Origin: Candidatus Terraquivivens tengchongensis
GTDB taxonomy: Archaea; Thermoproteota; Nitrososphaeria_A; Caldarchaeales; Wolframiiraptoraceae
NCBI GenBank assembly: GCA_023261845.1
Contig: JALNJZ010000005.1
Span: forward strand, 1 to 64,000
Direction of reading: 5' to 3'
Length of the DNA: 64,000 bases
Part shown: positions 1 to 64,000 of the stretch, in pieces
How the letters are laid out: every line of letters begins with the position of its first letter
Numbering within the stretch: position 1 is the stretch's first letter
The notes under the pieces: model-generated
The model's database searches: none
What the model was told of the DNA's origin: nothing
The model's input: only the letters and a program-made list of their open reading frames with translations
Translations under genes and position numbers: made by a program

Positions 1-2
1 GT

Positions 3-167
3 GCTAAAGAGGTCGGTCCGTACAAGAACATAGTAGATCCTGTTGAGCACATATTCTACTCGATGAAGGCAGCGGACGAGATGGGCAAGAGGATTGCATC
101 GCAAGTACCGAGAGTTCCATACGAAGCTAAGTGGGTACCGTATGATGCCTTCATGAAGAAGCACTGA
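3..167 (+). CDS. 3' end of a CDS truncated by the window edge, product unknown
   Basis: Open frame AKEVGPYKNIVDPVEHIFYSMKAADEMGKRIASQVPRVPYEAKWVPYDAFMKKH ends in TGA at 165-167 and is followed by a T-rich tract. Confidence 0.6.
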   Translation, partial: AKEVGPYKNIVDPVEHIFYSMKAADEMGKRIASQVPRVPYEAKWVPYDAFMKKH

Positions 168-180
168 ATTTATAAAACCA

Positions 181-193
181 CCTTTTATTTTTG
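181..193 (+). terminator. Probable oligo-T archaeal terminator
   Basis: CCTTTTATTTTTG shortly after the stop at 167. Confidence 0.35.
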
Positions 194-207
194 TAGCTTA
201 GTATATT

Positions 208-221
208 TCAAAGGTATAAAA
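208..221 (+). promoter_or_regulatory. Putative BRE/TATA promoter of the herA operon
   Basis: TCAAAGGTATAAAA about 33-45 nt upstream of ATG 254. Confidence 0.4.
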
Positions 222-253
222 GACCCTTTAGTATACAAAATTATGCAGCACTC

Positions 254-1714
254 ATGAAGACTATAGGCATAGTGGCGAGTCACGCAACGGAATCCCACGT
301 AACCGTGATACTTAACGAGGGTATGGAAAAGGAGGTAGAAAGCGAAAGCCTAGTTTTAGTAGAGAACAGAAATGGTGGCAAGATACTCGCGGTATGCAGA
401 AGTGGTATAGGTATAAACGACGTACTGAGAGCGACAATGTATTCTCCTGGTGTTGCTTATGCGAAGACCGGAAGGCAACCGAGCACTGCAAAAGAATTTT
501 TTGGCTTCAATCTCGTGATAATCGGCGACGTATCAAAGGGAAAGATTGAGCAGAACAAGCGTATAATAGCACCAACATCGCCCGTAATGATCTTTGAGAA
601 ACATGATGATCCATTCTCTTATTTTGGTCCCCATAACTTAAAAATAGGGCACTATAAAGATGTAGTAAACTGGCAAGTGCCCGTACGTGAAGAATACATA
701 CCGTTCCACATAGGTGTCTTTGGTGTGACAGGTTCGGGGAAATCCTTCTTTTGTAGATACGAGTTGATTCCGTTGCTCAGGAAGGCTGGCTATGATGTAT
801 TAGTTTTCGATTGGAAAGGCTCGGATTATGCTCCTTATTTTAACGGGAGCATATCTATGCAAGACATAGAGATGGACGACGAGGCGATAATATCCTTCTT
901 ATGCTCAAAAGCAGGAAACTTCGGCTCTGGTAGAATAGCAGATAATATGAGGGCTTATCTCGAAGAGGCTCTTGTTGACAGTGAATGGAAGTCGCATCCT
1001 CCTGAAGAGGCGAAAGAATTACTTTATTCGAAGATGGCGAGAATAATAGAGGATGACAATAAGGATAAACAAGGTAACATCACACAATGGGGCAGGCTTT
1101 ATCTGCGTCGGCTGGAGAAAGGGTTCAAGCGAATTAGCATAGAAGACTTCGCAACTGTCCTTGGTAAGATGGGACCTGAGCAGATACTCGAAAAGCTGAG
1201 ACAGCAACATATACTTGTTGTAGACATGAGTCTCGGTAGCAAAGAGCAGAAGCTTTCGGTCTTTCTTTCGATTGTAAGGTACCTTAAGGACCTAATGGAG
1301 AAGAAGAACCGATTGAACATAGCCCTCCTCATAGACGAGGCCCCGCAATATTGTCCCTATTCACCGCGTGACATAGAGGAGGAGACGACTGAGACTATAA
1401 CCTCTTTATGTGCCCTTGGTAGGACTTATGGTCTTTCGATAATCCTTCTGTCTCAGGGCATCGCTGGCGAGATAGGAATAAACGCCGCCGTGAGGAGAAA
1501 TCTAAACACACAATTCATAGGTCGCATACATCCTCTAGACTTGGAAGAGGCGGCAAAGTTGTTTGCGATGTCCGGGGTCGATCCAGAAAACCTCCTAAGA
1601 CTTCCGGAGGGGTATTTCTATTTTGTAGGTAAGATGAACCCGTCACCCGTTCCACTGCTTCTAAGTTTCCAGATAAAGGAGGAGGAAAGGGTTGGGCGCT
1701 CAACCAGAGCTTGA
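254..1714 (+). CDS. herA: HerA/FtsK-family ATPase/helicase (HAS barrel plus DUF87-type ATPase)
   Basis: N-terminal beta-rich HAS-barrel-like region, Walker A GVTGSGKS, Walker B LLIDEA, GRTYG arginine motif, LSQ sensor; directly upstream of a NurA. Confidence 0.85.
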   Translation: MKTIGIVASHATESHVTVILNEGMEKEVESESLVLVENRNGGKILAVCRSGIGINDVLRATMYSPGVAYAKTGRQPSTAKEFFGFNLVIIGDVSKGKIEQNKRIIAPTSPVMIFEKHDDPFSYFGPHNLKIGHYKDVVNWQVPVREEYIPFHIGVFGVTGSGKSFFCRYELIPLLRKAGYDVLVFDWKGSDYAPYFNGSISMQDIEMDDEAIISFLCSKAGNFGSGRIADNMRAYLEEALVDSEWKSHPPEEAKELLYSKMARIIEDDNKDKQGNITQWGRLYLRRLEKGFKRISIEDFATVLGKMGPEQILEKLRQQHILVVDMSLGSKEQKLSVFLSIVRYLKDLMEKKNRLNIALLIDEAPQYCPYSPRDIEEETTETITSLCALGRTYGLSIILLSQGIAGEIGINAAVRRNLNTQFIGRIHPLDLEEAAKLFAMSGVDPENLLRLPEGYFYFVGKMNPSPVPLLLSFQIKEEERVGRSTRA

Positions 1715-2912
1715 TGGATATCCTGATTGGAGCAGGATGCCCAAAGTATTGCAAACCAGGTTTTTCGAATTGGCCGAGGCAGAGGCTCAAAAATTAATTC
1801 AGGCTAACATAATCAACGCAGACCTCATTAAGAAGCTAAAGAGTATGCTGAAGATAAGGAGGCTAGAAAGCTACGAAGGTTGGGAAGAGCTTCTAGTTGC
1901 TTGCGTCGATGGTTCTGATACACCTGTCTGTAACGAGCGCATAGGCTTACGATATGCTCTCTTTGCAAGCGCTTATAAATTATTCAAAGGCTTAGACGGG
2001 CTTGAAGAAGAATTTATTAGCGATTACTACAGCGATAGACAGATCATACCGCACGATAAATTTTCCAAGATTGTCGAACTTTTCATGACATATTACGAAA
2101 GGTTAATGGCTCAGCGAGTGTTGAAAAAATATTCACCGGACATATTGTTACTAGACGGTAGCTTTTTTGGTTACAGGACAAGATGTAGCGAGATTCTAGA
2201 TGAGGAAATTGACTGGATACCATTCGGCAAAGATACTGGGTTTAAGACAGGCAGAGAGCTAGTAAAAGAGGTAACTAAGCTAACTATTGAGTTAATAGAA
2301 TCTGGCAGAGCTTTGGGTGTAATAAAGAGAGTGAATACTGCTTCTATAGACGGCTGGTTTGCCTACAAAGACCCAACAAGTAAACCGATACATTTGAATG
2401 ATCGTACGCTTTTAAACATGATTATGGAAGCTCGTACGCTTTTTTCGTATGACGAGGCTTTTAGCGTAAATTTCAATATACTAAACTGGTATAGGAACGT
2501 GTCAAAGGAATCAAAGGGCAAAGACCCAGAAACCATTTTAAATGAGACTATAAGGAGGCTAGAGGTTCAGATCAAAGCAGACTTAGGCGACAAGTCTTAC
2601 TTGCAGTACATCATGGATATGAAGCGTTGTTATATTAAGACCATGGATGATTATCCACCAGTATGCGTCGAGTTTTGGAAAGGGAGCGATCCCGAGTGGG
2701 TTAAGAAGGCTTTATGGTACGTCTACGCATCAAGAGATCCCGCAACAGGTCTTCCGTTTCCGCTCGATATTGTTGACAGCCTTGTAAGCTTACCTAAGAG
2801 TGTTGCAAAAGAATTTGCTGAAGAGGTTGAAGCACGGCTTCTTAGGGTTGGCGTGGAACAAAGCGTACTTCTTACCCTGTTTAGTAGATTCAATCCCCAG
2901 AAGGAAGAGTAG
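1692..2912 (+). CDS. nurA: NurA-family nuclease
   Basis: VDGS, LLLDGS, GVIKR and GLPFPLDIVD motifs; TTG start with GGAGG upstream; overlaps herA. Confidence 0.85.
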   Translation: MGAQPELDGYPDWSRMPKVLQTRFFELAEAEAQKLIQANIINADLIKKLKSMLKIRRLESYEGWEELLVACVDGSDTPVCNERIGLRYALFASAYKLFKGLDGLEEEFISDYYSDRQIIPHDKFSKIVELFMTYYERLMAQRVLKKYSPDILLLDGSFFGYRTRCSEILDEEIDWIPFGKDTGFKTGRELVKEVTKLTIELIESGRALGVIKRVNTASIDGWFAYKDPTSKPIHLNDRTLLNMIMEARTLFSYDEAFSVNFNILNWYRNVSKESKGKDPETILNETIRRLEVQIKADLGDKSYLQYIMDMKRCYIKTMDDYPPVCVEFWKGSDPEWVKKALWYVYASRDPATGLPFPLDIVDSLVSLPKSVAKEFAEEVEARLLRVGVEQSVLLTLFSRFNPQKEE

Positions 2913-2917
2913 GCATA

Positions 2918-3640
2918 ATGCGAAATCCAGAGCTTTCCATAAACTACTTACTTAATATTTATCAAAGTAGACTGATGGGACTTTTACCGTCTTTCGACTG
3001 GCACCCATGCGATGCCCATTCGCCGAAATGGTGGGGAGGCTTAGAAGACCCAGAAGAAGTTGCCATAACGGCCGTGCTCGTCCAGCAGACGAGATGGGAG
3101 AACGTAAAGGAGGCGTACAAGAACTTAAGGGCAGCACGTCTAAACAGCTTTGCTGCCATCAAGGAATCTGACCTGAGTTCCATAAGAAAATGCATAAGGT
3201 CCGTCGGCATGCATTCTGAAAAATCTAAAAAGCTGAAAGAACTTGCCGATGCTGTTATCAGAGCTGGCGGTTGGAGGCATTTTATAAACAGAGACACGAA
3301 AGAAGTTAGGACAGAACTTTTAAGACTGAATGGTATAGGATATGAAACGGCGGACTCCATCCTACTATTTGCAGGCAACCATCTAATATTTCCAGCTTCA
3401 AGGCTAGTCACCAGAATTCTGGAACGCTTAGGCTTTAAAGTTCCCAAGAGTTACGAAGCTTTAAGGAAGTTTATCGAATCAGAATTGTCAAAGGATCTCT
3501 TCAGTTATAAGCTATTCTATGCATCTTCACTCGTCATAACGAAGGTTGCATGTCGCTCCTTAAAACCCGACTGTTTGAGATGTCCTATTAGCGATGCCTG
3601 CTATACATCCGCATACAGGCAAGCATCAAACATTCCTTAA
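2918..3640 (+). CDS. HhH-GPD endonuclease III-like protein (COG2231-like) with C-terminal [4Fe-4S] motif
   Basis: VLVQQTRWENV, HhH LNGIGYETADSILL, CX6CX2CX5C (CRSLKPDCLRCPISDAC). Confidence 0.85.
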   Translation: MRNPELSINYLLNIYQSRLMGLLPSFDWHPCDAHSPKWWGGLEDPEEVAITAVLVQQTRWENVKEAYKNLRAARLNSFAAIKESDLSSIRKCIRSVGMHSEKSKKLKELADAVIRAGGWRHFINRDTKEVRTELLRLNGIGYETADSILLFAGNHLIFPASRLVTRILERLGFKVPKSYEALRKFIESELSKDLFSYKLFYASSLVITKVACRSLKPDCLRCPISDACYTSAYRQASNIP

Positions 3641-4309
3641 CGATATCAAGTTTGGCGGCTTTTCTCTCAAAATGATGTAACCCGCTAAGTCAAAGAACCT
3701 ATCCGCCCTATGTATCACGACCGAGTCGCTCGTGATGACTATACGGTTATATCTAAGAAGCGCGGAATCAACGCTTTTCTCAGCCTCCACTAAGCCTTCC
3801 ACACGCTCTTCCTGTAGAATACGTCTCGTGAGGGTGGATATTTCGCCGCTCTTGCTTATCTGGCTTTCATAGTAAAAGGAGGCGGCCGCAACCTCGAGCT
3901 CCTTTAGGGTCCTGACACTCATCCTTATCAGCCCCTCAGTAATGCCCGTCGGTCTAAATTCTCCGTGAACTTCTGAGACATCCCTTACAACACCGTCGTC
4001 GCAAAGCACCAATAACTTACCGTTCATGAACGAGTGTAAAGTGTTCAATACGTTAAAACCATCTACTGCAACCTCGCTACCTTTCAACATCTCCGGGCTC
4101 ACGGCCTTTTCCTTTACTCTCTTAGCATCTTCTGAAGAATACACGCATCGGTATAGTATGCTTCTACCCATCTTATCGAGGACGTATTTGCTTGCTACGA
4201 AATTAGCAGCAGCTTCCCTTTTGTAGCCCCTGTCCAGCAGGTACCTCATATCTTCGACTGCCTTAACCAATTTATCCCAGACATTTTTTACCCATTGAAC
4301 ATCGTCCAT
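3626..4309 (-). CDS. DUF434-family protein (PIN/NYN-like fold)
   Basis: DMRYLLDRGY, VDGFNVL, DDGVVRD, SKSGE and ITSDS motifs. Confidence 0.8.
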   Translation of the reverse strand: MDDVQWVKNVWDKLVKAVEDMRYLLDRGYKREAAANFVASKYVLDKMGRSILYRCVYSSEDAKRVKEKAVSPEMLKGSEVAVDGFNVLNTLHSFMNGKLLVLCDDGVVRDVSEVHGEFRPTGITEGLIRMSVRTLKELEVAAASFYYESQISKSGEISTLTRRILQEERVEGLVEAEKSVDSALLRYNRIVITSDSVVIHRADRFFDLAGYIILREKPPNLISLRNV

Positions 4310-4327
4310 AAGGTCCGCCTATTTACC

Positions 4328-7222
4328 TTAGCGGTTCATTTCGACGAAGATCCCAGGCCTTAGCGGTAATGCTTGCTTAGATTTTCCTGATGGGTCGTAT
4401 ATGCCTTGCTCGTCTTCGATCCAGATGTAAAATGGACATCCGATCTCAGATTCCAAGAAACTTTTAGCTTCCTCGTATATTCCCTTCTCCTGTGAGGCCA
4501 ATTCTAGCAAAACCTTTTTCGGGGTTTCTGACGGGAACGTTGAAACGTGTTCTATGAGTTTCTTGACGAATGTTGGCATTTCTTTTTTCTTTTCTGGAAA
4601 ATTCTTCAAAGATTCTTTGATTGCCGCACTCGGGTTCCTCATAATCTCTTTCAAGTCAAAGTTCAGTATGATGGACAACACATCCAGCTTCCACTTAGAA
4701 GAGACGTATACATGGACTTTGCTTGGTTTTCCTCCTACAACTTCTACTATTTCCCTGATGTCCCTTAACAGCTTTGCTAGCAGGTCCTCTGCCGCCTCGG
4801 CTAGCTCGTCAACCTCTTCGACACGGTAATCGGGCCACTTAGCTAAGGATGCGAAACCTTCACGACCAAGCTTTGACCAAGCTTCCTCGGCTGTGAATGG
4901 TGCAAAAGGTGCCAGCAACCTTATCCACGTATCCAAGAACCTTAATGCTGAGCACGATAACTTCTTTCTCCTTCTCGCGTACCACTTCCAATCGTTGTAC
5001 ATACCGTACAAAGCCTCGTGGCAGGCCGTCCTAGTCTTTAGCGATTCCATGGCATCGGTTACACTCTTCACCCTCTTGAACATCCTGCTGATGAGCCACC
5101 TATCCAACCTATTCTCGTTGGTTTCCAGTTCTGAGGATGAAACTTCGTCAACTATCTTGAGGAGTAGGTCCAACATCCTTCTGACCTCCTGGGCATTCTT
5201 ATCTCTCCAATCAGGGTCGTCCATGTCCTCTGCAGCAAGTAGAAGTGTACACCTAGTTGCGTCAGCTCCATACTTCGCCAGAGCCGTCTTTATCGGTATC
5301 ATGTTGCCCTTGCTCTTACTCATCTTTTCGCCCTCGATGGTTATCATACCATTGACGCTAACGCATCTAGGCCAAAGGTTTTCATCGAAAAGCGCAACAT
5401 GTTGGAAAATGTAAAATGTCAGATGGTTGGGTACAAGCTCCTTGGCGGATATCCTGCAATCAACAGGATACCAGTAAAGGAATTCATCCCTCATATCTTT
5501 TAATACTTTCTCTGGAATGTTAGTTTTTTTCGAAATGGTTATCAAGTCTCCGACTCCTAAGAAAACGTAATCGAAAACTTCTGATGTAAGCTGTTCAGGC
5601 TTGACTGTTCCATTGTTCATGTACTTACTGATCGTGTATAATGCAGGGTATATTGTCGAATCGCTTAACGTTTCGACTATCCACGAGCTGTCCCATGGTA
5701 GCGGTGTCCCCAATCCCGTCTTCCTCGTACAAGCCCAATCGCGAAGCCAGTCCACGACATTTAGGAACCATTGTCTCGCTTCTTCAGGGAATATACCCAT
5801 CCTCATTATGTGTAGCTTCACTTTTTCCTTCCATTCGGGGTTGGAGTACGTAAGGAACCATTGGTCCTTCACAATCTTTACTAGACATTCAGTACCACAA
5901 CGACAAATGACTTTAGCAGAAAGATCGTACATCACGTCACCCAAACCTGTCGAGATGAGTCTTGTTTTGATAGCATCCCTTGCTACTCTTACGGGTAGAC
6001 CCGAATATTCACCGCAATTATCTTTCATGACACCTTCATGGAACTCTTTGGTGTAAATTTCCTTAGTCGCCTCATCCAACCTTTCATCATTTTGACTCGA
6101 TATTCCCATCCTTTTTACTATCTCGATTGCAGGAAAGTCACCGTATCCTGGCACACTTATTATTGATATTGGATTCAATACCCTAAGTAGTTCAGCATTC
6201 ATGTTTGCACTTCTTTGCAACTCTAGGAGTGCTACGTAATCATAGGGTGCATGGGCAGGAACACTATATACGACGCCAGATGCAACATCCGGGTCGACAA
6301 AGTTTGCAGGGAGTATAGGCAGCTCTACACCAGTAATTGGAGCTTTGCATTTTTTTCCTATAAGATCCTTAGCGTTGATCGATTTTATTATGTTGATTGC
6401 ATGCTTTTGCTCCAGCAACTTTTCTGCTGCCCTTTTGCTTACCAAAACTTTTTTGTCATCGTATTCAATCAGTACATATTCTGCATCTGGATTGAGCCAA
6501 ACGTTCGTAGCACCGAATATAGTTTCAGGCCTTAATGTACCAGCTGCTAGATAAAAATCATCGCACTTGAAGAATACAAGCGTATATTCTTCGGGGACTA
6601 TACCCTCACCAATTAGCCTATCGTGGTCGCCTGTTGCGCTTTGGCAATTGGGACACCATACTACAGGGTGCTCACCTTTGCTAACGAAACCCTTTTCACG
6701 TAACTTCAGGTACTGCCAATTGATGAACTTACTGTAGTAGGGATGTAAATTCGTCGTGTAGAACTCCCTTCTCCAATCAACGGAAAAACCCATAGCGTCA
6801 ACGACTTTTCTATTCTCAGTTGTGTAGTATTTGCAGATGAAGGCAGGATCCGTAAAACGCGGTATTAACTCTTCTGGAACTTTGTCAATGTCCCTCAACA
6901 GTCTCACTATGGCTGGGTCGCCACGTTTTAATCGTTCACTCGTACCAGCAACTGCTTCTCCTGTCCAGTGCCAAGACCAAGGAAAAAGCACATTAAAGCC
7001 CTGCATTCGTCTAAATCTTGTATAGCTATCACCACGTGTGAACGTGAAGGCATGTCCAAGGTGCAGTGGGCCGTTTTGATAAGAGTAAGGGACGCAGACA
7101 AAGAACTTTGGTTTACCCTTAATAGGGTCAGCCTCGAATACCTTAGCCTCTCGCCATAGCTTAGCCCATTTTGCTTCATACGCCACCGGACTATCTATAG
7201 AACCATTACCCGGTTTCGACAA
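4328..7222 (-). CDS. leuS: Leucine--tRNA ligase (archaeal type)
   Basis: HLGH and KMSKS motifs, TLRPET, CP1 editing motif SVPAHAPYD, C-terminal ALPLRPGI; TTG start. Confidence 0.97.
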   Translation of the reverse strand: MSKPGNGSIDSPVAYEAKWAKLWREAKVFEADPIKGKPKFFVCVPYSYQNGPLHLGHAFTFTRGDSYTRFRRMQGFNVLFPWSWHWTGEAVAGTSERLKRGDPAIVRLLRDIDKVPEELIPRFTDPAFICKYYTTENRKVVDAMGFSVDWRREFYTTNLHPYYSKFINWQYLKLREKGFVSKGEHPVVWCPNCQSATGDHDRLIGEGIVPEEYTLVFFKCDDFYLAAGTLRPETIFGATNVWLNPDAEYVLIEYDDKKVLVSKRAAEKLLEQKHAINIIKSINAKDLIGKKCKAPITGVELPILPANFVDPDVASGVVYSVPAHAPYDYVALLELQRSANMNAELLRVLNPISIISVPGYGDFPAIEIVKRMGISSQNDERLDEATKEIYTKEFHEGVMKDNCGEYSGLPVRVARDAIKTRLISTGLGDVMYDLSAKVICRCGTECLVKIVKDQWFLTYSNPEWKEKVKLHIMRMGIFPEEARQWFLNVVDWLRDWACTRKTGLGTPLPWDSSWIVETLSDSTIYPALYTISKYMNNGTVKPEQLTSEVFDYVFLGVGDLITISKKTNIPEKVLKDMRDEFLYWYPVDCRISAKELVPNHLTFYIFQHVALFDENLWPRCVSVNGMITIEGEKMSKSKGNMIPIKTALAKYGADATRCTLLLAAEDMDDPDWRDKNAQEVRRMLDLLLKIVDEVSSSELETNENRLDRWLISRMFKRVKSVTDAMESLKTRTACHEALYGMYNDWKWYARRRKKLSCSALRFLDTWIRLLAPFAPFTAEEAWSKLGREGFASLAKWPDYRVEEVDELAEAAEDLLAKLLRDIREIVEVVGGKPSKVHVYVSSKWKLDVLSIILNFDLKEIMRNPSAAIKESLKNFPEKKKEMPTFVKKLIEHVSTFPSETPKKVLLELASQEKGIYEEAKSFLESEIGCPFYIWIEDEQGIYDPSGKSKQALPLRPGIFVEMNR

Positions 7223-7382
7223 TGGTTAATCAACCCTCTGAATACTTTCCTGCAAAACTGTCCATCCAGTGTATTTTAACTTTTTATGCTTAATAGGATG
7301 GTAGAACTACAACCATTAGCGTTTTGAACGTTGTAAAAAAGGTTAAGTCTGGCCAGTCAACATGATATGTAATGACCCGTTC

Positions 7383-7471
7383 GGGCCCGTAGCCTAGAAT
7401 GGACAGGGCGTCGAATAACACGCGTATGCCTGCGGAGCCGGAGGTCGCGGGTTCAAGTCCCGCCGGGCCCA
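7383..7471 (+). tRNA. tRNA-Arg(GCG) with a 14-nt intron (7414-7427) at position 29/30
   Basis: Acceptor GGGCCCG/CGGGCCC, D arm GCCT/GGGC, T arm GCGGG-TTCAAGT-CCCGC; anticodon stem TCG|GC/GCCGG is restored by removing AATAACACGCGTAT; anticodon GCG at 7432-7434; CCA not encoded. Confidence 0.93.
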
Positions 7472-7522
7472 TCGATTCCCATCATGAAAGTAAAAATACC
7501 AGAACAAAAGTCGTATGAGTAA

Positions 7523-8074
7523 ATGGACATCATAACCGCATTCATCGTAGCTGTTGGCTTGGCTATGGACTGCTTTTTCGTTTCAATCGCAAGCGGGATG
7601 ACTGAGAGTGCGCGCATAAGCACGGCTTTCAAGGTAGGCATATCTTTTGGCTCGTTTCAGGCATTTATGCCTTTGCTGGGCTGGCTTTTAGGTAAAAGCT
7701 TGATAGATGTTGTCTCGGCTTTTGGCCACTGGTTGGCTTTTGGTCTCCTTAACTTTGTTGGTTGTAAGATGATATATGAATTTTTTCAGAAAGAGTGCAA
7801 AAGTATGACCCTAAACTTTCGAAACTTACTCATGCTTTCGATAGCTACGAGCATTGACGCATTTTCCGTCGGGATAGTTATTGGATTATTAACAACTTCA
7901 ATCATAATGCCCATACTCGTATTCGGTTTCGTGACGTTTGTTTTCTCATTTTTGGGCATACTCATTGGAGAAGAACTTAAACATATTTTTGGTAGAGTGA
8001 CACAAATTGTGGGAGGAATTATCCTAATACTCATCGGAATAGAAATACTACTAGAACACATGGTTTTTGTTTAA
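7523..8074 (+). CDS. mntP: Manganese efflux pump MntP family
   Basis: GLAMDCF, FQAFMPLLGW, IATSIDAFSVG, GGIILILIG; six hydrophobic segments. Confidence 0.9.
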   Translation: MDIITAFIVAVGLAMDCFFVSIASGMTESARISTAFKVGISFGSFQAFMPLLGWLLGKSLIDVVSAFGHWLAFGLLNFVGCKMIYEFFQKECKSMTLNFRNLLMLSIATSIDAFSVGIVIGLLTTSIIMPILVFGFVTFVFSFLGILIGEELKHIFGRVTQIVGGIILILIGIEILLEHMVFV

Positions 8075-8092
8075 CTTGTAAATAAAATGGAA

Positions 8093-8389
8093 TTAGCTGG
8101 AACTCGTTCTGAGTCTCCTTTCAACTTCTTCGGCAGTAATCTCCGCCATTATTTTAAAGAATGTAGCCATCATTCCGAGGAGGATAATGAAGTAACCTAT
8201 TATGAAAAATATAAGAAACGCTAAAGGATTAGCCATAATAGGTATAGGGACATCAAATGGTCCAGGTTGCACATTGAACCCTCCGACAACAAACCCAATG
8301 CTAAAGATCACAAAGCCTATTATTGCCCATATTATTATAAAACCAACGTATATTGATGCCTTCTTAAGAGCCGTAGACCATGAGACCAT
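8093..8389 (-). CDS. Small two-TM membrane protein of unknown function
   Basis: 98-aa ORF with two hydrophobic helices and charged C-terminus; TATA-like AAATATATAAAA upstream on the minus strand. Confidence 0.7.
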   Translation of the reverse strand: MVSWSTALKKASIYVGFIIIWAIIGFVIFSIGFVVGGFNVQPGPFDVPIPIMANPLAFLIFFIIGYFIILLGMMATFFKIMAEITAEEVERRLRTSSS

Positions 8390-8447
8390 ACATTTATGGT
8401 CTAACGTCTTTTTATATATTTCTATCGGGGGCTTATTACGCCAGGCG

Positions 8448-8831
8448 TTAGACTTGTTGACTTTTTAGATAAGATTCGATGCCTTTCCTTAACACTACAA
8501 GCGGCAACATAGCACACTTCATTTTTACAGGGCCGAGTTCTAGACCCAACATCTTCATTACGTCATTCTTTGTAAGCTTTAACACCTCTTCTACCTCTTT
8601 ATCCTTTACAAGCTCTGTTAGCATCGACGCTGAAGCTTGGCTTATCATGCACCCCTGACCTTTAAAAGATATAGCGGAAATCCTGTTCCCGTCAAATTTT
8701 AGGTAAATCTCCACATAATCGCCGCATAGCTTATTTGAATCCTTTACTATAACGTTTGCATCTTTTATTTCTCCGTAGTTCCTCGGCTTTCTATAATGGT
8801 CGAGGATATGTTTCGGGAAATCTTCTGGCAA
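8448..8831 (-). CDS. sufU: SufU/IscU-type Fe-S scaffold or sulfur-transfer protein
   Basis: ILDHYRKPRNYG, LCGD, GCMISQAS, KCAML. Confidence 0.9.
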   Translation of the reverse strand: MPEDFPKHILDHYRKPRNYGEIKDANVIVKDSNKLCGDYVEIYLKFDGNRISAISFKGQGCMISQASASMLTELVKDKEVEEVLKLTKNDVMKMLGLELGPVKMKCAMLPLVVLRKGIESYLKSQQV

Positions 8832-8932
8832 ATATGCTCCCTAAATACTAATTGTGTTTAGCTGTTTTATAAACATCCTCATAGGTCGAAAACTTAAAAG
8901 TGTAAGAGAAAGAAAGCGTCCTTCGGATAGAC

Positions 8933-10171
8933 ATGGATGAAGCTTTTGAGCTCGGTAATAGGGTAAGAAAAGACTTCCCGATATTAAACAGGTTAGTGAA
9001 AGGAAAACCCTTCGTGTATCTAGATTCTGCCGCGACGACTCAGAAACCCATACAGGTGATCGAGGCTATAAAAAATTACTATGAGACGTTTAACGCCAAC
9101 GTTCATAGGGGGATTTATAGCATAGCTGAGGAGGCGACGGCTGCTTACGAGAATGCCAGAAAGAAGGTTGCACGTCTTATAAATGCCAGAAGTCCTCGTG
9201 AAATTGTATTCACTAGAAACACAACCGAGGCGATAAATCTCGTAATGTACAGTTGGGGACAGAATAACGTGAGGGAGGGTGACATGTTGCTGGCTACTGA
9301 AATGGAACATCATAGTAATTTGCTACCATGGCATATCTTATCAAAATCAAAAAGAGCAAATCTTAAGCTTATTGGTTTTGACAAAGAAGGTTTTTTGAGA
9401 CTTGATGAACTTGAGAAGTATAAAAATGAGGACGTAAAGCTGTTTGCATTCACGTTCGCATCCAACGTTCTTGGAACCATCAATCCAGTACGTGAGCTCG
9501 TAAAATATGCTAAGGAAATGGGAGCGGTAACTGTTGTTGATGCTGCTCAGGCCGTACCCCACATGCCAGTTGACGTGCAACAATTAGACTGCGATTTCGT
9601 GGCATTTTCAGGACATAAGATGCTCGGCCCTATGGGCATTGGAGTACTATATGGAAAGGAAAGACTGCTTGAAGAGATGGAACCCTTCATGGTAGGTGGT
9701 GAGATGGTTAAAACCGTGGGCTTCGAAAGTTCAGAGTGGAACGACGTACCTTGGAAGTTTGAGGCAGGTACACCAAACGTTGAAGGTGCAATAGGTTTAG
9801 CTGCAGCTATCGATTACCTGCAACATATAGGCATGGATGTCATCAGGAGACATGAAATTAAACTAACGGAATATGCTTTAGATGCACTTGTGCGTATAGG
9901 AGAAATTACGTATTACGGTCCGAGTTCCCCAGAACAAAGGTGCGGATTGATATCCTTTAACCTCAAAGGCATACATCCACATGACCTTGCAATGTTTTTG
10001 GATAATGAAGGCATAGCTATAAGGGCCGGTCATCATTGCGCAATGCTGCTTCATAGCAAACTTGGAACAGTTGCATCTGCCAGAATAAGCTTCTACATCT
10101 ATAACATTCCATCAGAGGTCGATCTGCTAGTTAAGAGTCTAGAAAAGATAAAGAGAATGTTGGGAATCTAA
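8933..10171 (+). CDS. sufS: Cysteine desulfurase, SufS (group II)
   Basis: YLDSAATTQKP, EHHSN, SGHKM (PLP lysine), RAGHHCA. Confidence 0.95.
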   Translation: MDEAFELGNRVRKDFPILNRLVKGKPFVYLDSAATTQKPIQVIEAIKNYYETFNANVHRGIYSIAEEATAAYENARKKVARLINARSPREIVFTRNTTEAINLVMYSWGQNNVREGDMLLATEMEHHSNLLPWHILSKSKRANLKLIGFDKEGFLRLDELEKYKNEDVKLFAFTFASNVLGTINPVRELVKYAKEMGAVTVVDAAQAVPHMPVDVQQLDCDFVAFSGHKMLGPMGIGVLYGKERLLEEMEPFMVGGEMVKTVGFESSEWNDVPWKFEAGTPNVEGAIGLAAAIDYLQHIGMDVIRRHEIKLTEYALDALVRIGEITYYGPSSPEQRCGLISFNLKGIHPHDLAMFLDNEGIAIRAGHHCAMLLHSKLGTVASARISFYIYNIPSEVDLLVKSLEKIKRMLGI

Positions 10172-10176
10172 AGTGC

Positions 10177-10605
10177 CTAAATCTTTCTGACGCTGCTTTT
10201 TGCTCCACAAATGTCGCATTGTAAAAATCTAAACCTTTTTTCTGCTTCGATTCTTGTATCAACACCGCCACAAACAGGACATTTAACAAACTCTTTCATG
10301 TATATCTCGAGTAATCTTTTGATTTCCTCATTCGAAAGCTTACCTTGGATTGTTAATCTTTCACCCTCTAAGACGCCGGGTTTACCAGACTCTTTGAATA
10401 TGAATCTTGCTAGATGTTGCGGATCTCTGTTTAAAGTTTCAGCGAGGTGTCTAAAGTTCATTATTATTGTATGTTTGGTCGTCTGCATTATGGTCGGTCT
10501 GAGCTCTAACGTTCTATCACCAGACTTGCTAACCACGTTCTTAACTTCGGCCATTACCCTTTCCAGTAACTTCAAGTAAGCTTCCTTCGTAGTGATGTCC
10601 ACCAT
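10177..10605 (-). CDS. eif2b: Translation initiation factor 2 beta subunit (aIF2-beta)
   Basis: NF..LA..LNRDPQHL, FVKCPVCGGVDT ... CDICGA zinc ribbon. Confidence 0.92.
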   Translation of the reverse strand: MVDITTKEAYLKLLERVMAEVKNVVSKSGDRTLELRPTIMQTTKHTIIMNFRHLAETLNRDPQHLARFIFKESGKPGVLEGERLTIQGKLSNEEIKRLLEIYMKEFVKCPVCGGVDTRIEAEKRFRFLQCDICGAKSSVRKI

Positions 10606-10657
10606 TTTCCCACACCAAAAGCTTAGCGTAAGATGAATTTAACTGTTTGATTTTTAG

Positions 10658-11980
10658 TCATTTTTCTTCTAACCGTTTTACGATGAGTATATGTCCCTCT
10701 TTACCTATAACTATGGCCTTACTCCCAGGCATTATCGTTTCTTGCGACTTCGCCATCCAGTATTCGCCCGAGTATTTAACGAAACCATGCTTATCGGGCC
10801 CTAACTCATCTACTACGTAAACTATTTCGTTGATCATATCCTTAAGCAACGGCTTCCTTCTTTTCGCCTTCACAACCTTATACAGCATGAATAATGTGAA
10901 GCCACCTATAACCAGCGCTGAGCTAACGATCGTAGCAAAGAAGACCCTATAAAGATTCTCACTCGCTAACCACTCTGCACTACCTAGTGGTATTAAAAGC
11001 AGACTTCCAAAGATCATGAACAGGAAACCGGAACCGCCGAGAACACCAAATCCCGGTGTATAGGCTTCCGCTATCATAAGAATCGAACCTATTATCAAGA
11101 ACAAAAGGGCTGCTATGTTAACATTGAATCCTAACCCTATTAAGCCGATTATGAGTAAGAAAGCACCGATTATCTCCGCTAGGTGACCAGGGGCCGATAT
11201 GCCGAATATCAAAGCATAAAGACCTATGAGGAAAGCCAACGATGCAATTATCGGGTCGCTTATAACGCTCAGCAGCATCGTCCTTAGACTCGGCTCATAC
11301 CAGTGTACTACAGCACCTTTCGTATTTAACGTAACACTTCTACTGAATATCTCTATATTCCTACCATCCACTTTCGCTAACAATTCATCTACTTCCGACG
11401 CTACCACGTCTATCACACCGTACCTCAGCGCTAATTCCTCGTTTAGGTTCAAATTATGCGTAACGAAGAGTTTCGCGGCAGTCTCGTTTCGTCCATGCAT
11501 TCTTGCTCTTTCTACTATGTAAGCCGTGAGGGCGTTTATCGTCTTTTCATCCTGAATGGGTTCAGAGTTGCCAAACGGTGAGTAGCTCACGGGTTGGCAC
11601 GAGCCGATGGTGGTGTAAGGTGCCATTGCCGCAACGTGCGATGCTAAAAGTATAAAGGTCCCCGCGGACCAACTTTTACTCCCGGATGGATAAACATAAA
11701 CGATGACTGGTATTTGGGAGCGTTCTATTGTATCCACTATTTCAAAAGTTGCTGAAAGTAAACCTCCCGTTGTATCTATAGTTATTAGGATTACATGATA
11801 TCCGTTTGCGGCTGCATATTCCAAAGCTTCTTTCGCTAAGCTTGACGTGGCGGTCGTTATTGTTCCCTCTATTCTGACAGCAAGCACTTTGGGCTGTTCG
11901 GGGTTGGCTGCGCATAATTGAGAGAGAAAAAGAGCGAATAATGATAGCGTTAGTAAAATGAAAACCACACGGCGTATCAT
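10658..11980 (-). CDS. nfeD: NfeD long form, membrane-bound ClpP-class serine protease (stomatin partner)
   Basis: Signal peptide, IDTTGG, WSAGTFI, AAMAP, ARMHGRN, TM bundle, C-terminal OB-like GEYW. Confidence 0.9.
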   Translation of the reverse strand: MIRRVVFILLTLSLFALFLSQLCAANPEQPKVLAVRIEGTITTATSSLAKEALEYAAANGYHVILITIDTTGGLLSATFEIVDTIERSQIPVIVYVYPSGSKSWSAGTFILLASHVAAMAPYTTIGSCQPVSYSPFGNSEPIQDEKTINALTAYIVERARMHGRNETAAKLFVTHNLNLNEELALRYGVIDVVASEVDELLAKVDGRNIEIFSRSVTLNTKGAVVHWYEPSLRTMLLSVISDPIIASLAFLIGLYALIFGISAPGHLAEIIGAFLLIIGLIGLGFNVNIAALLFLIIGSILMIAEAYTPGFGVLGGSGFLFMIFGSLLLIPLGSAEWLASENLYRVFFATIVSSALVIGGFTLFMLYKVVKAKRRKPLLKDMINEIVYVVDELGPDKHGFVKYSGEYWMAKSQETIMPGSKAIVIGKEGHILIVKRLEEK

Positions 11981-12804
11981 TCTTTGGGTCCTTTCTCCTC
12001 CTTACTCATCCCTTTTATTAAACCAACTATGTTTGCCAACGAAGACGTGTCTGTAGTCGTTGTTACTACGACGAGGTTCCGCTCCCTAGCAATCTCCGTT
12101 AGAGTCTGTAATTCCCTCAGACGTAATGAAATAGGCTGCTCGCTATATTGTTTTGCTGCCGCCGCTAACTTCTCCGAGGCTAGCAGTTCACCCTCTGCTA
12201 CGATGATTCTTGAACGCTTCTCTCTTTCTGCCTCTGCTTGCTTGGCTATCGCCCTAACCATCGTTTCGGGCATCGTGATATCTTTTAGCGCAACCATGCT
12301 AACCTTTATTCCCCATGGTTCCGTAAGCTCATCAACCATACTACTGATTCTCTTTCCAAGCTCCTCCCTCCTGGTAAGCAATTCATCAAGCTCGACTTGT
12401 CCAAGCACATCCCTCAAAGTTGTTTGAGCTAAAAGGTTAGTCGCCTGTGCATAATTCTCAACCTGAAGTATTGCCTTTGCTGGGTCAATAACACGGTAAT
12501 AAACGGCCGCATCTACATCAACGCTTACGTTATCTTTCGTCACGACCTTCTGTCTTGGAATATCAACTACGACCGTTCGTAGGTCCACTTTAACGAACCT
12601 GTCAACTATAGGTACCAAGAAGAACAGACCAGGACCTTTAGCTCCAAAAAAACGACCTAACCTGAAGATTATGCCACGTTCATATTCCCTAACGACTCTG
12701 ATAGAGGCAGATAAAATTATGATGATGAGTATTATGACAAAGAAGTATGCAATAACTTCTGCAGGACCTATTTGCAACGTAACTATTTCTGGCAACTTGT
12801 TCAC
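11977..12804 (-). CDS. SPFH/stomatin (slipin) family protein
   Basis: EYERGIIFRLGR, GPGLFF, TKDNVSV, AQTTLR, QAEAERE; GTG start. Confidence 0.93.
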   Translation of the reverse strand: MNKLPEIVTLQIGPAEVIAYFFVIILIIIILSASIRVVREYERGIIFRLGRFFGAKGPGLFFLVPIVDRFVKVDLRTVVVDIPRQKVVTKDNVSVDVDAAVYYRVIDPAKAILQVENYAQATNLLAQTTLRDVLGQVELDELLTRREELGKRISSMVDELTEPWGIKVSMVALKDITMPETMVRAIAKQAEAEREKRSRIIVAEGELLASEKLAAAAKQYSEQPISLRLRELQTLTEIARERNLVVVTTTTDTSSLANIVGLIKGMSKEEKGPKE

Positions 12805-12911
12805 GTTTAGATCAAATCTTGACGGTACTACATAAAGTTTATGAGGACCGTGCCGTGAACTTTTTAGATTGACGGTTGCTTAAAAACGAACAAAAGCGGA
12901 GGTTTTAACAT

Positions 12912-14225
12912 TTGCGGGAATTCTGGATAAAAGACGCAAGTTATGCGAGCGAAGGTAGGAAGAAGTTGGAGTGGGCAGAAGGGCAGATGAAGGTGTTGAT
13001 GAAGATAAGAGAGAGGTTCCAGAAGGAAAAGCCGCTTAAGAACCAGAAAATAAGCGCTTGTTTGCATATCACAAAAGAAACGGGCGTCTTACTAAAAACA
13101 TTGGTGGAGAGTGGTGCTCAAGTCAGTTTATGTCCATCTAACCCGCTCAGCACCCAAGATGATGTTGCAGCAGCGTTAGTTGGGGAGGGAATAAAGGTTT
13201 ATGGTTTTAGGGGTTTAACTGCAAAAGAGTATTATGAATGCATAGGATATACACTTTTGCATAAGCCCACAATAACCATGGATGATGGTGCTGACTTAGT
13301 ATCAACTCTGCACAAGTTAGCGTATGGTATCAAAGGGACGGATATTGAGTACGTAAAAGGAATTCTTGGAGATTTTGGCGAAGAGTTGATAGATGGTGTT
13401 ATTGGTGGTACAGAAGAGACTACAACGGGCGTCATGAGGTTAAGAGCTTTAGAAGAAAGGGGCATGCTAAAGTATCCGATAATTGCTGTAAACGACGCTA
13501 AATCGAAAAACTTATTCGACAACCCTATTGGAACGGGACAGTCAGCCCTCGATGGGATTCTGAGAGCTACGAATGTGCTTTTTGCTGGCAAAGATGTGGT
13601 CGTTGTTGGCTATGGTCAAGTTGGCTCTGGTATAGCCGAGAGGGCGAGAGGTCTGGGAGCTAGAGTCACCGTTGTTGAGGTTGACCCTATAAAGGCTTTG
13701 AAGGCCGTAATGCATGGTTTCAACGTTGACACATTATCAAGAGCTGCGGAATATGGTGATATATTTATAACAGCTACTGGAAACATCAATGTTATTAGAG
13801 GCGAACATTTCGAAAAGATGAAGGACGGGGCAATACTTGCAAATGCTGGACACATGGATGTGGAGATTTCAAAAAGAGAGTTGGATATGTTAGCGAAGGA
13901 AAAAGTGGAGATTAGTAAGCTCGTAACGCTCTTCAGAATGAATGATGGTAGGAGAATATACTTGCTAGGTGATGGAAGGCTGGTTAACCTTGTATGTGCC
14001 GAAGGGCATCCTTCAGAGGTCATGGACCTCTCATTCTCACTTCAGGCATTATGTGTAGAGTTTATCGTGAAAAATAAGGATAAATTGGAGAAAAAAGTCT
14101 TAGCAGTTCCAGAAGATATCGATAAAAATGTCGCACGACTTAAGCTTGATACGATGAATATCACAATTGAAGAGCTTACTGAGGAGCAAAAAAGATACCT
14201 AACTGAGTGGCAGGTAGGCACGTAA
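12912..14225 (+). CDS. ahcY: S-adenosylhomocysteine hydrolase
   Basis: LHITKET, SNPLSTQD, DDGAD, EETTTG, GYGQVG, GRLVNL, GHP; TTG start. Confidence 0.96.
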   Translation: MREFWIKDASYASEGRKKLEWAEGQMKVLMKIRERFQKEKPLKNQKISACLHITKETGVLLKTLVESGAQVSLCPSNPLSTQDDVAAALVGEGIKVYGFRGLTAKEYYECIGYTLLHKPTITMDDGADLVSTLHKLAYGIKGTDIEYVKGILGDFGEELIDGVIGGTEETTTGVMRLRALEERGMLKYPIIAVNDAKSKNLFDNPIGTGQSALDGILRATNVLFAGKDVVVVGYGQVGSGIAERARGLGARVTVVEVDPIKALKAVMHGFNVDTLSRAAEYGDIFITATGNINVIRGEHFEKMKDGAILANAGHMDVEISKRELDMLAKEKVEISKLVTLFRMNDGRRIYLLGDGRLVNLVCAEGHPSEVMDLSFSLQALCVEFIVKNKDKLEKKVLAVPEDIDKNVARLKLDTMNITIEELTEEQKRYLTEWQVGT

Positions 14226-14226
14226 T

Positions 14227-14586
14227 TTAAAGATTTTCATAGTTTTCCTTGAGCCATTTTGCGACTTCTCTAAGCGTCGGACTGCTTGAAACGTTTATGA
14301 CGTTGGCTTCAGGACCCTTCTCAATCATAATCTTATCCTGGTACACGGGCATAAGTGTGAACGATACAGACGTCCAGTACACCCTACCCTTTGCTAGTTC
14401 TTCTGCAAAGAACTCCATAGATGGTGATAAGGGAGTGGGTAAAAAAAGTACGTCCTCAGCCCAGAAGAGAACAACAGGCTGACCGGGAGCCAGTACTAGA
14501 CTTTGCAATAACTCTGATGGCGATTTGTACTTTATACATTCCAATATTATAATCTGTTGGATTGGCCTGTATATTATTTCAACCAT
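14227..14586 (-). CDS. Conserved hypothetical archaeal protein
   Basis: 119-aa ORF filling the gap downstream of the hydratase; no motif recognised. Confidence 0.65.
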   Translation of the reverse strand: MVEIIYRPIQQIIILECIKYKSPSELLQSLVLAPGQPVVLFWAEDVLFLPTPLSPSMEFFAEELAKGRVYWTSVSFTLMPVYQDKIMIEKGPEANVINVSSSPTLREVAKWLKENYENL

Positions 14587-14623
14587 AACAGAAACTTCTT
14601 ATGATTCCCTAAAGATAAATGTT

Positions 14624-15418
14624 TTATTCTCCTGTAAAGTTTGGTTTTCTTTTACTTAAAAAGGCCGATATACCCTCGACAGAATCTTTTGTCGTGAATA
14701 ACGATGCGAAAGAAGTTGCCTCGAAAGCCAGCCCTTCTTCGATAGGACCGTGACGTGTGAGCCTGATTACATCCTTTATAGTTCTGAGGGCGATCGGCGG
14801 CGCTTCAGCCAATCTTTGGGCTATTTTTCTTGCCTCCTCGTCTAATTTTTCGGGTTGTGTAATCCAATTTACTAGCCCGATTCTCAACGCATCTTCGCTC
14901 TTCAGCCTTTCACCGAACATTATAAGTTCCTTTGCTTTAGCCTCGCCTACAATTCTTGGGAGCCTTTGCGTCCCGCCTCCTCCTGGAATTAGCCCTAATT
15001 TTATCTCAGGCAATCCGAGTTCCGCTCTATTACTTGCAATTCTAAAGTCGCAACCCAGAGCTAATTCGAACCCACCACCTAACGCATAACCGTCAATGAC
15101 AGCTATGACAGGCTTTGGGAATGTCTCTAGCATGTTAACGACACTCTGTAATCTTGTTGACACATATAATGCATCCAGTGGTTTTAGGTTTATGAATGTT
15201 GAAATATCAACACCTGCGCTGAAAGACCTACCTTCAGGATTCCCTTTTAGAAGAACAACTCTTATGTCCTTATCCGTTGACAATTCTTCAAGCACACTAG
15301 AAAGTTCGTCCAGCATTCTTAACGATATTGCGTTTAGTTTTTCCGGTCTGCTAAGTATAACCCATGCAAGAGGCGGTTCTCGAATGACCTTTATTTCTTG
15401 TAAGTTTTTCTCAGACAT
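14624..15418 (-). CDS. Enoyl-CoA hydratase (crotonase)
   Basis: RPEKLNA, FSAGVD, GYALGGGFELAL, PEIKLG, PGGGGTQRL. Confidence 0.92.
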   Translation of the reverse strand: MSEKNLQEIKVIREPPLAWVILSRPEKLNAISLRMLDELSSVLEELSTDKDIRVVLLKGNPEGRSFSAGVDISTFINLKPLDALYVSTRLQSVVNMLETFPKPVIAVIDGYALGGGFELALGCDFRIASNRAELGLPEIKLGLIPGGGGTQRLPRIVGEAKAKELIMFGERLKSEDALRIGLVNWITQPEKLDEEARKIAQRLAEAPPIALRTIKDVIRLTRHGPIEEGLAFEATSFASLFTTKDSVEGISAFLSKRKPNFTGE

Positions 15419-16595
15419 ATTCGTAAAAACCTCTGCGTGTCTTTACACCAAGCCTGTTATTGGCTACCATTTCCTCTAGAAGCTGGTCTGGTTTATAATA
15501 TTCACCATATTTTGATCGTTTTATCTTTAAAACTTGTACGAGCGTATCTATACCCCATTTATCAGCCATCTGTAAAATTCCTTCTGGAAAATTTAATCCC
15601 AGTATGACTGCTTTATCAAGCTCTTCTTTATCAACAACGTTGTTCCTCAATAACCAAGCGGCAGCGTTTACTGCTGGCGCAAATATTTCCTCGAGATTAA
15701 CCTTATCCGCGAGCTCTGGAGGGATCTTTGGTTTCTCCCACAAATCTCCAGTATAAGTGTAGAACCCCTTACCGCTTTTCTTTCCATACCATCCGTTCTT
15801 ATAGTATTCTTCGAAAAGCGGGGACATGATAACACCTCCATCTCTATCTTGTATCGCCTTGCCTGCAGAATAAAGTACATCAATACCAACGTAATCTGAT
15901 AACTCAAATAAGCCCATGGGAAGTTTAGCCCTGTACTTAACCGCCGAGTCAACTTCTAGCATCGAAGCTTCGCCCCTATGCACAATCCAAGCGGCTTCCT
16001 GAATGAGGGCTTCTAGTATCCTGTTTACAACAAAACCCGGTACATCTTTCCTACAAATTATAAACTGTTTGCCTAAGGTTTTAATGAATGTTAGAACGGA
16101 ATCTACAGTTTGCTTCGATGTCTTATCACCGCACACTATCTCAACCAACGGCATAATGACTGGGGGGTTAAAAAAATGTATTCCAATAACCTTGTCCGGT
16201 CGTGAGGTGGCCGATGCTATTTCAGAAATGGGTAAAGAGCTTGTATTTGTACCCAGAATTGTTTCTGGGTGCGTCATCCCGTCAAGCCTCGAAAAAATCC
16301 CTTTTTTCAATTCTAGGTTTTCGGGTACGGCCTCTATTATTAACTTAGAATCCTTAGCTGCTTCTTCCAAACTTGTTGTTGTCCTAATTCTGTTAAGCGT
16401 TAATGTTAACTCCTCATTACCTAACTTTCCCTTCTCCACCATCTTTCGTAGACTCCATTCTATCTTTTTGATGGCTTCTCGGAGTATCTCCTCGCTTATA
16501 TCGCATAGAAAGACCACGTAACCATTAAGCGCGGCAACTTCAGCAATTCCATGTCCCATCGTTCCTGCTCCAACAACAGCGATTTTCTCAAACAT
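15411..16595 (-). CDS. 3-hydroxyacyl-CoA dehydrogenase
   Basis: GAGTMGHGIA, EAVPE, TNTSS, HFFNP, PGFVVNR, duplicated C-terminal dimerisation domain; ATG at 16595 preferred over TTG 16601. Confidence 0.92.
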   Translation of the reverse strand: MFEKIAVVGAGTMGHGIAEVAALNGYVVFLCDISEEILREAIKKIEWSLRKMVEKGKLGNEELTLTLNRIRTTTSLEEAAKDSKLIIEAVPENLELKKGIFSRLDGMTHPETILGTNTSSLPISEIASATSRPDKVIGIHFFNPPVIMPLVEIVCGDKTSKQTVDSVLTFIKTLGKQFIICRKDVPGFVVNRILEALIQEAAWIVHRGEASMLEVDSAVKYRAKLPMGLFELSDYVGIDVLYSAGKAIQDRDGGVIMSPLFEEYYKNGWYGKKSGKGFYTYTGDLWEKPKIPPELADKVNLEEIFAPAVNAAAWLLRNNVVDKEELDKAVILGLNFPEGILQMADKWGIDTLVQVLKIKRSKYGEYYKPDQLLEEMVANNRLGVKTRRGFYEYV

Positions 16596-16713
16596 AACCA
16601 AAATAAGGTTCTGGGGGAATTTTTAAAACCTTATTAATTTTTACAGAAAATTTAAAAAAAATTAAAAACTGTTATATACTTTATGGTAATCTTTAAATAG
16701 ACGTGATTAAAAG

Positions 16714-17859
16714 ATGTCCGGGTCCGATGTTGTAATCCATAAAGGTTTAGAAAACATTATAATAACAGAGACAACACTTTCCTATATCGATGGTGAAAAA
16801 GGAATACTGTACTATGCAGGCTACCCGATAGAAGATTTAGCAAAATATTCAACGTTTGAGGAGGTTTGTTTCCTTCTTTGGTACAACAGGCTTCCGAAAA
16901 GAAAAGAATTGGATGACCTAAAGAAAAACCTAATCGAGAATGCAGACATACCTTGGGAAATAGTTGACTTTATGAAAAAAACTCCTAAAAATGCGCATCC
17001 TATGGACATTATGAAGACAGCAGTTTCGGCCCTCGGTCCATATGACCCTGAACTTGAAGATAATTCTAAAGAGGCGAATATAAGAAAGGCTATCAGGTTA
17101 CAAGCAAAAGTCGGAACCATAACAGCATACATATACAGAATCAAAGAGGGGCTTGATATAATACCGCCCAGCAGAAGGCTTGGTTATGCAGAAAATTTCC
17201 TCTATATGATGTTTGGGAAGGAGCCTGATAAGTTAAGTAGTAGGATAATAGATGTGGCACTAATCCTTCACGCTGAACATGAACTACCTGCCTCAACGAC
17301 GGCTGCATTAACCACAATATCCACATTATCTGACATATACTCCGCTATAGTTTCAGGCATAGCTGCACTGAAGGGTCCTCTGCATGGTGGAGCGAATGAG
17401 AAAGCTCTAGAAATGTTGAAAGAAATTAAAACTCCAGAAAGAGCTGAAGAATACATCAAGAAAGCACTGGCAGAAAAGAAGAGGATAATGGGCTTCGGTC
17501 ATAGGGTGTACAAGGCATACGACCCTAGAGCGAGAATCTTTAAGGAATATTTTAGGAAACTATGTGAGCAGAAGAACGAGTGGACAATGTACCAGACTGC
17601 TGAGAAGGTTGAGGAAGTAATGATCAACTTACTTGGTAAGAAGGGAATTTTCCCAAACATAGACTTCTACTCAGGTGCAGTTTATGATATGTTGGGCATA
17701 CCGTCATACTTGTTTACACCAATGTTTGCAATGGCGCGAACGTCCGGATGGACCGCTCATGTGATAGAGTACCTTCAGGACAACAGACTCATCAGGCCTA
17801 GGGCTCATTATATAGGTCAGCTTGACCTTAAATATATTCCAATAGAACAGAGAGAGTAG
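16714..17859 (+). CDS. gltA: Citrate synthase
   Basis: GPLHGGAN, GFGHRVYK, DPRA, PNIDFYSG, LIRP. Confidence 0.95.
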   Translation: MSGSDVVIHKGLENIIITETTLSYIDGEKGILYYAGYPIEDLAKYSTFEEVCFLLWYNRLPKRKELDDLKKNLIENADIPWEIVDFMKKTPKNAHPMDIMKTAVSALGPYDPELEDNSKEANIRKAIRLQAKVGTITAYIYRIKEGLDIIPPSRRLGYAENFLYMMFGKEPDKLSSRIIDVALILHAEHELPASTTAALTTISTLSDIYSAIVSGIAALKGPLHGGANEKALEMLKEIKTPERAEEYIKKALAEKKRIMGFGHRVYKAYDPRARIFKEYFRKLCEQKNEWTMYQTAEKVEEVMINLLGKKGIFPNIDFYSGAVYDMLGIPSYLFTPMFAMARTSGWTAHVIEYLQDNRLIRPRAHYIGQLDLKYIPIEQRE

Positions 17860-17908
17860 CACACATAAGACGTGAAAAAATTAATTTAGGTTCTGTTAAC
17901 ATCAATTA

Positions 17909-18700
17909 ATGGCCGTGTCTCCCGGCAGAGAGTTAGGGTTAATAATAAAATCGCCTGTGGCGGCTTCGTCGATAAAGGTAGTAAATTATCTTAAGAGTCA
18001 GAAGTTTGAATCGCTTTTTTTAAATTTGCCAAGAAGTCTAGATGAACTTGTGGCCGAGTATGTCATGGGAATGGAATACGAAGATTTTGTGGAAGAGGTT
18101 AGAAAACGTAAGCTTTTACCGGAACCTGTAGAATCTTGGTTGAAAGAATATGAGTACTTACTCAGAAGTTTGAGGGAAGAAGGTATTGAAGTTTGTACTT
18201 TTTGCTACAAAGATGAGAAAGCATTTGAGCTTGAAACGAAAGTTGCCATAGAAGCTGCTTTGCTCGTGTTAAGGGATTCCATCACTGGAAAGGTGAGTGT
18301 GGATAGATGGTTAAAAATATTAACTTCTCAAGTCAACATGATTGACATCGTACGCCGTGAAGCTGACTACATACTCGATGAATCGTTCAACTACAATAAG
18401 AATATATGCATAGCCAGCTTTGAAGGGAAGGAATTAAAGAAGTATTTAGAACAAGAAATGGATACCTGGGTCAAGTACATCGGCCTGCCATATCACTTTA
18501 CACCGCTCGAGGTCCTTAAAAGAGAGATGTGTTTAGGAAAGGTCTCGGAAGATAAGGTTAAGCAGTTTGTAAGAGAACACATAAAATTCATAACAGAAAT
18601 GGTTATACCAAAAGGCTTAGAAAATGCCATTTCTGAATGGACGAAAAAGACGCTATATTGGCATCCTAGCATCTCCAACAAAGAAAAAGAGGCGTTTTAG
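17909..18700 (+). CDS. Hypothetical protein
   Basis: 263-aa ORF with normal composition between citrate synthase and AOR; no motif recognised. Confidence 0.75.
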   Translation: MAVSPGRELGLIIKSPVAASSIKVVNYLKSQKFESLFLNLPRSLDELVAEYVMGMEYEDFVEEVRKRKLLPEPVESWLKEYEYLLRSLREEGIEVCTFCYKDEKAFELETKVAIEAALLVLRDSITGKVSVDRWLKILTSQVNMIDIVRREADYILDESFNYNKNICIASFEGKELKKYLEQEMDTWVKYIGLPYHFTPLEVLKREMCLGKVSEDKVKQFVREHIKFITEMVIPKGLENAISEWTKKTLYWHPSISNKEKEAF

Positions 18701-18953
18701 AACTTAATGTGCGATTAATGTTTCTACGAAGTTTGTGGTTATCATCTTACTAAGGCCTGCGATATCGTTAGTTTATATGAAAAACGGCTCTGGAATAACA
18801 TAGATAAAACTCAGCACCCTTTACTTTGCAAAGAGCTCTGAATATTGTGACCTCTATTGTATGCTTCACTCAAGACGCAATCATGTTAACAACATTAATA
18901 ATATCACGAAAAAATTTAAAATTTACTCAGAATAGTGTAAAGCCTATTAAGAG

Positions 18954-20885
18954 GTGAAAAGTGTTTTGGGCGAATTTCCTGGATACAACGGAAAAATTTT
19001 ACGCGTAAACCTGAGCGAAGAAAAAATAACTGTTCAAGACCTGACTCCTGAAATGGCTAAGATGTGGATCGGCGGAGTTGGTTTGGCAGCCAAGATAATC
19101 TACGATGAAGTTCCTACTAATGTCGACCCCTTCAGTCCAGAAAACGTCTTCGTATTCGCTACCGGTCCGTATCAAGCCACTACCATACCTGGAAGTGGAA
19201 GGTTTGCTGTATGTGCAAAATCTCCACTAACCGGCATATGGGGCGAATCGACGGGTGGAGGTTATAATGCGCATGAGCTTAAGCGAGCAGGCTTCGATGC
19301 GATAGTCGTAATCGGAAAAGCAGAGAGACCTGTCTATCTCTGGGTTCATGATGGAAAGGCTGAGTTGCTGGATGCGTCGCATTTATGGGGCAAAGCAGAT
19401 GCGTTTGAAACAGAGACCCGCATCAAAAAGGAACTGGGAGATGAAAAGGTACAAGTAGCACCAATAGGACCTGGAGCTGAAAACCTCGTCCGTTACGCAG
19501 GGCTGATTTGTAACTACGGTCACGGTTGTGCTGGCAGGACGGGAATGGGTGCCGTCATGGGCTCTAAGAGGCTAAAGGCAATCGCCTTTCGCGGCACCAA
19601 AGAGGTAAAAGTCGCACATCCAGACCTCTTAAGGGAATACCTCAAGGAGCTACTGCCGATAATAAACAAAGCGGAATTCACAAAATTGAACAGAGATTAC
19701 GGTCAAGCGATGGCGATAATTCCTCGGGAAGAAAATGGTCTCTTGCCGATAAAGAACTTTGCGCAAAGTCGATGGAAGGAGGGTGCTATAAAGATAGGAG
19801 CTCCAGTTGGCGGGCCAGGAAAGTTTAACGAGGTCCTGAAGCCCAAGCCTGAACCCTGCTCATATTGTGTGATGGGATGTCATAGAAGGGTGACGGTCAC
19901 TTCTCCAGAGAAGTATGCTATGGATAGCTACGGGCCGGAATATGAAACTCTCGCCATGATAGGGTCTGATTGCTTGATAGATAACCTACTAGCTATAAAC
20001 AAGGCTAACGAGCTCTGCAACAGGTGGAGTATAGACACAATAGAGTTTGGTGGTGTTTGCGCTTTTGCTATGGAGGCTTTCGAGAAAGGCAAGATAACTA
20101 AAGAAGATCTTGGAGGGCTTGAACTTAGATGGGGAGATGGCGACGCTATGTTAGCCTTACTTGAGAAGATAGTTAAGAGGGAGGGAAGGGTTGCTTGGCT
20201 ACTGGGAGAGGGGCTGAAAGTTGCTGGAGACGCACTGGGTTGCCCTGAGATAGCGATGCATGTTAACGGTGCCGCAATTCCGGCTCATGACCCTAGGGCG
20301 TTCTTCTCCATGGCGGTCGAAACAGCAACATCTACGAGAGGTGCCTGTCATCTGCACGGATTCCCAGAGGCTATAGAGTTGGGCGTTCCATTCCCAGAGG
20401 CTGGGCCAGAGTTAAGCCAACCACTTGACAGGTTCGCGATAGATAAGAAAGGACTAGCTCAGGCCAAGTATCAAGACAGGCAGGCCGTAAACAACTCTCT
20501 TGTGTGGTGTTTCTTCTACGAATTCTCAGGTGTAGATTTCACTTGGACGACTAAATTGCTGAATGCTACGACTGGATGGGAATTAACTCCACAAGACCTG
20601 CTAAAGATTGGTGAACGTATCATAAACGTACAACGAATGTTTAACCTAAAACAAGGCCTAGTGCCAAGCAAGGATGACTGGCTCCCAAAGAGGTTCTTCG
20701 AGCCGCGCATGGAAGGAGGGGCTGCTGGCAAGGTTCCGCCTTTGAAGGTTATGCTAGAGGAGTACTACAAGGTCAAAGGTTGGCCTAATGGCATACCAAG
20801 CGAGAGCAAACTTAGGGAGTTGGGGCTAGACTTCTTAATAAACGACCTAGAAGTCATAAGGGAGTCAATAAAAGCTAAGCAATAA
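18954..20885 (+). CDS. Aldehyde:ferredoxin oxidoreductase family tungstoenzyme (paralog 1)
   Basis: KSPLTG, GRTGMGAVMGSK, CxxCxxxC, GPEYET, DTIE, DPR, RGACH; true start may be TTG 18966 after GAGGTGA. Confidence 0.93.
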   Translation: MKSVLGEFPGYNGKILRVNLSEEKITVQDLTPEMAKMWIGGVGLAAKIIYDEVPTNVDPFSPENVFVFATGPYQATTIPGSGRFAVCAKSPLTGIWGESTGGGYNAHELKRAGFDAIVVIGKAERPVYLWVHDGKAELLDASHLWGKADAFETETRIKKELGDEKVQVAPIGPGAENLVRYAGLICNYGHGCAGRTGMGAVMGSKRLKAIAFRGTKEVKVAHPDLLREYLKELLPIINKAEFTKLNRDYGQAMAIIPREENGLLPIKNFAQSRWKEGAIKIGAPVGGPGKFNEVLKPKPEPCSYCVMGCHRRVTVTSPEKYAMDSYGPEYETLAMIGSDCLIDNLLAINKANELCNRWSIDTIEFGGVCAFAMEAFEKGKITKEDLGGLELRWGDGDAMLALLEKIVKREGRVAWLLGEGLKVAGDALGCPEIAMHVNGAAIPAHDPRAFFSMAVETATSTRGACHLHGFPEAIELGVPFPEAGPELSQPLDRFAIDKKGLAQAKYQDRQAVNNSLVWCFFYEFSGVDFTWTTKLLNATTGWELTPQDLLKIGERIINVQRMFNLKQGLVPSKDDWLPKRFFEPRMEGGAAGKVPPLKVMLEEYYKVKGWPNGIPSESKLRELGLDFLINDLEVIRESIKAKQ

Positions 20886-20909
20886 AATTCAATGAAAATA
20901 TTTTTATTT

Positions 20910-21200
20910 TTAATATTTGCCACCTACTATGGCAGGCACTATAGCCACTTCGTCACCATCTTTTAGCTCCGTTTTTAGTCCATTAAAGTCGCGCACGTTC
21001 TTTCCGTTGACCAGCACCTTCACATAAGGGAGAAGTTCTGCATCGTTAAGCAAAATCCGATCCTTAAGTCCGTCTCCGTATTTTTTTATTAGTGCCTTCA
21101 GTAAAGCGCTAAGGTCGCAGCCATCTTCAAGTAAGACTTCTATTTGGCCCGTACCTATGAATTCCCTTACTGGTCCGAAAACCTTCACAGTTATCTTCAT
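20910..21200 (-). CDS. MoaD/SAMP ubiquitin-like protein with GG-KY C-terminus
   Basis: Beta-grasp pattern VKVFG..., VLVNG, LKDGDEVAIVPAIVGG followed by KY. Confidence 0.88.
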   Translation of the reverse strand: MKITVKVFGPVREFIGTGQIEVLLEDGCDLSALLKALIKKYGDGLKDRILLNDAELLPYVKVLVNGKNVRDFNGLKTELKDGDEVAIVPAIVGGKY

Positions 21201-21364
21201 TCCTTTTCAACCTTTGCATTAAATCAAATTATTAAGTTTTAAACAACACAGCTTGAGCCCTATATACTACAAAACGATGGTTGTTTCAAAACGCACAATA
21301 TTATGAGGAATATTTCACAAAAAATTCATAAACTTTAAAGATTTACTTCATAAATGAGGTAAGC

Positions 21365-23221
21365 ATGGTAAAAGCAGGAGGCTATGCCAACAGGCTCGCT
21401 TGGGTTGACTTAGAGAACAAGAAAGTCGAATATCAGGAGCTTGATGAGGATATAGCAAGGAAATACATAGGCGGCAGGGGACTGGGCGTAAAGCTCGTTT
21501 ATGACAAGGTCAAGCCTGGCACGGACCCCTTCTCGCCTGATAACATATTAGTCATAGCCGTAGGACCCTTAACAGGCACTCTAACACCAATGAGTGGAAG
21601 GATTTGCTCTATTACGAAGTCACCATTAACGGATGGGGTTACAGATAGTCATGCAGGCGGCTGGGCAGGGGCTGCTCTAAAGTGGGCAGGTTTTGATGCG
21701 GTTATACTCCAGAACAAGAGCGACAAACCAGTTTATCTCGTAGCGAAAGACGGAAGCATAACATTTGAAGACGCATCACAGTTATGGGGCAAGGACCTAT
21801 TTACGACGACGCACATGTTAAGGGATAAGTATGGAGATGCACGTGAGCTGACAAAGTTAGGACCTACAGGTGTTCAAGTATACGCAATAGGTCCGGCTGG
21901 TGAGAATCTATGTAGGGAGGCCTGCATAGGCCACGATGCCGGCAGGTTTAGCGGGAGAGGTGGAACGGGTGCTGTCATGGGTTCGAAGAAAGTTAAAGCC
22001 CTCGTAATAATCGGCGATGAAAAGAAAATGCCAAAGCCTGCAAACCCGGAGAAGTTTGAGGAAGCTAGAAAGACTGCGTTAAAGCATATAATGGAAAGCC
22101 CTGTAACATCGCCAGGAAAGGGAGGCTTGTCTGTCTATGGTACAAGCGTACTGGTTAATACGGTAAATGAGCTTGGAGCGTTCCCGACTAGGAACGCAAA
22201 ACAAGTCCAGTTCGAGTTTGCTTACTTTATAAGCGGTGAGAATCAAAGAGGCACTATACTAAAGGAGACACCGACTTGTCACGGATGTCCAGTACATTGT
22301 AAGAGGTTGACAGAGGTTACTGATGGTAAGTATAAGTTCAAGAGCGAAGGTGTCGAGTATGAGACATGCTGGTCGCTTGGTGCGATGGTAGGTGTTGGTC
22401 ATATAGAGGGCGTTGCATACCTCAACTATCTTGCAAACTACTACGGTCTCGACACAATCAGCTTGGGTGTAACGCTAGCTACTGCATGTGAGGCTACAGA
22501 AAAAGGCTACATACCTGAGGCTGAGGGCGTCAGGTTTGGCGACGTCGACAGGTTGGCTGAGTTCATAAGGAAGATAGCGCTCAGGGAGGGAATAGGCAAC
22601 CTATTTGCTGAAGGAGGATATAGAGCAGCCCAGGCATTAGGAGATGTAGACATTTCTATGACAGTAAAGAAGCAGGGCATACCGGCTTATGACCCAAGGG
22701 GTCTAAGGGGATTCATACTCGGTTATGCAACTTCTAACAGAGGTGCTTGCCATCTAAGGAGTTACACGCCGGCATCTGAGATACTCGGCATACCCTATAA
22801 GACTGACCCGCTTGCCTTGGAGGGTAAGGTCGACCTTACTATAATGCTCCAGAACCTATTCGCCTTTATAGACTCATTGGACATTTGCAAGTTCTCCTCC
22901 TTCGCTTATACCGTAGAAGATTATGCAGCCCTAACCGCCGGCATGACTGGCTGGGACGTAACGCCCGAGGAGGTCATGAAAACGGGAGAGAGAATCTGGA
23001 ACTTGGAGAGGTATTATAACCAGCTAAATGGCTTTGACAGAAAGGACGATATGCTACCGAAGAGACTTGTCGTCGAACCTGCAACCTCAGGACCGGCTAA
23101 GGGTTGGAGGCTTACTTGGGAGACCTTCAACAAGCTTCTGGACGAATATTACGAGAAGAGAGGCTGGACGAAGGACGGAAAGGTACCAGAAAAGAAACTG
23201 CGAGAGCTGGGCATAATTTAA
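21365..23221 (+). CDS. aor: Aldehyde:ferredoxin oxidoreductase (paralog 2)
   Basis: YIGGRG, KSPLT, GRGGTGAVMGSK, CHGCPVHC, EYET, DTIS, YDPRG, RGACH. Confidence 0.93.
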   Translation: MVKAGGYANRLAWVDLENKKVEYQELDEDIARKYIGGRGLGVKLVYDKVKPGTDPFSPDNILVIAVGPLTGTLTPMSGRICSITKSPLTDGVTDSHAGGWAGAALKWAGFDAVILQNKSDKPVYLVAKDGSITFEDASQLWGKDLFTTTHMLRDKYGDARELTKLGPTGVQVYAIGPAGENLCREACIGHDAGRFSGRGGTGAVMGSKKVKALVIIGDEKKMPKPANPEKFEEARKTALKHIMESPVTSPGKGGLSVYGTSVLVNTVNELGAFPTRNAKQVQFEFAYFISGENQRGTILKETPTCHGCPVHCKRLTEVTDGKYKFKSEGVEYETCWSLGAMVGVGHIEGVAYLNYLANYYGLDTISLGVTLATACEATEKGYIPEAEGVRFGDVDRLAEFIRKIALREGIGNLFAEGGYRAAQALGDVDISMTVKKQGIPAYDPRGLRGFILGYATSNRGACHLRSYTPASEILGIPYKTDPLALEGKVDLTIMLQNLFAFIDSLDICKFSSFAYTVEDYAALTAGMTGWDVTPEEVMKTGERIWNLERYYNQLNGFDRKDDMLPKRLVVEPATSGPAKGWRLTWETFNKLLDEYYEKRGWTKDGKVPEKKLRELGII

Positions 23222-23255
23222 AGACCCAGCTCAACTTCCATATTTTTTGTATAAA

Positions 23256-23540
23256 CTAACCACCAGCTACAGGTGGAATTATTGCGACTTCGTCACCATC
23301 TTTCAGTATCGTTCCCATACCACTAAGATATTCTATGTCCCTTCCATTAATTAGCACCTTCACATAAGGTGCAAGTTTCTCTTCACTTACTAAGATCTGA
23401 TTTCGCAAACCCTCCCCAAATTTTTTTGTTAAAGTTTTCAGCAACGTTCGGACGTCACTTCCATCTTCGAGTAAAACTTCCACATAACCAGTACCTAATA
23501 ACTCCCTTATGGTTGCAAAAGCCCTTACAATTATTCTCAT
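23256..23540 (-). CDS. MoaD/SAMP1-like ubiquitin-like sulfur carrier
   Basis: FATIRE, VLING, LKDGDEVAIIPPVAGG with free C-terminal GG. Confidence 0.9.
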   Translation of the reverse strand: MRIIVRAFATIRELLGTGYVEVLLEDGSDVRTLLKTLTKKFGEGLRNQILVSEEKLAPYVKVLINGRDIEYLSGMGTILKDGDEVAIIPPVAGG

Positions 23541-23592
23541 CTTTTCTCTCTATAGTATTATTTGAAGGCGTAATTTTTAAGCGTTATGTGAT

Positions 23593-25548
23593 TCATCCAT
23601 ACACTTTCTGCCCTGTTTCTGGAAGCGGAGCATAGCCTCTTAAAGACAGAATATTTGAGCGAAAAGCCTCACTAGAAAGTGTTTCTAGAAACCTCTGTAC
23701 CGTTGCCTTTTTTAGTCTATCCTTCCTTACAGCAAAGTCGAAGATTTCCTCACCCAACGGTATGAAATCTAACCCGTAAATGTCGGCGACGTATTCTATT
23801 GCAACACCTACGTCTGCCCTGCCCTGTGCGATAGCTGACGCCACTGCCGTGTGTGTCTTCGCTTCGTAGGTGTAGCCCTTTATGGTATCCTCGGGTTTAG
23901 TTATACCCACTTCTCTGAGCAACTTATCTATGAGTGCCCTAGCGCCCGACCCCTTTAACCTGTTAACGAACACTACATCCTTCTTCGTCAAGTCCGCTAC
24001 TGAGCGTATGTTTTTGGGATTGTTTTTCTTAACAAGTAGCCCTACTTTACGTGCGTATCCTCTATATATTTCTACAATTCCTTCCAAACCCATCTTCTTG
24101 GGCATATGTACGTTATACTTGCCAGTCTCCTCATCGAGTAAGTGTGTACCGCAGATGTCTGCTTCACCTTTTTTTAATGCTCTCCAACCACCGAGTGAGC
24201 CGACATTTATGACCTTAGACATCGTCAGGCCTGAGGTCTGCAAGAGCACCTCTATTCCTGGACAGTGACTACCTATTATATTGAGCGGGGATGGTCTGAA
24301 TGAGGGGCTCAACAGTTTAACGTCAACGACCTCATACTCTTCAATGTACTGTTTCTCCTCAGGAATCTCAACAAACCCGTCTGCAATCGCAATGGCAGAT
24401 GTAGAGCCTGAACCTAAAACTATCGGATAAGCAACTAAACCTTCTTCTGTCTCGACTAGTTGGACGGGTATAAGCTCCTTGACACCCTTTCCGGCATCCA
24501 TCCTATAGGCCATTCTAGCCTTTACGAGTGTATACCTTTCACTATCTTCTATTCCACACATTTTTGAGATTAACGGTCTCACTACGTTCATAAACACCAT
24601 CATAGCAGATAACGGAAAGCCTGGAAGACCGACAAGAAGCTTTCCGCGACTAACTGCCATAACGGTTGGTTTGCCGGGTCTCAATTTGAGACCATGAATG
24701 ATAACAGCTCCGTGCTCCGCGAAGGCTTTGTATATCGCATCACCAAACCCAGCGGAAGTGCTTCCAGATGTGACTACGACGTCGTATTGCTGAAGCGCCC
24801 GTTCTATGCTTTGCTTTATCGTTTGGTAATCATCAGGCACTATTCCGAGGAAATCGACCTCCGTGCCCATCTCTTTTAGCATGGCTGTTATCGCGTAGCC
24901 GTTTACGTCGTATACTTTTCCTTGCGGCAAAGGTTGGCCCGGCTCAACAAGCTCGTTGCCGGTCGACAAGACCGCGATCTTTGGTTTACGATAAACTTTG
25001 ACCGATTTGTAACCCAATGCCGCAAGTACAGCAATGTCACTCGGTGAGATTACCCTGCCCTTTCTTATTACTATATCACCTGCCGTTATATCTGAGCCTG
25101 TTTGGGATACATTCTCGCCTGGAGCTACAGACTTATACACATAGAGTTTGTCATTTACCCGTTTTGTATACTCCACCATGACTACGGCGTTTGCACCCCT
25201 GGCCAGGGGAGCACCCGTCGCTGTCTCCACACAACGCCCACCGCCAGCTTCGGCCGTAGGTACGGAACCGACCTCAGCCTTTCCAGATACTGTTAAACAT
25301 ACAGGCTCTGACTCGTTAGCACCGTAAACATCTTTTGCGTCAACAGCATAACCGTCCACAGTAGACCTATCAAAGGGTGGCGAGTCTATTTTTGCGTAGA
25401 CATCTTCGGCAAGAACACGCCCGAAAGCTTCGAGTAGACCCACCTCTTCCGTGCCAAAAGGCCCTATATGTCCAAGACTTTCTCTGACAAGGTTTAAAGC
25501 GTCCTTGATCGAAACCATTTTATGAAATATTAACGCCATCATAATCAC
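23593..25548 (-). CDS. moeA: MoeA fused to a periplasmic-binding-protein-like domain (Mo/W insertase)
   Basis: PPFDRSTVDGYA, STGNEL, RPGKP, GLPGFP; C-terminal GSH, GSLGG, GTHL, THTAVA. Confidence 0.93.
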   Translation of the reverse strand: MIMMALIFHKMVSIKDALNLVRESLGHIGPFGTEEVGLLEAFGRVLAEDVYAKIDSPPFDRSTVDGYAVDAKDVYGANESEPVCLTVSGKAEVGSVPTAEAGGGRCVETATGAPLARGANAVVMVEYTKRVNDKLYVYKSVAPGENVSQTGSDITAGDIVIRKGRVISPSDIAVLAALGYKSVKVYRKPKIAVLSTGNELVEPGQPLPQGKVYDVNGYAITAMLKEMGTEVDFLGIVPDDYQTIKQSIERALQQYDVVVTSGSTSAGFGDAIYKAFAEHGAVIIHGLKLRPGKPTVMAVSRGKLLVGLPGFPLSAMMVFMNVVRPLISKMCGIEDSERYTLVKARMAYRMDAGKGVKELIPVQLVETEEGLVAYPIVLGSGSTSAIAIADGFVEIPEEKQYIEEYEVVDVKLLSPSFRPSPLNIIGSHCPGIEVLLQTSGLTMSKVINVGSLGGWRALKKGEADICGTHLLDEETGKYNVHMPKKMGLEGIVEIYRGYARKVGLLVKKNNPKNIRSVADLTKKDVVFVNRLKGSGARALIDKLLREVGITKPEDTIKGYTYEAKTHTAVASAIAQGRADVGVAIEYVADIYGLDFIPLGEEIFDFAVRKDRLKKATVQRFLETLSSEAFRSNILSLRGYAPLPETGQKVYG

Positions 25549-26819
25549 CCTGAGGCAGTATCTATCGGCTGGAATAGCTCGACCTCGACCTCTTCACCTT
25601 CATCATAACCCTCGAGCTCTTCTGGTATGACCAACATACCGTTAGCCTTTGTAAGCGTTGAAATAAGCCCCGAGCCTGTAAGCATAAACGGCTCGACATA
25701 ATAACTATCGCCATTTCTTATGACTCTTACCCTAACAAAGGACCTTACACCGTGCGGGTTAGCGACCCTTCTGGTCAGCCTCCCTCTTATTGTAATTTTG
25801 GGCTCCTCAGGTAACCCGAGCATCATATAGACTGCGGGTTTTATGAAGTTATGAAAGCCCACTAGCGCAGCCACAGGCAGACCAGAAAGTATGAAGACCG
25901 GCTTATTGTCGATTATGCCAAATCCAGTAGGTTTTGCTGGCCTCATCATTATACCATGGACCACGAGGCCCGGTTTGCCTAAAGAGTTAATTGCCTCAGG
26001 AACGAGGTCTAGCTCGCCTACGCTCGTACCACCAGTAATTATGACACCGTCGGCCATACTCAACCCTTTCTTTATGGATTCCTTTATTATCTCCAAGTCA
26101 TCAGGGACCGTTCCTAAGTCCAAGACTTCACAGCCAATTTCTTTTAGAAGACTCTTGAGCATAGGTTTTGAACTGTTCACTACATTACCTAACTTAAGCT
26201 CCGAGCCTACTTCGACTAGCTCGCTACCAGTGGACAGGATAGCCAGTCTTGGTTTGCGCAATACCTTTACTTTTGGAATGTTTAACGCGGCAAGTGCGCC
26301 GATGTGCCATGGCCTTATTCTCGTCCCCTTCTTAATCACTAAGTCGCCTTTTTTGTAATCCTCGCCTTTCTTTGACACGTTTTGGTATGGTGAGACAGGA
26401 TACAACACCTCGATAGAGCCATCTGATTTATTGACGTGTTCGACCATAACGACGGCGTTCGCACCTTCTGGTAAATATGCACCCGTGTATATCTCGACAG
26501 CCTCTCCTCTATTAACCCTCGGTATGTCTGATGGATTCATTCCTGCATGAGCTCTACCTATGAGCTTTAACTCAACAGGATTATTTGGGGATGAGCCAAA
26601 AGTGTCCTCTGCGACAACTGCATAACCATCAACGGCACTTCTGTCAAACTCAGGCAGATCAATAGGCGCAAGTACATCCTCAGCACATACCATATTCAAT
26701 GCATCCTCTAATGCAACATCGATCGTTTCGAGTATGCGGTATTTGATAACCTCGGCCAACTTTAGCCTGCTTTCTTTAAAGCTGACAAGTGTCGGGAAAC
26801 CTTCCATACGTTTGCGCAT
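25545..26819 (-). CDS. moeA: Molybdopterin molybdenum/tungsten transferase MoeA (short paralog)
   Basis: FDRSAVDGYA, TGAYLP, STGSEL, GGTSVG, RPAKP. Confidence 0.93.
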   Translation of the reverse strand: MRKRMEGFPTLVSFKESRLKLAEVIKYRILETIDVALEDALNMVCAEDVLAPIDLPEFDRSAVDGYAVVAEDTFGSSPNNPVELKLIGRAHAGMNPSDIPRVNRGEAVEIYTGAYLPEGANAVVMVEHVNKSDGSIEVLYPVSPYQNVSKKGEDYKKGDLVIKKGTRIRPWHIGALAALNIPKVKVLRKPRLAILSTGSELVEVGSELKLGNVVNSSKPMLKSLLKEIGCEVLDLGTVPDDLEIIKESIKKGLSMADGVIITGGTSVGELDLVPEAINSLGKPGLVVHGIMMRPAKPTGFGIIDNKPVFILSGLPVAALVGFHNFIKPAVYMMLGLPEEPKITIRGRLTRRVANPHGVRSFVRVRVIRNGDSYYVEPFMLTGSGLISTLTKANGMLVIPEELEGYDEGEEVEVELFQPIDTASG

Positions 26820-26909
26820 AATTTATCCAGTTGATTATGTTATGTACGAAAGATAAAACTTTTGTGATAGTATCATGTAGACTGCTTAACCCAAAATGCT
26901 TAAGCGTAT

Positions 26910-27242
26910 TTAAAGGATGAGCTTCCTGAAGAAACAGGTCCTGTTTCCAGTGTGGCATGCAACACCTTCCTGCTCAACTACGTAAATTAACGAGTCGTTA
27001 TCACAATCTACCAGAACTTCAAGAACTCTTTGCACGTTGCCGGACGTTTCTCCCTTCATCCATATCTTATTTCTTGATCTGCTAAAGTAATGCGCATAAC
27101 CAGATGCGAGTGTCTTCTCGACCGCTTCCTTATTAGCATAAGCAAGCATCAACACCTCACCCGTCCTCCTCTCGTAGGCTACTACGGGAATAAGTCCTCC
27201 GGATTTGTCAAAATCCAACTCATCGATTCTTACATACTTCAT
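26910..27242 (-). CDS. hisI: Phosphoribosyl-AMP cyclohydrolase (monofunctional)
   Basis: [26 protein letters not shown]. Confidence 0.95.
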
Positions 27243-28003
27243 AGCCTTACATGCACTCCCTTATCCTTAAGATACCTCTTTACAACAGGAATCGGGTATT
27301 CATCATAGTGGAATATAGAGGCCGCGAGGGCGGCGTCGGCACCAGCCTCGAATGCTTCAAGAAAATGTTCAAGTTTACCGCATCCGCCGCTTGCAATAAC
27401 TGGTATTAAGACGCTGCTCGATATTGCACGTATCAGCGCAAGGTCGTAACCATCTTTTGTGCCGTCCATATCAATTGATGTCAGCAAAATCTCGCCAGCC
27501 CCCAGCTCCTCTACTCTTTTTGCCCATTCTATTGCATCAATACCAGTAGGTTTTCTACCACCATACGTATAAACCTCAAAACGCAAACCATCTTTAGTAT
27601 AAACCCTTTTGGCATCTATAGCTACAACGACGCATTGGCTACCATAAATGTCTGATAACGTCCTAACAAACTCCGGGTTCTCTACAGCAGCTGTGTTCAC
27701 GGCAACCCTATCACCGCCATTAGATAATATGTCGTGCGCGTCTTCAACTGTCCTTATGCCACCACCTACAGTAAACGGTATATCAAGCACTTTAGCAACA
27801 CTTCTAACCACATCTAACAATATCCTTCTTTTTTCAACAGACGCCGTTATATCCAATAAGACAAGCTCATCCGCTCCCTCATTCCTATACTTAAGGGCGA
27901 GCTCTACAGGGTCCCCTACGTCCTTGAGCTCCACGAACCTCCTGCCCTTTAGCACCCTTCCATGGTCCATGTCAAGGCACGGTATTATTCGTTTTGCTAA
28001 CAT
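27239..28003 (-). CDS. hisF: Imidazole glycerol phosphate synthase cyclase subunit
   Basis: [28 protein letters not shown]. Confidence 0.96.
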
Positions 28004-28004
28004 G

Positions 28005-28733
28005 CTAAAGCCTCCTTACTGCGGAAAGTAAATCTTCTATGTTAATCGTTCCTTCATATATGGCCCTTCCGAGTATTACACCCCTGACGCCCAGCCTACC
28101 GAGAGTAACTACGTCGTCAACGGAAGAGATACCACCGGCAGCATAGACCAAAGCGCCTTTTACATTCACCGCCTCCATTATTGTTTTTACACTCGGACCT
28201 AACAACGTTCCATCCCTTTCGACGTCCGTCAATAGGAACGACCTAATACCTTTATCCATCAACAAAAGTATCGCATCGATCGCTTTAGTACCCGTATCGC
28301 TTCTCCAACCCTCAACGACGACGTTATTGTCCTTAAAATCTAAAGCGACAACGAACCTTTCTGGTCCAAACTTTTCTAACATCTTGTCAAAGATTTCTGG
28401 TTTTTTGAAAACTACTGTTCCAACCACAAACTTGTTAACACCTATGCCTGCATAATTGTGCAACACTTCAATGCTACGTATCCCACCGCCAACCTGTACT
28501 GGTAAGTTAACACTTTCAACTATTTTTTTAATGTGATCAAAGTTGTTGCCTCTGTCAAATGCAGCATCAAGGTCGACTATATGTATACCATCAAACCCTA
28601 GCCGTTCCCACTTTCGTGCCGTAGAGACTGGATCATCGCTGTAAACTATGACGTGATTCGGATCACCTCTGATAAGTCGAACCACCTTACCTGAAATTAT
28701 GTCAACGGATGCCCATATCTCCATAGCTCTCAC
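28005..28733 (-). CDS. hisA: ProFAR isomerase
   Basis: GKVVRL, HIVDLD, QVGGGIR, TDVERDG. Confidence 0.93.
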
Positions 28734-29326
28734 GCCCTACACATTTTAAGGAAGTTTTTCAATATAATAAAGCCATCAACTGAAGATTTCTCCGGATGGA
28801 ATTGTGTTCCTACAACATTTTCCTTCGCCACAATTGAAGGAAATCTTACACAATATTCCGTCTCTGCTACGATTACTGACTCATTTTTTGGTTGAGGATA
28901 GTATGAATGTATGAAATATGCCCAAAATTCCTCACGTAAACCGTCAACGATTTCGTGGTAAGATTTGATCTTCACAATATTCCAACCTATTTGCGGTGTC
29001 TTTATGTTTTTTGGGAACCTAACGATCTTGCCTTCTAAGAAGCCGAGCCCTTCCGCATTTCCTTCTTCGCTGAATTCGAAGAAAAGTTGCATGCCTAAGC
29101 AAATTCCTAGAATAGGCAGACCGGATTCTTTCAATTCCTTAAGCGTATGTTTTAACCCTTTGAGCGGTTTAGATGCTGCAGCAAAGTTGCCAACACCAGG
29201 CAATATTAAGGCATCTAACGGTGTTCTTATTTCAGACGTTATCTCCGGGTTAGCACCCACCCTAATTAGGCTATGCTTTATACTGTAGAGGTTTCCTACA
29301 CCGTAATCTAATATAACTATCCTCAA
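28730..29326 (-). CDS. hisH: Imidazole glycerol phosphate synthase glutaminase subunit
   Basis: DYGVGN, PGVG, GICLGMQ, QFHPEKS; TTG start. Confidence 0.95.
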   Translation of the reverse strand: MRIVILDYGVGNLYSIKHSLIRVGANPEITSEIRTPLDALILPGVGNFAAASKPLKGLKHTLKELKESGLPILGICLGMQLFFEFSEEGNAEGLGFLEGKIVRFPKNIKTPQIGWNIVKIKSYHEIVDGLREEFWAYFIHSYYPQPKNESVIVAETEYCVRFPSIVAKENVVGTQFHPEKSSVDGFIILKNFLKMCRA

Positions 29327-29904
29327 AGTGTTCCCTTCACGCTAGTCTGCCTTCTTCTTTCATCGAATGAAGAAGCTTGTTTCAAGGACATAGCCAGCGC
29401 TTTTGTGGCAGCCTCAACTTTGTGGTGATCATTTTCGCCATAAAGTACCAGCACATGCATCGTAGCCTCGAGTGAAAACGCAAGCGACCTAAAAAAGTGG
29501 TATGCATCCTCTTTTCTGATGTCCTCTATTTGCGAGCCCTCTAGCTTGAGCTTCAAGACGGCGTACGGTCTTTTGACTAAGTCAATGCTCACCATCGCTA
29601 GGGCATCATCCATAGGTATGATGGCATAACCGAATCTTTTGATGCCTTCTCTGTTGCCTAATGCTTTTGAGATGGCAGAGCCAAGCGTTATGGCCACATC
29701 TTCGACTGTATGGTGCGTGAGGTCACCTGTCGCCTCCACAACTAAGTTCATCGCGCTATGCATTGCCAAGGTTGCTATCATATGGTCGAGGAATTTTATA
29801 CCGGTCCTGGATTTTGCAGTACCTTGCCCATCCAATAACACGTCTACGAAGATATTTGACTCCAACGTCCTTCTTTCTATCGTTGCCTTTCTTTCCGTAC
29901 TTAT
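29323..29904 (-). CDS. hisB: Imidazoleglycerol-phosphate dehydratase (start extended to ATA 29904)
   Basis: FLDHM, HHTVED, PMDDA, NDHHKVEA; the conserved N-terminal RKATIERRTLE lies upstream of the track's TTG 29865. Confidence 0.93.
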   Translation of the reverse strand: MSTERKATIERRTLESNIFVDVLLDGQGTAKSRTGIKFLDHMIATLAMHSAMNLVVEATGDLTHHTVEDVAITLGSAISKALGNREGIKRFGYAIIPMDDALAMVSIDLVKRPYAVLKLKLEGSQIEDIRKEDAYHFFRSLAFSLEATMHVLVLYGENDHHKVEAATKALAMSLKQASSFDERRRQTSVKGTL

Positions 29905-31079
29905 CCCTCCTTAGCATGCGTGAAGAGATATGGAAGCTCGTTTACAGTAGGCATTATGACGTCTGCGCCTTTTTTCATAAAGTACTCAATCTTTAATTTT
30001 GGTACATTGCTACTCGCATATACACCAGCGAATATGAACACATCCATTGCGTTTTTAGCATTTTTCACCATTAGCAAGTCTTCTGCTGAGTCGCCAACGT
30101 ATAGAACATTTCCCTTCGGCTGCAAGTAGGACACTGCCTTGAATAAAGAATATGGGTCCGGTTTTCCCACCTTATGAGCCTCCGGACCTATAAGCCGGAC
30201 CTCATCGGCCAAGAATACTGCCGCCTTTTGATTGAAGTATTTGAACAGTTTTCCTAAGACCCTATTCGCCGACCATTTATCCCTACCGGAGGCAATCGTT
30301 AAGTTGGAATGGCCGACTATCTTCTGCAGCTTTATCAGAACTTCCTCCTCAATCAATGGCTTCTCATTCTGGAAAAGGCCTGAGCCGTTAAAGAAAGATG
30401 GCTTCGTGTTGTATACTGCTTCTACACCTTCAGCACCGTAGAAAAGTTCATCAAAGACGGTTACCAAGAGACTTTCTCCGAAGTTACCAGGATAGCCTAG
30501 AAACCTCCTAAATTGGCGGAGCTCGTTTACGAGACCTTTTTCGGCCGCGATCATATCCATTATAGTGTCGATGTCGTACCGGTCAAGATAATCTTTAGTC
30601 TTCATAACTTTACCAAGAATTTCCACGAATTCCTCCTGATGTTCTTGAAGCGATACTTTATACCTAGTTCCCTTAAAACTACTTGATAGGATATTTACTG
30701 CATCGGTTAACGACGTACCTGCTTCCAAGTCGCTCATCATATCCAAAAAACGTTTAACACATTCTTTGGGCATATTTAAAAACGTCCACTCACTCAGCAC
30801 ATATGCCGTATCCCAATCGTTATTAAACCCGCCACATATTCTAAGAATCTCAATCTGGGCATCCGTCGTTATCGGCCCAATAATGTCCACGGGCATTATT
30901 GAGAAGATGTACTCCACTGTTTTATGTATGGCCTTGTTGTACGAATTGTTGATGTCTATAAGAACCCCGTCACAATCGAAGATTATTGCATCAACATTTG
31001 CTAAAGATTTTTCAATCCCTTCTTTTATCTTAAGTTGTTGATCGTTGATTTCCAACGTATTATAAACAAATGTGCTCAT
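29901..31079 (-). CDS. HAD-superfamily hydrolase, candidate histidinol-phosphate phosphatase
   Basis: FDCDGVL, GGFNNDWD, KPDP, YVGDSAED; located between hisC and hisB. Confidence 0.8.
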   Translation of the reverse strand: MSTFVYNTLEINDQQLKIKEGIEKSLANVDAIIFDCDGVLIDINNSYNKAIHKTVEYIFSIMPVDIIGPITTDAQIEILRICGGFNNDWDTAYVLSEWTFLNMPKECVKRFLDMMSDLEAGTSLTDAVNILSSSFKGTRYKVSLQEHQEEFVEILGKVMKTKDYLDRYDIDTIMDMIAAEKGLVNELRQFRRFLGYPGNFGESLLVTVFDELFYGAEGVEAVYNTKPSFFNGSGLFQNEKPLIEEEVLIKLQKIVGHSNLTIASGRDKWSANRVLGKLFKYFNQKAAVFLADEVRLIGPEAHKVGKPDPYSLFKAVSYLQPKGNVLYVGDSAEDLLMVKNAKNAMDVFIFAGVYASSNVPKLKIEYFMKKGADVIMPTVNELPYLFTHAKEG

Positions 31080-32182
31080 ATTAAGATCTTCAACTCCTCG
31101 ATTAAGCGATCGTTCATTTCTGGCAATCCTACGGTTATTCTATAAGCGAAGCCTTTGGTAAAAATTTTGCCAACCTTTCGTATGTAGATTCTTCTCGATG
31201 CGAGTTTATCTCCTAATGAGCCGTCATCTTCTGACACGTTGATAAGTATGAAGTTAGCTTTGGAATCAAAAGCCTTAACGCCGTTTAGATTATTCAATTT
31301 TTGTTGAAACCTTCTTCTTTCGTCCTTTAACATTTCAATATAAGGTATGAAAGCATCGTGATTCTCGAGAAGCTTTAGGGCAACCTTGAGCGTGACGCTG
31401 GAAACGCTGTATGGTCGAAGTATCCTACTCTTCAGGAGTTCTGCTAGCTCGGAGTTTGCCACTAAGTAGCCGAGCCTTCCACCCGCAAGACCATAACTCT
31501 TTGAAAAACTTCTAAGAACTACCAAGTTTTGATATTCAACAGCCTTTGTTATAAGCGAAAAGTCCGCAAAGTCTACATAGGCCTCATCAAGAACAACAAG
31601 TCCTGGAAAAGATTCAACTATGCTAAGCACAGATTCTTGTGAGAATTGGTTACCAGTAGGATTATTTGGCGAGCATATGAAGATTACACCTGAATTACCT
31701 GCGGTCTTGAGTACGCTTTTGCTGTCCATCGACAGATCATCGTTTAAAGGTACATCAACAAACTTTACATCATGCACCTTTGACCTCATACGATATAATG
31801 AAAAAGACGGTTTTAGCGAAATTACTTTACCTTTTAGTTTCGCAAAAGAATAAATGATGGTATCAATGAGTTGACTACTACCGTTTCCAAGCACGATACA
31901 CTCAGCAGGTAAATTCAACCTTTCTGCGAGGGACTCAGTAAGTTGCCTGTATTCAACTACTGGATAAAACCTAAGGTCTACTTCAGAGACCACCTCCTGC
32001 AACGCTTTTGAGAGGAATTCCCTTGGTATGAAGTAATTTTCGTTCGCATCAAGTTTTATCAGTGGTTCAGAAAACTCAATCCTACTGTTCCATATCTCGG
32101 GAAATGTGTAGGGCTCGAGTGTACTTAACCTCTTCAGCGCATTCCTTAACCAAGTTCTAGAACTCTTTCCTCTCATGTACAT
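31076..32182 (-). CDS. hisC: Histidinol-phosphate aminotransferase
   Basis: KLDANEN, SPNNPTG, DEAY, RSFSKSYGLAG.RLG. Confidence 0.93.
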   Translation of the reverse strand: MYMRGKSSRTWLRNALKRLSTLEPYTFPEIWNSRIEFSEPLIKLDANENYFIPREFLSKALQEVVSEVDLRFYPVVEYRQLTESLAERLNLPAECIVLGNGSSQLIDTIIYSFAKLKGKVISLKPSFSLYRMRSKVHDVKFVDVPLNDDLSMDSKSVLKTAGNSGVIFICSPNNPTGNQFSQESVLSIVESFPGLVVLDEAYVDFADFSLITKAVEYQNLVVLRSFSKSYGLAGGRLGYLVANSELAELLKSRILRPYSVSSVTLKVALKLLENHDAFIPYIEMLKDERRRFQQKLNNLNGVKAFDSKANFILINVSEDDGSLGDKLASRRIYIRKVGKIFTKGFAYRITVGLPEMNDRLIEELKILI

Positions 32183-32188
32183 ATCACG

Positions 32189-33154
32189 TCAACGAGGGAT
32201 GTCCTCTAGCGGGAGTATCAACTGAGGCTCGTGGACGACCAATCCCTGTGCCAACCTTCTTAAGATTGGTAGCAACTTAAGGAATTCTTGTTTATCAACG
32301 ATTGTATTCACGGAGTACCAACCTTTCGCAGATAGCGGGCTTATTGTGGGTTTCTTCAAAGCAGGAAGGTTGTTAAGAAGTTGCTCTAGGTTCTCCTCTT
32401 TCACGTTAACGAATATATGCAATTTCTTTCCGCCATCGATTACGCCCTTCAGCATCGTCATTACGTCAAGCATCTTCTCGCGTTTATCTGGTGTGTTTAA
32501 AGACTTTTTGTTCGCTATCAAAACTGCCGACGATTCAAGTATGACTTCTACCGGCCTTAGGTTGTTTTGTTCAAGGGTTCTGCCGGTCTCAACTACGTCA
32601 ATTATAGCATCCGCATCCTCGGGCGGCTTCGCCTCTGTAGCACCAAAAGACAAGAAGATGCTAACAAAGCGGTTTGTTCCTCTCTTCCACCAAGGCGTTA
32701 TGACAAGAGGCTCCTCATCCTTAAACCATTTCTTGTATACATCGTAGCTCTTTACGTGTCGCGCCGCTATGTTCAAGTACTCAGTGGATATCCTTACGAT
32801 CTTGCCCTCTTTCCAATAACGTTCAAACAACTCAGGTAATGAATTAAAGCCTATGCTTTCAGGAAGCGCTATGACAAGCTTCACCCTGCCGTACTCTAGA
32901 TCCATCAGCACCTCGACGTCCGCGTCGGTTTCACGTATCCAGTCAATACCAGTTATGCCCAAATCCTGAGAACCTTCAGCGACAAACATCGGAATCTCTT
33001 GGGGTCTCAGTATTTTGAGTTCGATTTCTGGATCATCAACCACAGGTCGGTACGTTCTCTCTTGACCACGTAGCCTATACATGGCTTTTTCTAGCAATTC
33101 GAACGTGTTCTTTTCAAGCGAACCTTTTGGTATAGCAAATTTTATCTTGACCAT
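32189..33154 (-). CDS. hisG: ATP phosphoribosyltransferase, long form
   Basis: AIPKGSL, RPQEIP, DLGITG.D, GATEAK, DVVETGRTL, C-terminal regulatory domain. Confidence 0.96.
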   Translation of the reverse strand: MVKIKFAIPKGSLEKNTFELLEKAMYRLRGQERTYRPVVDDPEIELKILRPQEIPMFVAEGSQDLGITGIDWIRETDADVEVLMDLEYGRVKLVIALPESIGFNSLPELFERYWKEGKIVRISTEYLNIAARHVKSYDVYKKWFKDEEPLVITPWWKRGTNRFVSIFLSFGATEAKPPEDADAIIDVVETGRTLEQNNLRPVEVILESSAVLIANKKSLNTPDKREKMLDVMTMLKGVIDGGKKLHIFVNVKEENLEQLLNNLPALKKPTISPLSAKGWYSVNTIVDKQEFLKLLPILRRLAQGLVVHEPQLILPLEDIPR

Positions 33155-33280
33155 ATGATGTCACCACCAACATTTATGTATCGTAGAGTGGGTCTTAGCC
33201 TAGATATAATGCTAAGGACGAACTCAAACGGCAAGATGAACTTGACCAACCTCTTCGGCCAAGACCCTCCCCACACCTGG
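33155..33280 (-). promoter_or_regulatory. Structured 5' leader of the his operon (candidate cis-regulatory RNA)
   Basis: 18-nt imperfect inverted repeat (33183-33200 / 33257-33274) with three G-U-compatible differences on the minus strand, competing local hairpins, and TATA TTTTATATA at 33312-33304. Confidence 0.6.
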
Positions 33281-33363
33281 ACGTGCAAAATACTAGAATC
33301 TAATATATAAAATTTGCTTGTTACAAATTTTGTCATAGATGTTAGCAACGTTGTAAAGAACGC

Positions 33364-35220
33364 TTATCTAAAGCTCGGCCTCTTGGATAACATCCTCGGC
33401 AGGCTGAGCTTTTTATACGGCCTCCCAACATTCTTTGAGTGTATCTCTTTGATTAATTCTTCAAGCGTCATCTGTTTTATACTACCTGACGCTCTGTCTC
33501 TTACGGAAAAGATGTTGGACTCTTTCTCCCTTTTTCCATAAACTATTATGTAGGGAACCCATTCTGTCTCAGCATCCCGAACTTTCTTGTCAACTGTCTC
33601 CAACCTATCATCCACATCGGCCCTTATTTGTTCACTTTCTAACTTTTCGCTCAGTGATACACAATCTTCTATGAACATGTCGGACACAGGTATTAGTCTA
33701 ACTTGCGTTGGCGATAACCAAACCGGTAACATAGGCTTACTACCTTCCTTGTAAACCTTGTAAGCTTTCTCTAATAGAGCGTAGATAACGCGCTCTATGG
33801 CACCGCTTGGTGAACAGTGTAGAATTATCGGGTGCTTCTTGTTTCCAAATTGATCGACGTAGGTTATGTCATAGCGTTCTGCATTCTCAACGTCTATCTG
33901 ATCCGTGGAAAGGGCCGATGCCTTTCTTAGGGTATCAATAAAGTTGAATTCCCATTTCAGAACGAAGTAGAAGAACCTTTCTTCCCACATTTCTACCAAC
34001 GCTGGCTTTCCGAATCTCCTAACCAATTCGGTCACAAATTCCTTGTTGGATTCGTAAAAATCTCTCGTGAACCTAATTGCCATTTCATAGTCGTCCTTGG
34101 TTAAGCCGATGCCTTCTAGAACGTTTATTGATAATTCAAGTCTGCGTAGCATTTCCTCTTTGGCTTGTTGTATATCAGAGCATAATGCATGGACATCGGG
34201 CATAGTAAACGCTCTCAACCTCTTTAAACCGACCAGCTCACCGCTCTTCTCTCTCCTAAAGCTGTATCTCGTTAACTCATAGAGCCTAACAGGAAGCTGT
34301 TTATAGGATATCTGCATGTCGTGCGCCATAAGGAACTGACCAAAACATGCTGCGAACCTTAGGAAAAACTCCTTCTCGTCGGACTTTACTATATATTGTC
34401 TGGCGGGAAACCTGTTCAGGTAACTCTCTAGGCACGGGTGTTTCAGATCATACATTATGGGCGTCTCGATCTCCATACCGCCATACTCAATGACCTTTTC
34501 AGTTACATATTGCTCGATGAGGGATTTTATCAGCCTCCCTTTTGCTGGCCATCTCATATTGCCAAGGTCACTTCCTGGTTCATAATCTGCAATCTCTAAC
34601 TTCTTCATCAAATCCACATGAGGCGGTGTCTGTGATACTACCCTCGACTTTGCCATTTCATATGTTGCGAGCGCTTTTAGATCTTCGTACCCTGAAAAGT
34701 CGAAGGATTCTACTGGAATCAATTCTCCGTTCGGTGTCAGTATGCACCAATATGACCTTATTCTCTCTTCCATGACTAAGGCTTTTGGAACATAAGTGGT
34801 GCTAGCTGCTTCTGGTGTTATTGACCTGAACTGTTCAGCCAATGGATGGCCCTTAACTGACAGGGAAAGGGCCTTAGTCCAACCGAACGGTGAGCTATAA
34901 ACCTCCATTCCTTCCAATTCGCACTTTTTCCTAAAAATGCGAATGATTTCCAAAGCTTTTTCCTGTGTCGCAAGTTTGTTGCTGAGATGGGCATATGGAT
35001 ATATCAGTATGCGCTTATTACCAACCCTTGACGAATATTCCTTCAGCTCACTCACGGCCCTATCTACCATTGTTTCGTCGTCCCCTTCTTCCACAGTCGT
35101 AAGAACCAAGACTATGTCCTCAAACCTCTTACGACCAATCTCTGTCTCTTCGAATACCCTACCTTCCTTCCCCACCGGCTCGTACTCGACAAAGTCGGTA
35201 TGTAATATTAGCAACCTCAT
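33364..35220 (-). CDS. thrS: Threonine--tRNA ligase (archaeal type with DTD-like editing domain)
   Basis: YPYAHLS, PFGW, GHPLAE, LRFAACFGQF, RAFTMPD.H, HCSPSGAIER. Confidence 0.97.
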   Translation of the reverse strand: MRLLILHTDFVEYEPVGKEGRVFEETEIGRKRFEDIVLVLTTVEEGDDETMVDRAVSELKEYSSRVGNKRILIYPYAHLSNKLATQEKALEIIRIFRKKCELEGMEVYSSPFGWTKALSLSVKGHPLAEQFRSITPEAASTTYVPKALVMEERIRSYWCILTPNGELIPVESFDFSGYEDLKALATYEMAKSRVVSQTPPHVDLMKKLEIADYEPGSDLGNMRWPAKGRLIKSLIEQYVTEKVIEYGGMEIETPIMYDLKHPCLESYLNRFPARQYIVKSDEKEFFLRFAACFGQFLMAHDMQISYKQLPVRLYELTRYSFRREKSGELVGLKRLRAFTMPDVHALCSDIQQAKEEMLRRLELSINVLEGIGLTKDDYEMAIRFTRDFYESNKEFVTELVRRFGKPALVEMWEERFFYFVLKWEFNFIDTLRKASALSTDQIDVENAERYDITYVDQFGNKKHPIILHCSPSGAIERVIYALLEKAYKVYKEGSKPMLPVWLSPTQVRLIPVSDMFIEDCVSLSEKLESEQIRADVDDRLETVDKKVRDAETEWVPYIIVYGKREKESNIFSVRDRASGSIKQMTLEELIKEIHSKNVGRPYKKLSLPRMLSKRPSFR

Positions 35221-35311
35221 GTTTTGTTAAAAATGAAGGATTTCTTGCTGATAATATAGCTTTTGTTTAGCGATTTGTTTAAATAAACCTTTTGTTTGAT
35301 GTAACGAGAGG

Positions 35312-36986
35312 GTGTTAAGCCCTAAAAATTCTGATAACTGCCGCTTTACCGTACTCCTACGCGCCAAGACACTTTGGTCACCTTAGTGGGGCGTATCTTC
35401 CAGCTGACATATTTGCACGATTCATGAGGATGCTTGGGCATGAGGTCCTATTCGTATGTGGGACCGATGAGAACGCATCCAGCATCGTACTTGAAGCTAT
35501 GAAAAAGGGCATGACCCCACAACAGCTATGCGATATGTTTTATCCAATTCAAAGAGATACTTTTGCCAGGCTTGGAATAAGTTTCGACATATTCTCTAGA
35601 ACGTCCAAGAAAATTCACTATGATACGGTGTACGAATTTTATACGAGGTTGTGGGAGAAGGGCTACATATACAAGAAGAGGATAAAGCAATGGTATTGTC
35701 CAAAAGATGAGAAAGTATTGCCTGATAGATTCGTAAAAGGCACATGTCCAGTTTGCGGAGCACCGGACCAGTATGGTGAAGCTTGTGAGGTATGTGCAAG
35801 TTGGTATGAGGCGATTGAACTAATAGACCCTATTTGTACTCTGTGCGGTGGCAAACCAATAGTCATAGAGAAAGATCACTACTTCTTGAGGTTGTCGGCT
35901 TTAACGCAGGAAGTGCTTAATTATGTAAAACCGAAGAAGTTCTGGAGAAAATCGACTTACAATAAGACAATATCTTGGTTAGAAAACGAGGGGCTGAGAG
36001 ACAAAGACATAACAAGAGATTATGATTGGGGACCGCCTGCGCCCTTCCCTGGGGCAGAAGGGCAAGTACTTTACAACTGGGTTGAAAATCTTCTAGGATA
36101 TATATCAGCAACTAAAGATTGGAGCATACAGATTGGTCAACCTGATGCGTGGAAGAAGTTTTGGCTAGACCCAGAGACAAAGCTCTACTGCTTTATAGGG
36201 AAGGACAACCTTTTCTTTCATACAATCCTGTTTCCAGCAATACTTATAGCGCATGGTGACTACATTTTGCCCTATAATGTCGTTGTGAACGAATTCGTAA
36301 ACCTTGAAGGGCAAAAACTCTCAACGAGCAGGGGCTGGGTCATTTGGCTTCATGAAATGCTTGAAAGCTATGACCCAGACCTTATTAGATACTACGCTGC
36401 GATAATAGCTCCTGAGACTAAGGACTCCGACTTTAGGTGGAAAGACTTTCAGACAAAAATAAACAACGAACTCGTAGCAACGCTTGGCAACTTCATTCAT
36501 AGAGTGTTGCTATTCGTCTATACCAAATTTGGAGGCATAGTGCCCGAGCCGGGCGAACTTGAACCGCAAGATAAAGATCTTCTGAAAGATGTAGAGAAGT
36601 TGGCTACCATGTTTAAGAATAGGTTGGAGAGTTGTCGTTTTAAGTCAGGCTTAAAGCTCATCCTAGAGCTGGCTCAGCTAGGGAATAAGTACCTGAACGA
36701 TATGAAGCCATGGGCCGTAACGGAGAGCGCACCTAGGACAATATACACGGCAATGCAAGTAGTTAAAGCACTTTGTGTTCTTATGGTACCCTATTTACCT
36801 TTTTCGGCCCATAAACTCATGAACATGATGAATCTAAACTTAACGCCGGAGACTGTAAGATTTGAAGAGTTTAGAATACCCATTAAACCACAGCATAAAA
36901 TCAACAAACCAGAGCCGTTATTCAGAAAAGTAACCGATGATGAAGTATCAAAGCATATGGCAAAGCTTAGTTTAACACAAAAATAA
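35312..36986 (+). CDS. metG: Methionine--tRNA ligase (start anomalous: GTG 35312 is one base out of frame, and no in-frame canonical start precedes the HIGH motif)
   Basis: KILITAALPYSYAPRHFGH upstream of the track's ATG 35424; CGTDE, zinc knuckles, IGKDN, KLSTS. Confidence 0.92.
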
Positions 36987-36997
36987 ATTAGGGAAGT

Positions 36998-38149
36998 TTA
37001 ATGTGCATGCGCATTTTCTATCGAAAGTCTTCTAATCCCTAGTTCGGCTACTATTCTTTCTAATTCATATTCTAGATCGTTGTCAACAGCAGGTTGGGCC
37101 GGAACGGCAGGTTGTGGAATCTTAAATTCTTCATTCGATTTCGGCAAACTTACAGCCTCAATTTCAGCACTGTTGCTGAACGTATCACTAAGACCCGTGA
37201 GTATGAGCGATACCTGCATCGTTGAGGTATAATAGTTATCAATCCTTGCACCCCATATTACGAGAGTATCCATGCCCATCAGTTCCGATATTATCTCCGC
37301 TGGTCTTGCTGCTTCGCTCAGCTTCATATCCTCACCGCCTGTAACGTGCACTATTGCCCCCGACAGCTTATCGTAAGTTACGTCGAGTAGCGGTGATTGT
37401 AGCGCGTTGAAGGTGGCCTCTTCAGCCCTGTTTGGTGACGAAGACCTGCCTATACCTAAAGATGCCAGACTACCCCTTTCTACGAGAGCTTTAAAATCCG
37501 CGTAGTCTATGTTTATCAAGCTTGGTTTCACTATTGATTCCGTTATACTGAGCATCATGTTGTTTATCACGTCATCAACCAACGAGAATGCCGTCCTTAA
37601 CTCGTATTGCGGATAGAAATCGAGCAGCTTATTGTTATCTATAAGCACCACAGTATTGCATACCTCTTTTAGCTTTTGCAGTCCTTGTATCGCTATCTTT
37701 TTTCGAACATTACCTTCGAACCTGAAAGGCAAAGTCGCCACACTGATAACTATAGCTCCTAACTCTTTTGCCACAGAGGCAACTACGGGTGCGCCTCCAG
37801 TACCAGTACCACCGCCTAAGCCTGCCATTATGAAAACTATGTCGGCACCGTCAAGTAAGCTTCTAAACTCATCCTCACATTCTTCGGTTGCTATCTTACC
37901 TTTTTCCGGGTCTCCGCCAGAGCCCCTGAATCTAGTTGTATTTTTCCCGAGTATGACTTTATGGTGAGCCCTAACCATCTCTAGATGTTGCACATCCGTA
38001 TTTGCTGCAATCGTTATAACACCATTTAGCCCCTGTGAAGCTAGCCGGCTGATCGTGTTGCAGCCAGCTCCACCTATACCGACCAGCTTTATATGAATGT
38101 TGTCAAGTTTCTCGACATCGCTAGAACCAGGGATCATAACTTCACTCAC
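36998..38149 (-). CDS. ftsZ: Cell division protein FtsZ
   Basis: GIGGAGCN, NTD, tubulin signature GGGTGTG, PF.FEG, T7 loop LINIDYAD; GTG start. Confidence 0.95.
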   Translation of the reverse strand: MSEVMIPGSSDVEKLDNIHIKLVGIGGAGCNTISRLASQGLNGVITIAANTDVQHLEMVRAHHKVILGKNTTRFRGSGGDPEKGKIATEECEDEFRSLLDGADIVFIMAGLGGGTGTGGAPVVASVAKELGAIVISVATLPFRFEGNVRKKIAIQGLQKLKEVCNTVVLIDNNKLLDFYPQYELRTAFSLVDDVINNMMLSITESIVKPSLINIDYADFKALVERGSLASLGIGRSSSPNRAEEATFNALQSPLLDVTYDKLSGAIVHVTGGEDMKLSEAARPAEIISELMGMDTLVIWGARIDNYYTSTMQVSLILTGLSDTFSNSAEIEAVSLPKSNEEFKIPQPAVPAQPAVDNDLEYELERIVAELGIRRLSIENAHAH

Positions 38150-38288
38150 TTGCCGGCATCTCCTCCATTATGAAATCTCTAACTGCTGTTCTTATCGCCT
38201 CAGCCCTATTGGGGTAAAGCTTTCGTCTTACGAGTTCGTCTATCACATCAAGGTAAACCTCTGGAAGGTGAACAGTTACAACCTTCAC
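38142..38288 (-). CDS. cdrS: Ribbon-helix-helix regulator, CdrS-like (48 aa, not in ORF track)
   Basis: GTG start after GGAGGTGG; MKVVTVHLPEVYLDVIDELVRRKLYPNRAEAIRTAVRDFIMEEMPASE; stop overlaps the ftsZ start by 8 nt. Confidence 0.88.
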   Translation of the reverse strand: MKVVTVHLPEVYLDVIDELVRRKLYPNRAEAIRTAVRDFIMEEMPASE

Positions 38289-38492
38289 CTATTATCCACC
38301 TCCTTTACTTGGAGCAAGCTAAAAGTGAAAGTATCAGAAATCCGTTGTTAATACGGCCGTATATTCAAAAGAGGTACCCGTGAGCGATTTCTGCTAAGTA
38401 AAATTTCATAAACTGATAATCTCCATCGGAAAAATGCGTCGGACTTTTCAAAAAAAAAGATTTTTTAGGATAAGACATTATGGAAGTTTAAG

Positions 38493-38885
38493 ATGCAACG
38501 AAGGCAAGAACTGACCGAGGAAGTGCTTAAGATTGTGAGCGACCTAAGGGCTGAAAGCGAGTCAGGCGCAGTCATACTGGTCGAGGGAAAGTATGACGAG
38601 GAATGTCTTAAAAGGCTAGGCATAAAGGGCACGATACTCAGATATAATTCTATAAAAGCCTTGCTAAGCTGGGCTGAAAACAACAGTACAGCTAAGTTAA
38701 TAGTGCTGACAGACTTGGATGCTGAGGGAGCAAGCATCGCTAGAAGGATAGTCGCTAACCTGTCAGGACGTATGAAAGAAGTTGACGTCTCATATATGAG
38801 AAGGTTATCAATAGTAAGAAAGGTAGGCATAAGTGAAATAAAAGATATAATCAATGTTATACCAGAGAGCTGGCTGGTTTATTGA
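38493..38885 (+). CDS. Small Toprim-domain protein (COG1658-like)
   Basis: ILVEGKYD and LTDLDAEG Toprim motifs. Confidence 0.85.
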   Translation: MQRRQELTEEVLKIVSDLRAESESGAVILVEGKYDEECLKRLGIKGTILRYNSIKALLSWAENNSTAKLIVLTDLDAEGASIARRIVANLSGRMKEVDVSYMRRLSIVRKVGISEIKDIINVIPESWLVY

Positions 38886-40183
38886 GTCGGTACTTGTCTT
38901 AAAAACTCCTCCGTAACTGAAAGCAGACGCTCTATGTCTTCTTCAGAGTGGGCTACTGAGGGTGCGAATACCTGCTTGCTGGGTTTCATGCAAAGAATGT
39001 TGTTATTGAGCAGAAAGTGAAAGTAGTCCCTTGCAAGTTTGGTATCACCTACCGCACTTCTGACGTCTTTTGGTTTTTCTTTTGTGAAATGGATCGCAAA
39101 TAGGGACCCAACACCGGTAACATGGATGGCCACCTTATACCTGCTGAACACATCTTCTAATCCTTTCCTAGCTCTCTCACCAAGCGCATTTATCTTTGGA
39201 TACACTTCGCCTTTCGTCAACTCACTCAACAACGTATAGCCTGCCCTGGCCGTGAGCGGATTACCGGCATAAGTACCGCCATGGAATGACATCTCGTAAT
39301 GCTTCCTTTTCCTCTGGTCTAATAACTCCATGATGTCCTCTCTACCACCAAACCCACCAGCAGGGAATATACCACCACCGAGAATCTTTCCAAATGTCGT
39401 GATATCTGGCAATACGCCGTAGTACTCCTGCGCACCACCTCTGGCCAACCTAAAGCCCGTTATCACTTCATCGAATATCAAGAGGATGCCGAGCTCATCG
39501 CAAAGTTCTCTGAGCCCCTTCAAGAATTCCCTATCGGCAGGTATCATACCGTTAGAGCCCATAACGGGTTCTAGGATTATACATGCAAGATCTTCACGTT
39601 TCACCCTCTGCCTCACACCTTCGAGGTCGTTGAAAGGTAAAACTATCGTATCATTCATGACACCATCGGTCAAACCTAACGAAGCGGGCTTGTCTAACGG
39701 AGGGTTAACGGCCTTATGTAACGCATCGTAACCACCATGCCAATGTCCTTCGAACTTCGCTATCTTATTTTTCCCCGTGTATGCCCTAGCAAGCCTGATA
39801 GCATACATGTTGGCCTCGGTACCGCTATTTGTAGCCCTGAACAACTTTACACTCGGGACTGCCTTCGTTACAATTTCTGCCAACTTTACTTCCCATTCAT
39901 GGCAGAAACCAAGATGGGCACCCAACTCAAGTTGTTCTCTTGCAGCCCTGATGACTGGTTCGTAAGCATGCCCCATTATAATTGCCGCATGTCCCATCCA
40001 GAAGTCCAAGTATTCATTCCCGTCAACATCCCATATCCTGCTACCTTTAGCCTTGGAGACGTAGATCGGATACGGTTCCCAGTACTTTATCGCATAAGTT
40101 ACGCCTCCGGGTAAGAACTTTATAGCTTCATTATAAAGAGCTCGCGACTTTTGCGTCCTAAGCTCGTAGAGCTCATGAATCAC
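38879..40183 (-). CDS. Class III PLP aminotransferase, glutamate-1-semialdehyde aminomutase-like
   Basis: LPGGV, DVDGNEYLD, NSGTEA, FDEVITGFR, FGKILGGG, GTYAGNP. Confidence 0.85.
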   Translation of the reverse strand: MIHELYELRTQKSRALYNEAIKFLPGGVTYAIKYWEPYPIYVSKAKGSRIWDVDGNEYLDFWMGHAAIIMGHAYEPVIRAAREQLELGAHLGFCHEWEVKLAEIVTKAVPSVKLFRATNSGTEANMYAIRLARAYTGKNKIAKFEGHWHGGYDALHKAVNPPLDKPASLGLTDGVMNDTIVLPFNDLEGVRQRVKREDLACIILEPVMGSNGMIPADREFLKGLRELCDELGILLIFDEVITGFRLARGGAQEYYGVLPDITTFGKILGGGIFPAGGFGGREDIMELLDQRKRKHYEMSFHGGTYAGNPLTARAGYTLLSELTKGEVYPKINALGERARKGLEDVFSRYKVAIHVTGVGSLFAIHFTKEKPKDVRSAVGDTKLARDYFHFLLNNNILCMKPSKQVFAPSVAHSEEDIERLLSVTEEFLRQVPTQ

Positions 40184-40201
40184 AGTAGGACACTTCCTAG
40201 C

Positions 40202-41152
40202 TTACTCTGGAGGTCTAAAGGCTAAAAGCTTAACCTTTATCCTGATTAAGCTAACATCCCTGACTAAACTTACATCTACTTCGGCCCCAACCCTTTTTGA
40301 CTCGATCATCTTCTTTAACATCTCGATAGAGTTCACACTTTTGTCGTCTATCGCAACTATTATATCACCTTCCCTTATACCAGCTAAGTAGGCTGGACTA
40401 TTTGGTGCGACCCTATAGACCAGAACACCCTCATCAACCGGAAAATTATAGTACGTTGATATCGTGGGGTTAAGGGACACACCCACTATGCCAAGCCACG
40501 GTCTTCTAACGTAACCCACTTCCATGATATCTTCGACAACCCTCTTTGCAGTGTTTATTGGTATTGCAAACCCTATACCTTGGGCAAACGGTATTATGGC
40601 CGTTGTAATTGCTACAACTTCACCTGCTAAGTTTACCAAGGGCCCACCGCTATTGCCCGGGTTTATAGCAGCATCCGTTTGAACAAGTCCTTCCATCAAG
40701 CCAAAGCGTGTTTGCATGTTTCTGTTTAGTGCACTGATTACACCCATGGTTACTGTAGGACCGCCTGCCAAACCAAACGGATTCCCTATAGCTATCACGA
40801 ATTGTCCAACTTTAAGCTTCGAAGAATCACCTAACTTAGCCGCTTGTAACCCTCTCCTATCAACTTTTATGACAGCAATGTCTGTCGCGATATCTTTGCC
40901 TATAACCTCACCGCTCAAAACCTCTCCGTTGTATAACGTAACGTTTATTCTTTGAGCTGCCTCAACCACATGGGCATTAGTCATAATGTATCCGTTTGGA
41001 TCAAATATTACCCCTGAACCTACACCGCTTATCGGTGCGATTTCAAAAGGAGAGACTTGGAGAAGGTGGATCGTGCTGACGTTTACCACAGAAACCATAA
41101 CCTTTTCTATGACGGAAGTTATTGTATCTTCATCTATTGAGACCATGTTCAT
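40202..41152 (-). CDS. HtrA/DegP-family trypsin-like serine protease with one PDZ domain
   Basis: GSGVI, TNAHVV, TDIAV, QTDAAINPGNSGGPL; start moved to ATG 41152 or 41146 to avoid head-to-head overlap with the ABC ATPase. Confidence 0.9.
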   Translation of the reverse strand: MNMVSIDEDTITSVIEKVMVSVVNVSTIHLLQVSPFEIAPISGVGSGVIFDPNGYIMTNAHVVEAAQRINVTLYNGEVLSGEVIGKDIATDIAVIKVDRRGLQAAKLGDSSKLKVGQFVIAIGNPFGLAGGPTVTMGVISALNRNMQTRFGLMEGLVQTDAAINPGNSGGPLVNLAGEVVAITTAIIPFAQGIGFAIPINTAKRVVEDIMEVGYVRRPWLGIVGVSLNPTISTYYNFPVDEGVLVYRVAPNSPAYLAGIREGDIIVAIDDKSVNSIEMLKKMIESKRVGAEVDVSLVRDVSLIRIKVKLLAFRPPE

Positions 41153-41213
41153 CAATTTCTTAACGTTAGTAATATCTTTATATTGTTTATCGTTAGGTGT
41201 TCTTGCATAGAAC

Positions 41214-41903
41214 ATGGGTATAAAGGCTCCTGCCATTAGGTTCGATAACGTCTGGAAGATTTACCGCATGGGGAACATTGAGTTTCCAGCATTGCGGGGC
41301 ATCACGCTGTCTATTGAAAGCGGTGAGTTTGTTGCAGTTGTTGGGCCAAGCGGTAGCGGTAAATCTACACTACTTCATATAGCTGGTGCGTTAGATAGAC
41401 CAACAAAAGGTAAGGTTTTCATAGATGGTGTAGATATCTCCGTATTGAATGATACTGAGCTAAGCGAGCTAAGGAACAGAACGATCGGGTTTGTATTCCA
41501 AGCATATAACCTGATTCCCAGACTAACTGCCAAACAAAACGTAGAACTTCCATTGATGTTAAGAGGCGTCCCTCCAAACGAAAGAGAGAAGCTAGTAATC
41601 AAAGCACTCGAGTTGGTTGGATTAGCATCAAAGCTTAACAATAAGCCTACAGAGCTAAGCGGAGGTGAGCAACAACGTGTGGCTATAGCTAGAGCCATAA
41701 TAACCAATCCGAAGATCCTATTATGCGATGAGCCTACTGGTAATCTAGACTCGAAGTCCGCGGAGGGAGTTATGAACGTTATAAAAGATATAAATAGAAG
41801 ATATGGATCTACGGTCGTTGTGGTAACACATAACGTGGAGATAGCTGAGTCAGCCGAGCGGATAATCAGATTAAAGGACGGGATGGTTTATGATAAGGCA
41901 TAG
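41214..41903 (+). CDS. ABC transporter ATPase, LolD/MacB type
   Basis: GPSGSGKS, GFVFQ, LSGGEQQRV, DEPTGNLD, VTH. Confidence 0.93.
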   Translation: MGIKAPAIRFDNVWKIYRMGNIEFPALRGITLSIESGEFVAVVGPSGSGKSTLLHIAGALDRPTKGKVFIDGVDISVLNDTELSELRNRTIGFVFQAYNLIPRLTAKQNVELPLMLRGVPPNEREKLVIKALELVGLASKLNNKPTELSGGEQQRVAIARAIITNPKILLCDEPTGNLDSKSAEGVMNVIKDINRRYGSTVVVVTHNVEIAESAERIIRLKDGMVYDKA

Positions 41904-43908
41904 AATCCTTTTAATGGTATTCTCAATAATGTTTGTACTCACGATTATAAGTTTAGCGAGTGTGCATTCGAAGAACATAATAGCTGTAGAAGCATTCTGG
42001 GGTGATGTAAGCAATAGGATCGAAGTTGATGCGGGCGACAAGAACGTACCGCTGATTTTACAGATGGTTAATGCAAGGAAGGAGCAGATCATAGGCGTAA
42101 GGGGCTATCTCGTTCTTCCTGAAGGGTTTGAAGATTCGTTAACGAAGTCCAGATACACCCGCGAAGCTGCCTATGCCGACCCTGTACCGAGTGGACGGTC
42201 TTTTATGCTCCGCTACCTTCTTGACATTTCTGAAAATTTAAAACCAGGCCTCTACAAAGCATATGCAATCATATACTATAACTATTATGATGAGAGTGAG
42301 AAAGACCTGGTTAGCTCCTCATCGTATGTTTACTTTGACATAAGAGTTACTGGAAAGAGCCTAGCTTTGCTCAAGACAGAACACAGTACCTTAACGCCGG
42401 GCATGCTGAACGAAGCCAAGATCATAATCTCCAACAACGGTACTGCGGATATGTACAACGTAATGATCTCGTTAGGAGACCCTGACATAACTGGTGTGAC
42501 AATAATTAATACAAAGCGCTCTTGGCAATTTAGTAGAATCCCGCCCAATACCGATATTGTGCTACCCATATCTTTACAGGTAGAAAATTATGCTGTAAAC
42601 AAAGCCTTACGCATACCGATAGACATCACATACTTAGATTCTTATGGGCAACAAAAGAGGCTCCAGCAAAATGCCATGTTCCGCATAGGCACACAAATAA
42701 GTGAGAGGATAAGAATCGAGGCGACGCTCGACAACGACCTACTATCACCTACAACAGTAAACCAGTTAAAAATAACACTTCGGAACGAAGGGTTAGAACC
42801 TGCATACTCTGTAGAAGTTGAACTAACACCTCCGCAGAGCGTGCCGGCATTTCTCACATTTGTTGGAAAATCAGGCAGGTGGAGCCTAAATGAGCTGAAG
42901 GCCGGGGAAGAATGTCAGCTAGATTTTGAGCTATTCGCTAGTCAGCTGGCTTCTGGTAAGTCTTTCCTGCTTTCGTTGAAACTATCATACCGCGATATTC
43001 ACAATAATTCATACGAGGTGGTCAGGACAATAGGTGTAAGAGTTGCAGATCAGCCGCTTTCTAAGGCATTCAAGATCACGTCAGGAGCTTACTTGACTTC
43101 TGGTTCCATAAACAACTTAGAAATACTCGTGAAGAACTTGAAACCATACACGCTAAAGGATGTATCAATAACGTTGGAGCCTACAGCCGGTTGGTTAACT
43201 TTGTTGGAAGGTGCTAGAGAATATTTCAAAGAGATACGTCCAGACGAGGAAGTTGTGCTGAACGTCTTAGCCTTTGTTTCAGAACAGACCTTTGAAAAAC
43301 TATCCACTGTCGGATACTCGACATATATAAACGTGAACGTTGAATACATAGATTGGCAAGGCGTAACAAAAACAGAGAATTATAGGCTGGGATACTATGT
43401 TAAGGGCATAATAGACTTAAAACTCCAAGACCTCAACTTTGAGGTCATAAATAAGCAACCATACCTCGTTGGAAGGTTGTTGAATGAAGGGAATGAGCCT
43501 GCATTCTTTACGAGGGTTCTGTTGGTTGATTCTAACGACGTTATACGTCCAGTTAAATCCGTTTATCTCGGAGATGTGAACCCCAACGCTCCGCTGAGGT
43601 TTAATCTTCCGATAGCTGTCGTAGGGAATCTCACACCCGGTGTTATACCAGTAGAGATCTTAGTTGAGTACAAAGATACGCTAAGGAATAACTTCTCAAA
43701 GACGTTTGTGCATGATATAATAATTACAAGCAGCTGGCCTCAGTCCCAAGAAAAAACGAGTACCGGTCTGCCCGATATGATTGCTAGGTATACGGCTGCT
43801 GTATTAGTCGGTGTAGCCGTTGTTGCTTCTGTCGTAGCAGTAATTAGAATAAGGGGGAGAAGGAGACGAGGGCCGTCGATACAGTCTGGTATGCCTTCGG
43901 CGGCTTAA
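41890..43908 (+). CDS. COG1361-like surface/S-layer-domain protein with C-terminal TM anchor
   Basis: Signal peptide, repeated Ig-like N.G...A..V and Y.D motifs, TM plus RRRR tail; lies between ABC ATPase and permease. Confidence 0.8.
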   Translation: MIRHRILLMVFSIMFVLTIISLASVHSKNIIAVEAFWGDVSNRIEVDAGDKNVPLILQMVNARKEQIIGVRGYLVLPEGFEDSLTKSRYTREAAYADPVPSGRSFMLRYLLDISENLKPGLYKAYAIIYYNYYDESEKDLVSSSSYVYFDIRVTGKSLALLKTEHSTLTPGMLNEAKIIISNNGTADMYNVMISLGDPDITGVTIINTKRSWQFSRIPPNTDIVLPISLQVENYAVNKALRIPIDITYLDSYGQQKRLQQNAMFRIGTQISERIRIEATLDNDLLSPTTVNQLKITLRNEGLEPAYSVEVELTPPQSVPAFLTFVGKSGRWSLNELKAGEECQLDFELFASQLASGKSFLLSLKLSYRDIHNNSYEVVRTIGVRVADQPLSKAFKITSGAYLTSGSINNLEILVKNLKPYTLKDVSITLEPTAGWLTLLEGAREYFKEIRPDEEVVLNVLAFVSEQTFEKLSTVGYSTYINVNVEYIDWQGVTKTENYRLGYYVKGIIDLKLQDLNFEVINKQPYLVGRLLNEGNEPAFFTRVLLVDSNDVIRPVKSVYLGDVNPNAPLRFNLPIAVVGNLTPGVIPVEILVEYKDTLRNNFSKTFVHDIIITSSWPQSQEKTSTGLPDMIARYTAAVLVGVAVVASVVAVIRIRGRRRRGPSIQSGMPSAA

Positions 43909-45098
43909 GGACACGTAAAGTAAGGACGGTTCTAACAATCGTGGGCATAATGATAGGGACTGCACTAATAATATCTCTCATATCTAATACTGAAGGCCTA
44001 AACGTCTTGATAGATAACGCCCTCTCGAAGATAGGTGTCAACAACATATTTGTAACACCTTCTGGAACAGTGTCCGCCCGAGCTGGTCCAAGTGAGACCC
44101 TAAAACTGACAGATGCTGACGTCATGCTACTTGCAAACTTGCCAGAGGTAAAGGCCGTCAGTCCATTCTACCTCTCTCGAGGTAAGCTCATAGGTGGTGG
44201 CTTCGAGCAAACTGTTTCCATAATAGGCCTGGACCCGACTTTGACCTATCAAGTGCTACCCGACCTAGAAATTTACCAAGGCGAGGACCTCTCACCGAAC
44301 GACATGGCGATGATAGCCATAGGTTATGACGTTGCGTTCCCGTCTGGAGAGCCTGGAAAGAGTATACCACTCTACAGCTCTGTAACGCTGGAGCTTATGG
44401 TTGATGGGCAACGTGTCACAAGGTCTTACATCGTCGGAGCAATATACAAGAAATTTGGTTCGACACCATACCTTGACGTTGACAAAAGCGTCATGATAAC
44501 AATACCGCAGGCATGCAGCATTTTCAAATCCACGAGTTACCCAAGCACAGTTGTGATTGCTGAATCTACAGATGCCGTTGACTCAATAATTGAGGCTATA
44601 AACAACATATATGGAAAAGATGCAGACATTATTAGCCCTTTGACGATAATAAAGCAGGTTAAGATAATACTCAACAACTTCACGATTTTCCTCTTAGTGG
44701 TGTCCAGCATAGCGTTGGTTGTCGCCGGCGTAGGCATAATGAACACGATGTTCATGACAATCATGGAGAGGACGAGGGAAATAGGTGTCCTCAGGGCCTT
44801 GGGCTTTTCTCAAAGAGATGTTGCAAAGATTTTCTTAACAGAGTCGACATTGATAGGCATCATAGGAGGTCTGCTTGGCATAGTTTTAGGAAGCTTGTTG
44901 GCCATGTCGCTCGGAGGGGTGTTTTCGTCTTTCCTAATTGGAGTAAGTGGCAATCCGGTGATATACCAGCCAAACGTAACACCGACTGTGTTAGTTAATA
45001 GCTTTTTATTCGCCGTCGTCGTTGGTCTCCTTTCCGGCATATATCCGGCTTTAAGAGCCGCAAGGTTAGACCCTGTCCAAGCACTCAGGGCCGAATAG
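43866..45098 (+). CDS. MacB/FtsX-like ABC permease (start extended to ACG 43866)
   Basis: RTRKVRTVLTIVGIMIG lies upstream of the track's start; GIMNTM, ERTREIGVLRALG, YPA.RAARLDP..ALR.E. Confidence 0.9.
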   Translation, partial: TRAVDTVWYAFGGLRTRKVRTVLTIVGIMIGTALIISLISNTEGLNVLIDNALSKIGVNNIFVTPSGTVSARAGPSETLKLTDADVMLLANLPEVKAVSPFYLSRGKLIGGGFEQTVSIIGLDPTLTYQVLPDLEIYQGEDLSPNDMAMIAIGYDVAFPSGEPGKSIPLYSSVTLELMVDGQRVTRSYIVGAIYKKFGSTPYLDVDKSVMITIPQACSIFKSTSYPSTVVIAESTDAVDSIIEAINNIYGKDADIISPLTIIKQVKIILNNFTIFLLVVSSIALVVAGVGIMNTMFMTIMERTREIGVLRALGFSQRDVAKIFLTESTLIGIIGGLLGIVLGSLLAMSLGGVFSSFLIGVSGNPVIYQPNVTPTVLVNSFLFAVVVGLLSGIYPALRAARLDPVQALRAE

Positions 45099-45158
45099 AG
45101 CTCCGGACGGAGTTATGCATATAAGTTGATGTAAAACAGATAGTTTGGAGCGGAAATA

Positions 45159-45920
45159 ATGTACACGTTGTTCATAACGGGAACGGCAGGGTCGGGTAAA
45201 TCAACATTGACCGGGTCATTTAATGAGTGGCTTCGTGACCAAGAGCAGTCAACCGTAACTGTTAATCTTGATCCTGCAGCGACTATTCTGCCTTATGAGC
45301 CCGACGTAGACGTAAGAGAAATTGTCGATTACGAAAGGATAATGGTAACACGTAGACTTGGACCAAATGCGGCTTTAATAGCATCCGTAAGGGAGGTTGC
45401 TAGACACATAGAGGAACTAAGAGAAGAAGTTAGTTCCTTCAACGTTGACTATGTGCTTGTCGATACGCCAGGCCAGCTTGAACTCTTCGCATTCAGAAAA
45501 GAAGGTAAAATAATCGCCAAAAACCTTACTGACGGCTCTAAGGCGATGCTATTCCTTTTGGACCCAATGTTCTGCGTCAACCCGAAAAACTTTGCCGCAA
45601 GCATATTCCTCTCGGTCTCAATATACCTAAGCTTCGGCATACCCCTCATTATGGCATTATCAAAAATTGACGCGGTACCGAAGAAGTACATAAACAGGAT
45701 ACTCAGATGGGCTGAGTCGGATGAGGCGTTTCTAATAGACCTAGAGAATAGGCTTAAAGGAGCCCAGATGATGCTCGCGAGAGATGTTGCAAGGGCCGTG
45801 TTCGACGTGAGCAGCTTCGTACCCATAATACCTGTATCTGCGCTTAATATGAGTGGTCTCGTCGAGCTTCATGGCGCTCTTACGAGGATATTCAGCGAAG
45901 GCGAGCTGGAGCTTAGGTAG
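45159..45920 (+). CDS. GPN-loop GTPase
   Basis: GTAGSGKST, VNLDP, LGPN, DTPGQLE, SKID. Confidence 0.92.
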   Translation: MYTLFITGTAGSGKSTLTGSFNEWLRDQEQSTVTVNLDPAATILPYEPDVDVREIVDYERIMVTRRLGPNAALIASVREVARHIEELREEVSSFNVDYVLVDTPGQLELFAFRKEGKIIAKNLTDGSKAMLFLLDPMFCVNPKNFAASIFLSVSIYLSFGIPLIMALSKIDAVPKKYINRILRWAESDEAFLIDLENRLKGAQMMLARDVARAVFDVSSFVPIIPVSALNMSGLVELHGALTRIFSEGELELR

Positions 45921-46027
45921 AAGATGTTTTTGTGTCCATCAAGTCGCAACGACCGTTTTAAAACGTTTACATAAACATCAAAACTAGAGGCTTATATAAT
46001 CCTAAAACTTTCAGAGAGGAGAGAACG

Positions 46028-46867
46028 ATGACGTACGAAAACACAGAAGTTGAGCAGCTTAGGGAAAAGCTCAAGGAGTTAAATAGTGTAATAAAGCAAA
46101 TCGAAGTCGAGCTTGACGAAGTATCAAAAGAGTTGGGCTCTATTCGCGAGCAGAAAAAAGAGGCAAGGCAGAAATTTCAAGAAAAGTTAAACGAAAAGAA
46201 GAAGCTTTTAGAAGATTACAAAAAACTGAAGTCAGACTTAAATGCATGCTACGCCTCAAGAAAAGATCTTATTAAACAGCTAAAGATCATCGAAAATGAC
46301 ACGCGATATCCAAAGGGCGATATTAGCATAAATGAAATAAAGGATAGAATCAAGAACATAGAATGGACAATACATACTTCGATACTAAAACCTAGCGAAG
46401 AAAGGAAACTTTTCCTTGAATCCAAAAGGTTAGAGGAGGCCGTGGTACTGATTGAAAAACGGGAAGGCCTTATCGCAAACATCAATGCTCAAAACGATAA
46501 AATTAAGTCGATAAGGGATGAGTTGAATGTAATCAAAAGCATGTTGAAAGACATTAACGAGGGAATTAGTAAAATAAAGGAGGAATACGATAATTTAAAG
46601 AAAAAGTATGAGGAGAGACGCAAAGATTACATGCAAATAAAGGAGAGGCTTAGCAGGGCGGAGGCTGAACGGATATTACTTCAATCTAAATTGACGGTAT
46701 TGATGGAGCAGATCAAGGCGGTTATGGATGACGCGGCAAAACGGAAAGAGGAGGAGTTTAAAAAGCGCGTCATTGCCGAGGCTAAGCAGAAGCTGTTAAG
46801 TGGTAAAAGAGTAACTTTCCAAGAATTAAAACTTCTGCTCGAGAATGATGAGGAGTTTAAACTTTAG
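46028..46867 (+). CDS. Archaeal coiled-coil protein (COG1340-like)
   Basis: Heptad-rich sequence with central IEWTIHTSIL..SEER and C-terminal GKRVTFQEL. Confidence 0.7.
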   Translation: MTYENTEVEQLREKLKELNSVIKQIEVELDEVSKELGSIREQKKEARQKFQEKLNEKKKLLEDYKKLKSDLNACYASRKDLIKQLKIIENDTRYPKGDISINEIKDRIKNIEWTIHTSILKPSEERKLFLESKRLEEAVVLIEKREGLIANINAQNDKIKSIRDELNVIKSMLKDINEGISKIKEEYDNLKKKYEERRKDYMQIKERLSRAEAERILLQSKLTVLMEQIKAVMDDAAKRKEEEFKKRVIAEAKQKLLSGKRVTFQELKLLLENDEEFKL

Positions 46868-46954
46868 AACATGAAGGACGGACATCTTCTGATATTTTTA
46901 GAATGATTAACGTTATATTAGACTAATTAGAGAGATTTGTAACGGAAAAATAGC

Positions 46955-48136
46955 ATGGAAAATTTGGAAAAAAGACAAGAGAAGCTCCTCATCCTAGTGG
47001 TTGATAGAGATAACGATATTGGTAAAAAAACAGGTATAAAAACGCCTATCATAGGAAAAGAGAACAATCTGGAGGCGGCGAAGAGCCTTGCCTTGGCAGA
47101 CCCCGAAGAATCGGATGCAAACGCTATGTTTGGTGCCCTTAAACTATACGAGGAGTTAGTTAGCAAGTATGGAAAAGAGAATGTCGAGGTTGCAACCATA
47201 GCCGGTAGTGAGGAAAGTGGCTACTGGTCTGACGAAAAGATAAGGCGCGAGTTAGATGAGGTTTTAAAAACATTTCCATCATCCGCCTGCATCTTCGTTA
47301 GTGATGGCATCACTGACCAATTCGTATCCCCGATAATTTCATCAAAATTACCCATAGTTTCTGTTAAGAGAGTTGTAGTTAAACAAAGCGAGAGTGTCGA
47401 ACACACGTGGCTCTTACTCGGAAAATATATAAAGATGGCGATATTTGATACCAGATATTCTAAAATTTTTCTTGGAATACCGGGATTGTTGCTAACCTTC
47501 ATAGGTATTCTTTATACTCTTGGTTTGATGAACATACCAATACTTTTGCTGATCATAGGCATAGCATTATTCATCAAAGGTTTTGGAATTGACAACTCAA
47601 TAGCAACGAGATTCAGAATGTTGTCGAAGTTTATATCCTCGCACCCATTGGTACAGCTGAGAACCTTTAGCATAATTTCATCGTTGATTATTCTATTCAT
47701 AGGCATTTATTCGGGTTACATTAGCGCGTCGTCAACACTACCAAAAAATGTACAATTGCCATCAATCTCTGAAGACTTTTATTATTGGTTAGGAATGTTA
47801 CCCATGCTTACGGGTCAGTTCATACTTGGGGGCATAGATCTAATTTTTGTAAGCTTGTTACTCGTGGTGCTTACATACAGCATCTATTACATAATCTTGA
47901 AGAACATTAAATTCTGGAGAACTGTGCAAGCTACCGTTACGTTGATATGGTTATGGGCACTCTTGAAGAGAGTTGGGATGGTGCTTTCGGATACATCTTC
48001 CGCCACAGTGTTTGGTCCTCATGTGGTAATGCTACTCACGATAGGGCTTTTAGGCATACCGGCCCTAACGATAACTTTCATAGTTACAAGATACATGAGA
48101 AAAGCATACGCCTCATACTTTAAGAAAACAAAGTGA
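46955..48136 (+). CDS. DUF373-family membrane protein
   Basis: VDRDNDIG.K, ADPEESDAN, VSDG.TD, VVKQS; C-terminal TM helices. Confidence 0.88.
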   Translation: MENLEKRQEKLLILVVDRDNDIGKKTGIKTPIIGKENNLEAAKSLALADPEESDANAMFGALKLYEELVSKYGKENVEVATIAGSEESGYWSDEKIRRELDEVLKTFPSSACIFVSDGITDQFVSPIISSKLPIVSVKRVVVKQSESVEHTWLLLGKYIKMAIFDTRYSKIFLGIPGLLLTFIGILYTLGLMNIPILLLIIGIALFIKGFGIDNSIATRFRMLSKFISSHPLVQLRTFSIISSLIILFIGIYSGYISASSTLPKNVQLPSISEDFYYWLGMLPMLTGQFILGGIDLIFVSLLLVVLTYSIYYIILKNIKFWRTVQATVTLIWLWALLKRVGMVLSDTSSATVFGPHVVMLLTIGLLGIPALTITFIVTRYMRKAYASYFKKTK

Positions 48137-48142
48137 GAGCAT

Positions 48143-48925
48143 ATGTTTCAGAAATTGCTGAAGCTATTTGGCGCATACCGGTTATATGAAGCTTGGTTGA
48201 TAAATAGTGTTAAAAACGGCCCCATGCCAAAGCACGTAGCGTTAATATTGGACGGAAATAGGCGCTGGGCTAAGAATAAAGGGTTCGACCACACTTTTGG
48301 GCATAAAATTGGAGCAGACGTTGCAGAGAAAGTTCTTGAGTGGTGCATTGAGCTAAAAATTCAGACCGTAACGCTTTACGTTCTTTCTACGGAAAATCTG
48401 AAAAGAGATCAGGAAGAACTGTCAGAAATATTCAGGCTAATAAAGGAACGTGCTGAGAGGTTTGTAAATGACCCGAGGATACATAACAATCGTGTAAAGG
48501 TCACGATAATCGGTAGAAGAGAGCTAATACCCGACGACGTCAGGGGAGCGCTCGAAAAGTTAGAGAGCGTAACTAAAGATTACAACAATTATTTTCTGAA
48601 TATAGCGGTGGCTTATGGTGGAAGGGCAGAAATAGTTGATGCTACAAAGAAGATAGCCATTATGGTAAAGGAAGGAAAGCTTTCTGTTAACGACATAGAT
48701 GAAAAAGTTATCGAGTCAAATTTGTACACGTCCGGCATACCAAACTCTGATCCCGATTTGATAATTAGGACATCTGGTGAGGAGAGGATAAGTAACTTTC
48801 TTTTGTGGCAATCTGCATACAGCGAGCTCGTTTTTTTGGATATATTCTGGCCAGAATTCAGGAAGATAGATTTGTTACGAACGATCAGAACGTATCAGCA
48901 ACGTAATCGTAGATTCGGAGTTTAA
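48143..48925 (+). CDS. uppS: cis-prenyltransferase (polyprenyl diphosphate synthase)
   Basis: HVALILDGNRRWA, STEN, YGGR.EI, IRTSGE.RISNFLLWQ, RRFG. Confidence 0.95.
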   Translation: MFQKLLKLFGAYRLYEAWLINSVKNGPMPKHVALILDGNRRWAKNKGFDHTFGHKIGADVAEKVLEWCIELKIQTVTLYVLSTENLKRDQEELSEIFRLIKERAERFVNDPRIHNNRVKVTIIGRRELIPDDVRGALEKLESVTKDYNNYFLNIAVAYGGRAEIVDATKKIAIMVKEGKLSVNDIDEKVIESNLYTSGIPNSDPDLIIRTSGEERISNFLLWQSAYSELVFLDIFWPEFRKIDLLRTIRTYQQRNRRFGV

Positions 48926-49989
48926 TGTGTATAGGGATGGAACGGTGCTTTAGATAGTCGTACGGCACCATCCTTCTTAATTAGCAAAGTATCTTCGAGC
49001 CTTATGCCATACTGTTTTGGGATGTACACACCAGGCTCACATGTCACAACCATGTTTTCAGCAAACAGATCTTTGCTATTGGGCGATATTTTTGGCGGCT
49101 CATGAACGCTTAACCCTATGCCGTGTCCCAAGCTATGAACGAAGTACTCAATGAGTCCAGCATTTTCTATAAACTGTCTCGCAACCCTATCGACGAAGGA
49201 AGTAGAGACCCATGCCATCATATGTTCCTCGGCTAAATTTTTGGCCTCCTCGACCACTTTGTAAACCTTCTCGATTTTATCCTCCACTTTATCTCCTACA
49301 AAAAATGTTCTTGTTACATCTGCTGAATACTCGTTTACCGATGCACCCAAATCTATTACGACAACGTCACCGGCTTGAAGTTGTCTATTGCCTGGACCAC
49401 CGTGGGGCAAAGATGACTTCGCACCGGATGCCACTATTATATCAAACGCGACCCTATCTGCACCACATCTCAACAACTCTTCGGTTAACTCTGCCTTTAC
49501 ATCTTGCTCAGTAACGCCAGGCGATAGTAGGTCCAGGGCAACCTCCATACCCACATCAGATATTGCCGCTGCTTTCATTATATTCTCCAACTCATTTTCG
49601 TCTTTTATTGACCTCAACTTCCAAACGAGTTCGGACGATGGTATTAAATGTAGAAACCTCAATTTTGATGACATTTTCCAGAAAGATTCAGCATCCATAT
49701 AGTCGAACCCAATATCTCCAACAAGCTTACCCAACTCTTCTGCGAGCTCGTCTTTGAACATATCATGGGTCTTTGTTTTAATTATATCAATACCCTGTAT
49801 AGCCTGCTGAACGGCTGACTCGTAGTAAAGGGGCAATGTATAAAGCTTGACTGTGCCGTCGGACATTATTACAGCCGCGCCCTCACCCTTAAAACCTGTG
49901 AAGTAGTAAAGATTTTCAGGTAACGTCAGCAAATATGCGCTAAAAGCCCTCTCCTCCATTAGTTCTAGGAGGCGTTTTATCCTCTCCAT
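48922..49989 (-). CDS. pepQ: Xaa-Pro aminopeptidase (M24B)
   Basis: PH, DLG, DVTRT, HSLGHGIGL.VHE.P, EPG.Y, GIRLED. Confidence 0.9.
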   Translation of the reverse strand: MERIKRLLELMEERAFSAYLLTLPENLYYFTGFKGEGAAVIMSDGTVKLYTLPLYYESAVQQAIQGIDIIKTKTHDMFKDELAEELGKLVGDIGFDYMDAESFWKMSSKLRFLHLIPSSELVWKLRSIKDENELENIMKAAAISDVGMEVALDLLSPGVTEQDVKAELTEELLRCGADRVAFDIIVASGAKSSLPHGGPGNRQLQAGDVVVIDLGASVNEYSADVTRTFFVGDKVEDKIEKVYKVVEEAKNLAEEHMMAWVSTSFVDRVARQFIENAGLIEYFVHSLGHGIGLSVHEPPKISPNSKDLFAENMVVTCEPGVYIPKQYGIRLEDTLLIKKDGAVRLSKAPFHPYTH

Positions 49990-50196
49990 TTATACATCAG
50001 CTACCTTTAACCTAGGCGGAAAAAGGCAAAGCGGGTAATATAACCTTTAAAAACGTTCATAATCTACCTAGGGCGGCATATTATTTCAGTAAGACGTGAT
50101 TGTTAGTGTTGTTGATATTCGTGCCACATTTCTAGCAGTATAAACAAATATTACACGTCTAATAAAAAGGGTTAAAGAAGCTGCAGGGCGTGCGGG

Positions 50197-53100
50197 ATGG
50201 TTTACATTAAAAAGCTATCGCTACATGCTTTCAAGTCTTTTGGTCAAAAAAAGGCTACGGTCGAGTTGCTCAAGGGCCTGGTCGTAATCACGGGTCCGAA
50301 TGGTGGCGGCAAGTCTAACTTGCTTGATGCGATCAGGTTCGTAACGGGTGAACTGAGCCCGCATGCTTTAAGGGTAGGCAGGCTCTCTGAACTAGTTCAT
50401 GAAGGCGGTAAAGGAAAAGCAGCATATGCCAGGGTATCTATAACTTTGGATAACTCAGAAAAAGCATTACCGATAGAAACGGACGAGGTCACGATTACTA
50501 GGAAGATCTACCAGAATGGTGAAAGCGAATATTACATAAACGGAAGGTCAGCATCAAGAGGAGAATTGCTCACGTTGCTCTCGGCCGCTAACATAAGACC
50601 TTCGGGCTTCAATATACTGCCCCAAGGCGCGATATTGAGCCTAGCTGAAATGAATCCCGATGATATGCGTAAGTTGATAGAAGAAGTTGCAGGAATAGCG
50701 GAGTACAATAGGAAGAAGGCTGAGGCCGAAGAACAGCTTGCGCAAGCCGATAAGAACTTGGAGGTTGCTAAGGCCAGTACAGCTGAGGTTAGAACAAGGG
50801 TTAAGCAGCTCGAGAAAGAAAGGAACCAGTATCTTAGGAAGAAGGCTGTAGAGGCAGAAATTGCCAAGCTCAAAACGCTTCAGTATAAATTGGAGATGGA
50901 AAAAATCTCCGAATCTCTTAAAGTGCTACAATCAAAGATCGTCAACATAACCGAGCAGGTTCATGCACTAGAGGTTGAAAAACAAGAAGTATCCGCGAAG
51001 CTTGCAGAGCTCAAGTCTAACCTACAGACGACAGAAAGTGAAATATCTGAAATAGAGCGAAGATTGGCAGAGTTCACAAAAGCACGACAGGAAACGTTTG
51101 AGAAGATCGTTAAGCTGAGGCTCGACATAAGGGATTCTGAAAATCGCATAGGGATTTTGGAGAAGGAGTCTGCGCATCTACAGCAAAAGATTGCCGAACT
51201 TGAGTCAGCGATATCGCTTTCTGAACAAGAGCTTAACGATCTTGAGTTAAAGATTGCTGAATGTTCAAAGGACAAGAAACAGTTAGAGGAGGAGGCTGCA
51301 AAAATGTCTGAAGAAGTGGATAGACTGAGGAGTGCTGTCAAGGAGCTTGAGAAGAAGCTAGAAGAGGTCAAGTTCTCAAAAATCAAGGAGGAAAGGACAC
51401 GGTCTGAGGCATACTTAAGGCTTGAAAACATCAAGAACAGTAAAGAGCAACTAATGAGAGAAAAGGAGGACATACATAGAGAGGTATTAGCGATCAAGAA
51501 TAAAATTGCTGACATTGATGAAAAGCTTGAAAAGTTGTTTTCTGAGGTGCGCATAACAGAAGACGAGATATTAAAGCTTAATCAAGAGTTAAGTGAATGT
51601 GCATCCTTAGTTGGACGCTATTCTGAGATATTAGCGCGTGCGGATGATGTCATCAATAAGACTGAGGCACTTATAGCAGAGCTAAAGATAAGATTGGCGG
51701 CTCAACCTGAAGATGAAGAGTTGAAAAAGTTTGAAGATTTTGCTAGGTTGCTGGCCGAAAGATTCGTGGACGGTGTTGTAGGGACGTTGGATAGTTTCAT
51801 CAAATCCTTGCCAGATAGCGAAAAGCTTGACGTAGTTCTTAATGAGTGGGCAAGTGCCATCGTGACAGACAATTATGCAGTGACCCGATCACTATCTGAA
51901 ACGTTCGCATCCTTAGATTTTAAGTGCAAGTTATTGACATTAAACGACAATCCAAGTGAAACGAACCGCGATAATTTAGAAAAATTTCAAGCATGGGTTA
52001 GGAATCATGTAGAATTCGTTAATGATTTCGAGGAGGCATACAAAAAAACGGTAAACGGCAAGCTAGTTATCCTAGATAAGGGCATAGTTTGTTATCCCGG
52101 CGGTTTCGTTAAAATTGTCGGTAATGAGAAGAGCAAGATAAACGCGTTACGTGTTGAGCTGGAGGATCTAGAATCCCATCTTGGGGCGGTAAAACTTAAG
52201 CTGAAGGAAATAAAGTTAAGGCGCGATGAGCTTGCAAAAAAGGCGGAATCAATTAAAAGCGAAATTCAAGGACAACAGACAAAACTTTCTTCTCTGAATG
52301 CGGACATTAAATCGCTCAATGCCGAACGCAAATTGCTGGAAGAGTCTCATTCACAATTGATGGTTAGGGAGAAGAAGATAGACGAACGGATAGATATTCT
52401 CACTAAAGAAGAAGAGAATGTCAAAAAGAGGTTATCTGAAATTGTTAGTACCGAGCCGGCTGGGGATGAGCTAAGACCAAATATAGAGAAAGATCTTGAG
52501 TTGACTTCATCAAAACTAAAATTCCTTGAATCGAAGTATACGGAGTTGAAGGTACAGTTAGCAGAAAAGTCTACGACTCTTAAAAGTCTGGAGGAATCAA
52601 AAAGGAGAATACTAAATTTAGTAGCCCGGTATAGGTCGGAGGTCGAATCGCTTAAACGTTCGTTGGAGGCCAGCAAACTAAGGGCGGAGGAGGAGAAAAA
52701 ATTAAGAGCCGAGTTCGAATCTAAGCTAACTTTATCGGAAACAGAACTTAGTAAGCTGGACTATGAGATTGCGAACCTATCAGCAAGACATAAAGAGCTG
52801 ATCAATATTAGGGACGAAATAAGACAAACAATATCCGCACAAAGTGAGGAAGAAAGCAAGATATCTGAAAGATTAAGGACGTTATGGTCAGAGCAACAAG
52901 AAGCTAAGCTTGAAAGCGTGAAGATAGAGTCCCAACTTCAAATGATAATGGAAAAATTATCTGAGCTAGGCGATGTGGACGCATCTGAGTTGTCAACATT
53001 CGAGCCTACGCTTAGAGAGCAGATACTCACAATATTAGAGGCTGAAAGGGACGAGCTCTCCTTCGTGAACCAATTGGCTCCAGAGCAATACGAGGCTTTA

Positions 53101-53658
53101 ATCGGAAACTACAAACTCAGGTCCGTCAGAATAAGCGAGTTGGAGTTGGAAAGGCAAGAGATAATCAACTTCATAAAGATGGTTGAAGGTGAGAAATTAA
53201 GAGCGTTCTTCACAACTATGGAAAAAGTTTCCGAAAAGTTTGCGACGTATTTTAACAGGCTTACTAAGGGTGTGGCCTGGCTTAGGCTTGTTGACGAGAC
53301 AAAACCGGGCGAGTCGGGTGTTGAAGTTGTAGTACAGTTTCCTGGAAAACCCCAGCGCTCTTTGAGAAGCGTTAGCGGAGGCGAAAGGTCCGTTGCGGCT
53401 GTCTCGCTCCTGATGGCGCTACAAGGCCTCACACCTGCCGACTTTTACATCTTTGATGAGATAGACGCACATATGGACGTAGCCTACACGGTTGCGTTGG
53501 CTGAGTTGCTGAAAGAAATGTCGAAGAAGACGCAGATAATAATCGTAAGCCTTAAAGACGTGTTGGCCGAAAAGGCCGATCAGCTCATCGGCGTTTATAT
53601 GGACAAAGGCGAATCCAGAATAATTAAGACAAAGCTGGAGGGAGTCGAGGCTGGCTGA
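50197..53658 (+). CDS. smc: Chromosome segregation protein SMC
   Basis: FKSF, GPNGGGKSN, Q-loop PQG, long coiled coils, SGGERS, FDEIDAH.D. Confidence 0.95.
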   Translation: MVYIKKLSLHAFKSFGQKKATVELLKGLVVITGPNGGGKSNLLDAIRFVTGELSPHALRVGRLSELVHEGGKGKAAYARVSITLDNSEKALPIETDEVTITRKIYQNGESEYYINGRSASRGELLTLLSAANIRPSGFNILPQGAILSLAEMNPDDMRKLIEEVAGIAEYNRKKAEAEEQLAQADKNLEVAKASTAEVRTRVKQLEKERNQYLRKKAVEAEIAKLKTLQYKLEMEKISESLKVLQSKIVNITEQVHALEVEKQEVSAKLAELKSNLQTTESEISEIERRLAEFTKARQETFEKIVKLRLDIRDSENRIGILEKESAHLQQKIAELESAISLSEQELNDLELKIAECSKDKKQLEEEAAKMSEEVDRLRSAVKELEKKLEEVKFSKIKEERTRSEAYLRLENIKNSKEQLMREKEDIHREVLAIKNKIADIDEKLEKLFSEVRITEDEILKLNQELSECASLVGRYSEILARADDVINKTEALIAELKIRLAAQPEDEELKKFEDFARLLAERFVDGVVGTLDSFIKSLPDSEKLDVVLNEWASAIVTDNYAVTRSLSETFASLDFKCKLLTLNDNPSETNRDNLEKFQAWVRNHVEFVNDFEEAYKKTVNGKLVILDKGIVCYPGGFVKIVGNEKSKINALRVELEDLESHLGAVKLKLKEIKLRRDELAKKAESIKSEIQGQQTKLSSLNADIKSLNAERKLLEESHSQLMVREKKIDERIDILTKEEENVKKRLSEIVSTEPAGDELRPNIEKDLELTSSKLKFLESKYTELKVQLAEKSTTLKSLEESKRRILNLVARYRSEVESLKRSLEASKLRAEEEKKLRAEFESKLTLSETELSKLDYEIANLSARHKELINIRDEIRQTISAQSEEESKISERLRTLWSEQQEAKLESVKIESQLQMIMEKLSELGDVDASELSTFEPTLREQILTILEAERDELSFVNQLAPEQYEALIGNYKLRSVRISELELERQEIINFIKMVEGEKLRAFFTTMEKVSEKFATYFNRLTKGVAWLRLVDETKPGESGVEVVVQFPGKPQRSLRSVSGGERSVAAVSLLMALQGLTPADFYIFDEIDAHMDVAYTVALAELLKEMSKKTQIIIVSLKDVLAEKADQLIGVYMDKGESRIIKTKLEGVEAG

Positions 53659-54301
53659 CGTAGAAGGTGAAAAGATTCAATGGATCAAGTCTCCATGGCG
53701 CGTATTATTTGACGTTACAAACTGGGATAAGTTAAGGGTTTGGGAGATTAATTTAAGAGAGTTGCTGAGCTCTTTAGCCAACGTACTAAAAGGAAAAGAA
53801 TTATTTGATTTCGTTTCGTCGGGAATCGCCGTATACTCCGCGGCAACATTGCATAGGATGAAGACGGAAAGGTTACTCGCCGCTGACGAAGTACCCGTCA
53901 TAAAACAAAAGCAAGAATACTTCATACCGCCTCCTATATTTCCACCGTTGAGAGGCGAGTTCGTGACGACCACCATACTCGAGTTAATTGATGCTCTAAA
54001 GCGCGTCCTGTCTGAGCCACCACCACAACGGAAGCAAGAAATCATTGAACCGCAGCAGTTGAACATTGAAGATTTCATAATAAAAATCGAGGAGAAGGTG
54101 GAGGAGTTCTACAATTTTATAAAAGAAGTGTTAGAGGTCAAGGGAACTATAACGCTAGACGAGATCATGAGCGGTGTTGATAGGTTAGAGGCAGTAAGAC
54201 GTTTTATACTACTCCTGTTTATTGCGTCGAAGGGCATGATCATGATAACCGAAAATGAGGATGGAAAAGTCTTGATATCTTTGGGTGAGGTACATGGATG
54301 A
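53651..54301 (+). CDS. scpA: Segregation/condensation protein A (kleisin; start extended to CTG 53651)
   Basis: PWRVLFD...VWEINL N-terminus upstream of the track's TTG; AATLHRMKTE; FILLLF C-terminal wHTH; lies between smc and scpB. Confidence 0.85.
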   Translation: MADVEGEKIQWIKSPWRVLFDVTNWDKLRVWEINLRELLSSLANVLKGKELFDFVSSGIAVYSAATLHRMKTERLLAADEVPVIKQKQEYFIPPPIFPPLRGEFVTTTILELIDALKRVLSEPPPQRKQEIIEPQQLNIEDFIIKIEEKVEEFYNFIKEVLEVKGTITLDEIMSGVDRLEAVRRFILLLFIASKGMIMITENEDGKVLISLGEVHG

Positions 54302-54830
54302 AAAAAGAAAGGCTTGGATGAAGGCGGTTATTGAGTCGCTGCTTTATGCGTCTGACAAACCTGTTGAGCTACAAAGACTCATGAATGCTGTAGGCACCAC
54401 ATCGAAAAGCACCATTAGGGAGATCATAAACGAGATATCTACTGAGTATGAAAACTCCAACCATCCATTTAGGATTAAAAAACTAGAGGGCGAGAGATAT
54501 TTTTTGTGCCTAGCACCAGAGTATTCGGAGATGGTTAGGAAGCACGTAAAGAAACCGCTTTTGAGTACGGCTTTGCTCAAAACTTTGTCGTTCATTGCAT
54601 ATCATCAGCCAGTAAGCCAGGCGGTTCTGGCGGCAGCCAGAGGAAAAGAGGCGTATAAACACGTTAGACAGCTAATCGAGAAAGGACTGGTCGAGGCGGA
54701 AAAATCCGGCAGAACCCTCCTACTCAGGACTACCCAGCTGTTTGCGGACTATTTCAACATCAAGAACAACCCCCAGGAGATAAGAAAATACATAGAGGGG
54801 TTACTAGAAAAAAGCTCTGGTAAAAGTTAA
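54294..54830 (+). CDS. scpB: Segregation/condensation protein B
   Basis: IESLLYAS, LKTLSFIAYHQP, RG, TT.LFADYF. Confidence 0.92.
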   Translation: MDEKRKAWMKAVIESLLYASDKPVELQRLMNAVGTTSKSTIREIINEISTEYENSNHPFRIKKLEGERYFLCLAPEYSEMVRKHVKKPLLSTALLKTLSFIAYHQPVSQAVLAAARGKEAYKHVRQLIEKGLVEAEKSGRTLLLRTTQLFADYFNIKNNPQEIRKYIEGLLEKSSGKS

Positions 54831-54857
54831 AAGCTCCTCCCGTTTAAAGGAATAGGC

Positions 54858-55250
54858 ATGGTACAGTGGCACACTGACATACATAAACGGAAACCGACCG
54901 GTGGCAAAAAAGTCCCATATAGGAAGAAGAGGAGGTATGAACGCGGAGGAGAACCGACGTTAACCATAGTTGGCGATAGAAAGGTAAAGATCAAAGATAC
55001 TTTTGGCGGAGGGATTAAAGTGGCTGTGGTTTCTGACAAAATTGTAAACGTTTACAATCCAGTCACAAAAAAGGTCGAGAAGACAACAATAATACGTGTT
55101 AAATCCAATCCGTCCAATAAAGACTACGAGAGAAGGGGTGTGCTTACAAGGGGCGCTATTATTGAAACACCGCTCGGAGATGCGAAGGTTACATCAAGGC
55201 CTGGTAAGGACGGGGTTATAAATGCAGTTCTAATAGCCCCTGCTGGCTAA
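54858..55250 (+). CDS. rps8e: 30S ribosomal protein S8e
   Basis: KRKPTGG, RKKRRYE.G, NPSN, GAIIET, VTSRPG.DGVINA. Confidence 0.96.
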   Translation: MVQWHTDIHKRKPTGGKKVPYRKKRRYERGGEPTLTIVGDRKVKIKDTFGGGIKVAVVSDKIVNVYNPVTKKVEKTTIIRVKSNPSNKDYERRGVLTRGAIIETPLGDAKVTSRPGKDGVINAVLIAPAG

Positions 55251-55273
55251 CCTTGGCATAATGTACAAAAGCA

Positions 55274-55582
55274 GTGATGTTTAACATGATCAGGCGCGAG
55301 GGGTTCATCATATGGCCCGCATACTTTGATAGGGCACTGAGTTGGAGGGAGGGAAGAAGGGTTCCGTTACGACTTTCGTCAAGGTCGCCCACAGTTGAAA
55401 GATTGAACAAGGCCGCTCAGAAGCTTGGATGGTATGTTAAAGTTGAGGTTGCCGCCCATCCTAAAACACATTGGAGAAAAACCGGAAGACTTATAGTCAA
55501 GCCGGATAAACCGTTAAGTAAACAGCACGTTATTAAGATCTTAGCACAGGAATTATTAAGACAAGAAACAAAGGAATTATAA
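55274..55582 (+). CDS. srp19: Signal recognition particle 19 kDa protein
   Basis: IIWPAYFD..LS..EGRRVP, HPK, GR. Confidence 0.92.
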   Translation: MMFNMIRREGFIIWPAYFDRALSWREGRRVPLRLSSRSPTVERLNKAAQKLGWYVKVEVAAHPKTHWRKTGRLIVKPDKPLSKQHVIKILAQELLRQETKEL

Positions 55583-55616
55583 AATCTTAAATGTAACCGA
55601 ATTCTAGATATTAGAC

Positions 55617-55856
55617 ATGTCTAAGCTTAAGCGTAGACCCGTAATTTTAGGTATCCTTATTCACAGCATAAGTAACGAAACCATATTAAAAGGAAACGTT
55701 GTCCCAAAGCTAGGAGTCAAAGTTTACGATGAGGGACTTAACCATGTTGGTTACGTCTCAAACGTTTTTGGGCCAGTCGGCTCACATTTTGTGGCCGTAA
55801 AGTTTACAACAGATAAGCAATATTTACAGGGTTCAAAATTTTACGTTATGGAGTGA
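55617..55856 (+). CDS. gar1: H/ACA RNP protein Gar1
   Basis: PKLG..VYD....VG.V..VFGPV; conserved position before tfb. Confidence 0.85.
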   Translation: MSKLKRRPVILGILIHSISNETILKGNVVPKLGVKVYDEGLNHVGYVSNVFGPVGSHFVAVKFTTDKQYLQGSKFYVME

Positions 55857-55862
55857 AACTTT

Positions 55863-56792
55863 TTGTCACGGATAGTGCATGACGAAACGGTAACAAGATG
55901 TCCTGAGTGTGGTAGCTCAAACCTGTTGTTCGATAAGATCAGTGGCGAAGTAGTTTGCGTGGATTGTGGTTTTGTTGTAGTTAACCTTACGGCTGACTTA
56001 GGGCCCGAGTGGAGGAGTTTTGACCAAGATAAGGATGGAAAAAGAACACGAGTCGGTGCTCCGATAACCTTAGTGATGTATGACATGGGTCTTTCGACAA
56101 AGATAGGATGGAAAGATACGAAAGGCATGAATATTTCGGATTTACAAGCCGAAGTATTGTCTACCATCAAGCGATGCGATAAAATGACAATCATGAATGG
56201 CACCGTAAGAAGTTCGGTGCGAGGTCTCTCAGAGATTGCAGCGATATGCCTGAAATTAGGTCTGCCTACAAACATTATGGAAACGGCGAGCCTCATATAC
56301 AGAAAGGCAGTAAAGACGAGTGCGATGCGTGGCAGGTCCATAAGAAACACTGCAGCTGCTGCTGTTTACTTAGCTTGTAAACAGTGCGGCATCCCGAGGA
56401 TGCTAAGCGAGATAGCCATGGCATTGAATTTGAATAAAAAAGAGATAACGAAATGCTATAGGTTTCTTATTAACAAATTAAACATGGCACCACCTTCACC
56501 AGATACCAAGTTATACGTTTCAAGATTTGTTAATAACTTCAGGATAAGAGGTGATGTTGAGAGGCTGGCGATCGAGTTACTGGAACATGCAAGGATGTGC
56601 GGCCTAATAGATGGCAGAGGCCCCGTAGGTCTGGCGGCGGCTGCGACGTATTTGGCGGCAACCCTTATGGGTTACAGGTTAACTCAACGAGAGGTTGCAG
56701 AGGTTGCAAAGGTAACTGAAGTAACCATTAGGAACAGATATAAAGAATTGTTAGCGAACACTAAAATATATGTTGAAGTGGAGACTGAATAG
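55863..56792 (+). CDS. tfb: Transcription initiation factor IIB
   Basis: CPECG...GEVVC..CG zinc ribbon, GPEWRSF, RGRS, TQREVA..A.VTEVTIRNRYKEL; TTG start. Confidence 0.93.
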   Translation: MSRIVHDETVTRCPECGSSNLLFDKISGEVVCVDCGFVVVNLTADLGPEWRSFDQDKDGKRTRVGAPITLVMYDMGLSTKIGWKDTKGMNISDLQAEVLSTIKRCDKMTIMNGTVRSSVRGLSEIAAICLKLGLPTNIMETASLIYRKAVKTSAMRGRSIRNTAAAAVYLACKQCGIPRMLSEIAMALNLNKKEITKCYRFLINKLNMAPPSPDTKLYVSRFVNNFRIRGDVERLAIELLEHARMCGLIDGRGPVGLAAAATYLAATLMGYRLTQREVAEVAKVTEVTIRNRYKELLANTKIYVEVETE

Positions 56793-56879
56793 TGTTTAAA
56801 TATTGTCAACAAAAATATTTGTAAATAAGGTAATCTTAAAGATAAAACCTACGTTAAGAATATATGAAGTTACGGTGTA

Positions 56880-57254
56880 ATGAGCATGCAAATGAAGATG
56901 ACGAAGCTTGAGGAGCGAGCGATAAAGCTTCTACTGAAGTATGAGGACAGAGGTATACTTCAATCCGAGCTCTGGCACAAGCTCGGCGTTACGAGCAGAG
57001 AAGGGTCTAGGATAGCGATAAAGTTGGAAAAGAAAGGAATAGTAAAGCGGGTTAAGGAGTTTGCGAACGACAGATGGACCAGAAGATTGGTCCCGCTGAT
57101 AAAGCAGCTGAGCGTCGAGCCTATTAGAGGCGCTCCATGCCCATCGTGTACACATGAGAATACGTGTGGTTTAGACAAGATGGTGACACCTTGCACGTGT
57201 GTGCTGTTAGAGGAATGGATATTGGGGCAGACTGACACATCTGGTCAGGTTTAA
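56880..57254 (+). CDS. Transcription factor E beta subunit (RPC34/hRPC39 homolog)
   Basis: wHTH GILQSELW..LG..SREGSR plus C-terminal Cys cluster PCPSC....C......P..C..LEEW. Confidence 0.85.
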   Translation: MSMQMKMTKLEERAIKLLLKYEDRGILQSELWHKLGVTSREGSRIAIKLEKKGIVKRVKEFANDRWTRRLVPLIKQLSVEPIRGAPCPSCTHENTCGLDKMVTPCTCVLLEEWILGQTDTSGQV

Positions 57255-57257
57255 TGT

Positions 57258-57857
57258 ATGCTTAGAAAGCACCCTTCTAAAGATTATTATACAACACTGG
57301 CAAGAAAGCTGGGACTCCTTTCAAGGGCTGCCTTTAAGCTTCAGTATATACAGAAGAGGTATGGCTTCCTAAAACCTGGCGACAAGGTAATAATCTTAGG
57401 CTCCGCACCTGGAGGGATGGCGCAACTGGCGGCCAGGTACGTTGGTCCACGAGGTCTTGTTGTCACCGTGGATGTAAAGCCCCAAGATTTTAAGATCGCG
57501 GATAACGTCGTAAGCATAATCGCGGACGTTTTTGACCCTGAAGCGATGGGAAAGATAAGGGAAGCATTAAAGGGCGAGCTGGCCGATAAGCTGATATCAG
57601 ATTTGGCACCCAACTTAACGGGTATTAGAGAGGTAGATATGCCGAGGCAACTAGGGCTCGTAGAGGCTGCTCTAAGGATAGCAAAGGAGCTGGTCCGTAA
57701 GGGCGGCAGTCTGTATATAAAACTTTTTGAAAGCCCCGAGGTGAAAAGCATCGAGGATAGGTTGCGCCTTAGCTTTCAGAGGGTTAAACGAATTGTACCA
57801 ACAGCCACGAGAAAACATAGTTCTGAGGTATTCCTGTTGGCGTTGGATAAGAAATAA
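57258..57857 (+). CDS. rlmE: RlmE/FtsJ 23S rRNA 2'-O-methyltransferase
   Basis: SRAAFKL, LGSAPGG, SDLAP, K-D-K-E tetrad, SSE. Confidence 0.9.
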   Translation: MLRKHPSKDYYTTLARKLGLLSRAAFKLQYIQKRYGFLKPGDKVIILGSAPGGMAQLAARYVGPRGLVVTVDVKPQDFKIADNVVSIIADVFDPEAMGKIREALKGELADKLISDLAPNLTGIREVDMPRQLGLVEAALRIAKELVRKGGSLYIKLFESPEVKSIEDRLRLSFQRVKRIVPTATRKHSSEVFLLALDKK

Positions 57858-57867
57858 AGCATGCTTG

Positions 57868-59070
57868 TTAAGCTTCTGAGGATGCTAGTTCAGAAAACAC
57901 CTGCTCGACGGCTTCACGCGGGGCATCTGTTTTAAAGCCCTGCCCGTCAAAGTGTGTTAACGATGCGTTGAAACCAAGAAGGCGGAGCCTATCCACGATG
58001 CTAGCAGGTTTTGGTGCCCTTGACCTGAGCCTTTTGCCGATTTCATCAACCCTGTAATAGAAAGGTACTGTCTGGAGTTCTTCTGAAATCTTTTTTAGCA
58101 AAGTGTAAGCCTCCTTCATGTCGGCCTCGTACGCAATTCCTAACGCCTTTAGGGCAAAGTCCTTTGAGGTTAGCTCTCCGAGCCATAAGGGGCCGAAAAC
58201 CTGCGGTGTGGACTTGCAGAGCTCGCATAGCTTAAAGGGCTCGGTATAGCTCGACCATTGGACGTTGCCGCACGACCTGCACTCTGATATCCATCCAACG
58301 TTTTTGAATGATTCCTTAGCCAGCGTCTTGCTGTATGTTAGTTTCACGAATGTCCTGATGTAGTGCCTCCTGTAGAACGTCAGAACTGGAGAGATGGCCA
58401 TCCCAACCCTCGCTGCAGTCCGTGCCACGAAGCCCACCAAGATCCTTACGGCAGTTTCCTTTGAGTATGGCGACGTGTAGGGCACGGCATCATACTTCCT
58501 AATGCACGAGAGAGGGTTCGTTCCGCAAAGAGGCGCTAAATCCGTCGCCGTAACACCGAGCAAACCACCGCTCTGGCACGAACGTATCGCATTCTCAAGG
58601 AAGGGTGCAGGCGAGCCTGCAGGATCTACGTCCACGTAGTCAAACCTGAGGCCACCGGAGGAGTGCGCCGCAAGCAGCGCATTCGCATCGATGTTATAAA
58701 CTTCGGTTATGTTGACCAAGCCGGCCGTTTCTACATTCTTTCTTATCAGAGAATAAGCAAACTTGTTTATGTCGTTCAAAACCAGCTTTGATACGATTCC
58801 TGTCTCGACCGCGATCCTTATGCCTCTGACGCCGCAACCAGCTAAGGGTTCGCAGACCTTTATGCCCTTTCTCTCAAAATACGCCTTGACTGCCAGAACC
58901 GCCATGTCGCGTGATAGCTTAGAGTATGGGTTAAAGAAGACGGGTATGCCGCTCGGTGAAACGGCTTTCTCCCAACCTTCCGGAAGGGCTGGAGCTAGGA
59001 ACCTAACCTTCCCTTCCTCGTAAATCATTGTCGGAAATTCCAAGGTTTTCTCGTCCAACTTATGCGCCAC
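57868..59070 (-). CDS. trm1: tRNA (guanine-26 N2) dimethyltransferase
   Basis: VFFNP...SRD, GVRGIR, DVDP.GSP, TATD, GPLWLG, THF. Confidence 0.93.
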   Translation of the reverse strand: MAHKLDEKTLEFPTMIYEEGKVRFLAPALPEGWEKAVSPSGIPVFFNPYSKLSRDMAVLAVKAYFERKGIKVCEPLAGCGVRGIRIAVETGIVSKLVLNDINKFAYSLIRKNVETAGLVNITEVYNIDANALLAAHSSGGLRFDYVDVDPAGSPAPFLENAIRSCQSGGLLGVTATDLAPLCGTNPLSCIRKYDAVPYTSPYSKETAVRILVGFVARTAARVGMAISPVLTFYRRHYIRTFVKLTYSKTLAKESFKNVGWISECRSCGNVQWSSYTEPFKLCELCKSTPQVFGPLWLGELTSKDFALKALGIAYEADMKEAYTLLKKISEELQTVPFYYRVDEIGKRLRSRAPKPASIVDRLRLLGFNASLTHFDGQGFKTDAPREAVEQVFSELASSEA

Positions 59071-59611
59071 CTTTTAGCACGTCCTTAATCCTTTCTGCCA
59101 GCTCCATGGGCAACCTATCCCGGTTCTCGAAGGTTACCACTATACTCTTACCACCCACGAGCTTCCTTATCTCATCGAGCAGTTCGTCGCTCGCCCTGTA
59201 GTGTATCGTAAGCACGGCTGGTTTATCCGTCGCTAAAAGCTTCCTCACAGCTTCCTTAAACCTATGGCTTTTCAGCTCCATCGGTCCGACCTCGTCCACA
59301 ACAACGACGTCGAACTGGTTGGCCGATTCTATAGCCCTGACACCGACATCTTCTAAGTCCCTCAAGTTTACCAAATATCTACCGACCCTCGGTCCTGAGC
59401 CGTAACCCACCTGAGCCAGCGTACCAGTCTTGCCCGTGGCTATGTCCACTATCTCGAACCCAACTCTGCTCCCAGAAGACCTAACCTCCCTCGTGTACAT
59501 CCCTCCTACGCTGAACCCCATACGTTTCAGAATCTCGACGAGCCTTAGCACCACAGTTGTCTTTCCACTTCCCGGAGCTCCAGTAAGCACGAAAAGCTTT
59601 TCGACGTTCAT
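59060..59611 (-). CDS. Nucleoside-triphosphatase THEP1 family
   Basis: GAPGSGKTT, GGMYT.EVR, RVGF, DEVGPMEL, ENR. Confidence 0.92.
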   Translation of the reverse strand: MNVEKLFVLTGAPGSGKTTVVLRLVEILKRMGFSVGGMYTREVRSSGSRVGFEIVDIATGKTGTLAQVGYGSGPRVGRYLVNLRDLEDVGVRAIESANQFDVVVVDEVGPMELKSHRFKEAVRKLLATDKPAVLTIHYRASDELLDEIRKLVGGKSIVVTFENRDRLPMELAERIKDVLKGGA

Positions 59612-59614
59612 GAC

Positions 59615-60271
59615 CTATTCCTTCCCAAAACCATATAGCTTCGCCTGAAGGAGCTTATCAACGGTTTTCCACCCCCTCCTTACGCAGGAAGGGACTTCGC
59701 CCTTATCCCTTAAGCACCTAACCAGAAACTCGATGGTTCTCTTGTCCGATGAATACCCAGAACCTAAATCCCCATAGACCTCGGAGAGCTTGGTCAGCAT
59801 GCCGTCCCTCCTTACCTTCGCAAGTATCGAGGCAGCCGCCACAACCTCGTAGCGGGAGTCTGCCTTGTGCTCGCATACGATACGGGGAGAGTAATCGAGC
59901 ATCGCCAATATCCTTTCCGCATACCTAGCAGGCTTTACATCCGGAGAGTCTATGTACGCCACGTCCGGCCTAAGGTTTCTGATGATTTCTGCAGTCGCAT
60001 TTGCCTCCAGCGCGTTTATACTAGGTCCAGACCTCCTCCTTAGGTATCTGTCCACCTCGGATGCGTCCAAGACAACCTCGTAAACATTAACGTTCAAGCT
60101 CAAGATTTTTTGGTAAAGCTTCTCCCTAGCTTTCCTACTCAAGCTCTTTGAATCCCTAACACCGATATCCTTCAGTAGGGAAACGTCTTTCTCAGGAATC
60201 GAAATGCCTAATACAACCAAAGGCCCGATTACCGAGCCCCTACCAGCCTCGTCTATACCGCAGACGATCAT
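59615..60271 (-). CDS. rnhB: Ribonuclease HII
   Basis: GIDEAGRG, DSK, HKAD, AASILAK, GSGY; C-terminal PIP-like QAKLYGF. Confidence 0.95.
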   Translation of the reverse strand: MIVCGIDEAGRGSVIGPLVVLGISIPEKDVSLLKDIGVRDSKSLSRKAREKLYQKILSLNVNVYEVVLDASEVDRYLRRRSGPSINALEANATAEIIRNLRPDVAYIDSPDVKPARYAERILAMLDYSPRIVCEHKADSRYEVVAAASILAKVRRDGMLTKLSEVYGDLGSGYSSDKRTIEFLVRCLRDKGEVPSCVRRGWKTVDKLLQAKLYGFGKE

Positions 60272-60978
60272 TTTTTATTTTGCCTTCTTGGCGAATATCT
60301 TGCCAAGACCATGATATGGTCCTGCTCATACTTTCCCAAGTCAACTTTCTCAAGCACGACGAAGCCGCTACCTTCTAGTACCGCGATCTCCTGCCTGTAG
60401 ACTTTGCTGGGCTCTTCGGTGCTATCTATGCTCCTCGCCTTTATCGCTATCATGGCCAGACCGTCATCCTTTAGCATGAGCCTAGCATTCTCAGCAAGTA
60501 TCTTAGCCTGTTCTGGTTGGGCGATATCACAGTAGATGAAATCTACCTGACCTACGATAGGTTTGTAGGTTATGGGGAACCTGGCATCCGCGTATATTGC
60601 GACGACGTTCTTCCTTCTATCGGCGACGTTACGTTTAAACTGGGCCAAAACCATCGGCGCGAAGTCGACGCCGTAAAGCATACCCTTCTCGCCGATTATG
60701 TCAGAGACGTGACTTGCCGTCGTCCCTGATGCGACGCCTAGGTACAGCACCCTACATCCTGGTGTTATACCTATCTCCTTGATGCCGGAAAGTATCGCGG
60801 CCGCAAGCTTGCTCCTGTAAGGAATCCACTCTCGATACTCTTCATCGCCTACCCTGAATAACCTTTCACCGTAGACCCTGAAGCCCTTATCCAAGCTTCT
60901 GGTCACGAGTATCTTCTCGTCGCCCGAGTAAAACCAATACACGCCCTCAAACTTATCATGCTTCTCAACACTTAGCAA
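60268..60978 (-). CDS. flpA: Fibrillarin-like 2'-O-methyltransferase
   Basis: VYGE, YREW.P.RSKL, VLYLG.ASGTT.SH, DIAQP.Q, KARSID; TTG 60978 after GGGTGA preferred as start. Confidence 0.95.
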   Translation of the reverse strand: MLSVEKHDKFEGVYWFYSGDEKILVTRSLDKGFRVYGERLFRVGDEEYREWIPYRSKLAAAILSGIKEIGITPGCRVLYLGVASGTTASHVSDIIGEKGMLYGVDFAPMVLAQFKRNVADRRKNVVAIYADARFPITYKPIVGQVDFIYCDIAQPEQAKILAENARLMLKDDGLAMIAIKARSIDSTEEPSKVYRQEIAVLEGSGFVVLEKVDLGKYEQDHIMVLARYSPRRQNKK

Positions 60979-60998
60979 TCCAATCACCCAAAAGACCT

Positions 60999-62192
60999 CT
61001 AGCTCCTCCAAGGCCCTTTCGTCTTTTTTACCTTCTTCTCGCGCCTAGGAGGTTCTGCGTATTTTGTTTTTATTTCCTTTATCCTATCCTCCAAGGCCTT
61101 CCTGAGTTCAGCGCTCCTATCTTCGCGGGAGAAGTAATCTATGCGCGCGGCTATGGATATTTTAGCCGCAAGCACTCTGGCTATTTTGCCCCTCTGCCAT
61201 TTAGGCGACGTATGCACGTATGGATGTTGGAATATCAACCCGTGCTTAGGCGCGCCTCTACCAGTCTTAAGGAAGCGGAAGAGTGCTTTTTCAGCACCAA
61301 GTACCTGTATCGTGCTCGCAGGCATCTTGGCAAGCTTCTCCAAACCTCCTGCCAGCGCCAACAATTTGGAGCCGAGTATTGGCCCTGCTATAGCGGTCAA
61401 ATTAGGCGCCTCGAGGCTCATGAGCGACCTGATATAATTCTCTAAATCCTTTCTAAGCTGTATTAACCTTAGACCCTCCTCGGCGAATCTTTTTATGTAC
61501 TCCTCGTCTTGCTCTAGAAGGTTTGCGCCCACGGATTTTTCCTTAGCCATGAGTATTTCTTTCAGCCTTTTACGACCTGGGATCGTCTTTGAGAGATTCT
61601 CTTCGTTCATCTTATCCCTTAAGCCTATTTTCGTTATGATTTTCAGATAATCTTCTGGATCGTCAATCAGATCGTTTAGCTCAGGGAAGTGAATTCCGTA
61701 CCACTCTCTGCAGCCCATATAAACGGTGTTTATCTGCTTCTCGACGTTCTCGTGGGCATGGACCGCTGGTATGATGAGTACATCCCTTCTACTTATTGCG
61801 ACCTTGAGGCTGAGTGCTAAAGCAGCATCACAAACCATCTTTACTTTCTGCCCATACTCCTCCCGGCTATTGACGAGCCCATTCTTTACGAACAAAAATT
61901 CTAAGTCTATGGGTTCTGGCTCTGCATACTGTATGCTCACCGCAATACCTTCCGCCAGCTTATTCAACTGCTCGAAGATCTTCGGGTCTTCGACGGTCAA
62001 TAGGGAGTAGCCCTTATCCGCTAGCTCTTTGAGTAGCTCCTTTACATTAGAAGGGAGAACTCCGTTCTGTATGTTTAAGTAAATTTTTGCAGCCTCGTTC
62101 AAGTCATTGTCATAACTGCGAAAGCTTACAACCTTATCGCCATCTAAGGCCAATATACCCAGCGGGCTTGCTAAGATACGAGCCGTAGCCAT
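60999..62192 (-). CDS. nop5: Box C/D RNP protein Nop5
   Basis: REWY..HFPEL, APNL, PASTIQVLGAEKALF, PKHG.IF, GKIAR. Confidence 0.95.
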   Translation of the reverse strand: MATARILASPLGILALDGDKVVSFRSYDNDLNEAAKIYLNIQNGVLPSNVKELLKELADKGYSLLTVEDPKIFEQLNKLAEGIAVSIQYAEPEPIDLEFLFVKNGLVNSREEYGQKVKMVCDAALALSLKVAISRRDVLIIPAVHAHENVEKQINTVYMGCREWYGIHFPELNDLIDDPEDYLKIITKIGLRDKMNEENLSKTIPGRKRLKEILMAKEKSVGANLLEQDEEYIKRFAEEGLRLIQLRKDLENYIRSLMSLEAPNLTAIAGPILGSKLLALAGGLEKLAKMPASTIQVLGAEKALFRFLKTGRGAPKHGLIFQHPYVHTSPKWQRGKIARVLAAKISIAARIDYFSREDRSAELRKALEDRIKEIKTKYAEPPRREKKVKKTKGPWRS

Positions 62193-62241
62193 TTTAATTC
62201 AAGATAAATCATCATCTATTAGGATATAGCTGTTGTCATAA

Positions 62242-62250
62242 GGTATAAAT
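62242..62250. promoter_or_regulatory. TATA element between divergent nop5 and rps30e, possibly bidirectional
   Basis: GGTATAAAT on plus, TTTATA on minus, roughly central in the 91-bp gap. Confidence 0.4.
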
Positions 62251-62283
62251 GGATGGGTGAAAGCATAATTTTGGGAATCTGAG

Positions 62284-62451
62284 ATGCCAAGCCACGGGTC
62301 TGTGACTAAGGCCGGGAAGGTAAGGTCCCAAACGCCGAAGCTAGAGGCTAAGCCGAGACGTAGCCCAGTTCCAAGGGTAAGGAACAGGAACAACTACAGG
62401 CTCAGGGTGCTTGAGGCTAAGCCGACGGAGGAAAAGAGCTTCCAGGAGTAG
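62284..62451 (+). CDS. rps30e: 30S ribosomal protein S30e (55 aa, not in ORF track)
   Basis: [38 protein letters not shown]... Confidence 0.95.
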
Positions 62452-63790
62452 ACAATCTTCTCTTCACCTCTTCGACGATCTGATTTATTATCAACCTAGA
62501 AGCACCTAAGCATGCATCTGGTTTCATAACCCTCTCTATCTCCTCTCTTGATAGCTTACATGCAACTTCCGGCATCTGTAGCAGGGCATCAACGAAGGAT
62601 ACGTCCGTTCTTTCCGATGCTTTCTGAACGATTCTGTAGGCACTAATCCTAGGAAAGCCCCTCTTCAACATTAGGTCAAGTATAAACTCGGAAAATATCC
62701 TTCCACCGGTCTTTTGGATGTTGGCTGTTATAGATTCCTCGTTAACCTTGAGTCCCCTTATCACTTCCGTTATCGTCCTGAGCGCTTCATCAAGTAAAAT
62801 GAGGCTCATGGGGATTATGAAGCGCTCGTTCGCTGAGTTAGTTAAATCCCTTTCATGCCACAGCGGTATGTTATCGAGGGCAACTTGAACAAAGGGTCTA
62901 AGCAAGCGCGCTATCGAGGAGACTTTTTCGGATTTTATGGGATTTCTTTTCACGGGAACTGCCGAGCTCCCAACCTGTCCCGGCCTGAAAGGTTCCTCGA
63001 CCTCGCCTATTTCCGTCCTTTGTAAGTTTCTTATCTCCGTTGCTATTTTATCTAAAGTTGATGCGAGGATTGCGGCGAAGAAGACAACCTCTGCATGAAG
63101 TTCCCTAGGAACGACTTGTGTTGCAGCGTCAATTGGTTTCAGGGCAAGCTTTTCCGCTACAAGCCTTTGGACCTCGAGTGCCCTCTCGCCCATAAGCGAG
63201 CCTGTGCCGACGACGCCTAACGTTTTACATACCAATACTCTTTCGAGCAGTTGCTTAAGCCTGTCGAAGTGTCTCAACATCTCGGATGCCCAGACAGCGA
63301 ATTTCAAACCGAATGAGATTATGCTTGCGTGCTGTCCATGGGTTCTACCGACTGCGGGCAGGTCAGCATACCGCAGTGCCATCTCAGCCAACAGCACCGT
63401 AAGCTCGCGCATCCTACCCTCGATTATTTTCATGGCATCCCTTATCTGTAGGGAGGTGGCCGTATCCAAGAGGTCGTTGCTCGTCAGCCCGTAGTGGACC
63501 CATGGCTTTGCATGTTCTTCGCATACATCAACCAAAACCTCCACGACGTTTGCGGGCTCATGGCCTATTTTTTTCTCCACCTCTTTGCACTTCTCTAGCG
63601 TTACGTAGTTGAGGTTAGCCTTTGAGGCTATTTCCTTACCCGCCTCTGCAGGTATTATTCCAATTTCTGCTTGGGCCTCCGCGACCGCCGCTTCAACTGC
63701 GAGTATGTACTTAAGCCGGCCAATCTCCTCGAATACCTCCCTCATCTCCTTGCTGCCATATCTTCCTGAATCTATAGGAAGCACGGGCAT
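62417..63790 (-). CDS. purB: Adenylosuccinate lyase
   Basis: [33 protein letters not shown]. Confidence 0.95.
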
Positions 63791-63851
63791 ACCTATTCCC
63801 AGCCAACATTACGAGGTTCGATGCTTTTATCCTTAAACCGAGCCTATCCGC

Positions 63852-64000
63852 TTAGGGTTTTTCGGCAATCTTTAGCTCTCTGTGAACCTTTATAAGCCTC
63901 TTCAAAACTTCGGACTTTATTTCCCTCCAATCCTTATCCGTAGGTGCGGAGAATCGAATCTGAACAATATAGTACTCCTTATCGCACTGCTCATTGATCG
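63852..64000 (-). CDS. 3' end of a CDS truncated by the window edge (possibly an MscS-like C-terminal domain)
   Basis: Open frame INEQCDKEYYIVQIRFSAPTDKDWREIKSEVLKRLIKVHRELKIAEKP ends in TAA; the family is a guess. Confidence 0.5.
   Translation of the reverse strand, partial: INEQCDKEYYIVQIRFSAPTDKDWREIKSEVLKRLIKVHRELKIAEKP

Follow-up and report, generated by a model that had tools for sequence, protein, structure and literature searches.

The stretch of DNA analysed here (the window) comprises 64,000 nucleotides, positions 1 to 64,000 of the forward strand of contig JALNJZ010000005.1 from the hot-spring archaeon Candidatus Terraquivivens tengchongensis (GCA_023261845.1, an assembly of 14 contigs). 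It holds four genes, hisB, metG, a MacB/FtsX-type permease gene and scpA, whose conserved N-termini had been predicted to follow an in-frame stop with no ATG, GTG or TTG in between. Codon-by-codon reading, combined with stop-to-stop ORFs, showed that this holds for all four. Gene models were heuristic, and Pfam profiles were matched to window ORFs at a cut-off of 1e-5, with domain boundaries fuzzy to within a few residues. Starts were compared across seven species of the genus (g1), each independently assembled, and with orthologues from other genera and families.

The hisB gene (imidazoleglycerol-phosphate dehydratase; PF00475 IGPD, E = 4e-53) lies on the minus strand and runs from an ACG (29896..29898) to its stop (CDS 29323..29898). 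Its frame opens at 29910 and reads GGA GGG ATA AGT ACG directly after a TAA, with an SD-like GGAGGG (29905..29910) whose GGAGG stands 7 nt before the ACG. The original prediction had placed the start at the ATA, but it is the ACG (29898-29896) that aligns with the ATG found in 6/6 congeners (L032-L037), and ACG is thus present in one of the seven species of the genus. The first NTG in the frame is a TTG at 29865 (codon 16), 11 codons downstream of the aligned start; it is replaced by CTG, TTA or TCA in four of the six congeners, and could serve as a start after the ATG to ACG change. With the IGPD profile beginning no earlier than residue 36, Pfam gives no information on the start. The ACG is intact in a contig (record 9) from an independent RNA library that covers 29692-30336 with 0 differences, this record being a contig from which minority variants are dropped and which is possibly DNA-derived.

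The start of metG (methionyl-tRNA synthetase; CDS 35322..36986, plus strand; PF09334, E = 7e-141), left undecided in the original prediction, can now be placed at a CTA (35322..35324). A GGGTG (35310..35314, plus strand) puts GGTG 7 nt upstream of this codon, and a TATA-box-like TTTAAATA (35278..35285, plus strand), conserved in the upstream sequence of the congeners, would by its position make the leader as short as about 15 nt. The gene is single-copy, as the sole other profile match in the genome (E = 8e-6) lies inside a 782-aa frame. Its frame opens at 35319 and the first NTG is an ATG at 35424 (codon 36). Positions 1-391 of the Pfam tRNA-synt_1g profile align to MetRS residues 4-397, and the 'HIGH' region (RHFGH) precedes the ATG and would be deleted by a start there. 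Across families f1, f2 and f4 the start position is occupied by CTA (17) or CTC (9) with GGTG 6-7 nt upstream in all 26 loci, while in the fourth family (f3) it is ACG in three of four loci and an NTG in L027. In the outgroups the aligned codon is ATG (L185, M-A-K-R-V-L-V-T-A-A-L-P-Y; L232, M-V-R-Y-M-V-T). In 8 of the 26 loci an in-frame NTG falls after the upstream stop and before the A-A-L-P-Y motif, which comes after the start region, and a canonical start could be used there: an ATG ahead of the SD in L007, a TTG within the first strand in L009, and in genera g2 and g4 a GTG that stands 1-3 codons upstream, within the SD or adjoining it.

Both remaining genes lie on the plus strand. The permease gene (CDS 43866..45098; PF12704 MacB_PCD, PF02687 FtsX) starts at an ACG (43866..43868), 6 nt behind an SD-like GGGGGAG (43853..43859). 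Its frame, opening at 43848, has a GTG at 43941 (codon 32) as first NTG, and position 1 of the MacB_PCD profile falls on residue 27. The predicted ACG start was borne out in all seven species of the genus, and the aligned codon is GTG or TTG in the 11 orthologues shown from other genera (L060-L068, L070 and L071). The gene that we take for scpA (kleisin partner of SMC; CDS 53651..54301) gave no Pfam match at 1e-5 and owes its putative name to its position between smc and scpB (PF04079). Its CTG start (53651..53653) follows a GGAGG (53637..53641) by 9 nt, a register equal to GGTG-N7. The frame opens at 53624 and the first NTG is a TTG at 53762 (codon 47); the N-terminus ahead of it is conserved in 30/30 relatives, and the TTG itself is missing in L084 and L086. 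CTG, as predicted, is the start in six of the seven species, with TTG in L087, and also in all three genomes of genus g4, while genera g2, g3 and g5 have TTG, GTG or ATG. Overlap with the upstream gene, which had been proposed for three of the four, stood for two, the permease (43 nt; upstream ORF ending at 43908) and scpA (8 nt; smc stop at 53656-53658). The hisB ACG starts 2 nt past the upstream stop.

A scan of the 1,275 ORF models of the genome for non-NTG starts, one of the checks proposed originally, yielded eight further cases (three ACG and five CTG), bringing the count to about 12, or ~1% of the models. Overall, ACG is used by hisB, the permease, a MoaA-like radical-SAM protein, DHQS-II and TatC; CTG by scpA, FBP aldolase/phosphatase (FBPase), DUF655, a RAMP protein and two others; and CTA by metG. 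The CTG candidates C5:10304, C8:69895 and C9:3116 have SD register and sequence reading as their entire basis. Eleven of the 12 cases (ACG, CTG) are one base away from AUG, metG (CTA/CTC) is two away, and no ATT, ATA or ATC start was verified in the genome scan. More specifically, all seven species of the genus have ACG in the genes for the MoaA-like protein and DHQS-II (the latter behind GGAGGTG-N7) and CTG in that for FBPase, whereas tatC has ACG in five and ATG in two at the identical codon. For DUF655, a TTG lies two codons upstream of the CTG in four of seven congeners and an ATG in one.

Comparison with sister genomes, likewise proposed, showed that each non-canonical codon occupies the position of the orthologues' ATG, GTG or TTG start, and that most of these codons have become fixed throughout, or nearly throughout, the seven species sampled. 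Specifically, ATG, GTG or TTG stands at the aligned codon in congeners for hisB, in sister genera for the permease, scpA (except in g4), DHQS-II, FBPase, TatC and the MoaA-like gene, and in outgroups for metG. No in-frame canonical start is available upstream of these codons. In metG, FBPase, the MoaA-like gene (TGA, two codons) and scpA of L089 (TAA, two codons), the start is preceded by an in-frame stop at a distance of one or two codons.

The 3' end of the 16S rRNA reads ...GGATCACCTCCT, and the SD before every non-canonical start pairs with it at the spacing of the genome's ATG starts, which extends to all four window genes the SD-like sequences originally noted for three. GGTG-to-start spacing in this genome peaks at 7 nt (25/77 cases), and GGAGG-to-ATG spacings include 7 nt (6/34); the non-canonical starts have GGTG-N7 or GGAGG-N7/N9. 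When codons at exact SD spacing within 5' open stretches were counted, ACG and CTG made up 6/30 against a background of 195/7,867 (2.5%; binomial p = 8e-5), while control registers shifted by -2, -1, +1, +2 and +3 nt held none and that shifted by -3 nt held three. In 800 kb of a sister-family genome, 0/28 codons in SD register were ACG or CTG. The suggestion that starts are driven by SD or by coupling is supported as regards the SD, present at each, but coupling is not needed, since metG and FBPase lie directly behind TATA-like promoters with short leaders.

Archaea combine eukaryote-like initiation factors with SD-led mRNAs. We consider it likely, with a probability of roughly 0.78, that the four window genes and at least eight others in the genome truly start at non-canonical codons, most likely by SD-anchored near-cognate initiation. 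The SD would position the small subunit with the non-canonical codon in the P site, and the ordinary initiator tRNA (CAU), brought by aIF2, would be accepted despite one codon mismatch, giving full-length protein, probably at a reduced rate. Relaxed start-codon selection as a general trait, as originally inferred, fared less clearly. It is favoured indirectly by the toggling between ACG and ATG and between CTG and TTG within the genus and by the enrichment relative to 0/28 in the sister family. Frequent TTG and GTG starts were also confirmed (20/61 window ORFs and 603/1,275 genome ORF models, both by a first-NTG heuristic). However, inspection of the machinery revealed no evident change: the initiator tRNA, with anticodon CAU, an A1:U72 pair and three G:C pairs in its anticodon stem, shows the usual identity elements, and aIF1 is present and intact, its five genus-specific substitutions all falling in columns that vary among other genera too. 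Both look ordinary. In Sulfolobus, aIF1 discriminates against non-canonical starts (PMC6237735).

General relaxation also fits poorly with the retention of CTA/CTC in metG across three families. This gene combines an unusual start codon, a wide phylogenetic span and a role in translation. Since CTA and CTC have two mismatches, such that CAU would pair by the middle base alone, a near-cognate mechanism is strained here; and because these codons are not near-cognate and are kept across three families, metG suggests a separate, order-wide case of gene-specific selection rather than laxity. As CTA/CTC (ACG in one family) is kept across the order, the start was probably selected, most plausibly as a means of coupling production of MetRS, which charges the initiator tRNA, to the condition of the initiation machinery. 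It is conceivable, though we judge it unlikely, that metG is started throughout the order on the Leu codon CUA/CUC placed by the SD in the P site, independently of codon pairing by Met-tRNAi and perhaps with an elongator Leu-tRNA. If so, MetRS synthesis would either lose its coupling to the supply of charged initiator tRNA, its own product, or be coupled to it inversely, which would be a homeostatic circuit of a previously undescribed kind. No thrS-type operator-like structure was seen at the metG start in 16 leaders.

Under the narrower proposal, metG alone would dispense with Met-tRNAi: the SD would set CUA/CUC in the P site, an elongator Leu-tRNA would initiate there, and the making of MetRS would no longer depend on what the enzyme itself produces. 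Besides the two mismatches from AUG, the proposal draws on the occurrence of CTA/CTC in 26/26 loci and never of CTG, TTG, TTA or CTT, although those four make up 69% of the genome's Leu codons. According to the review PMC7949028, which also cites mammalian Leu-tRNA initiation at CUG, elongator tRNAs serve for initiation in E. coli when initiator tRNA is depleted. Yet family f3 uses ACG and L027 an NTG, and a Leu codon is therefore not required; two Leu tRNAs (anticodons UAG and GAG) would be needed; and aIF2 is specific for Met-tRNAi, going by a statement on eIF2 in PMC5666671. Overall we regard this proposal as quite improbable.

Two further alternatives appear very improbable. In one, translation really begins at the downstream canonical codons, the proteins are shorter and the conserved upstream stretches are relics. 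Here the hisB TTG would still precede the IGPD domain, and the permease, if started at its GTG, would keep some 15 hydrophobic residues of the first helix. But MetRS would lack the HIGH region, the MoaA-like protein its CNFRCIFC cluster motif and DHQS-II 55 domain residues (TatC would lose 23 residues); across families the protein sequence of the upstream stretches is conserved, unlike the downstream NTGs of hisB and scpA. In the other, C-to-U editing of mRNA turns ACG into AUG and CUG into UUG and initiation is canonical. Both recurrent codons are indeed one C-to-U step from a canonical start, and no start at ATT, ATA or ATC was verified; metG, however, would yield UUA or UUC, which are not starts. 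The RNA-library contig over hisB reads ACG, a weak point given its nature, and a literature search found no editing of archaeal mRNAs. Moreover, eukaryote-type initiation also prefers CUG and ACG without editing (PMC5666671).

Upstream recoding is highly improbable, whether by initiation at the out-of-frame GTG that forms part of the SD (GGTG) with a subsequent +1 frameshift, or through a small mRNA intron joining an ATG exon. In almost every genome a GTG does stand 7 nt before the CTN of metG, g4 having it in frame (spacing 6), and protein-gene introns seemingly occur in this genome (EF-2, cbf5). However, GGTG is the SD core at normal spacing, the metG upstream region is a promoter and such a GTG pattern is absent in other genes. 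The 7 nt between GTG and CTN vary freely, with no conserved slippery site or shared stop motif found, nor was any conserved RNA structure found at the metG start among 16 leaders (consensus fold -0.36 kcal/mol, 5 pairs). Lastly, base-call or assembly errors hiding ATG, GTG or TTG have a next to negligible probability: hisB ACG occurs in this genome alone and the assembly has 14 contigs, but identical non-canonical codons recur in up to 7/7 separately assembled species while neighbouring codons vary, the RNA-library contig agrees over hisB, long window ORFs lack frameshifts, and about 99.6% identity is seen over 29500-49499 in contigs from three other studies (with 40 of 104 differences listed, start-codon identity in these DNA contigs is partly covered). 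Errors are thereby refuted for the conserved sites.

With SD-anchored initiation at non-canonical codons as the preferred reading, the expectation that gene callers restricted to ATG, GTG and TTG miss such sites proved correct. These callers would truncate or lose about 1% of genes in these genomes, affecting essential genes (metG, tatC, scpA) as well as pathway genes (hisB, aroB', fbp, moaA-like), and the missed starts would skew the reconstructed metabolism and estimated completeness of uncultured archaea. A lineage in which housekeeping genes have CUG or ACG as their sole start would also offer a natural system for asking how the stringency of aIF1, aIF1A and aIF2 is set, and a non-cognate metG start kept across the order would tie the choice of start codon to the enzyme by which initiator tRNA is charged. 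The idea of metG regulation is testable because one family member is in laboratory culture (PMC9246946).

Among known systems, plant organelles have ACG starts at the expected Met, as here, which are C-to-U edited to AUG; in contrast, the one RNA-library contig here (possibly DNA-derived) reads ACG, and metG CTA/CTC could not be mended by C-to-U changes. The rare bacterial non-NTG starts (CTG, ATT, ATC and ATA in NCBI table 11; AUU of infC) are SD-led like the archaeal cases. To our knowledge, non-NTG starts in bacteria are far rarer than the ~1% of ORF models found here, and ACG and CTA/CTC are not among the start codons of table 11. Bacterial infC has an AUU start and is autoregulated; like metG, it is a translation gene with a conserved weak start, with possible feedback via start-codon discrimination. 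In eukaryotic near-cognate initiation, CUG, GUG, ACG and AUU are read by Met-tRNAi, with CUG and ACG preferred there as here, and the eukaryotic factors are homologous to the archaeal set (aIF1/eIF1, aIF1A, aIF2/eIF2). Yeast even makes isoforms of two tRNA synthetases from non-AUG starts (GRS1 at UUG, ALA1 at ACG), as described in PMC5666671. In the archaeal cases, by contrast, the codon is the gene's sole start and the protein has one form; an SD takes the place of scanning and Kozak context in positioning the codon, which in these housekeeping genes is fixed from species to species.

In the 1.22-Mb assembly of Candidatus Terraquivivens tengchongensis (14 contigs, 99.4% complete; hereafter G000), ATG accounts for only 53% of the starts by a first-NTG heuristic, NTG standing here for ATG, GTG or TTG. 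Codon-by-codon reading of hisB, a MacB/FtsX-type permease gene, scpA and metG bore out the original prediction that, in all four genes, the conserved N-terminus is reached from the in-frame stop upstream without passing an NTG, and the observation of non-canonical starts is both real and conserved. The proposal that initiation at these sites is driven by Shine-Dalgarno (SD) sequences also proved largely right, but the hisB codon has to be corrected. Its start had been given as ATA, which is wrong: the ACG at 29898-29896, two codons further on, corresponds to the ATG found at that codon in all six congeners. Judged from this alignment, the hisB ACG is a recent ATG-to-ACG change. The hisB Pfam domain begins downstream of a TTG and was therefore unhelpful in placing this start, while scpA gave no Pfam match.

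The permease ACG at 43866 was found in all seven sampled species of the genus. For this gene 19 of the 30 loci were displayed, the remainder being matches at no more than 36% identity, and the aligned codon was GTG or TTG in the 11 displayed orthologues from other genera. The scpA CTG at 53651 is shared by six of the seven species, the seventh having TTG, and in one species a TAA stands two codons upstream of it. CTG was also present in all three representatives of a second genus, with TTG, GTG or ATG in the remaining genera.

The 16S rRNA, located by an Rfam search, has a 3′ end reading ...GGATCACCTCCT. Measured over 455 confident ATG starts, the distance from the end of the final GGTG to the start codon shows a sharp peak at 7 nt (25 of 77 cases). 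All four non-canonical codons lie behind an SD at a spacing used in G000, namely GGGTG-N7-CTA for metG (N7 being 7 nt from SD to start), GGAGG-N9-CTG for scpA, a register equal to GGTG-N7, GGAGG-N7-ACG for hisB and GGGGGAG-N6-ACG for the permease. Across the 5′ open stretches of the genome, 30 codons were found in exact SD register, and ACG or CTG made up 6 of these 30 against a background of 2.5% (p = 8e-5); five of six shifted-register controls contained neither codon. Matches on GAT, AGC, AAA, AAT, ACT, GTC, CAT, CAG, CTT and CCT were set aside after reading: one was 23S rRNA, two were TATA-box-plus-GGTGA promoters, and the others had a plausible NTG start nearby or were without evidence. 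On the strength of this reading, initiation at any codon is not supported beyond metG. The promoter element ATTTATAGGTGA, in which GGTGA follows the TATA box at once, precedes two genes (contig C1, ~29740; contig C2, ~25695) and looks like an SD placed in register with codons that are not starts. Minimal out-of-frame ATG-TAA units directly after GGTG were also observed, one at C2:18355-18364, just upstream of the FBP aldolase/phosphatase CTG, and a second just upstream of another gene at C5 ~13419-13428.

To gauge how widespread such starts are, stop-to-stop N-termini were compared with Pfam for all 61 ORFs of the window and 518 elsewhere with the first NTG at codon 8 or later; 307 of the 518 had Pfam matches. 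Under strict criteria, a Pfam domain beginning ahead of the first NTG flagged another 13 ORFs besides metG and the permease gene. Of these 13, five are clean new cases, all with an in-register SD: a MoaA-like radical-SAM gene (C1:38120-38122, minus strand; GGTG-N7-ACG), with its Cys motif upstream of the first ATG; FBP aldolase/phosphatase (C2:18365-18367; GGTG-N7-CTG); DUF655 (C5:97037-97039; GGGGG-N9-CTG); DHQS-II (C5:112869-112871, minus strand; GGAGGTG-N7-ACG), whose first NTG is codon 81; and TatC (C12:13196-13198; GGAGGTG-N7-ACG), whose first NTG is codon 58. The DHQS-II ACG, the FBPase CTG, the MoaA-like ACG (with TGA two codons upstream) and the DUF655 CTG occur in all seven species of the genus, and TatC has ACG in five and ATG in two at the same codon. 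For DUF655, five congeners also carry a TTG or ATG two codons upstream, where G000 has TTA. Other genera have canonical starts in all five genes. For another three of the 13 flags the margin was only 1-2 residues: we discarded anthranilate synthase and NAD kinase but later retained a RAMP gene on SD evidence. The SD-register scan and sequence reading, in G000 alone, yielded three CTG candidates: this RAMP gene, with AAGGAGGTGA ahead of its CTG, and genes for proteins of 153 aa and 414 aa, the latter lying just beyond the window. Overall, about 12 of 1,275 heuristic ORF models have a non-NTG start, a count that is a lower bound since Pfam matched nothing in 211 of the 518 ORFs and short extensions are invisible to this approach.

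The remaining five flags were set aside as interrupted genes rather than start problems. In EF-2, a frame-shifting 31-nt insert with an 8-bp hairpin breaks the P-loop codons (between ..GIIAH and VDHGKTT..; C2, minus strand, ~83949-83979, outside the window); the insert is a candidate bulge-helix-bulge intron of a protein gene. The cbf5 coding sequence is divided between a DKCLD ORF and a TruB_N/PUA ORF (C8, the contig of the window, ~80108-81180, plus strand, 16 kb past the window), the break falling right after ..AGHGGTL; we take it to resemble the cbf5 pre-mRNA introns of other archaea. Cytochrome bd subunit I (C6:66421-67680), a CitMHS transporter (C13:52369-52872 with the ORF upstream of it) and an SBP_bac_5 fragment (C12:83701-84150), all matched by Pfam only from far inside the profile, are either broken genes or additional interrupted ones. 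Within the window itself we also noted two tungsten-type AOR genes and an unstable tRNA call at 7383-7471, which comes out as Val(CAC) when introns are ignored and as His(ATG), with an intron of 8 nt, in the intron-aware run.

Among these genes metG is exceptional, an unexpected case that spans the order. Its frame opens at 35319, directly after TAA; residue 4 corresponds to position 1 of the Pfam MetRS profile, and no NTG occurs until codon 36, past the HIGH region. The gene is single-copy in G000. In 30 relatives from the same genus, family and order, comprising 26 loci in three families and 4 in a fourth, the start was CTA (17) or CTC (9) at all 26 loci of the three families, with GGTG 7 nt upstream in 22 and 6 nt upstream in 4; an in-frame NTG before the A-A-L-P-Y motif was absent altogether in 18 of the 26. 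In the fourth family, ACG lies 7-8 nt behind GGTG at three of four loci, and one genome (L027) has an NTG there. Outgroup metG has ATG at exactly that codon (M-A-K-R-V-L-V-T-A-A-L-P-Y versus L-A-R-Y-I-I-T-A-A-L-P-Y); in the MetRS alignment search, the archaeal outgroups among the matches listed were three loci, most listed records being bacterial, and the closest titled record listed was a Candidatus Wolframiiraptor allenii MAG (N-terminus 75% identical). CTA and CTC keep only the middle base pair with the initiator anticodon, the codon is never CTG or TTG although one synonymous change would give a better start, and the two together account for just 31% of the Leu codons of G000. These features, with the persistence of CTA/CTC in three families, place metG outside the near-cognate picture, and the pattern suggests that a very weak or differently decoded start has been selected for. 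A leader fold search found no conserved RNA structure.

C-to-U editing of the mRNA is an attractive alternative, as ACG to AUG and CUG to UUG each take a single C-to-U change, but the metG CTA/CTC would be beyond mending and no editing was seen in the single RNA-library contig over the hisB ACG (29692-30336, no differences); among the pieces listed, RNA-library cover excludes the metG and permease starts. Downstream canonical codons might instead be the real starts of shortened proteins, or a 5′ frameshift or small intron might supply a canonical start; for the non-canonical codons, position homology, SD register, conservation and absence of alternatives have all been shown. Sequencing or assembly error is a further rival. 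Base-call error is excluded for three genes by conservation of the codons in separately assembled species, and the hisB ACG is unchanged in the RNA-library contig. Three other studies provide contigs across 29500-49499 that carry 66-80 differences from the window, and the 40 of 104 differences listed leave the hisB and metG starts untouched, the listed stretch ending before the permease start. At 38450 these contigs have two letters fewer, in the spacer that separates the ORFs at 38149 and 38465.

We favour SD-directed initiation at non-canonical codons, which may be characteristic of this lineage. When the register scan was repeated on one sister-family genome, a single 1.68-Mb contig scanned over its first 800 kb (48%) and with SD spacing broader than that of G000, it gave no ACG or CTG among 28 SD-register codons, against 6 of 30 in G000 (Fisher's exact p = 0.015). 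Toggling at the same codon within the genus, ATG with ACG in TatC and hisB and TTG with CTG in scpA, suggests small fitness differences between these starts. Nothing unusual was seen in the initiator tRNA, which has a CAU anticodon, an A1:U72 pair and three G:C pairs. aIF1 is present with five genus-specific substitutions, all in variable columns, and comparison with other genera found no interpretable change in it. The SD would fix the non-canonical codon in the P site, where Met-tRNAi would be accepted on a codon with one mismatch. In our literature searches, neither ACG/CTG starts in archaea nor a non-AUG metG turned up, and the Wolframiiraptor paper uses neither 'start codon' nor 'methionyl' in its main text. 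The CUG/ACG preference of G000 is the same as the ranking of codons reported for initiation of the eukaryote type (PMC5666671), and in Sulfolobus non-canonical starts are counteracted by aIF1 (PMC6237735, PMC8211752). For metG, the boldest reading is that the CTA/CTC is placed by the SD and perhaps decoded by an elongator Leu-tRNA; it is based on precedents in a review, which describes initiation by elongator tRNAs when E. coli is depleted of initiator tRNA and also cites a Leu-tRNA start at CUG (PMC7949028).

Follow-up and report, generated by a model that had tools for sequence, protein, structure and literature searches.

Amino-acid-sensing leaders are textbook biology in bacteria. The best-known example for histidine, bacterial hisL (the Rfam family His_leader), combines a short open reading frame (ORF) that contains consecutive His codons with a terminator hairpin and a U-run. 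Control of his genes by RNA attenuators is described for Proteobacteria, and control by T-box riboswitches for Firmicutes and Actinobacteria (PMC9413887). In mycobacteria, leaderless short ORFs with poly-Cys stretches are presented, in the abstract of the study concerned, as cysteine-responsive attenuators (bioRxiv 10.1101/834739). Translational frameshifting provides a second group of related systems. Bacterial release factor 2 (RF2) is autoregulated by a +1 frameshift at the site CUU_U, and hungry-codon +1 frameshifting is exemplified by the Ty1 site CUU_AGG_C and by Gallant's starvation experiments, as outlined in the relevant passages of a 2016 review, which leave open the use of natural starvation-induced frameshifting (PMC5009743). 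In the literature that we searched, which most subscription journals fell outside, we found no description of an amino-acid-sensing leader in archaea, nor one of an archaeal hisG leader, or of an upstream ORF (uORF), frameshift, or cis-element for archaeal his genes.

The leader described here lies in a 64,000-nucleotide stretch of DNA from Candidatus Terraquivivens tengchongensis (contig JALNJZ010000005.1, positions 1 to 64,000), which we call the window. All of its features are on the minus strand. The evidence supports the view of this region as the 5' leader of the his operon: it acts in cis, is structured and conserved, and has its own promoter and alternative pairings. The first gene of the operon is hisG (ATP phosphoribosyltransferase, 32189..33154; NCBIfam TIGR00070, E value 3.9e-47, and TIGR03455), followed by hisC, a HAD hydrolase gene, hisB, hisH, hisA, and hisF, and the operon extends to 27239. 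As read from the sequence, the promoter (33304..33320) consists of a BRE-like element, CAAGCAAA, and then a T/A-rich TATA element. A preliminary description of this DNA had placed the TATA element at 33312 to 33304; it is present, together with the BRE-like CAAGCAAA, and this promoter is kept in all seven congeners, with sequence on its 5' side that is not alignable. As the promoters of other genes in the window are 31 to 42 nt from the start codon, a leader length of about 120 nt stands out in this DNA.

Given the TATA spacing of the genes in the window, transcription probably starts near 33281 to 33274. When the end of an RNA contig is also taken into account, the probable 5' end region of the his mRNA becomes 33270..33281. 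This 420-nt contig, from a metatranscriptome run (X16), covers 32851 to 33270 and crosses the hisG start, so that leader and hisG are joined. Its terminus at 33270 is not a loose end, whereas a contig from a DNA run continues past this point; because it comes from a single study, we regard its end as a weak hint of the mRNA 5' end. The same RNA run has no cover over 33276 to 33825, which is not to be read as absence.

Comparisons were made among seven genomes of the genus Ca. Terraquivivens, the genome of the window included, and within a family set of 35 genomes. Leader identity among the congeners is 73 to 83%, similar to that of the flanking genes. Amid this otherwise diverged leader sequence is a 35-nt block that is invariant, even at synonymous positions. 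The preliminary description interpreted the region as an RNA that switches between two structures, and several of the proposed pairings are real. The long helix (P1) joins a 5' arm (33257..33274), which holds a Shine-Dalgarno (SD)-like GGAGG run (33270 to 33266) and the uORF start discussed below, to a 3' arm (33183..33200). These arms pair at 17 of 18 positions, with three G-U pairs, one A.A mismatch, and 78% Watson-Crick pairs, and the G-U pairs are compatible with the mRNA (minus) strand only, both as had been claimed. The 5' arm hardly varies among the seven congeners apart from its 5' side, which has indels of +1, -1, and -2 nt. Changes in the 3' arm are mostly C/U opposite G; G004 shows a single double change, from U-A to C-G, and five of the seven congeners have an A-U pair where the window has its A.A mismatch.

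A helix as long as P1 (18 pairs, including a flanking U-G) arose in 1 of 300 dinucleotide shuffles. The minimum free energy (MFE) of the whole leader is ordinary, with a z-score of -1.28 and 21 of 200 shuffles that fold equally well. This ordinary folding energy and a leader identity similar to that of flanking genes would fit chance or neutral structure without function, but we consider such an origin very improbable in view of the invariant block in otherwise diverged sequence, the length of P1, and the frame statistics described below, which hold across clades.

Two smaller hairpins compete with or complement P1. Hairpin HP1 (CUUGGCCGA / UUGGUCAAG, loop AGAGG; 33241..33263) carries the uORF start codon in its 5' strand. 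It exists as first described and is nearly invariant in all seven congeners, the exceptions being a G-C in place of a G-U pair and a single C.C mismatch; it has 9 pairs, of which 7 never vary, and 98.4% of cells are paired. It occurs in the MFE structure of two of the seven species and competes with inner P1. Hairpin HP2 (CUUAGC / GCUAAG, with an AU-rich loop; 33194..33216) holds the zero-frame UAG of the congeners in its 5' strand. Its form varies among the congeners, and UAG...CUAGGC is invariant. An extended version of this hairpin had been proposed at 33225 to 33186; part of it falls in sequence that differs between congeners, and only the CUUAGC/GCUAAG core recurs, in some form. The proposed hairpin enclosed by P1, GG(U)CAAG/CUUGCC, is not kept in the congeners. 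The claim that the two states are mutually exclusive applies to their inner parts only, as the outer 12 pairs of P1 are compatible with both small hairpins, and a three-way junction of outer P1 and both small hairpins is the MFE structure in two of the seven species.

A covariance model of P1 and HP1 matches 7 of the 35 family genomes, all of one genus. A weak match of the model in a further genome (G028) lies inside a coding region and was dropped, and a metagenome scan for further congeners returned four loci of the genus, one identical to the window. Covariation within the genus is weak: its score was reached by 80 of 500 shuffles, and one pair shows a double change among the seven congeners. 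The leader is single-copy in its own genome by blastn, with one copy per genome by the covariance model. A MITE or similar repeat was rejected, blastn against the own genome having returned only the self match and two matches of 17 to 19 nt. A cmscan of the window against 4227 Rfam families, with E values up to 10, gave only a chance match to PK-BYV elsewhere in the window and no match to a T-box model; 20 related leaders gave no Rfam match, and no specifier-loop/antiterminator architecture of the T-box type was found in the leader. A transcription terminator, flagged by a scan as HP1 followed by UUCAUCUUGC, was also rejected, the longest U-run in the leader being 3. Archaeal termination rules differ from the bacterial criterion of an intrinsic hairpin plus U-run.

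The same structural features could be read in terms of a separate small RNA or a 5' stabilizing stem-loop, with hisG transcribed from the AU-rich ATTATAT (33210 to 33204) inside the loop, or of a DNA operator, the imperfect palindrome CTTGGCC-N9-GGTCAAG, bound by a repressor. The two ends of the domain pair with each other, a trait of many stable RNAs, the AU-rich element is about 53 nt before the AUG, and the block is situated at about +10 to +45 of the promoter. However, the RNA contig runs unbroken from hisG across the domain, the AU-rich element in the loop does not resemble a TATA element in one congener (G004), and the mismatches of the palindrome are of the G-U type on the sense strand. 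Neither a small RNA nor an operator explains the frame data given below, and we judge these possibilities to be quite unlikely.

The route by which a switch might act on hisG was proposed to be the linker UUCAUC, serving as an anti-SD. The hisG SD, GGUGA (33161..33165), is 6 nt 5' of the AUG and matches the organism's own 16S 3' end (...GGAUCACCUCCU), and GUUGGUG around it is kept in six of the seven congeners. UCAUC and GGUGA can pair (five pairs, one of them G-U), but the duplex is unremarkable: at -6.0 kcal/mol (37 C), it falls at the 58th percentile of leader windows. Low accessibility of the hisG SD and AUG is not predicted throughout, with values of 0.01 to 0.91 for the unpaired AUG at 37 C, and blocking the uORF region produced no change in predicted accessibility of the SD. 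Nor did we adopt a general rule by which the region of the His codon pairs with the hisG initiation region. Percentiles for this duplex range from 0.10 to 0.83 in the genus and are mixed in other clades, about half of which are at or below 0.2, a mixed result that could come from the built-in likeness of UCAY(C) to an anti-SD.

A two-state riboswitch for histidine, a pathway metabolite, tRNA-His, or a protein, acting via the anti-SD linker, would account for a P1 that is longer than chance, for G-U pairs that fit the mRNA strand only, for a block invariant even at synonymous positions, and for the alternative hairpins. We nevertheless find it improbable. Neither the window nor the 20 related leaders have an Rfam match, the fold was found in one genus only, covariation is within the range of shuffles, the UUCAUC-SD duplex is ordinary, and constraints placed on the leader leave the SD/AUG accessibility unchanged. 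Furthermore, the elements that appear to be common across phyla are a start codon, a motif with 3-nt periodicity, and reading frames rather than helices. The ligand-binding, anti-SD form of the original proposal is therefore not sustained.

Judged by its pattern of conservation, the invariant block instead appears to behave as a translated uORF with a His codon, associated with a +1 frame that is kept far beyond the genus. The zero-frame uORF (33224..33262) reads M A E E V G Q V H L A V, with UUG at 33262 as its start and 11 more sense codons after it, and ends with UGA at 33226 to 33224; its His codon, at 33238 to 33236, is within the invariant block. In the six other congeners the zero frame runs on to an invariant UAG aligned with 33214 to 33212. 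The UUG is the sole in-frame start common to all seven, and the stretch from UUG to UAG is free of indels in every one of them. Indels in the genus are of 1, 2, and 1 nt on the 5' side of the UUG and of 6, 3, and 3 nt in the +1 stretch (six of seven), with none inside the uORF. Five of the seven congeners have one His codon in the uORF, and two have two adjacent His codons. The earlier statement that there is no AUG-initiated His-rich leader peptide is literally true, and none that is His-rich was found in the ORF list or in the frames of the congeners, but it passes over an in-frame UUG ORF with a His codon that spans the invariant block. The GGAGG of the uORF precedes the UUG by only 3 nt, an aligned spacing some 6 nt shorter than that of the hisG SD, and the UUG lies inside HP1 and P1. 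The uORF as a whole overlaps exclusive pairings, beginning within HP1 and the 5' arm of P1 and stopping within HP2, with HP1 and HP2 opposed to inner P1. The peptide resembles those of other clades, e.g., ..VEVGYLH.. and MVEVNLLH.

Related uORFs, with a start 4 to 9 codons before an NUU-CAY pair, precede hisG in many other archaeal lineages. We searched for a pattern consisting of a start 5 to 9 codons before [VILF]-His, with GG at codon -4 or -3 and with no more than 16 codons before a stop is reached. This pattern was found 5' of hisG in 13 of 25 clade representatives, the same data on which it was defined, versus 0.31 expected from shuffles and 1 of 25 for the reverse complement. In a later sample of one genome per genus, the pattern occurred in 6 of 35, versus 0.44 expected and 1 of 35 for the reverse complement, one of the six being a contig seen before, and an M-R-D-x-V-H variant was present in a further 9 of the same 35 genera. 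The codon five places before His is ATG, GTG, or TTG in all 11 such leaders, which is the signature of an initiation codon.

The proposed +1 shift site is GUU CAU C (33235..33241), with the Val codon in the P site and the His codon in the A site. The codon before His at 59 sites, from all leaders examined, is GUU (28), CUU (21), AUU (7), UUC (2), or UUU (1). No other Val, Leu, or Ile codon occurs there, and a UU-ending codon is present at 57 of the 59 sites, which were selected for CAY. We infer that NUU is prone to shifting and that CAY is slowly decoded at this site. The +1 frame (33142..33237) contains 31 sense codons, from AUC at 33237 to UAA at 33144 to 33142, and traverses HP2, the P1 3' arm, the hisG SD, and the hisG AUG. 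In six of the seven congeners it stays open for 30 to 32 codons and has its stop at +10, counted from the A of the hisG start codon; in the seventh (G001), a 1-nt deletion in the P1 3' arm shifts the end to -19. The zero frame ends 57 to 72 nt 5' of hisG in the congeners, and its stop comes 3 codons after His in the window, 7 in six congeners, and 0 to 17 in other clades.

Taken by itself, the genus gives an open +1 frame that is no more than marginally unusual, as all seven species are open in 248 of 5000 trials of a column-permutation null (P about 0.05). Inspection of part of the same data had suggested both the uORF pattern and the +1 frame as the one to choose; 21 clade representatives independent of those that formed the idea were used to count how often the frame reaches the hisG start (-20 to +12). 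It does so in 20 of the 21, versus 5.44 expected (1000 shuffles each; P, 2e-13), and the +2 control frame does so in 3 of 21, versus 4.29 expected. In the one failing leader (L039) the +1 frame ends at -44. The N-terminal codons of hisG supply stops at +5 and +10, so it is the long open stretch that is informative and not the exact end point. For 47 metagenome loci processed by an automated chain, hisG was reached in 30, versus 11 for the +2 control. A small protein encoded by the block in another frame was also considered, but the 68-aa ORF concerned (33142..33348) starts 5' of the TATA element and was reread as the +1 frame. A genome-wide scan of the own genome (G000) for other genes with a long alternative frame ending on their start was abandoned as too unspecific, with 100 loose candidates. 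A hisS-like gene in the same genome has a TATA element about 30 nt before its start and no uORF.

A second His site occurs in 14 of 15 leaders examined, one of the 14 with a masked N run, and in 12 of 13 assessable leaders the second NUU-CAY follows exactly 19 nt on, in the +1 frame. A stop follows the second site after 0 to 4 codons, or after 9 codons in the leader L056 and 17 in L047. Were a +1 shift to occur there too, it would open 30 to 55 codons ending at -10 to +11 of the hisG start, or at -21 in the 13th leader. In two clades hisG itself is the +1 frame, without an intervening stop; a +1 fusion of uORF and hisG was rejected as a general rule, as it holds in these two clades only.

Many leaders have a +1-frame stop 1 to 7 codons upstream and no start codon there, so that the frame cannot be entered by ordinary initiation in those leaders. 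Within this genus, the long frame may be entered without a shift, because a UUG is found four codons upstream in the +1 frame in six of the seven congeners, and, near the predicted 5' end, the window (at 33276) and G002 carry a GUG in this same frame (that of G003 is in the +2 frame). An SD-like stimulator at the distance known from RF2 is present in some clades only (GGUGAU one codon before the shift codon). Possible stimulators in the window are GAGGU, 7 nt upstream of the shift site, and HP2/P1 downstream.

Such +1-frame starts, four codons up in six of seven congeners and also in several other clades, bear on the possibility that the uORF is a translated His sensor without frameshifting. 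A pause at His would then remodel P1, HP1, and HP2, in the classical or erm-type manner, or would shield the leader from a termination or decay factor, and the +1 frame, if read, would be read from its own start. The conservation of the uORF and its His codon would be expected, and the four segments of the leader allow the pairings 1:2, 3:4, or 1:4 that bacterial attenuators also have. We think this rather unlikely. It leaves unexplained why the +1 frame is open to the hisG start (20 of 21, versus 3 of 21 for +2) and why that frame has a second His site at +19, and many clades lack a start in it. Moreover, a single codon is a weak stalling signal, the leader has no U-run of 4 or more, and masking the footprint of a stalled ribosome leaves the predicted accessibility of the hisG SD and AUG unchanged.

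Overall, we lean modestly toward a leader that is a ribosome-read sensor, in which a shortage of His-tRNA would cause a +1 shift, the helix would be melted, and hisG translation would be coupled to that of the shifted frame. Transcription would start about 30 to 37 nt after the TATA element, and the uORF would be translated from its UUG up to the single His codon that follows GUU. With His-tRNA plentiful, the ribosome would stay in frame and stop 57 to 72 nt before hisG, after which the 18-pair P1 would re-form. With His-tRNA scarce, the waiting ribosome would slip +1 at GUU-CAU and read 31 new-frame codons, unwinding HP2, the P1 3' arm, and the hisG initiation region. Termination at the UAA, 10 nt inside hisG, would then promote hisG initiation by translational coupling. 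We infer from the sequence the translation of the uORF, the frame shift, its dependence on His-tRNA, and the raised hisG translation brought about by termination over the start. Because SD/AUG accessibility is not consistently low, the dependence of hisG on coupling is only presumed. The role of P1 and HP1 is the least certain part; they may gate uORF initiation or block non-translating ribosomes from hisG. The preliminary description suggested a ligand-, tRNA-, or protein-controlled switch, and its tRNA option was right in spirit, as the likely signal is His-tRNA supply, but this would be read by the ribosome and not by RNA alone.

Beyond the genus, it seems to us an evenly balanced question whether many Thermoproteota, and some lineages labelled Asgard, share a common design. 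This would consist of a mini-ORF with a single hungry His codon, or with a pair in successive frames set 19 nt apart as an AND gate, +1 shifts, and termination-reinitiation at hisG (in two clades, reading straight into hisG), to which Terraquivivens would add the wrap of an 18-pair helix. The same logic may be used in other amino-acid operons.

If this reading is correct, the leader would be the first control of the leader-peptide type described in archaea and a natural case in which hungry-codon frameshifting is itself the sensor. It would also provide a sequence rule for finding similar leaders (a start codon and 4 to 9 codons, then NUU-CAY, then a +1 frame that stops on the start of the gene) and a warning for annotation, as small ORFs that overlap hisG starts may be regulatory read-through frames. 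Should only the translated His-codon uORF in a structured leader hold, it would still be a new and widespread archaeal regulatory element.

The proposed sensor overlaps partially with each of the systems introduced above. With T-box riboswitches on his genes it would share the sensing of tRNA-His charging in the leader of his genes, but those RNAs bind tRNA directly, without translation, and no T-box model matched here. The mycobacterial Cys attenuators are likewise very short ORFs at or near the 5' end of an operon mRNA, in which cognate codons give an amino-acid response; they differ in being bacterial and in their poly-Cys runs, and their abstract reports no frameshift. Like hisL, the archaeal element has a short ORF with a His codon just 5' of hisG that overlaps exclusive pairings, and a translating ribosome would read His-tRNA. 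In contrast to hisL, there is one His codon (two in two congeners, and two frame-shifted sites in other lineages) and no run of them, the leader lacks a U-run terminator and has no cmscan match, and the proposed output is translational, via the +1 frame.

The frameshift systems, as far as the review passages cited describe them, supply the other half of the comparison. As in RF2, there is a short zero frame and a UU-ending codon at the putative shift site (CUU_U there; GUU, CUU, or AUU before C here), followed by a presumably slow codon, the abundance of whose decoder would be the regulated quantity, and some archaeal clades have the SD-like GGUGAU one codon before the shift codon. The codon presumed to be slow here is a sense codon, His, and not UGA, a stimulator is not general, and the product would mostly be a throw-away peptide ending on the start of the regulated gene, except in the two clades with hisG as the +1 frame. 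With Ty1 and the hungry-codon experiments the leader would share a P-site NUU followed by an A-site codon with limiting aminoacyl-tRNA. At the Ty1 site a constitutively rare tRNA fixes the ratio of products, whereas in the archaeal leader a changing supply of His-tRNA would feed back on synthesis.

Upstream of the histidine operon, which occupies the minus strand of the window, lies thrS (35220-33364), and a 209-nt spacer separates it from hisG (33154-32189), the first his gene. Then follow hisC, a HAD-family hydrolase gene, hisB, hisH, hisA, and hisF, to position 27239. The hydrolase (392 amino acids, 29901-31079, minus strand, between hisC and hisB) may provide the histidinol-phosphate phosphatase activity. 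The source genome (1.22 Mb, 99% complete) has a hisG 93-95% identical to hisG of Candidatus Terraquivivens MAGs, a genus named in the Wolframiiraptor paper (PMC9246946), and hot-spring metagenomes contain the window's DNA. Histidine synthesis seems patchy across the family, as hisG was found in 6/6 other genomes of the genus versus 3/28 from the family's four other genera (completeness 59-97%). Elsewhere in the window, the length (89 nt) of a tRNA-Val(CAC) call at 7383-7471 (plus strand, anticodon at position 37) suggests an intron.

All six other genomes of the genus carry a homologous hisG leader, with identity (73-83%) comparable to that of flanking genes. The BRE/TATA element is conserved, and beyond the promoter on its 5' side the sequences cannot be aligned. 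One congener (G005) has an insertion of ~190 nt between thrS and BRE/TATA, with downstream promoter and leader unaltered. Because promoters of other window genes lie 31-42 nt before the start codon, the his mRNA is predicted to start near 33281-33274, and the leader length of ~120 nt is exceptional within the window. In one metatranscriptome run, a 420-nt contig with 3 differences spans 32851-33270 (the 5' part of hisG and the whole leader); it terminates at 33270 without a loose end, and a contig from a DNA run extends beyond this point. The RNA contig fits co-transcription of leader and hisG and is a weak hint, from a single study with possible DNA carry-over.

The preliminary description of this leader proposed a two-state switch controlled by a ligand, tRNA, or protein, with a linker complementary to the Shine-Dalgarno (SD) sequence. 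The long helix P1 has 18-nt arms at 33274-33257 and 33200-33183 on the mRNA strand, paired at 17 of 18 positions (three G-U). A helix this long appeared in 1 of 300 dinucleotide shuffles, and the folding energy of the whole leader is ordinary (z, -1.28). P1 is retained in 7/7 congeners (93% of cells paired versus 33-60% with the partner slid); its variation is chiefly C/U facing G, with a double change in one case, and covariation among the seven did not exceed chance (score equalled in 73-80 of 500 shuffles). Hairpin HP1 (33263-33241) is almost without variation. In minimum free energy folds at 75 C, the outer part of P1 is present in all 7 species, in G001 instead as a looser long-range helix with mismatches, and the folds show, depending on the species, either extended P1 or a three-way junction with HP1 and a small hairpin, HP2 (33216-33194). 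From this retention and alternation we conclude that the structure is real, as proposed, and that the two states amount to local branch migration inside a single domain. Rfam contained no family matching the window leader, which occurs once in its own genome; a P1+HP1 covariance model recovered 7 of 35 family genomes, restricted to the genus, with one copy each. A weak match in a further genome (G028) falls within a coding region and was rejected as an additional element. In another predicted hairpin (33128-33158, minus strand), UAUGGY around the hisG AUG is paired to GCYAUA of codons 7-8, and the Y positions co-vary pair-compatibly among congeners (GGU..GCU or GGC..GCC). In 4/7 species the AUG is predicted to be unpaired at only 0.01-0.06 at 37 C.

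A short upstream open reading frame (uORF) is the more widespread feature. A TATA element is located 60-200 nt upstream of hisG in the three other family genomes that have this gene and in most of the hisG loci retrieved from other archaea; read as codons, these regions share a recurring motif, G-[D/G]-x-[V/I/L]-H. Each occurrence of the motif is contained in a short ORF whose start codon precedes the His codon by 4-9 codons. ATG stands 6 codons before His at 10 loci in 5 clades; examples are MRGASLH-stop and MVEVNLLH-stop, the latter shared by three species that differ at synonymous positions and in the stop codon. In two further families, 11/11 leaders have ATG, GTG, or TTG five codons ahead of His. 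The window uORF (minus strand) encodes M A E E V G Q V H L A V, from UUG at 33262 through a single His codon (CAU, 33238-33236) to UGA at 33226-33224; in the 6 other congeners the zero frame continues to an invariant UAG. The block 33270-33236 (35 nt) is invariant in the genus save two single-species changes, UUG is the sole start codon shared by 7/7 congeners, and indels of 1, 2, and 1 nt occur on its 5' side, with none inside the uORF. At the predicted mRNA 5' end (33272-33276), GUG codons overlap one another and are in frames 0 and +1 in the window; owing to 1-2 nt indels, those aligned are +1 in G002 and +2 in G003, and a leaderless start there, if used, would enter different frames in different species.

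A fixed uORF pattern was found in 13 of 25 clade representatives versus 0.31 expected (reverse strand, 1), and in 6 of 35 genera of a later one-per-genus sample versus 0.44 expected (reverse strand, 1), one of the 6 being a previously seen contig. The variant M-R-D-x-V-H, missed by the pattern, occurs in a further 9 of the 35. The uORF is absent and leaders are short in 14 genera of family f5 and several other groups, and Rfam gave no match among 20 related leaders. Of 59 sites, all selected for CAY, 57 have UU as the last two bases of the codon preceding His, and another synonymous codon never takes its place, which indicates a constraint at the nucleotide level and not on the amino acid.

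In 6/7 congeners, the spacing between the His codon and the hisG AUG differs by multiples of three only, which prompted inspection of the other frames. From the His codon, frame 0 in the congeners stops 57-72 nt upstream of hisG, and in most of them an early stop closes the +2 frame. The +1 frame, which a one-base forward slip at NUU-CAY (GUU-CAU in the window) would enter, is open for 30-32 codons to a shared UAA 10 nt into hisG in 6/7; G001, which carries a 1-nt deletion, has its +1 stop at -19. For the genus taken by itself, the openness is marginal (P about 0.05, column permutation). In other clades, the +1 frame spans 13-50 codons and has its end between -16 and +11 of the hisG start, with one exception (L039, -44). 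Among 21 clade representatives left out when the +1 idea was formed, the +1 frame reaches the hisG start (-20 to +12) in 20 versus 5.44 expected (P = 2e-13), and the +2 frame in 3 versus 4.29 expected. An automated chain run on 47 metagenome loci reached hisG in 30, plus one fusion type, and in 11 with +2 steps. The openness of the long +1 frames is conserved and the encoded peptides are not; many leaders have a +1-frame stop 1-7 codons upstream of the site, without a start codon. Chance, which we regard as highly implausible, leaves these frame data unaccounted for, as does an attenuator working by stalling only, which we consider unlikely. The same data fall outside the riboswitch of the preliminary description and outside an independent sRNA or operator, each of which appears improbable to us.

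In some archaeal hisG leaders (L126-L132, L120-L123, L047, L056, L134, and L137), the hisG start is reached only via two successive +1 steps. A second NUU-CAY site is present in 14 of 15 leaders examined (one of the 14 with a masked N run); in 12 of 13 assessable leaders it follows the first by exactly 19 nt and is in the +1 frame. A stop follows this site by 0-4 codons (9 in L056, 17 in L047); the second +1 step opens 30-55 codons that end at -10 to +11 of the hisG start, or at -21 in the 13th leader. The arrangement looks like an AND gate. In two clades (L049, L060, and L200; L053, L055, L057, and L058), the +1 frame of the uORF is that of hisG itself, uninterrupted by stops. In these fusions, base pairing of the hisG GUG start with CAC, the His codon of the uORF, can form a local hairpin.

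A start codon followed after a few codons by NUU-CAY, together with a zero frame that stops early and a long +1 frame that ends on the hisG start, would be most simply accounted for, as judged from sequence, by regulated +1 frameshifting at a hungry His codon and subsequent translational coupling. Scarcity of His would yield more shifted ribosomes and thus more HisG, which would be the right direction of control, and a second His site would make the response sharper. In the window, a shifted ribosome would unwind HP2, the 3' arm of P1, the SD (33165-33161), and the predicted hairpin over the AUG. Predicted pairing in P1 and HP1 buries the uORF start; our guess is that these helices could restrict uORF loading to a co-transcriptional window or, alternatively, keep non-translating ribosomes from sliding to hisG. 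Weak points of the frameshift reading are the uORF start, a UUG with GGAGG very close, the GUG/UUG codons in the genus that could allow shift-independent entry, the marginal within-genus statistic, and expression support from one RNA contig.

A literature search, mainly at the level of abstracts, returned nothing that describes leaders, uORFs, or frameshift sensors of archaeal his genes. The proposed mechanism, which is easily testable, would bring both leader-peptide control and regulatory +1 frameshifting into archaeal amino-acid regulation. Each is of a known kind, and here they would be combined. The putative shift site has parallels in the release factor 2 site (CUU_U) and in Ty1 (CUU_AGG_C), and the proposed shift at the His codon has one in Gallant's hungry codons (PMC5009743).
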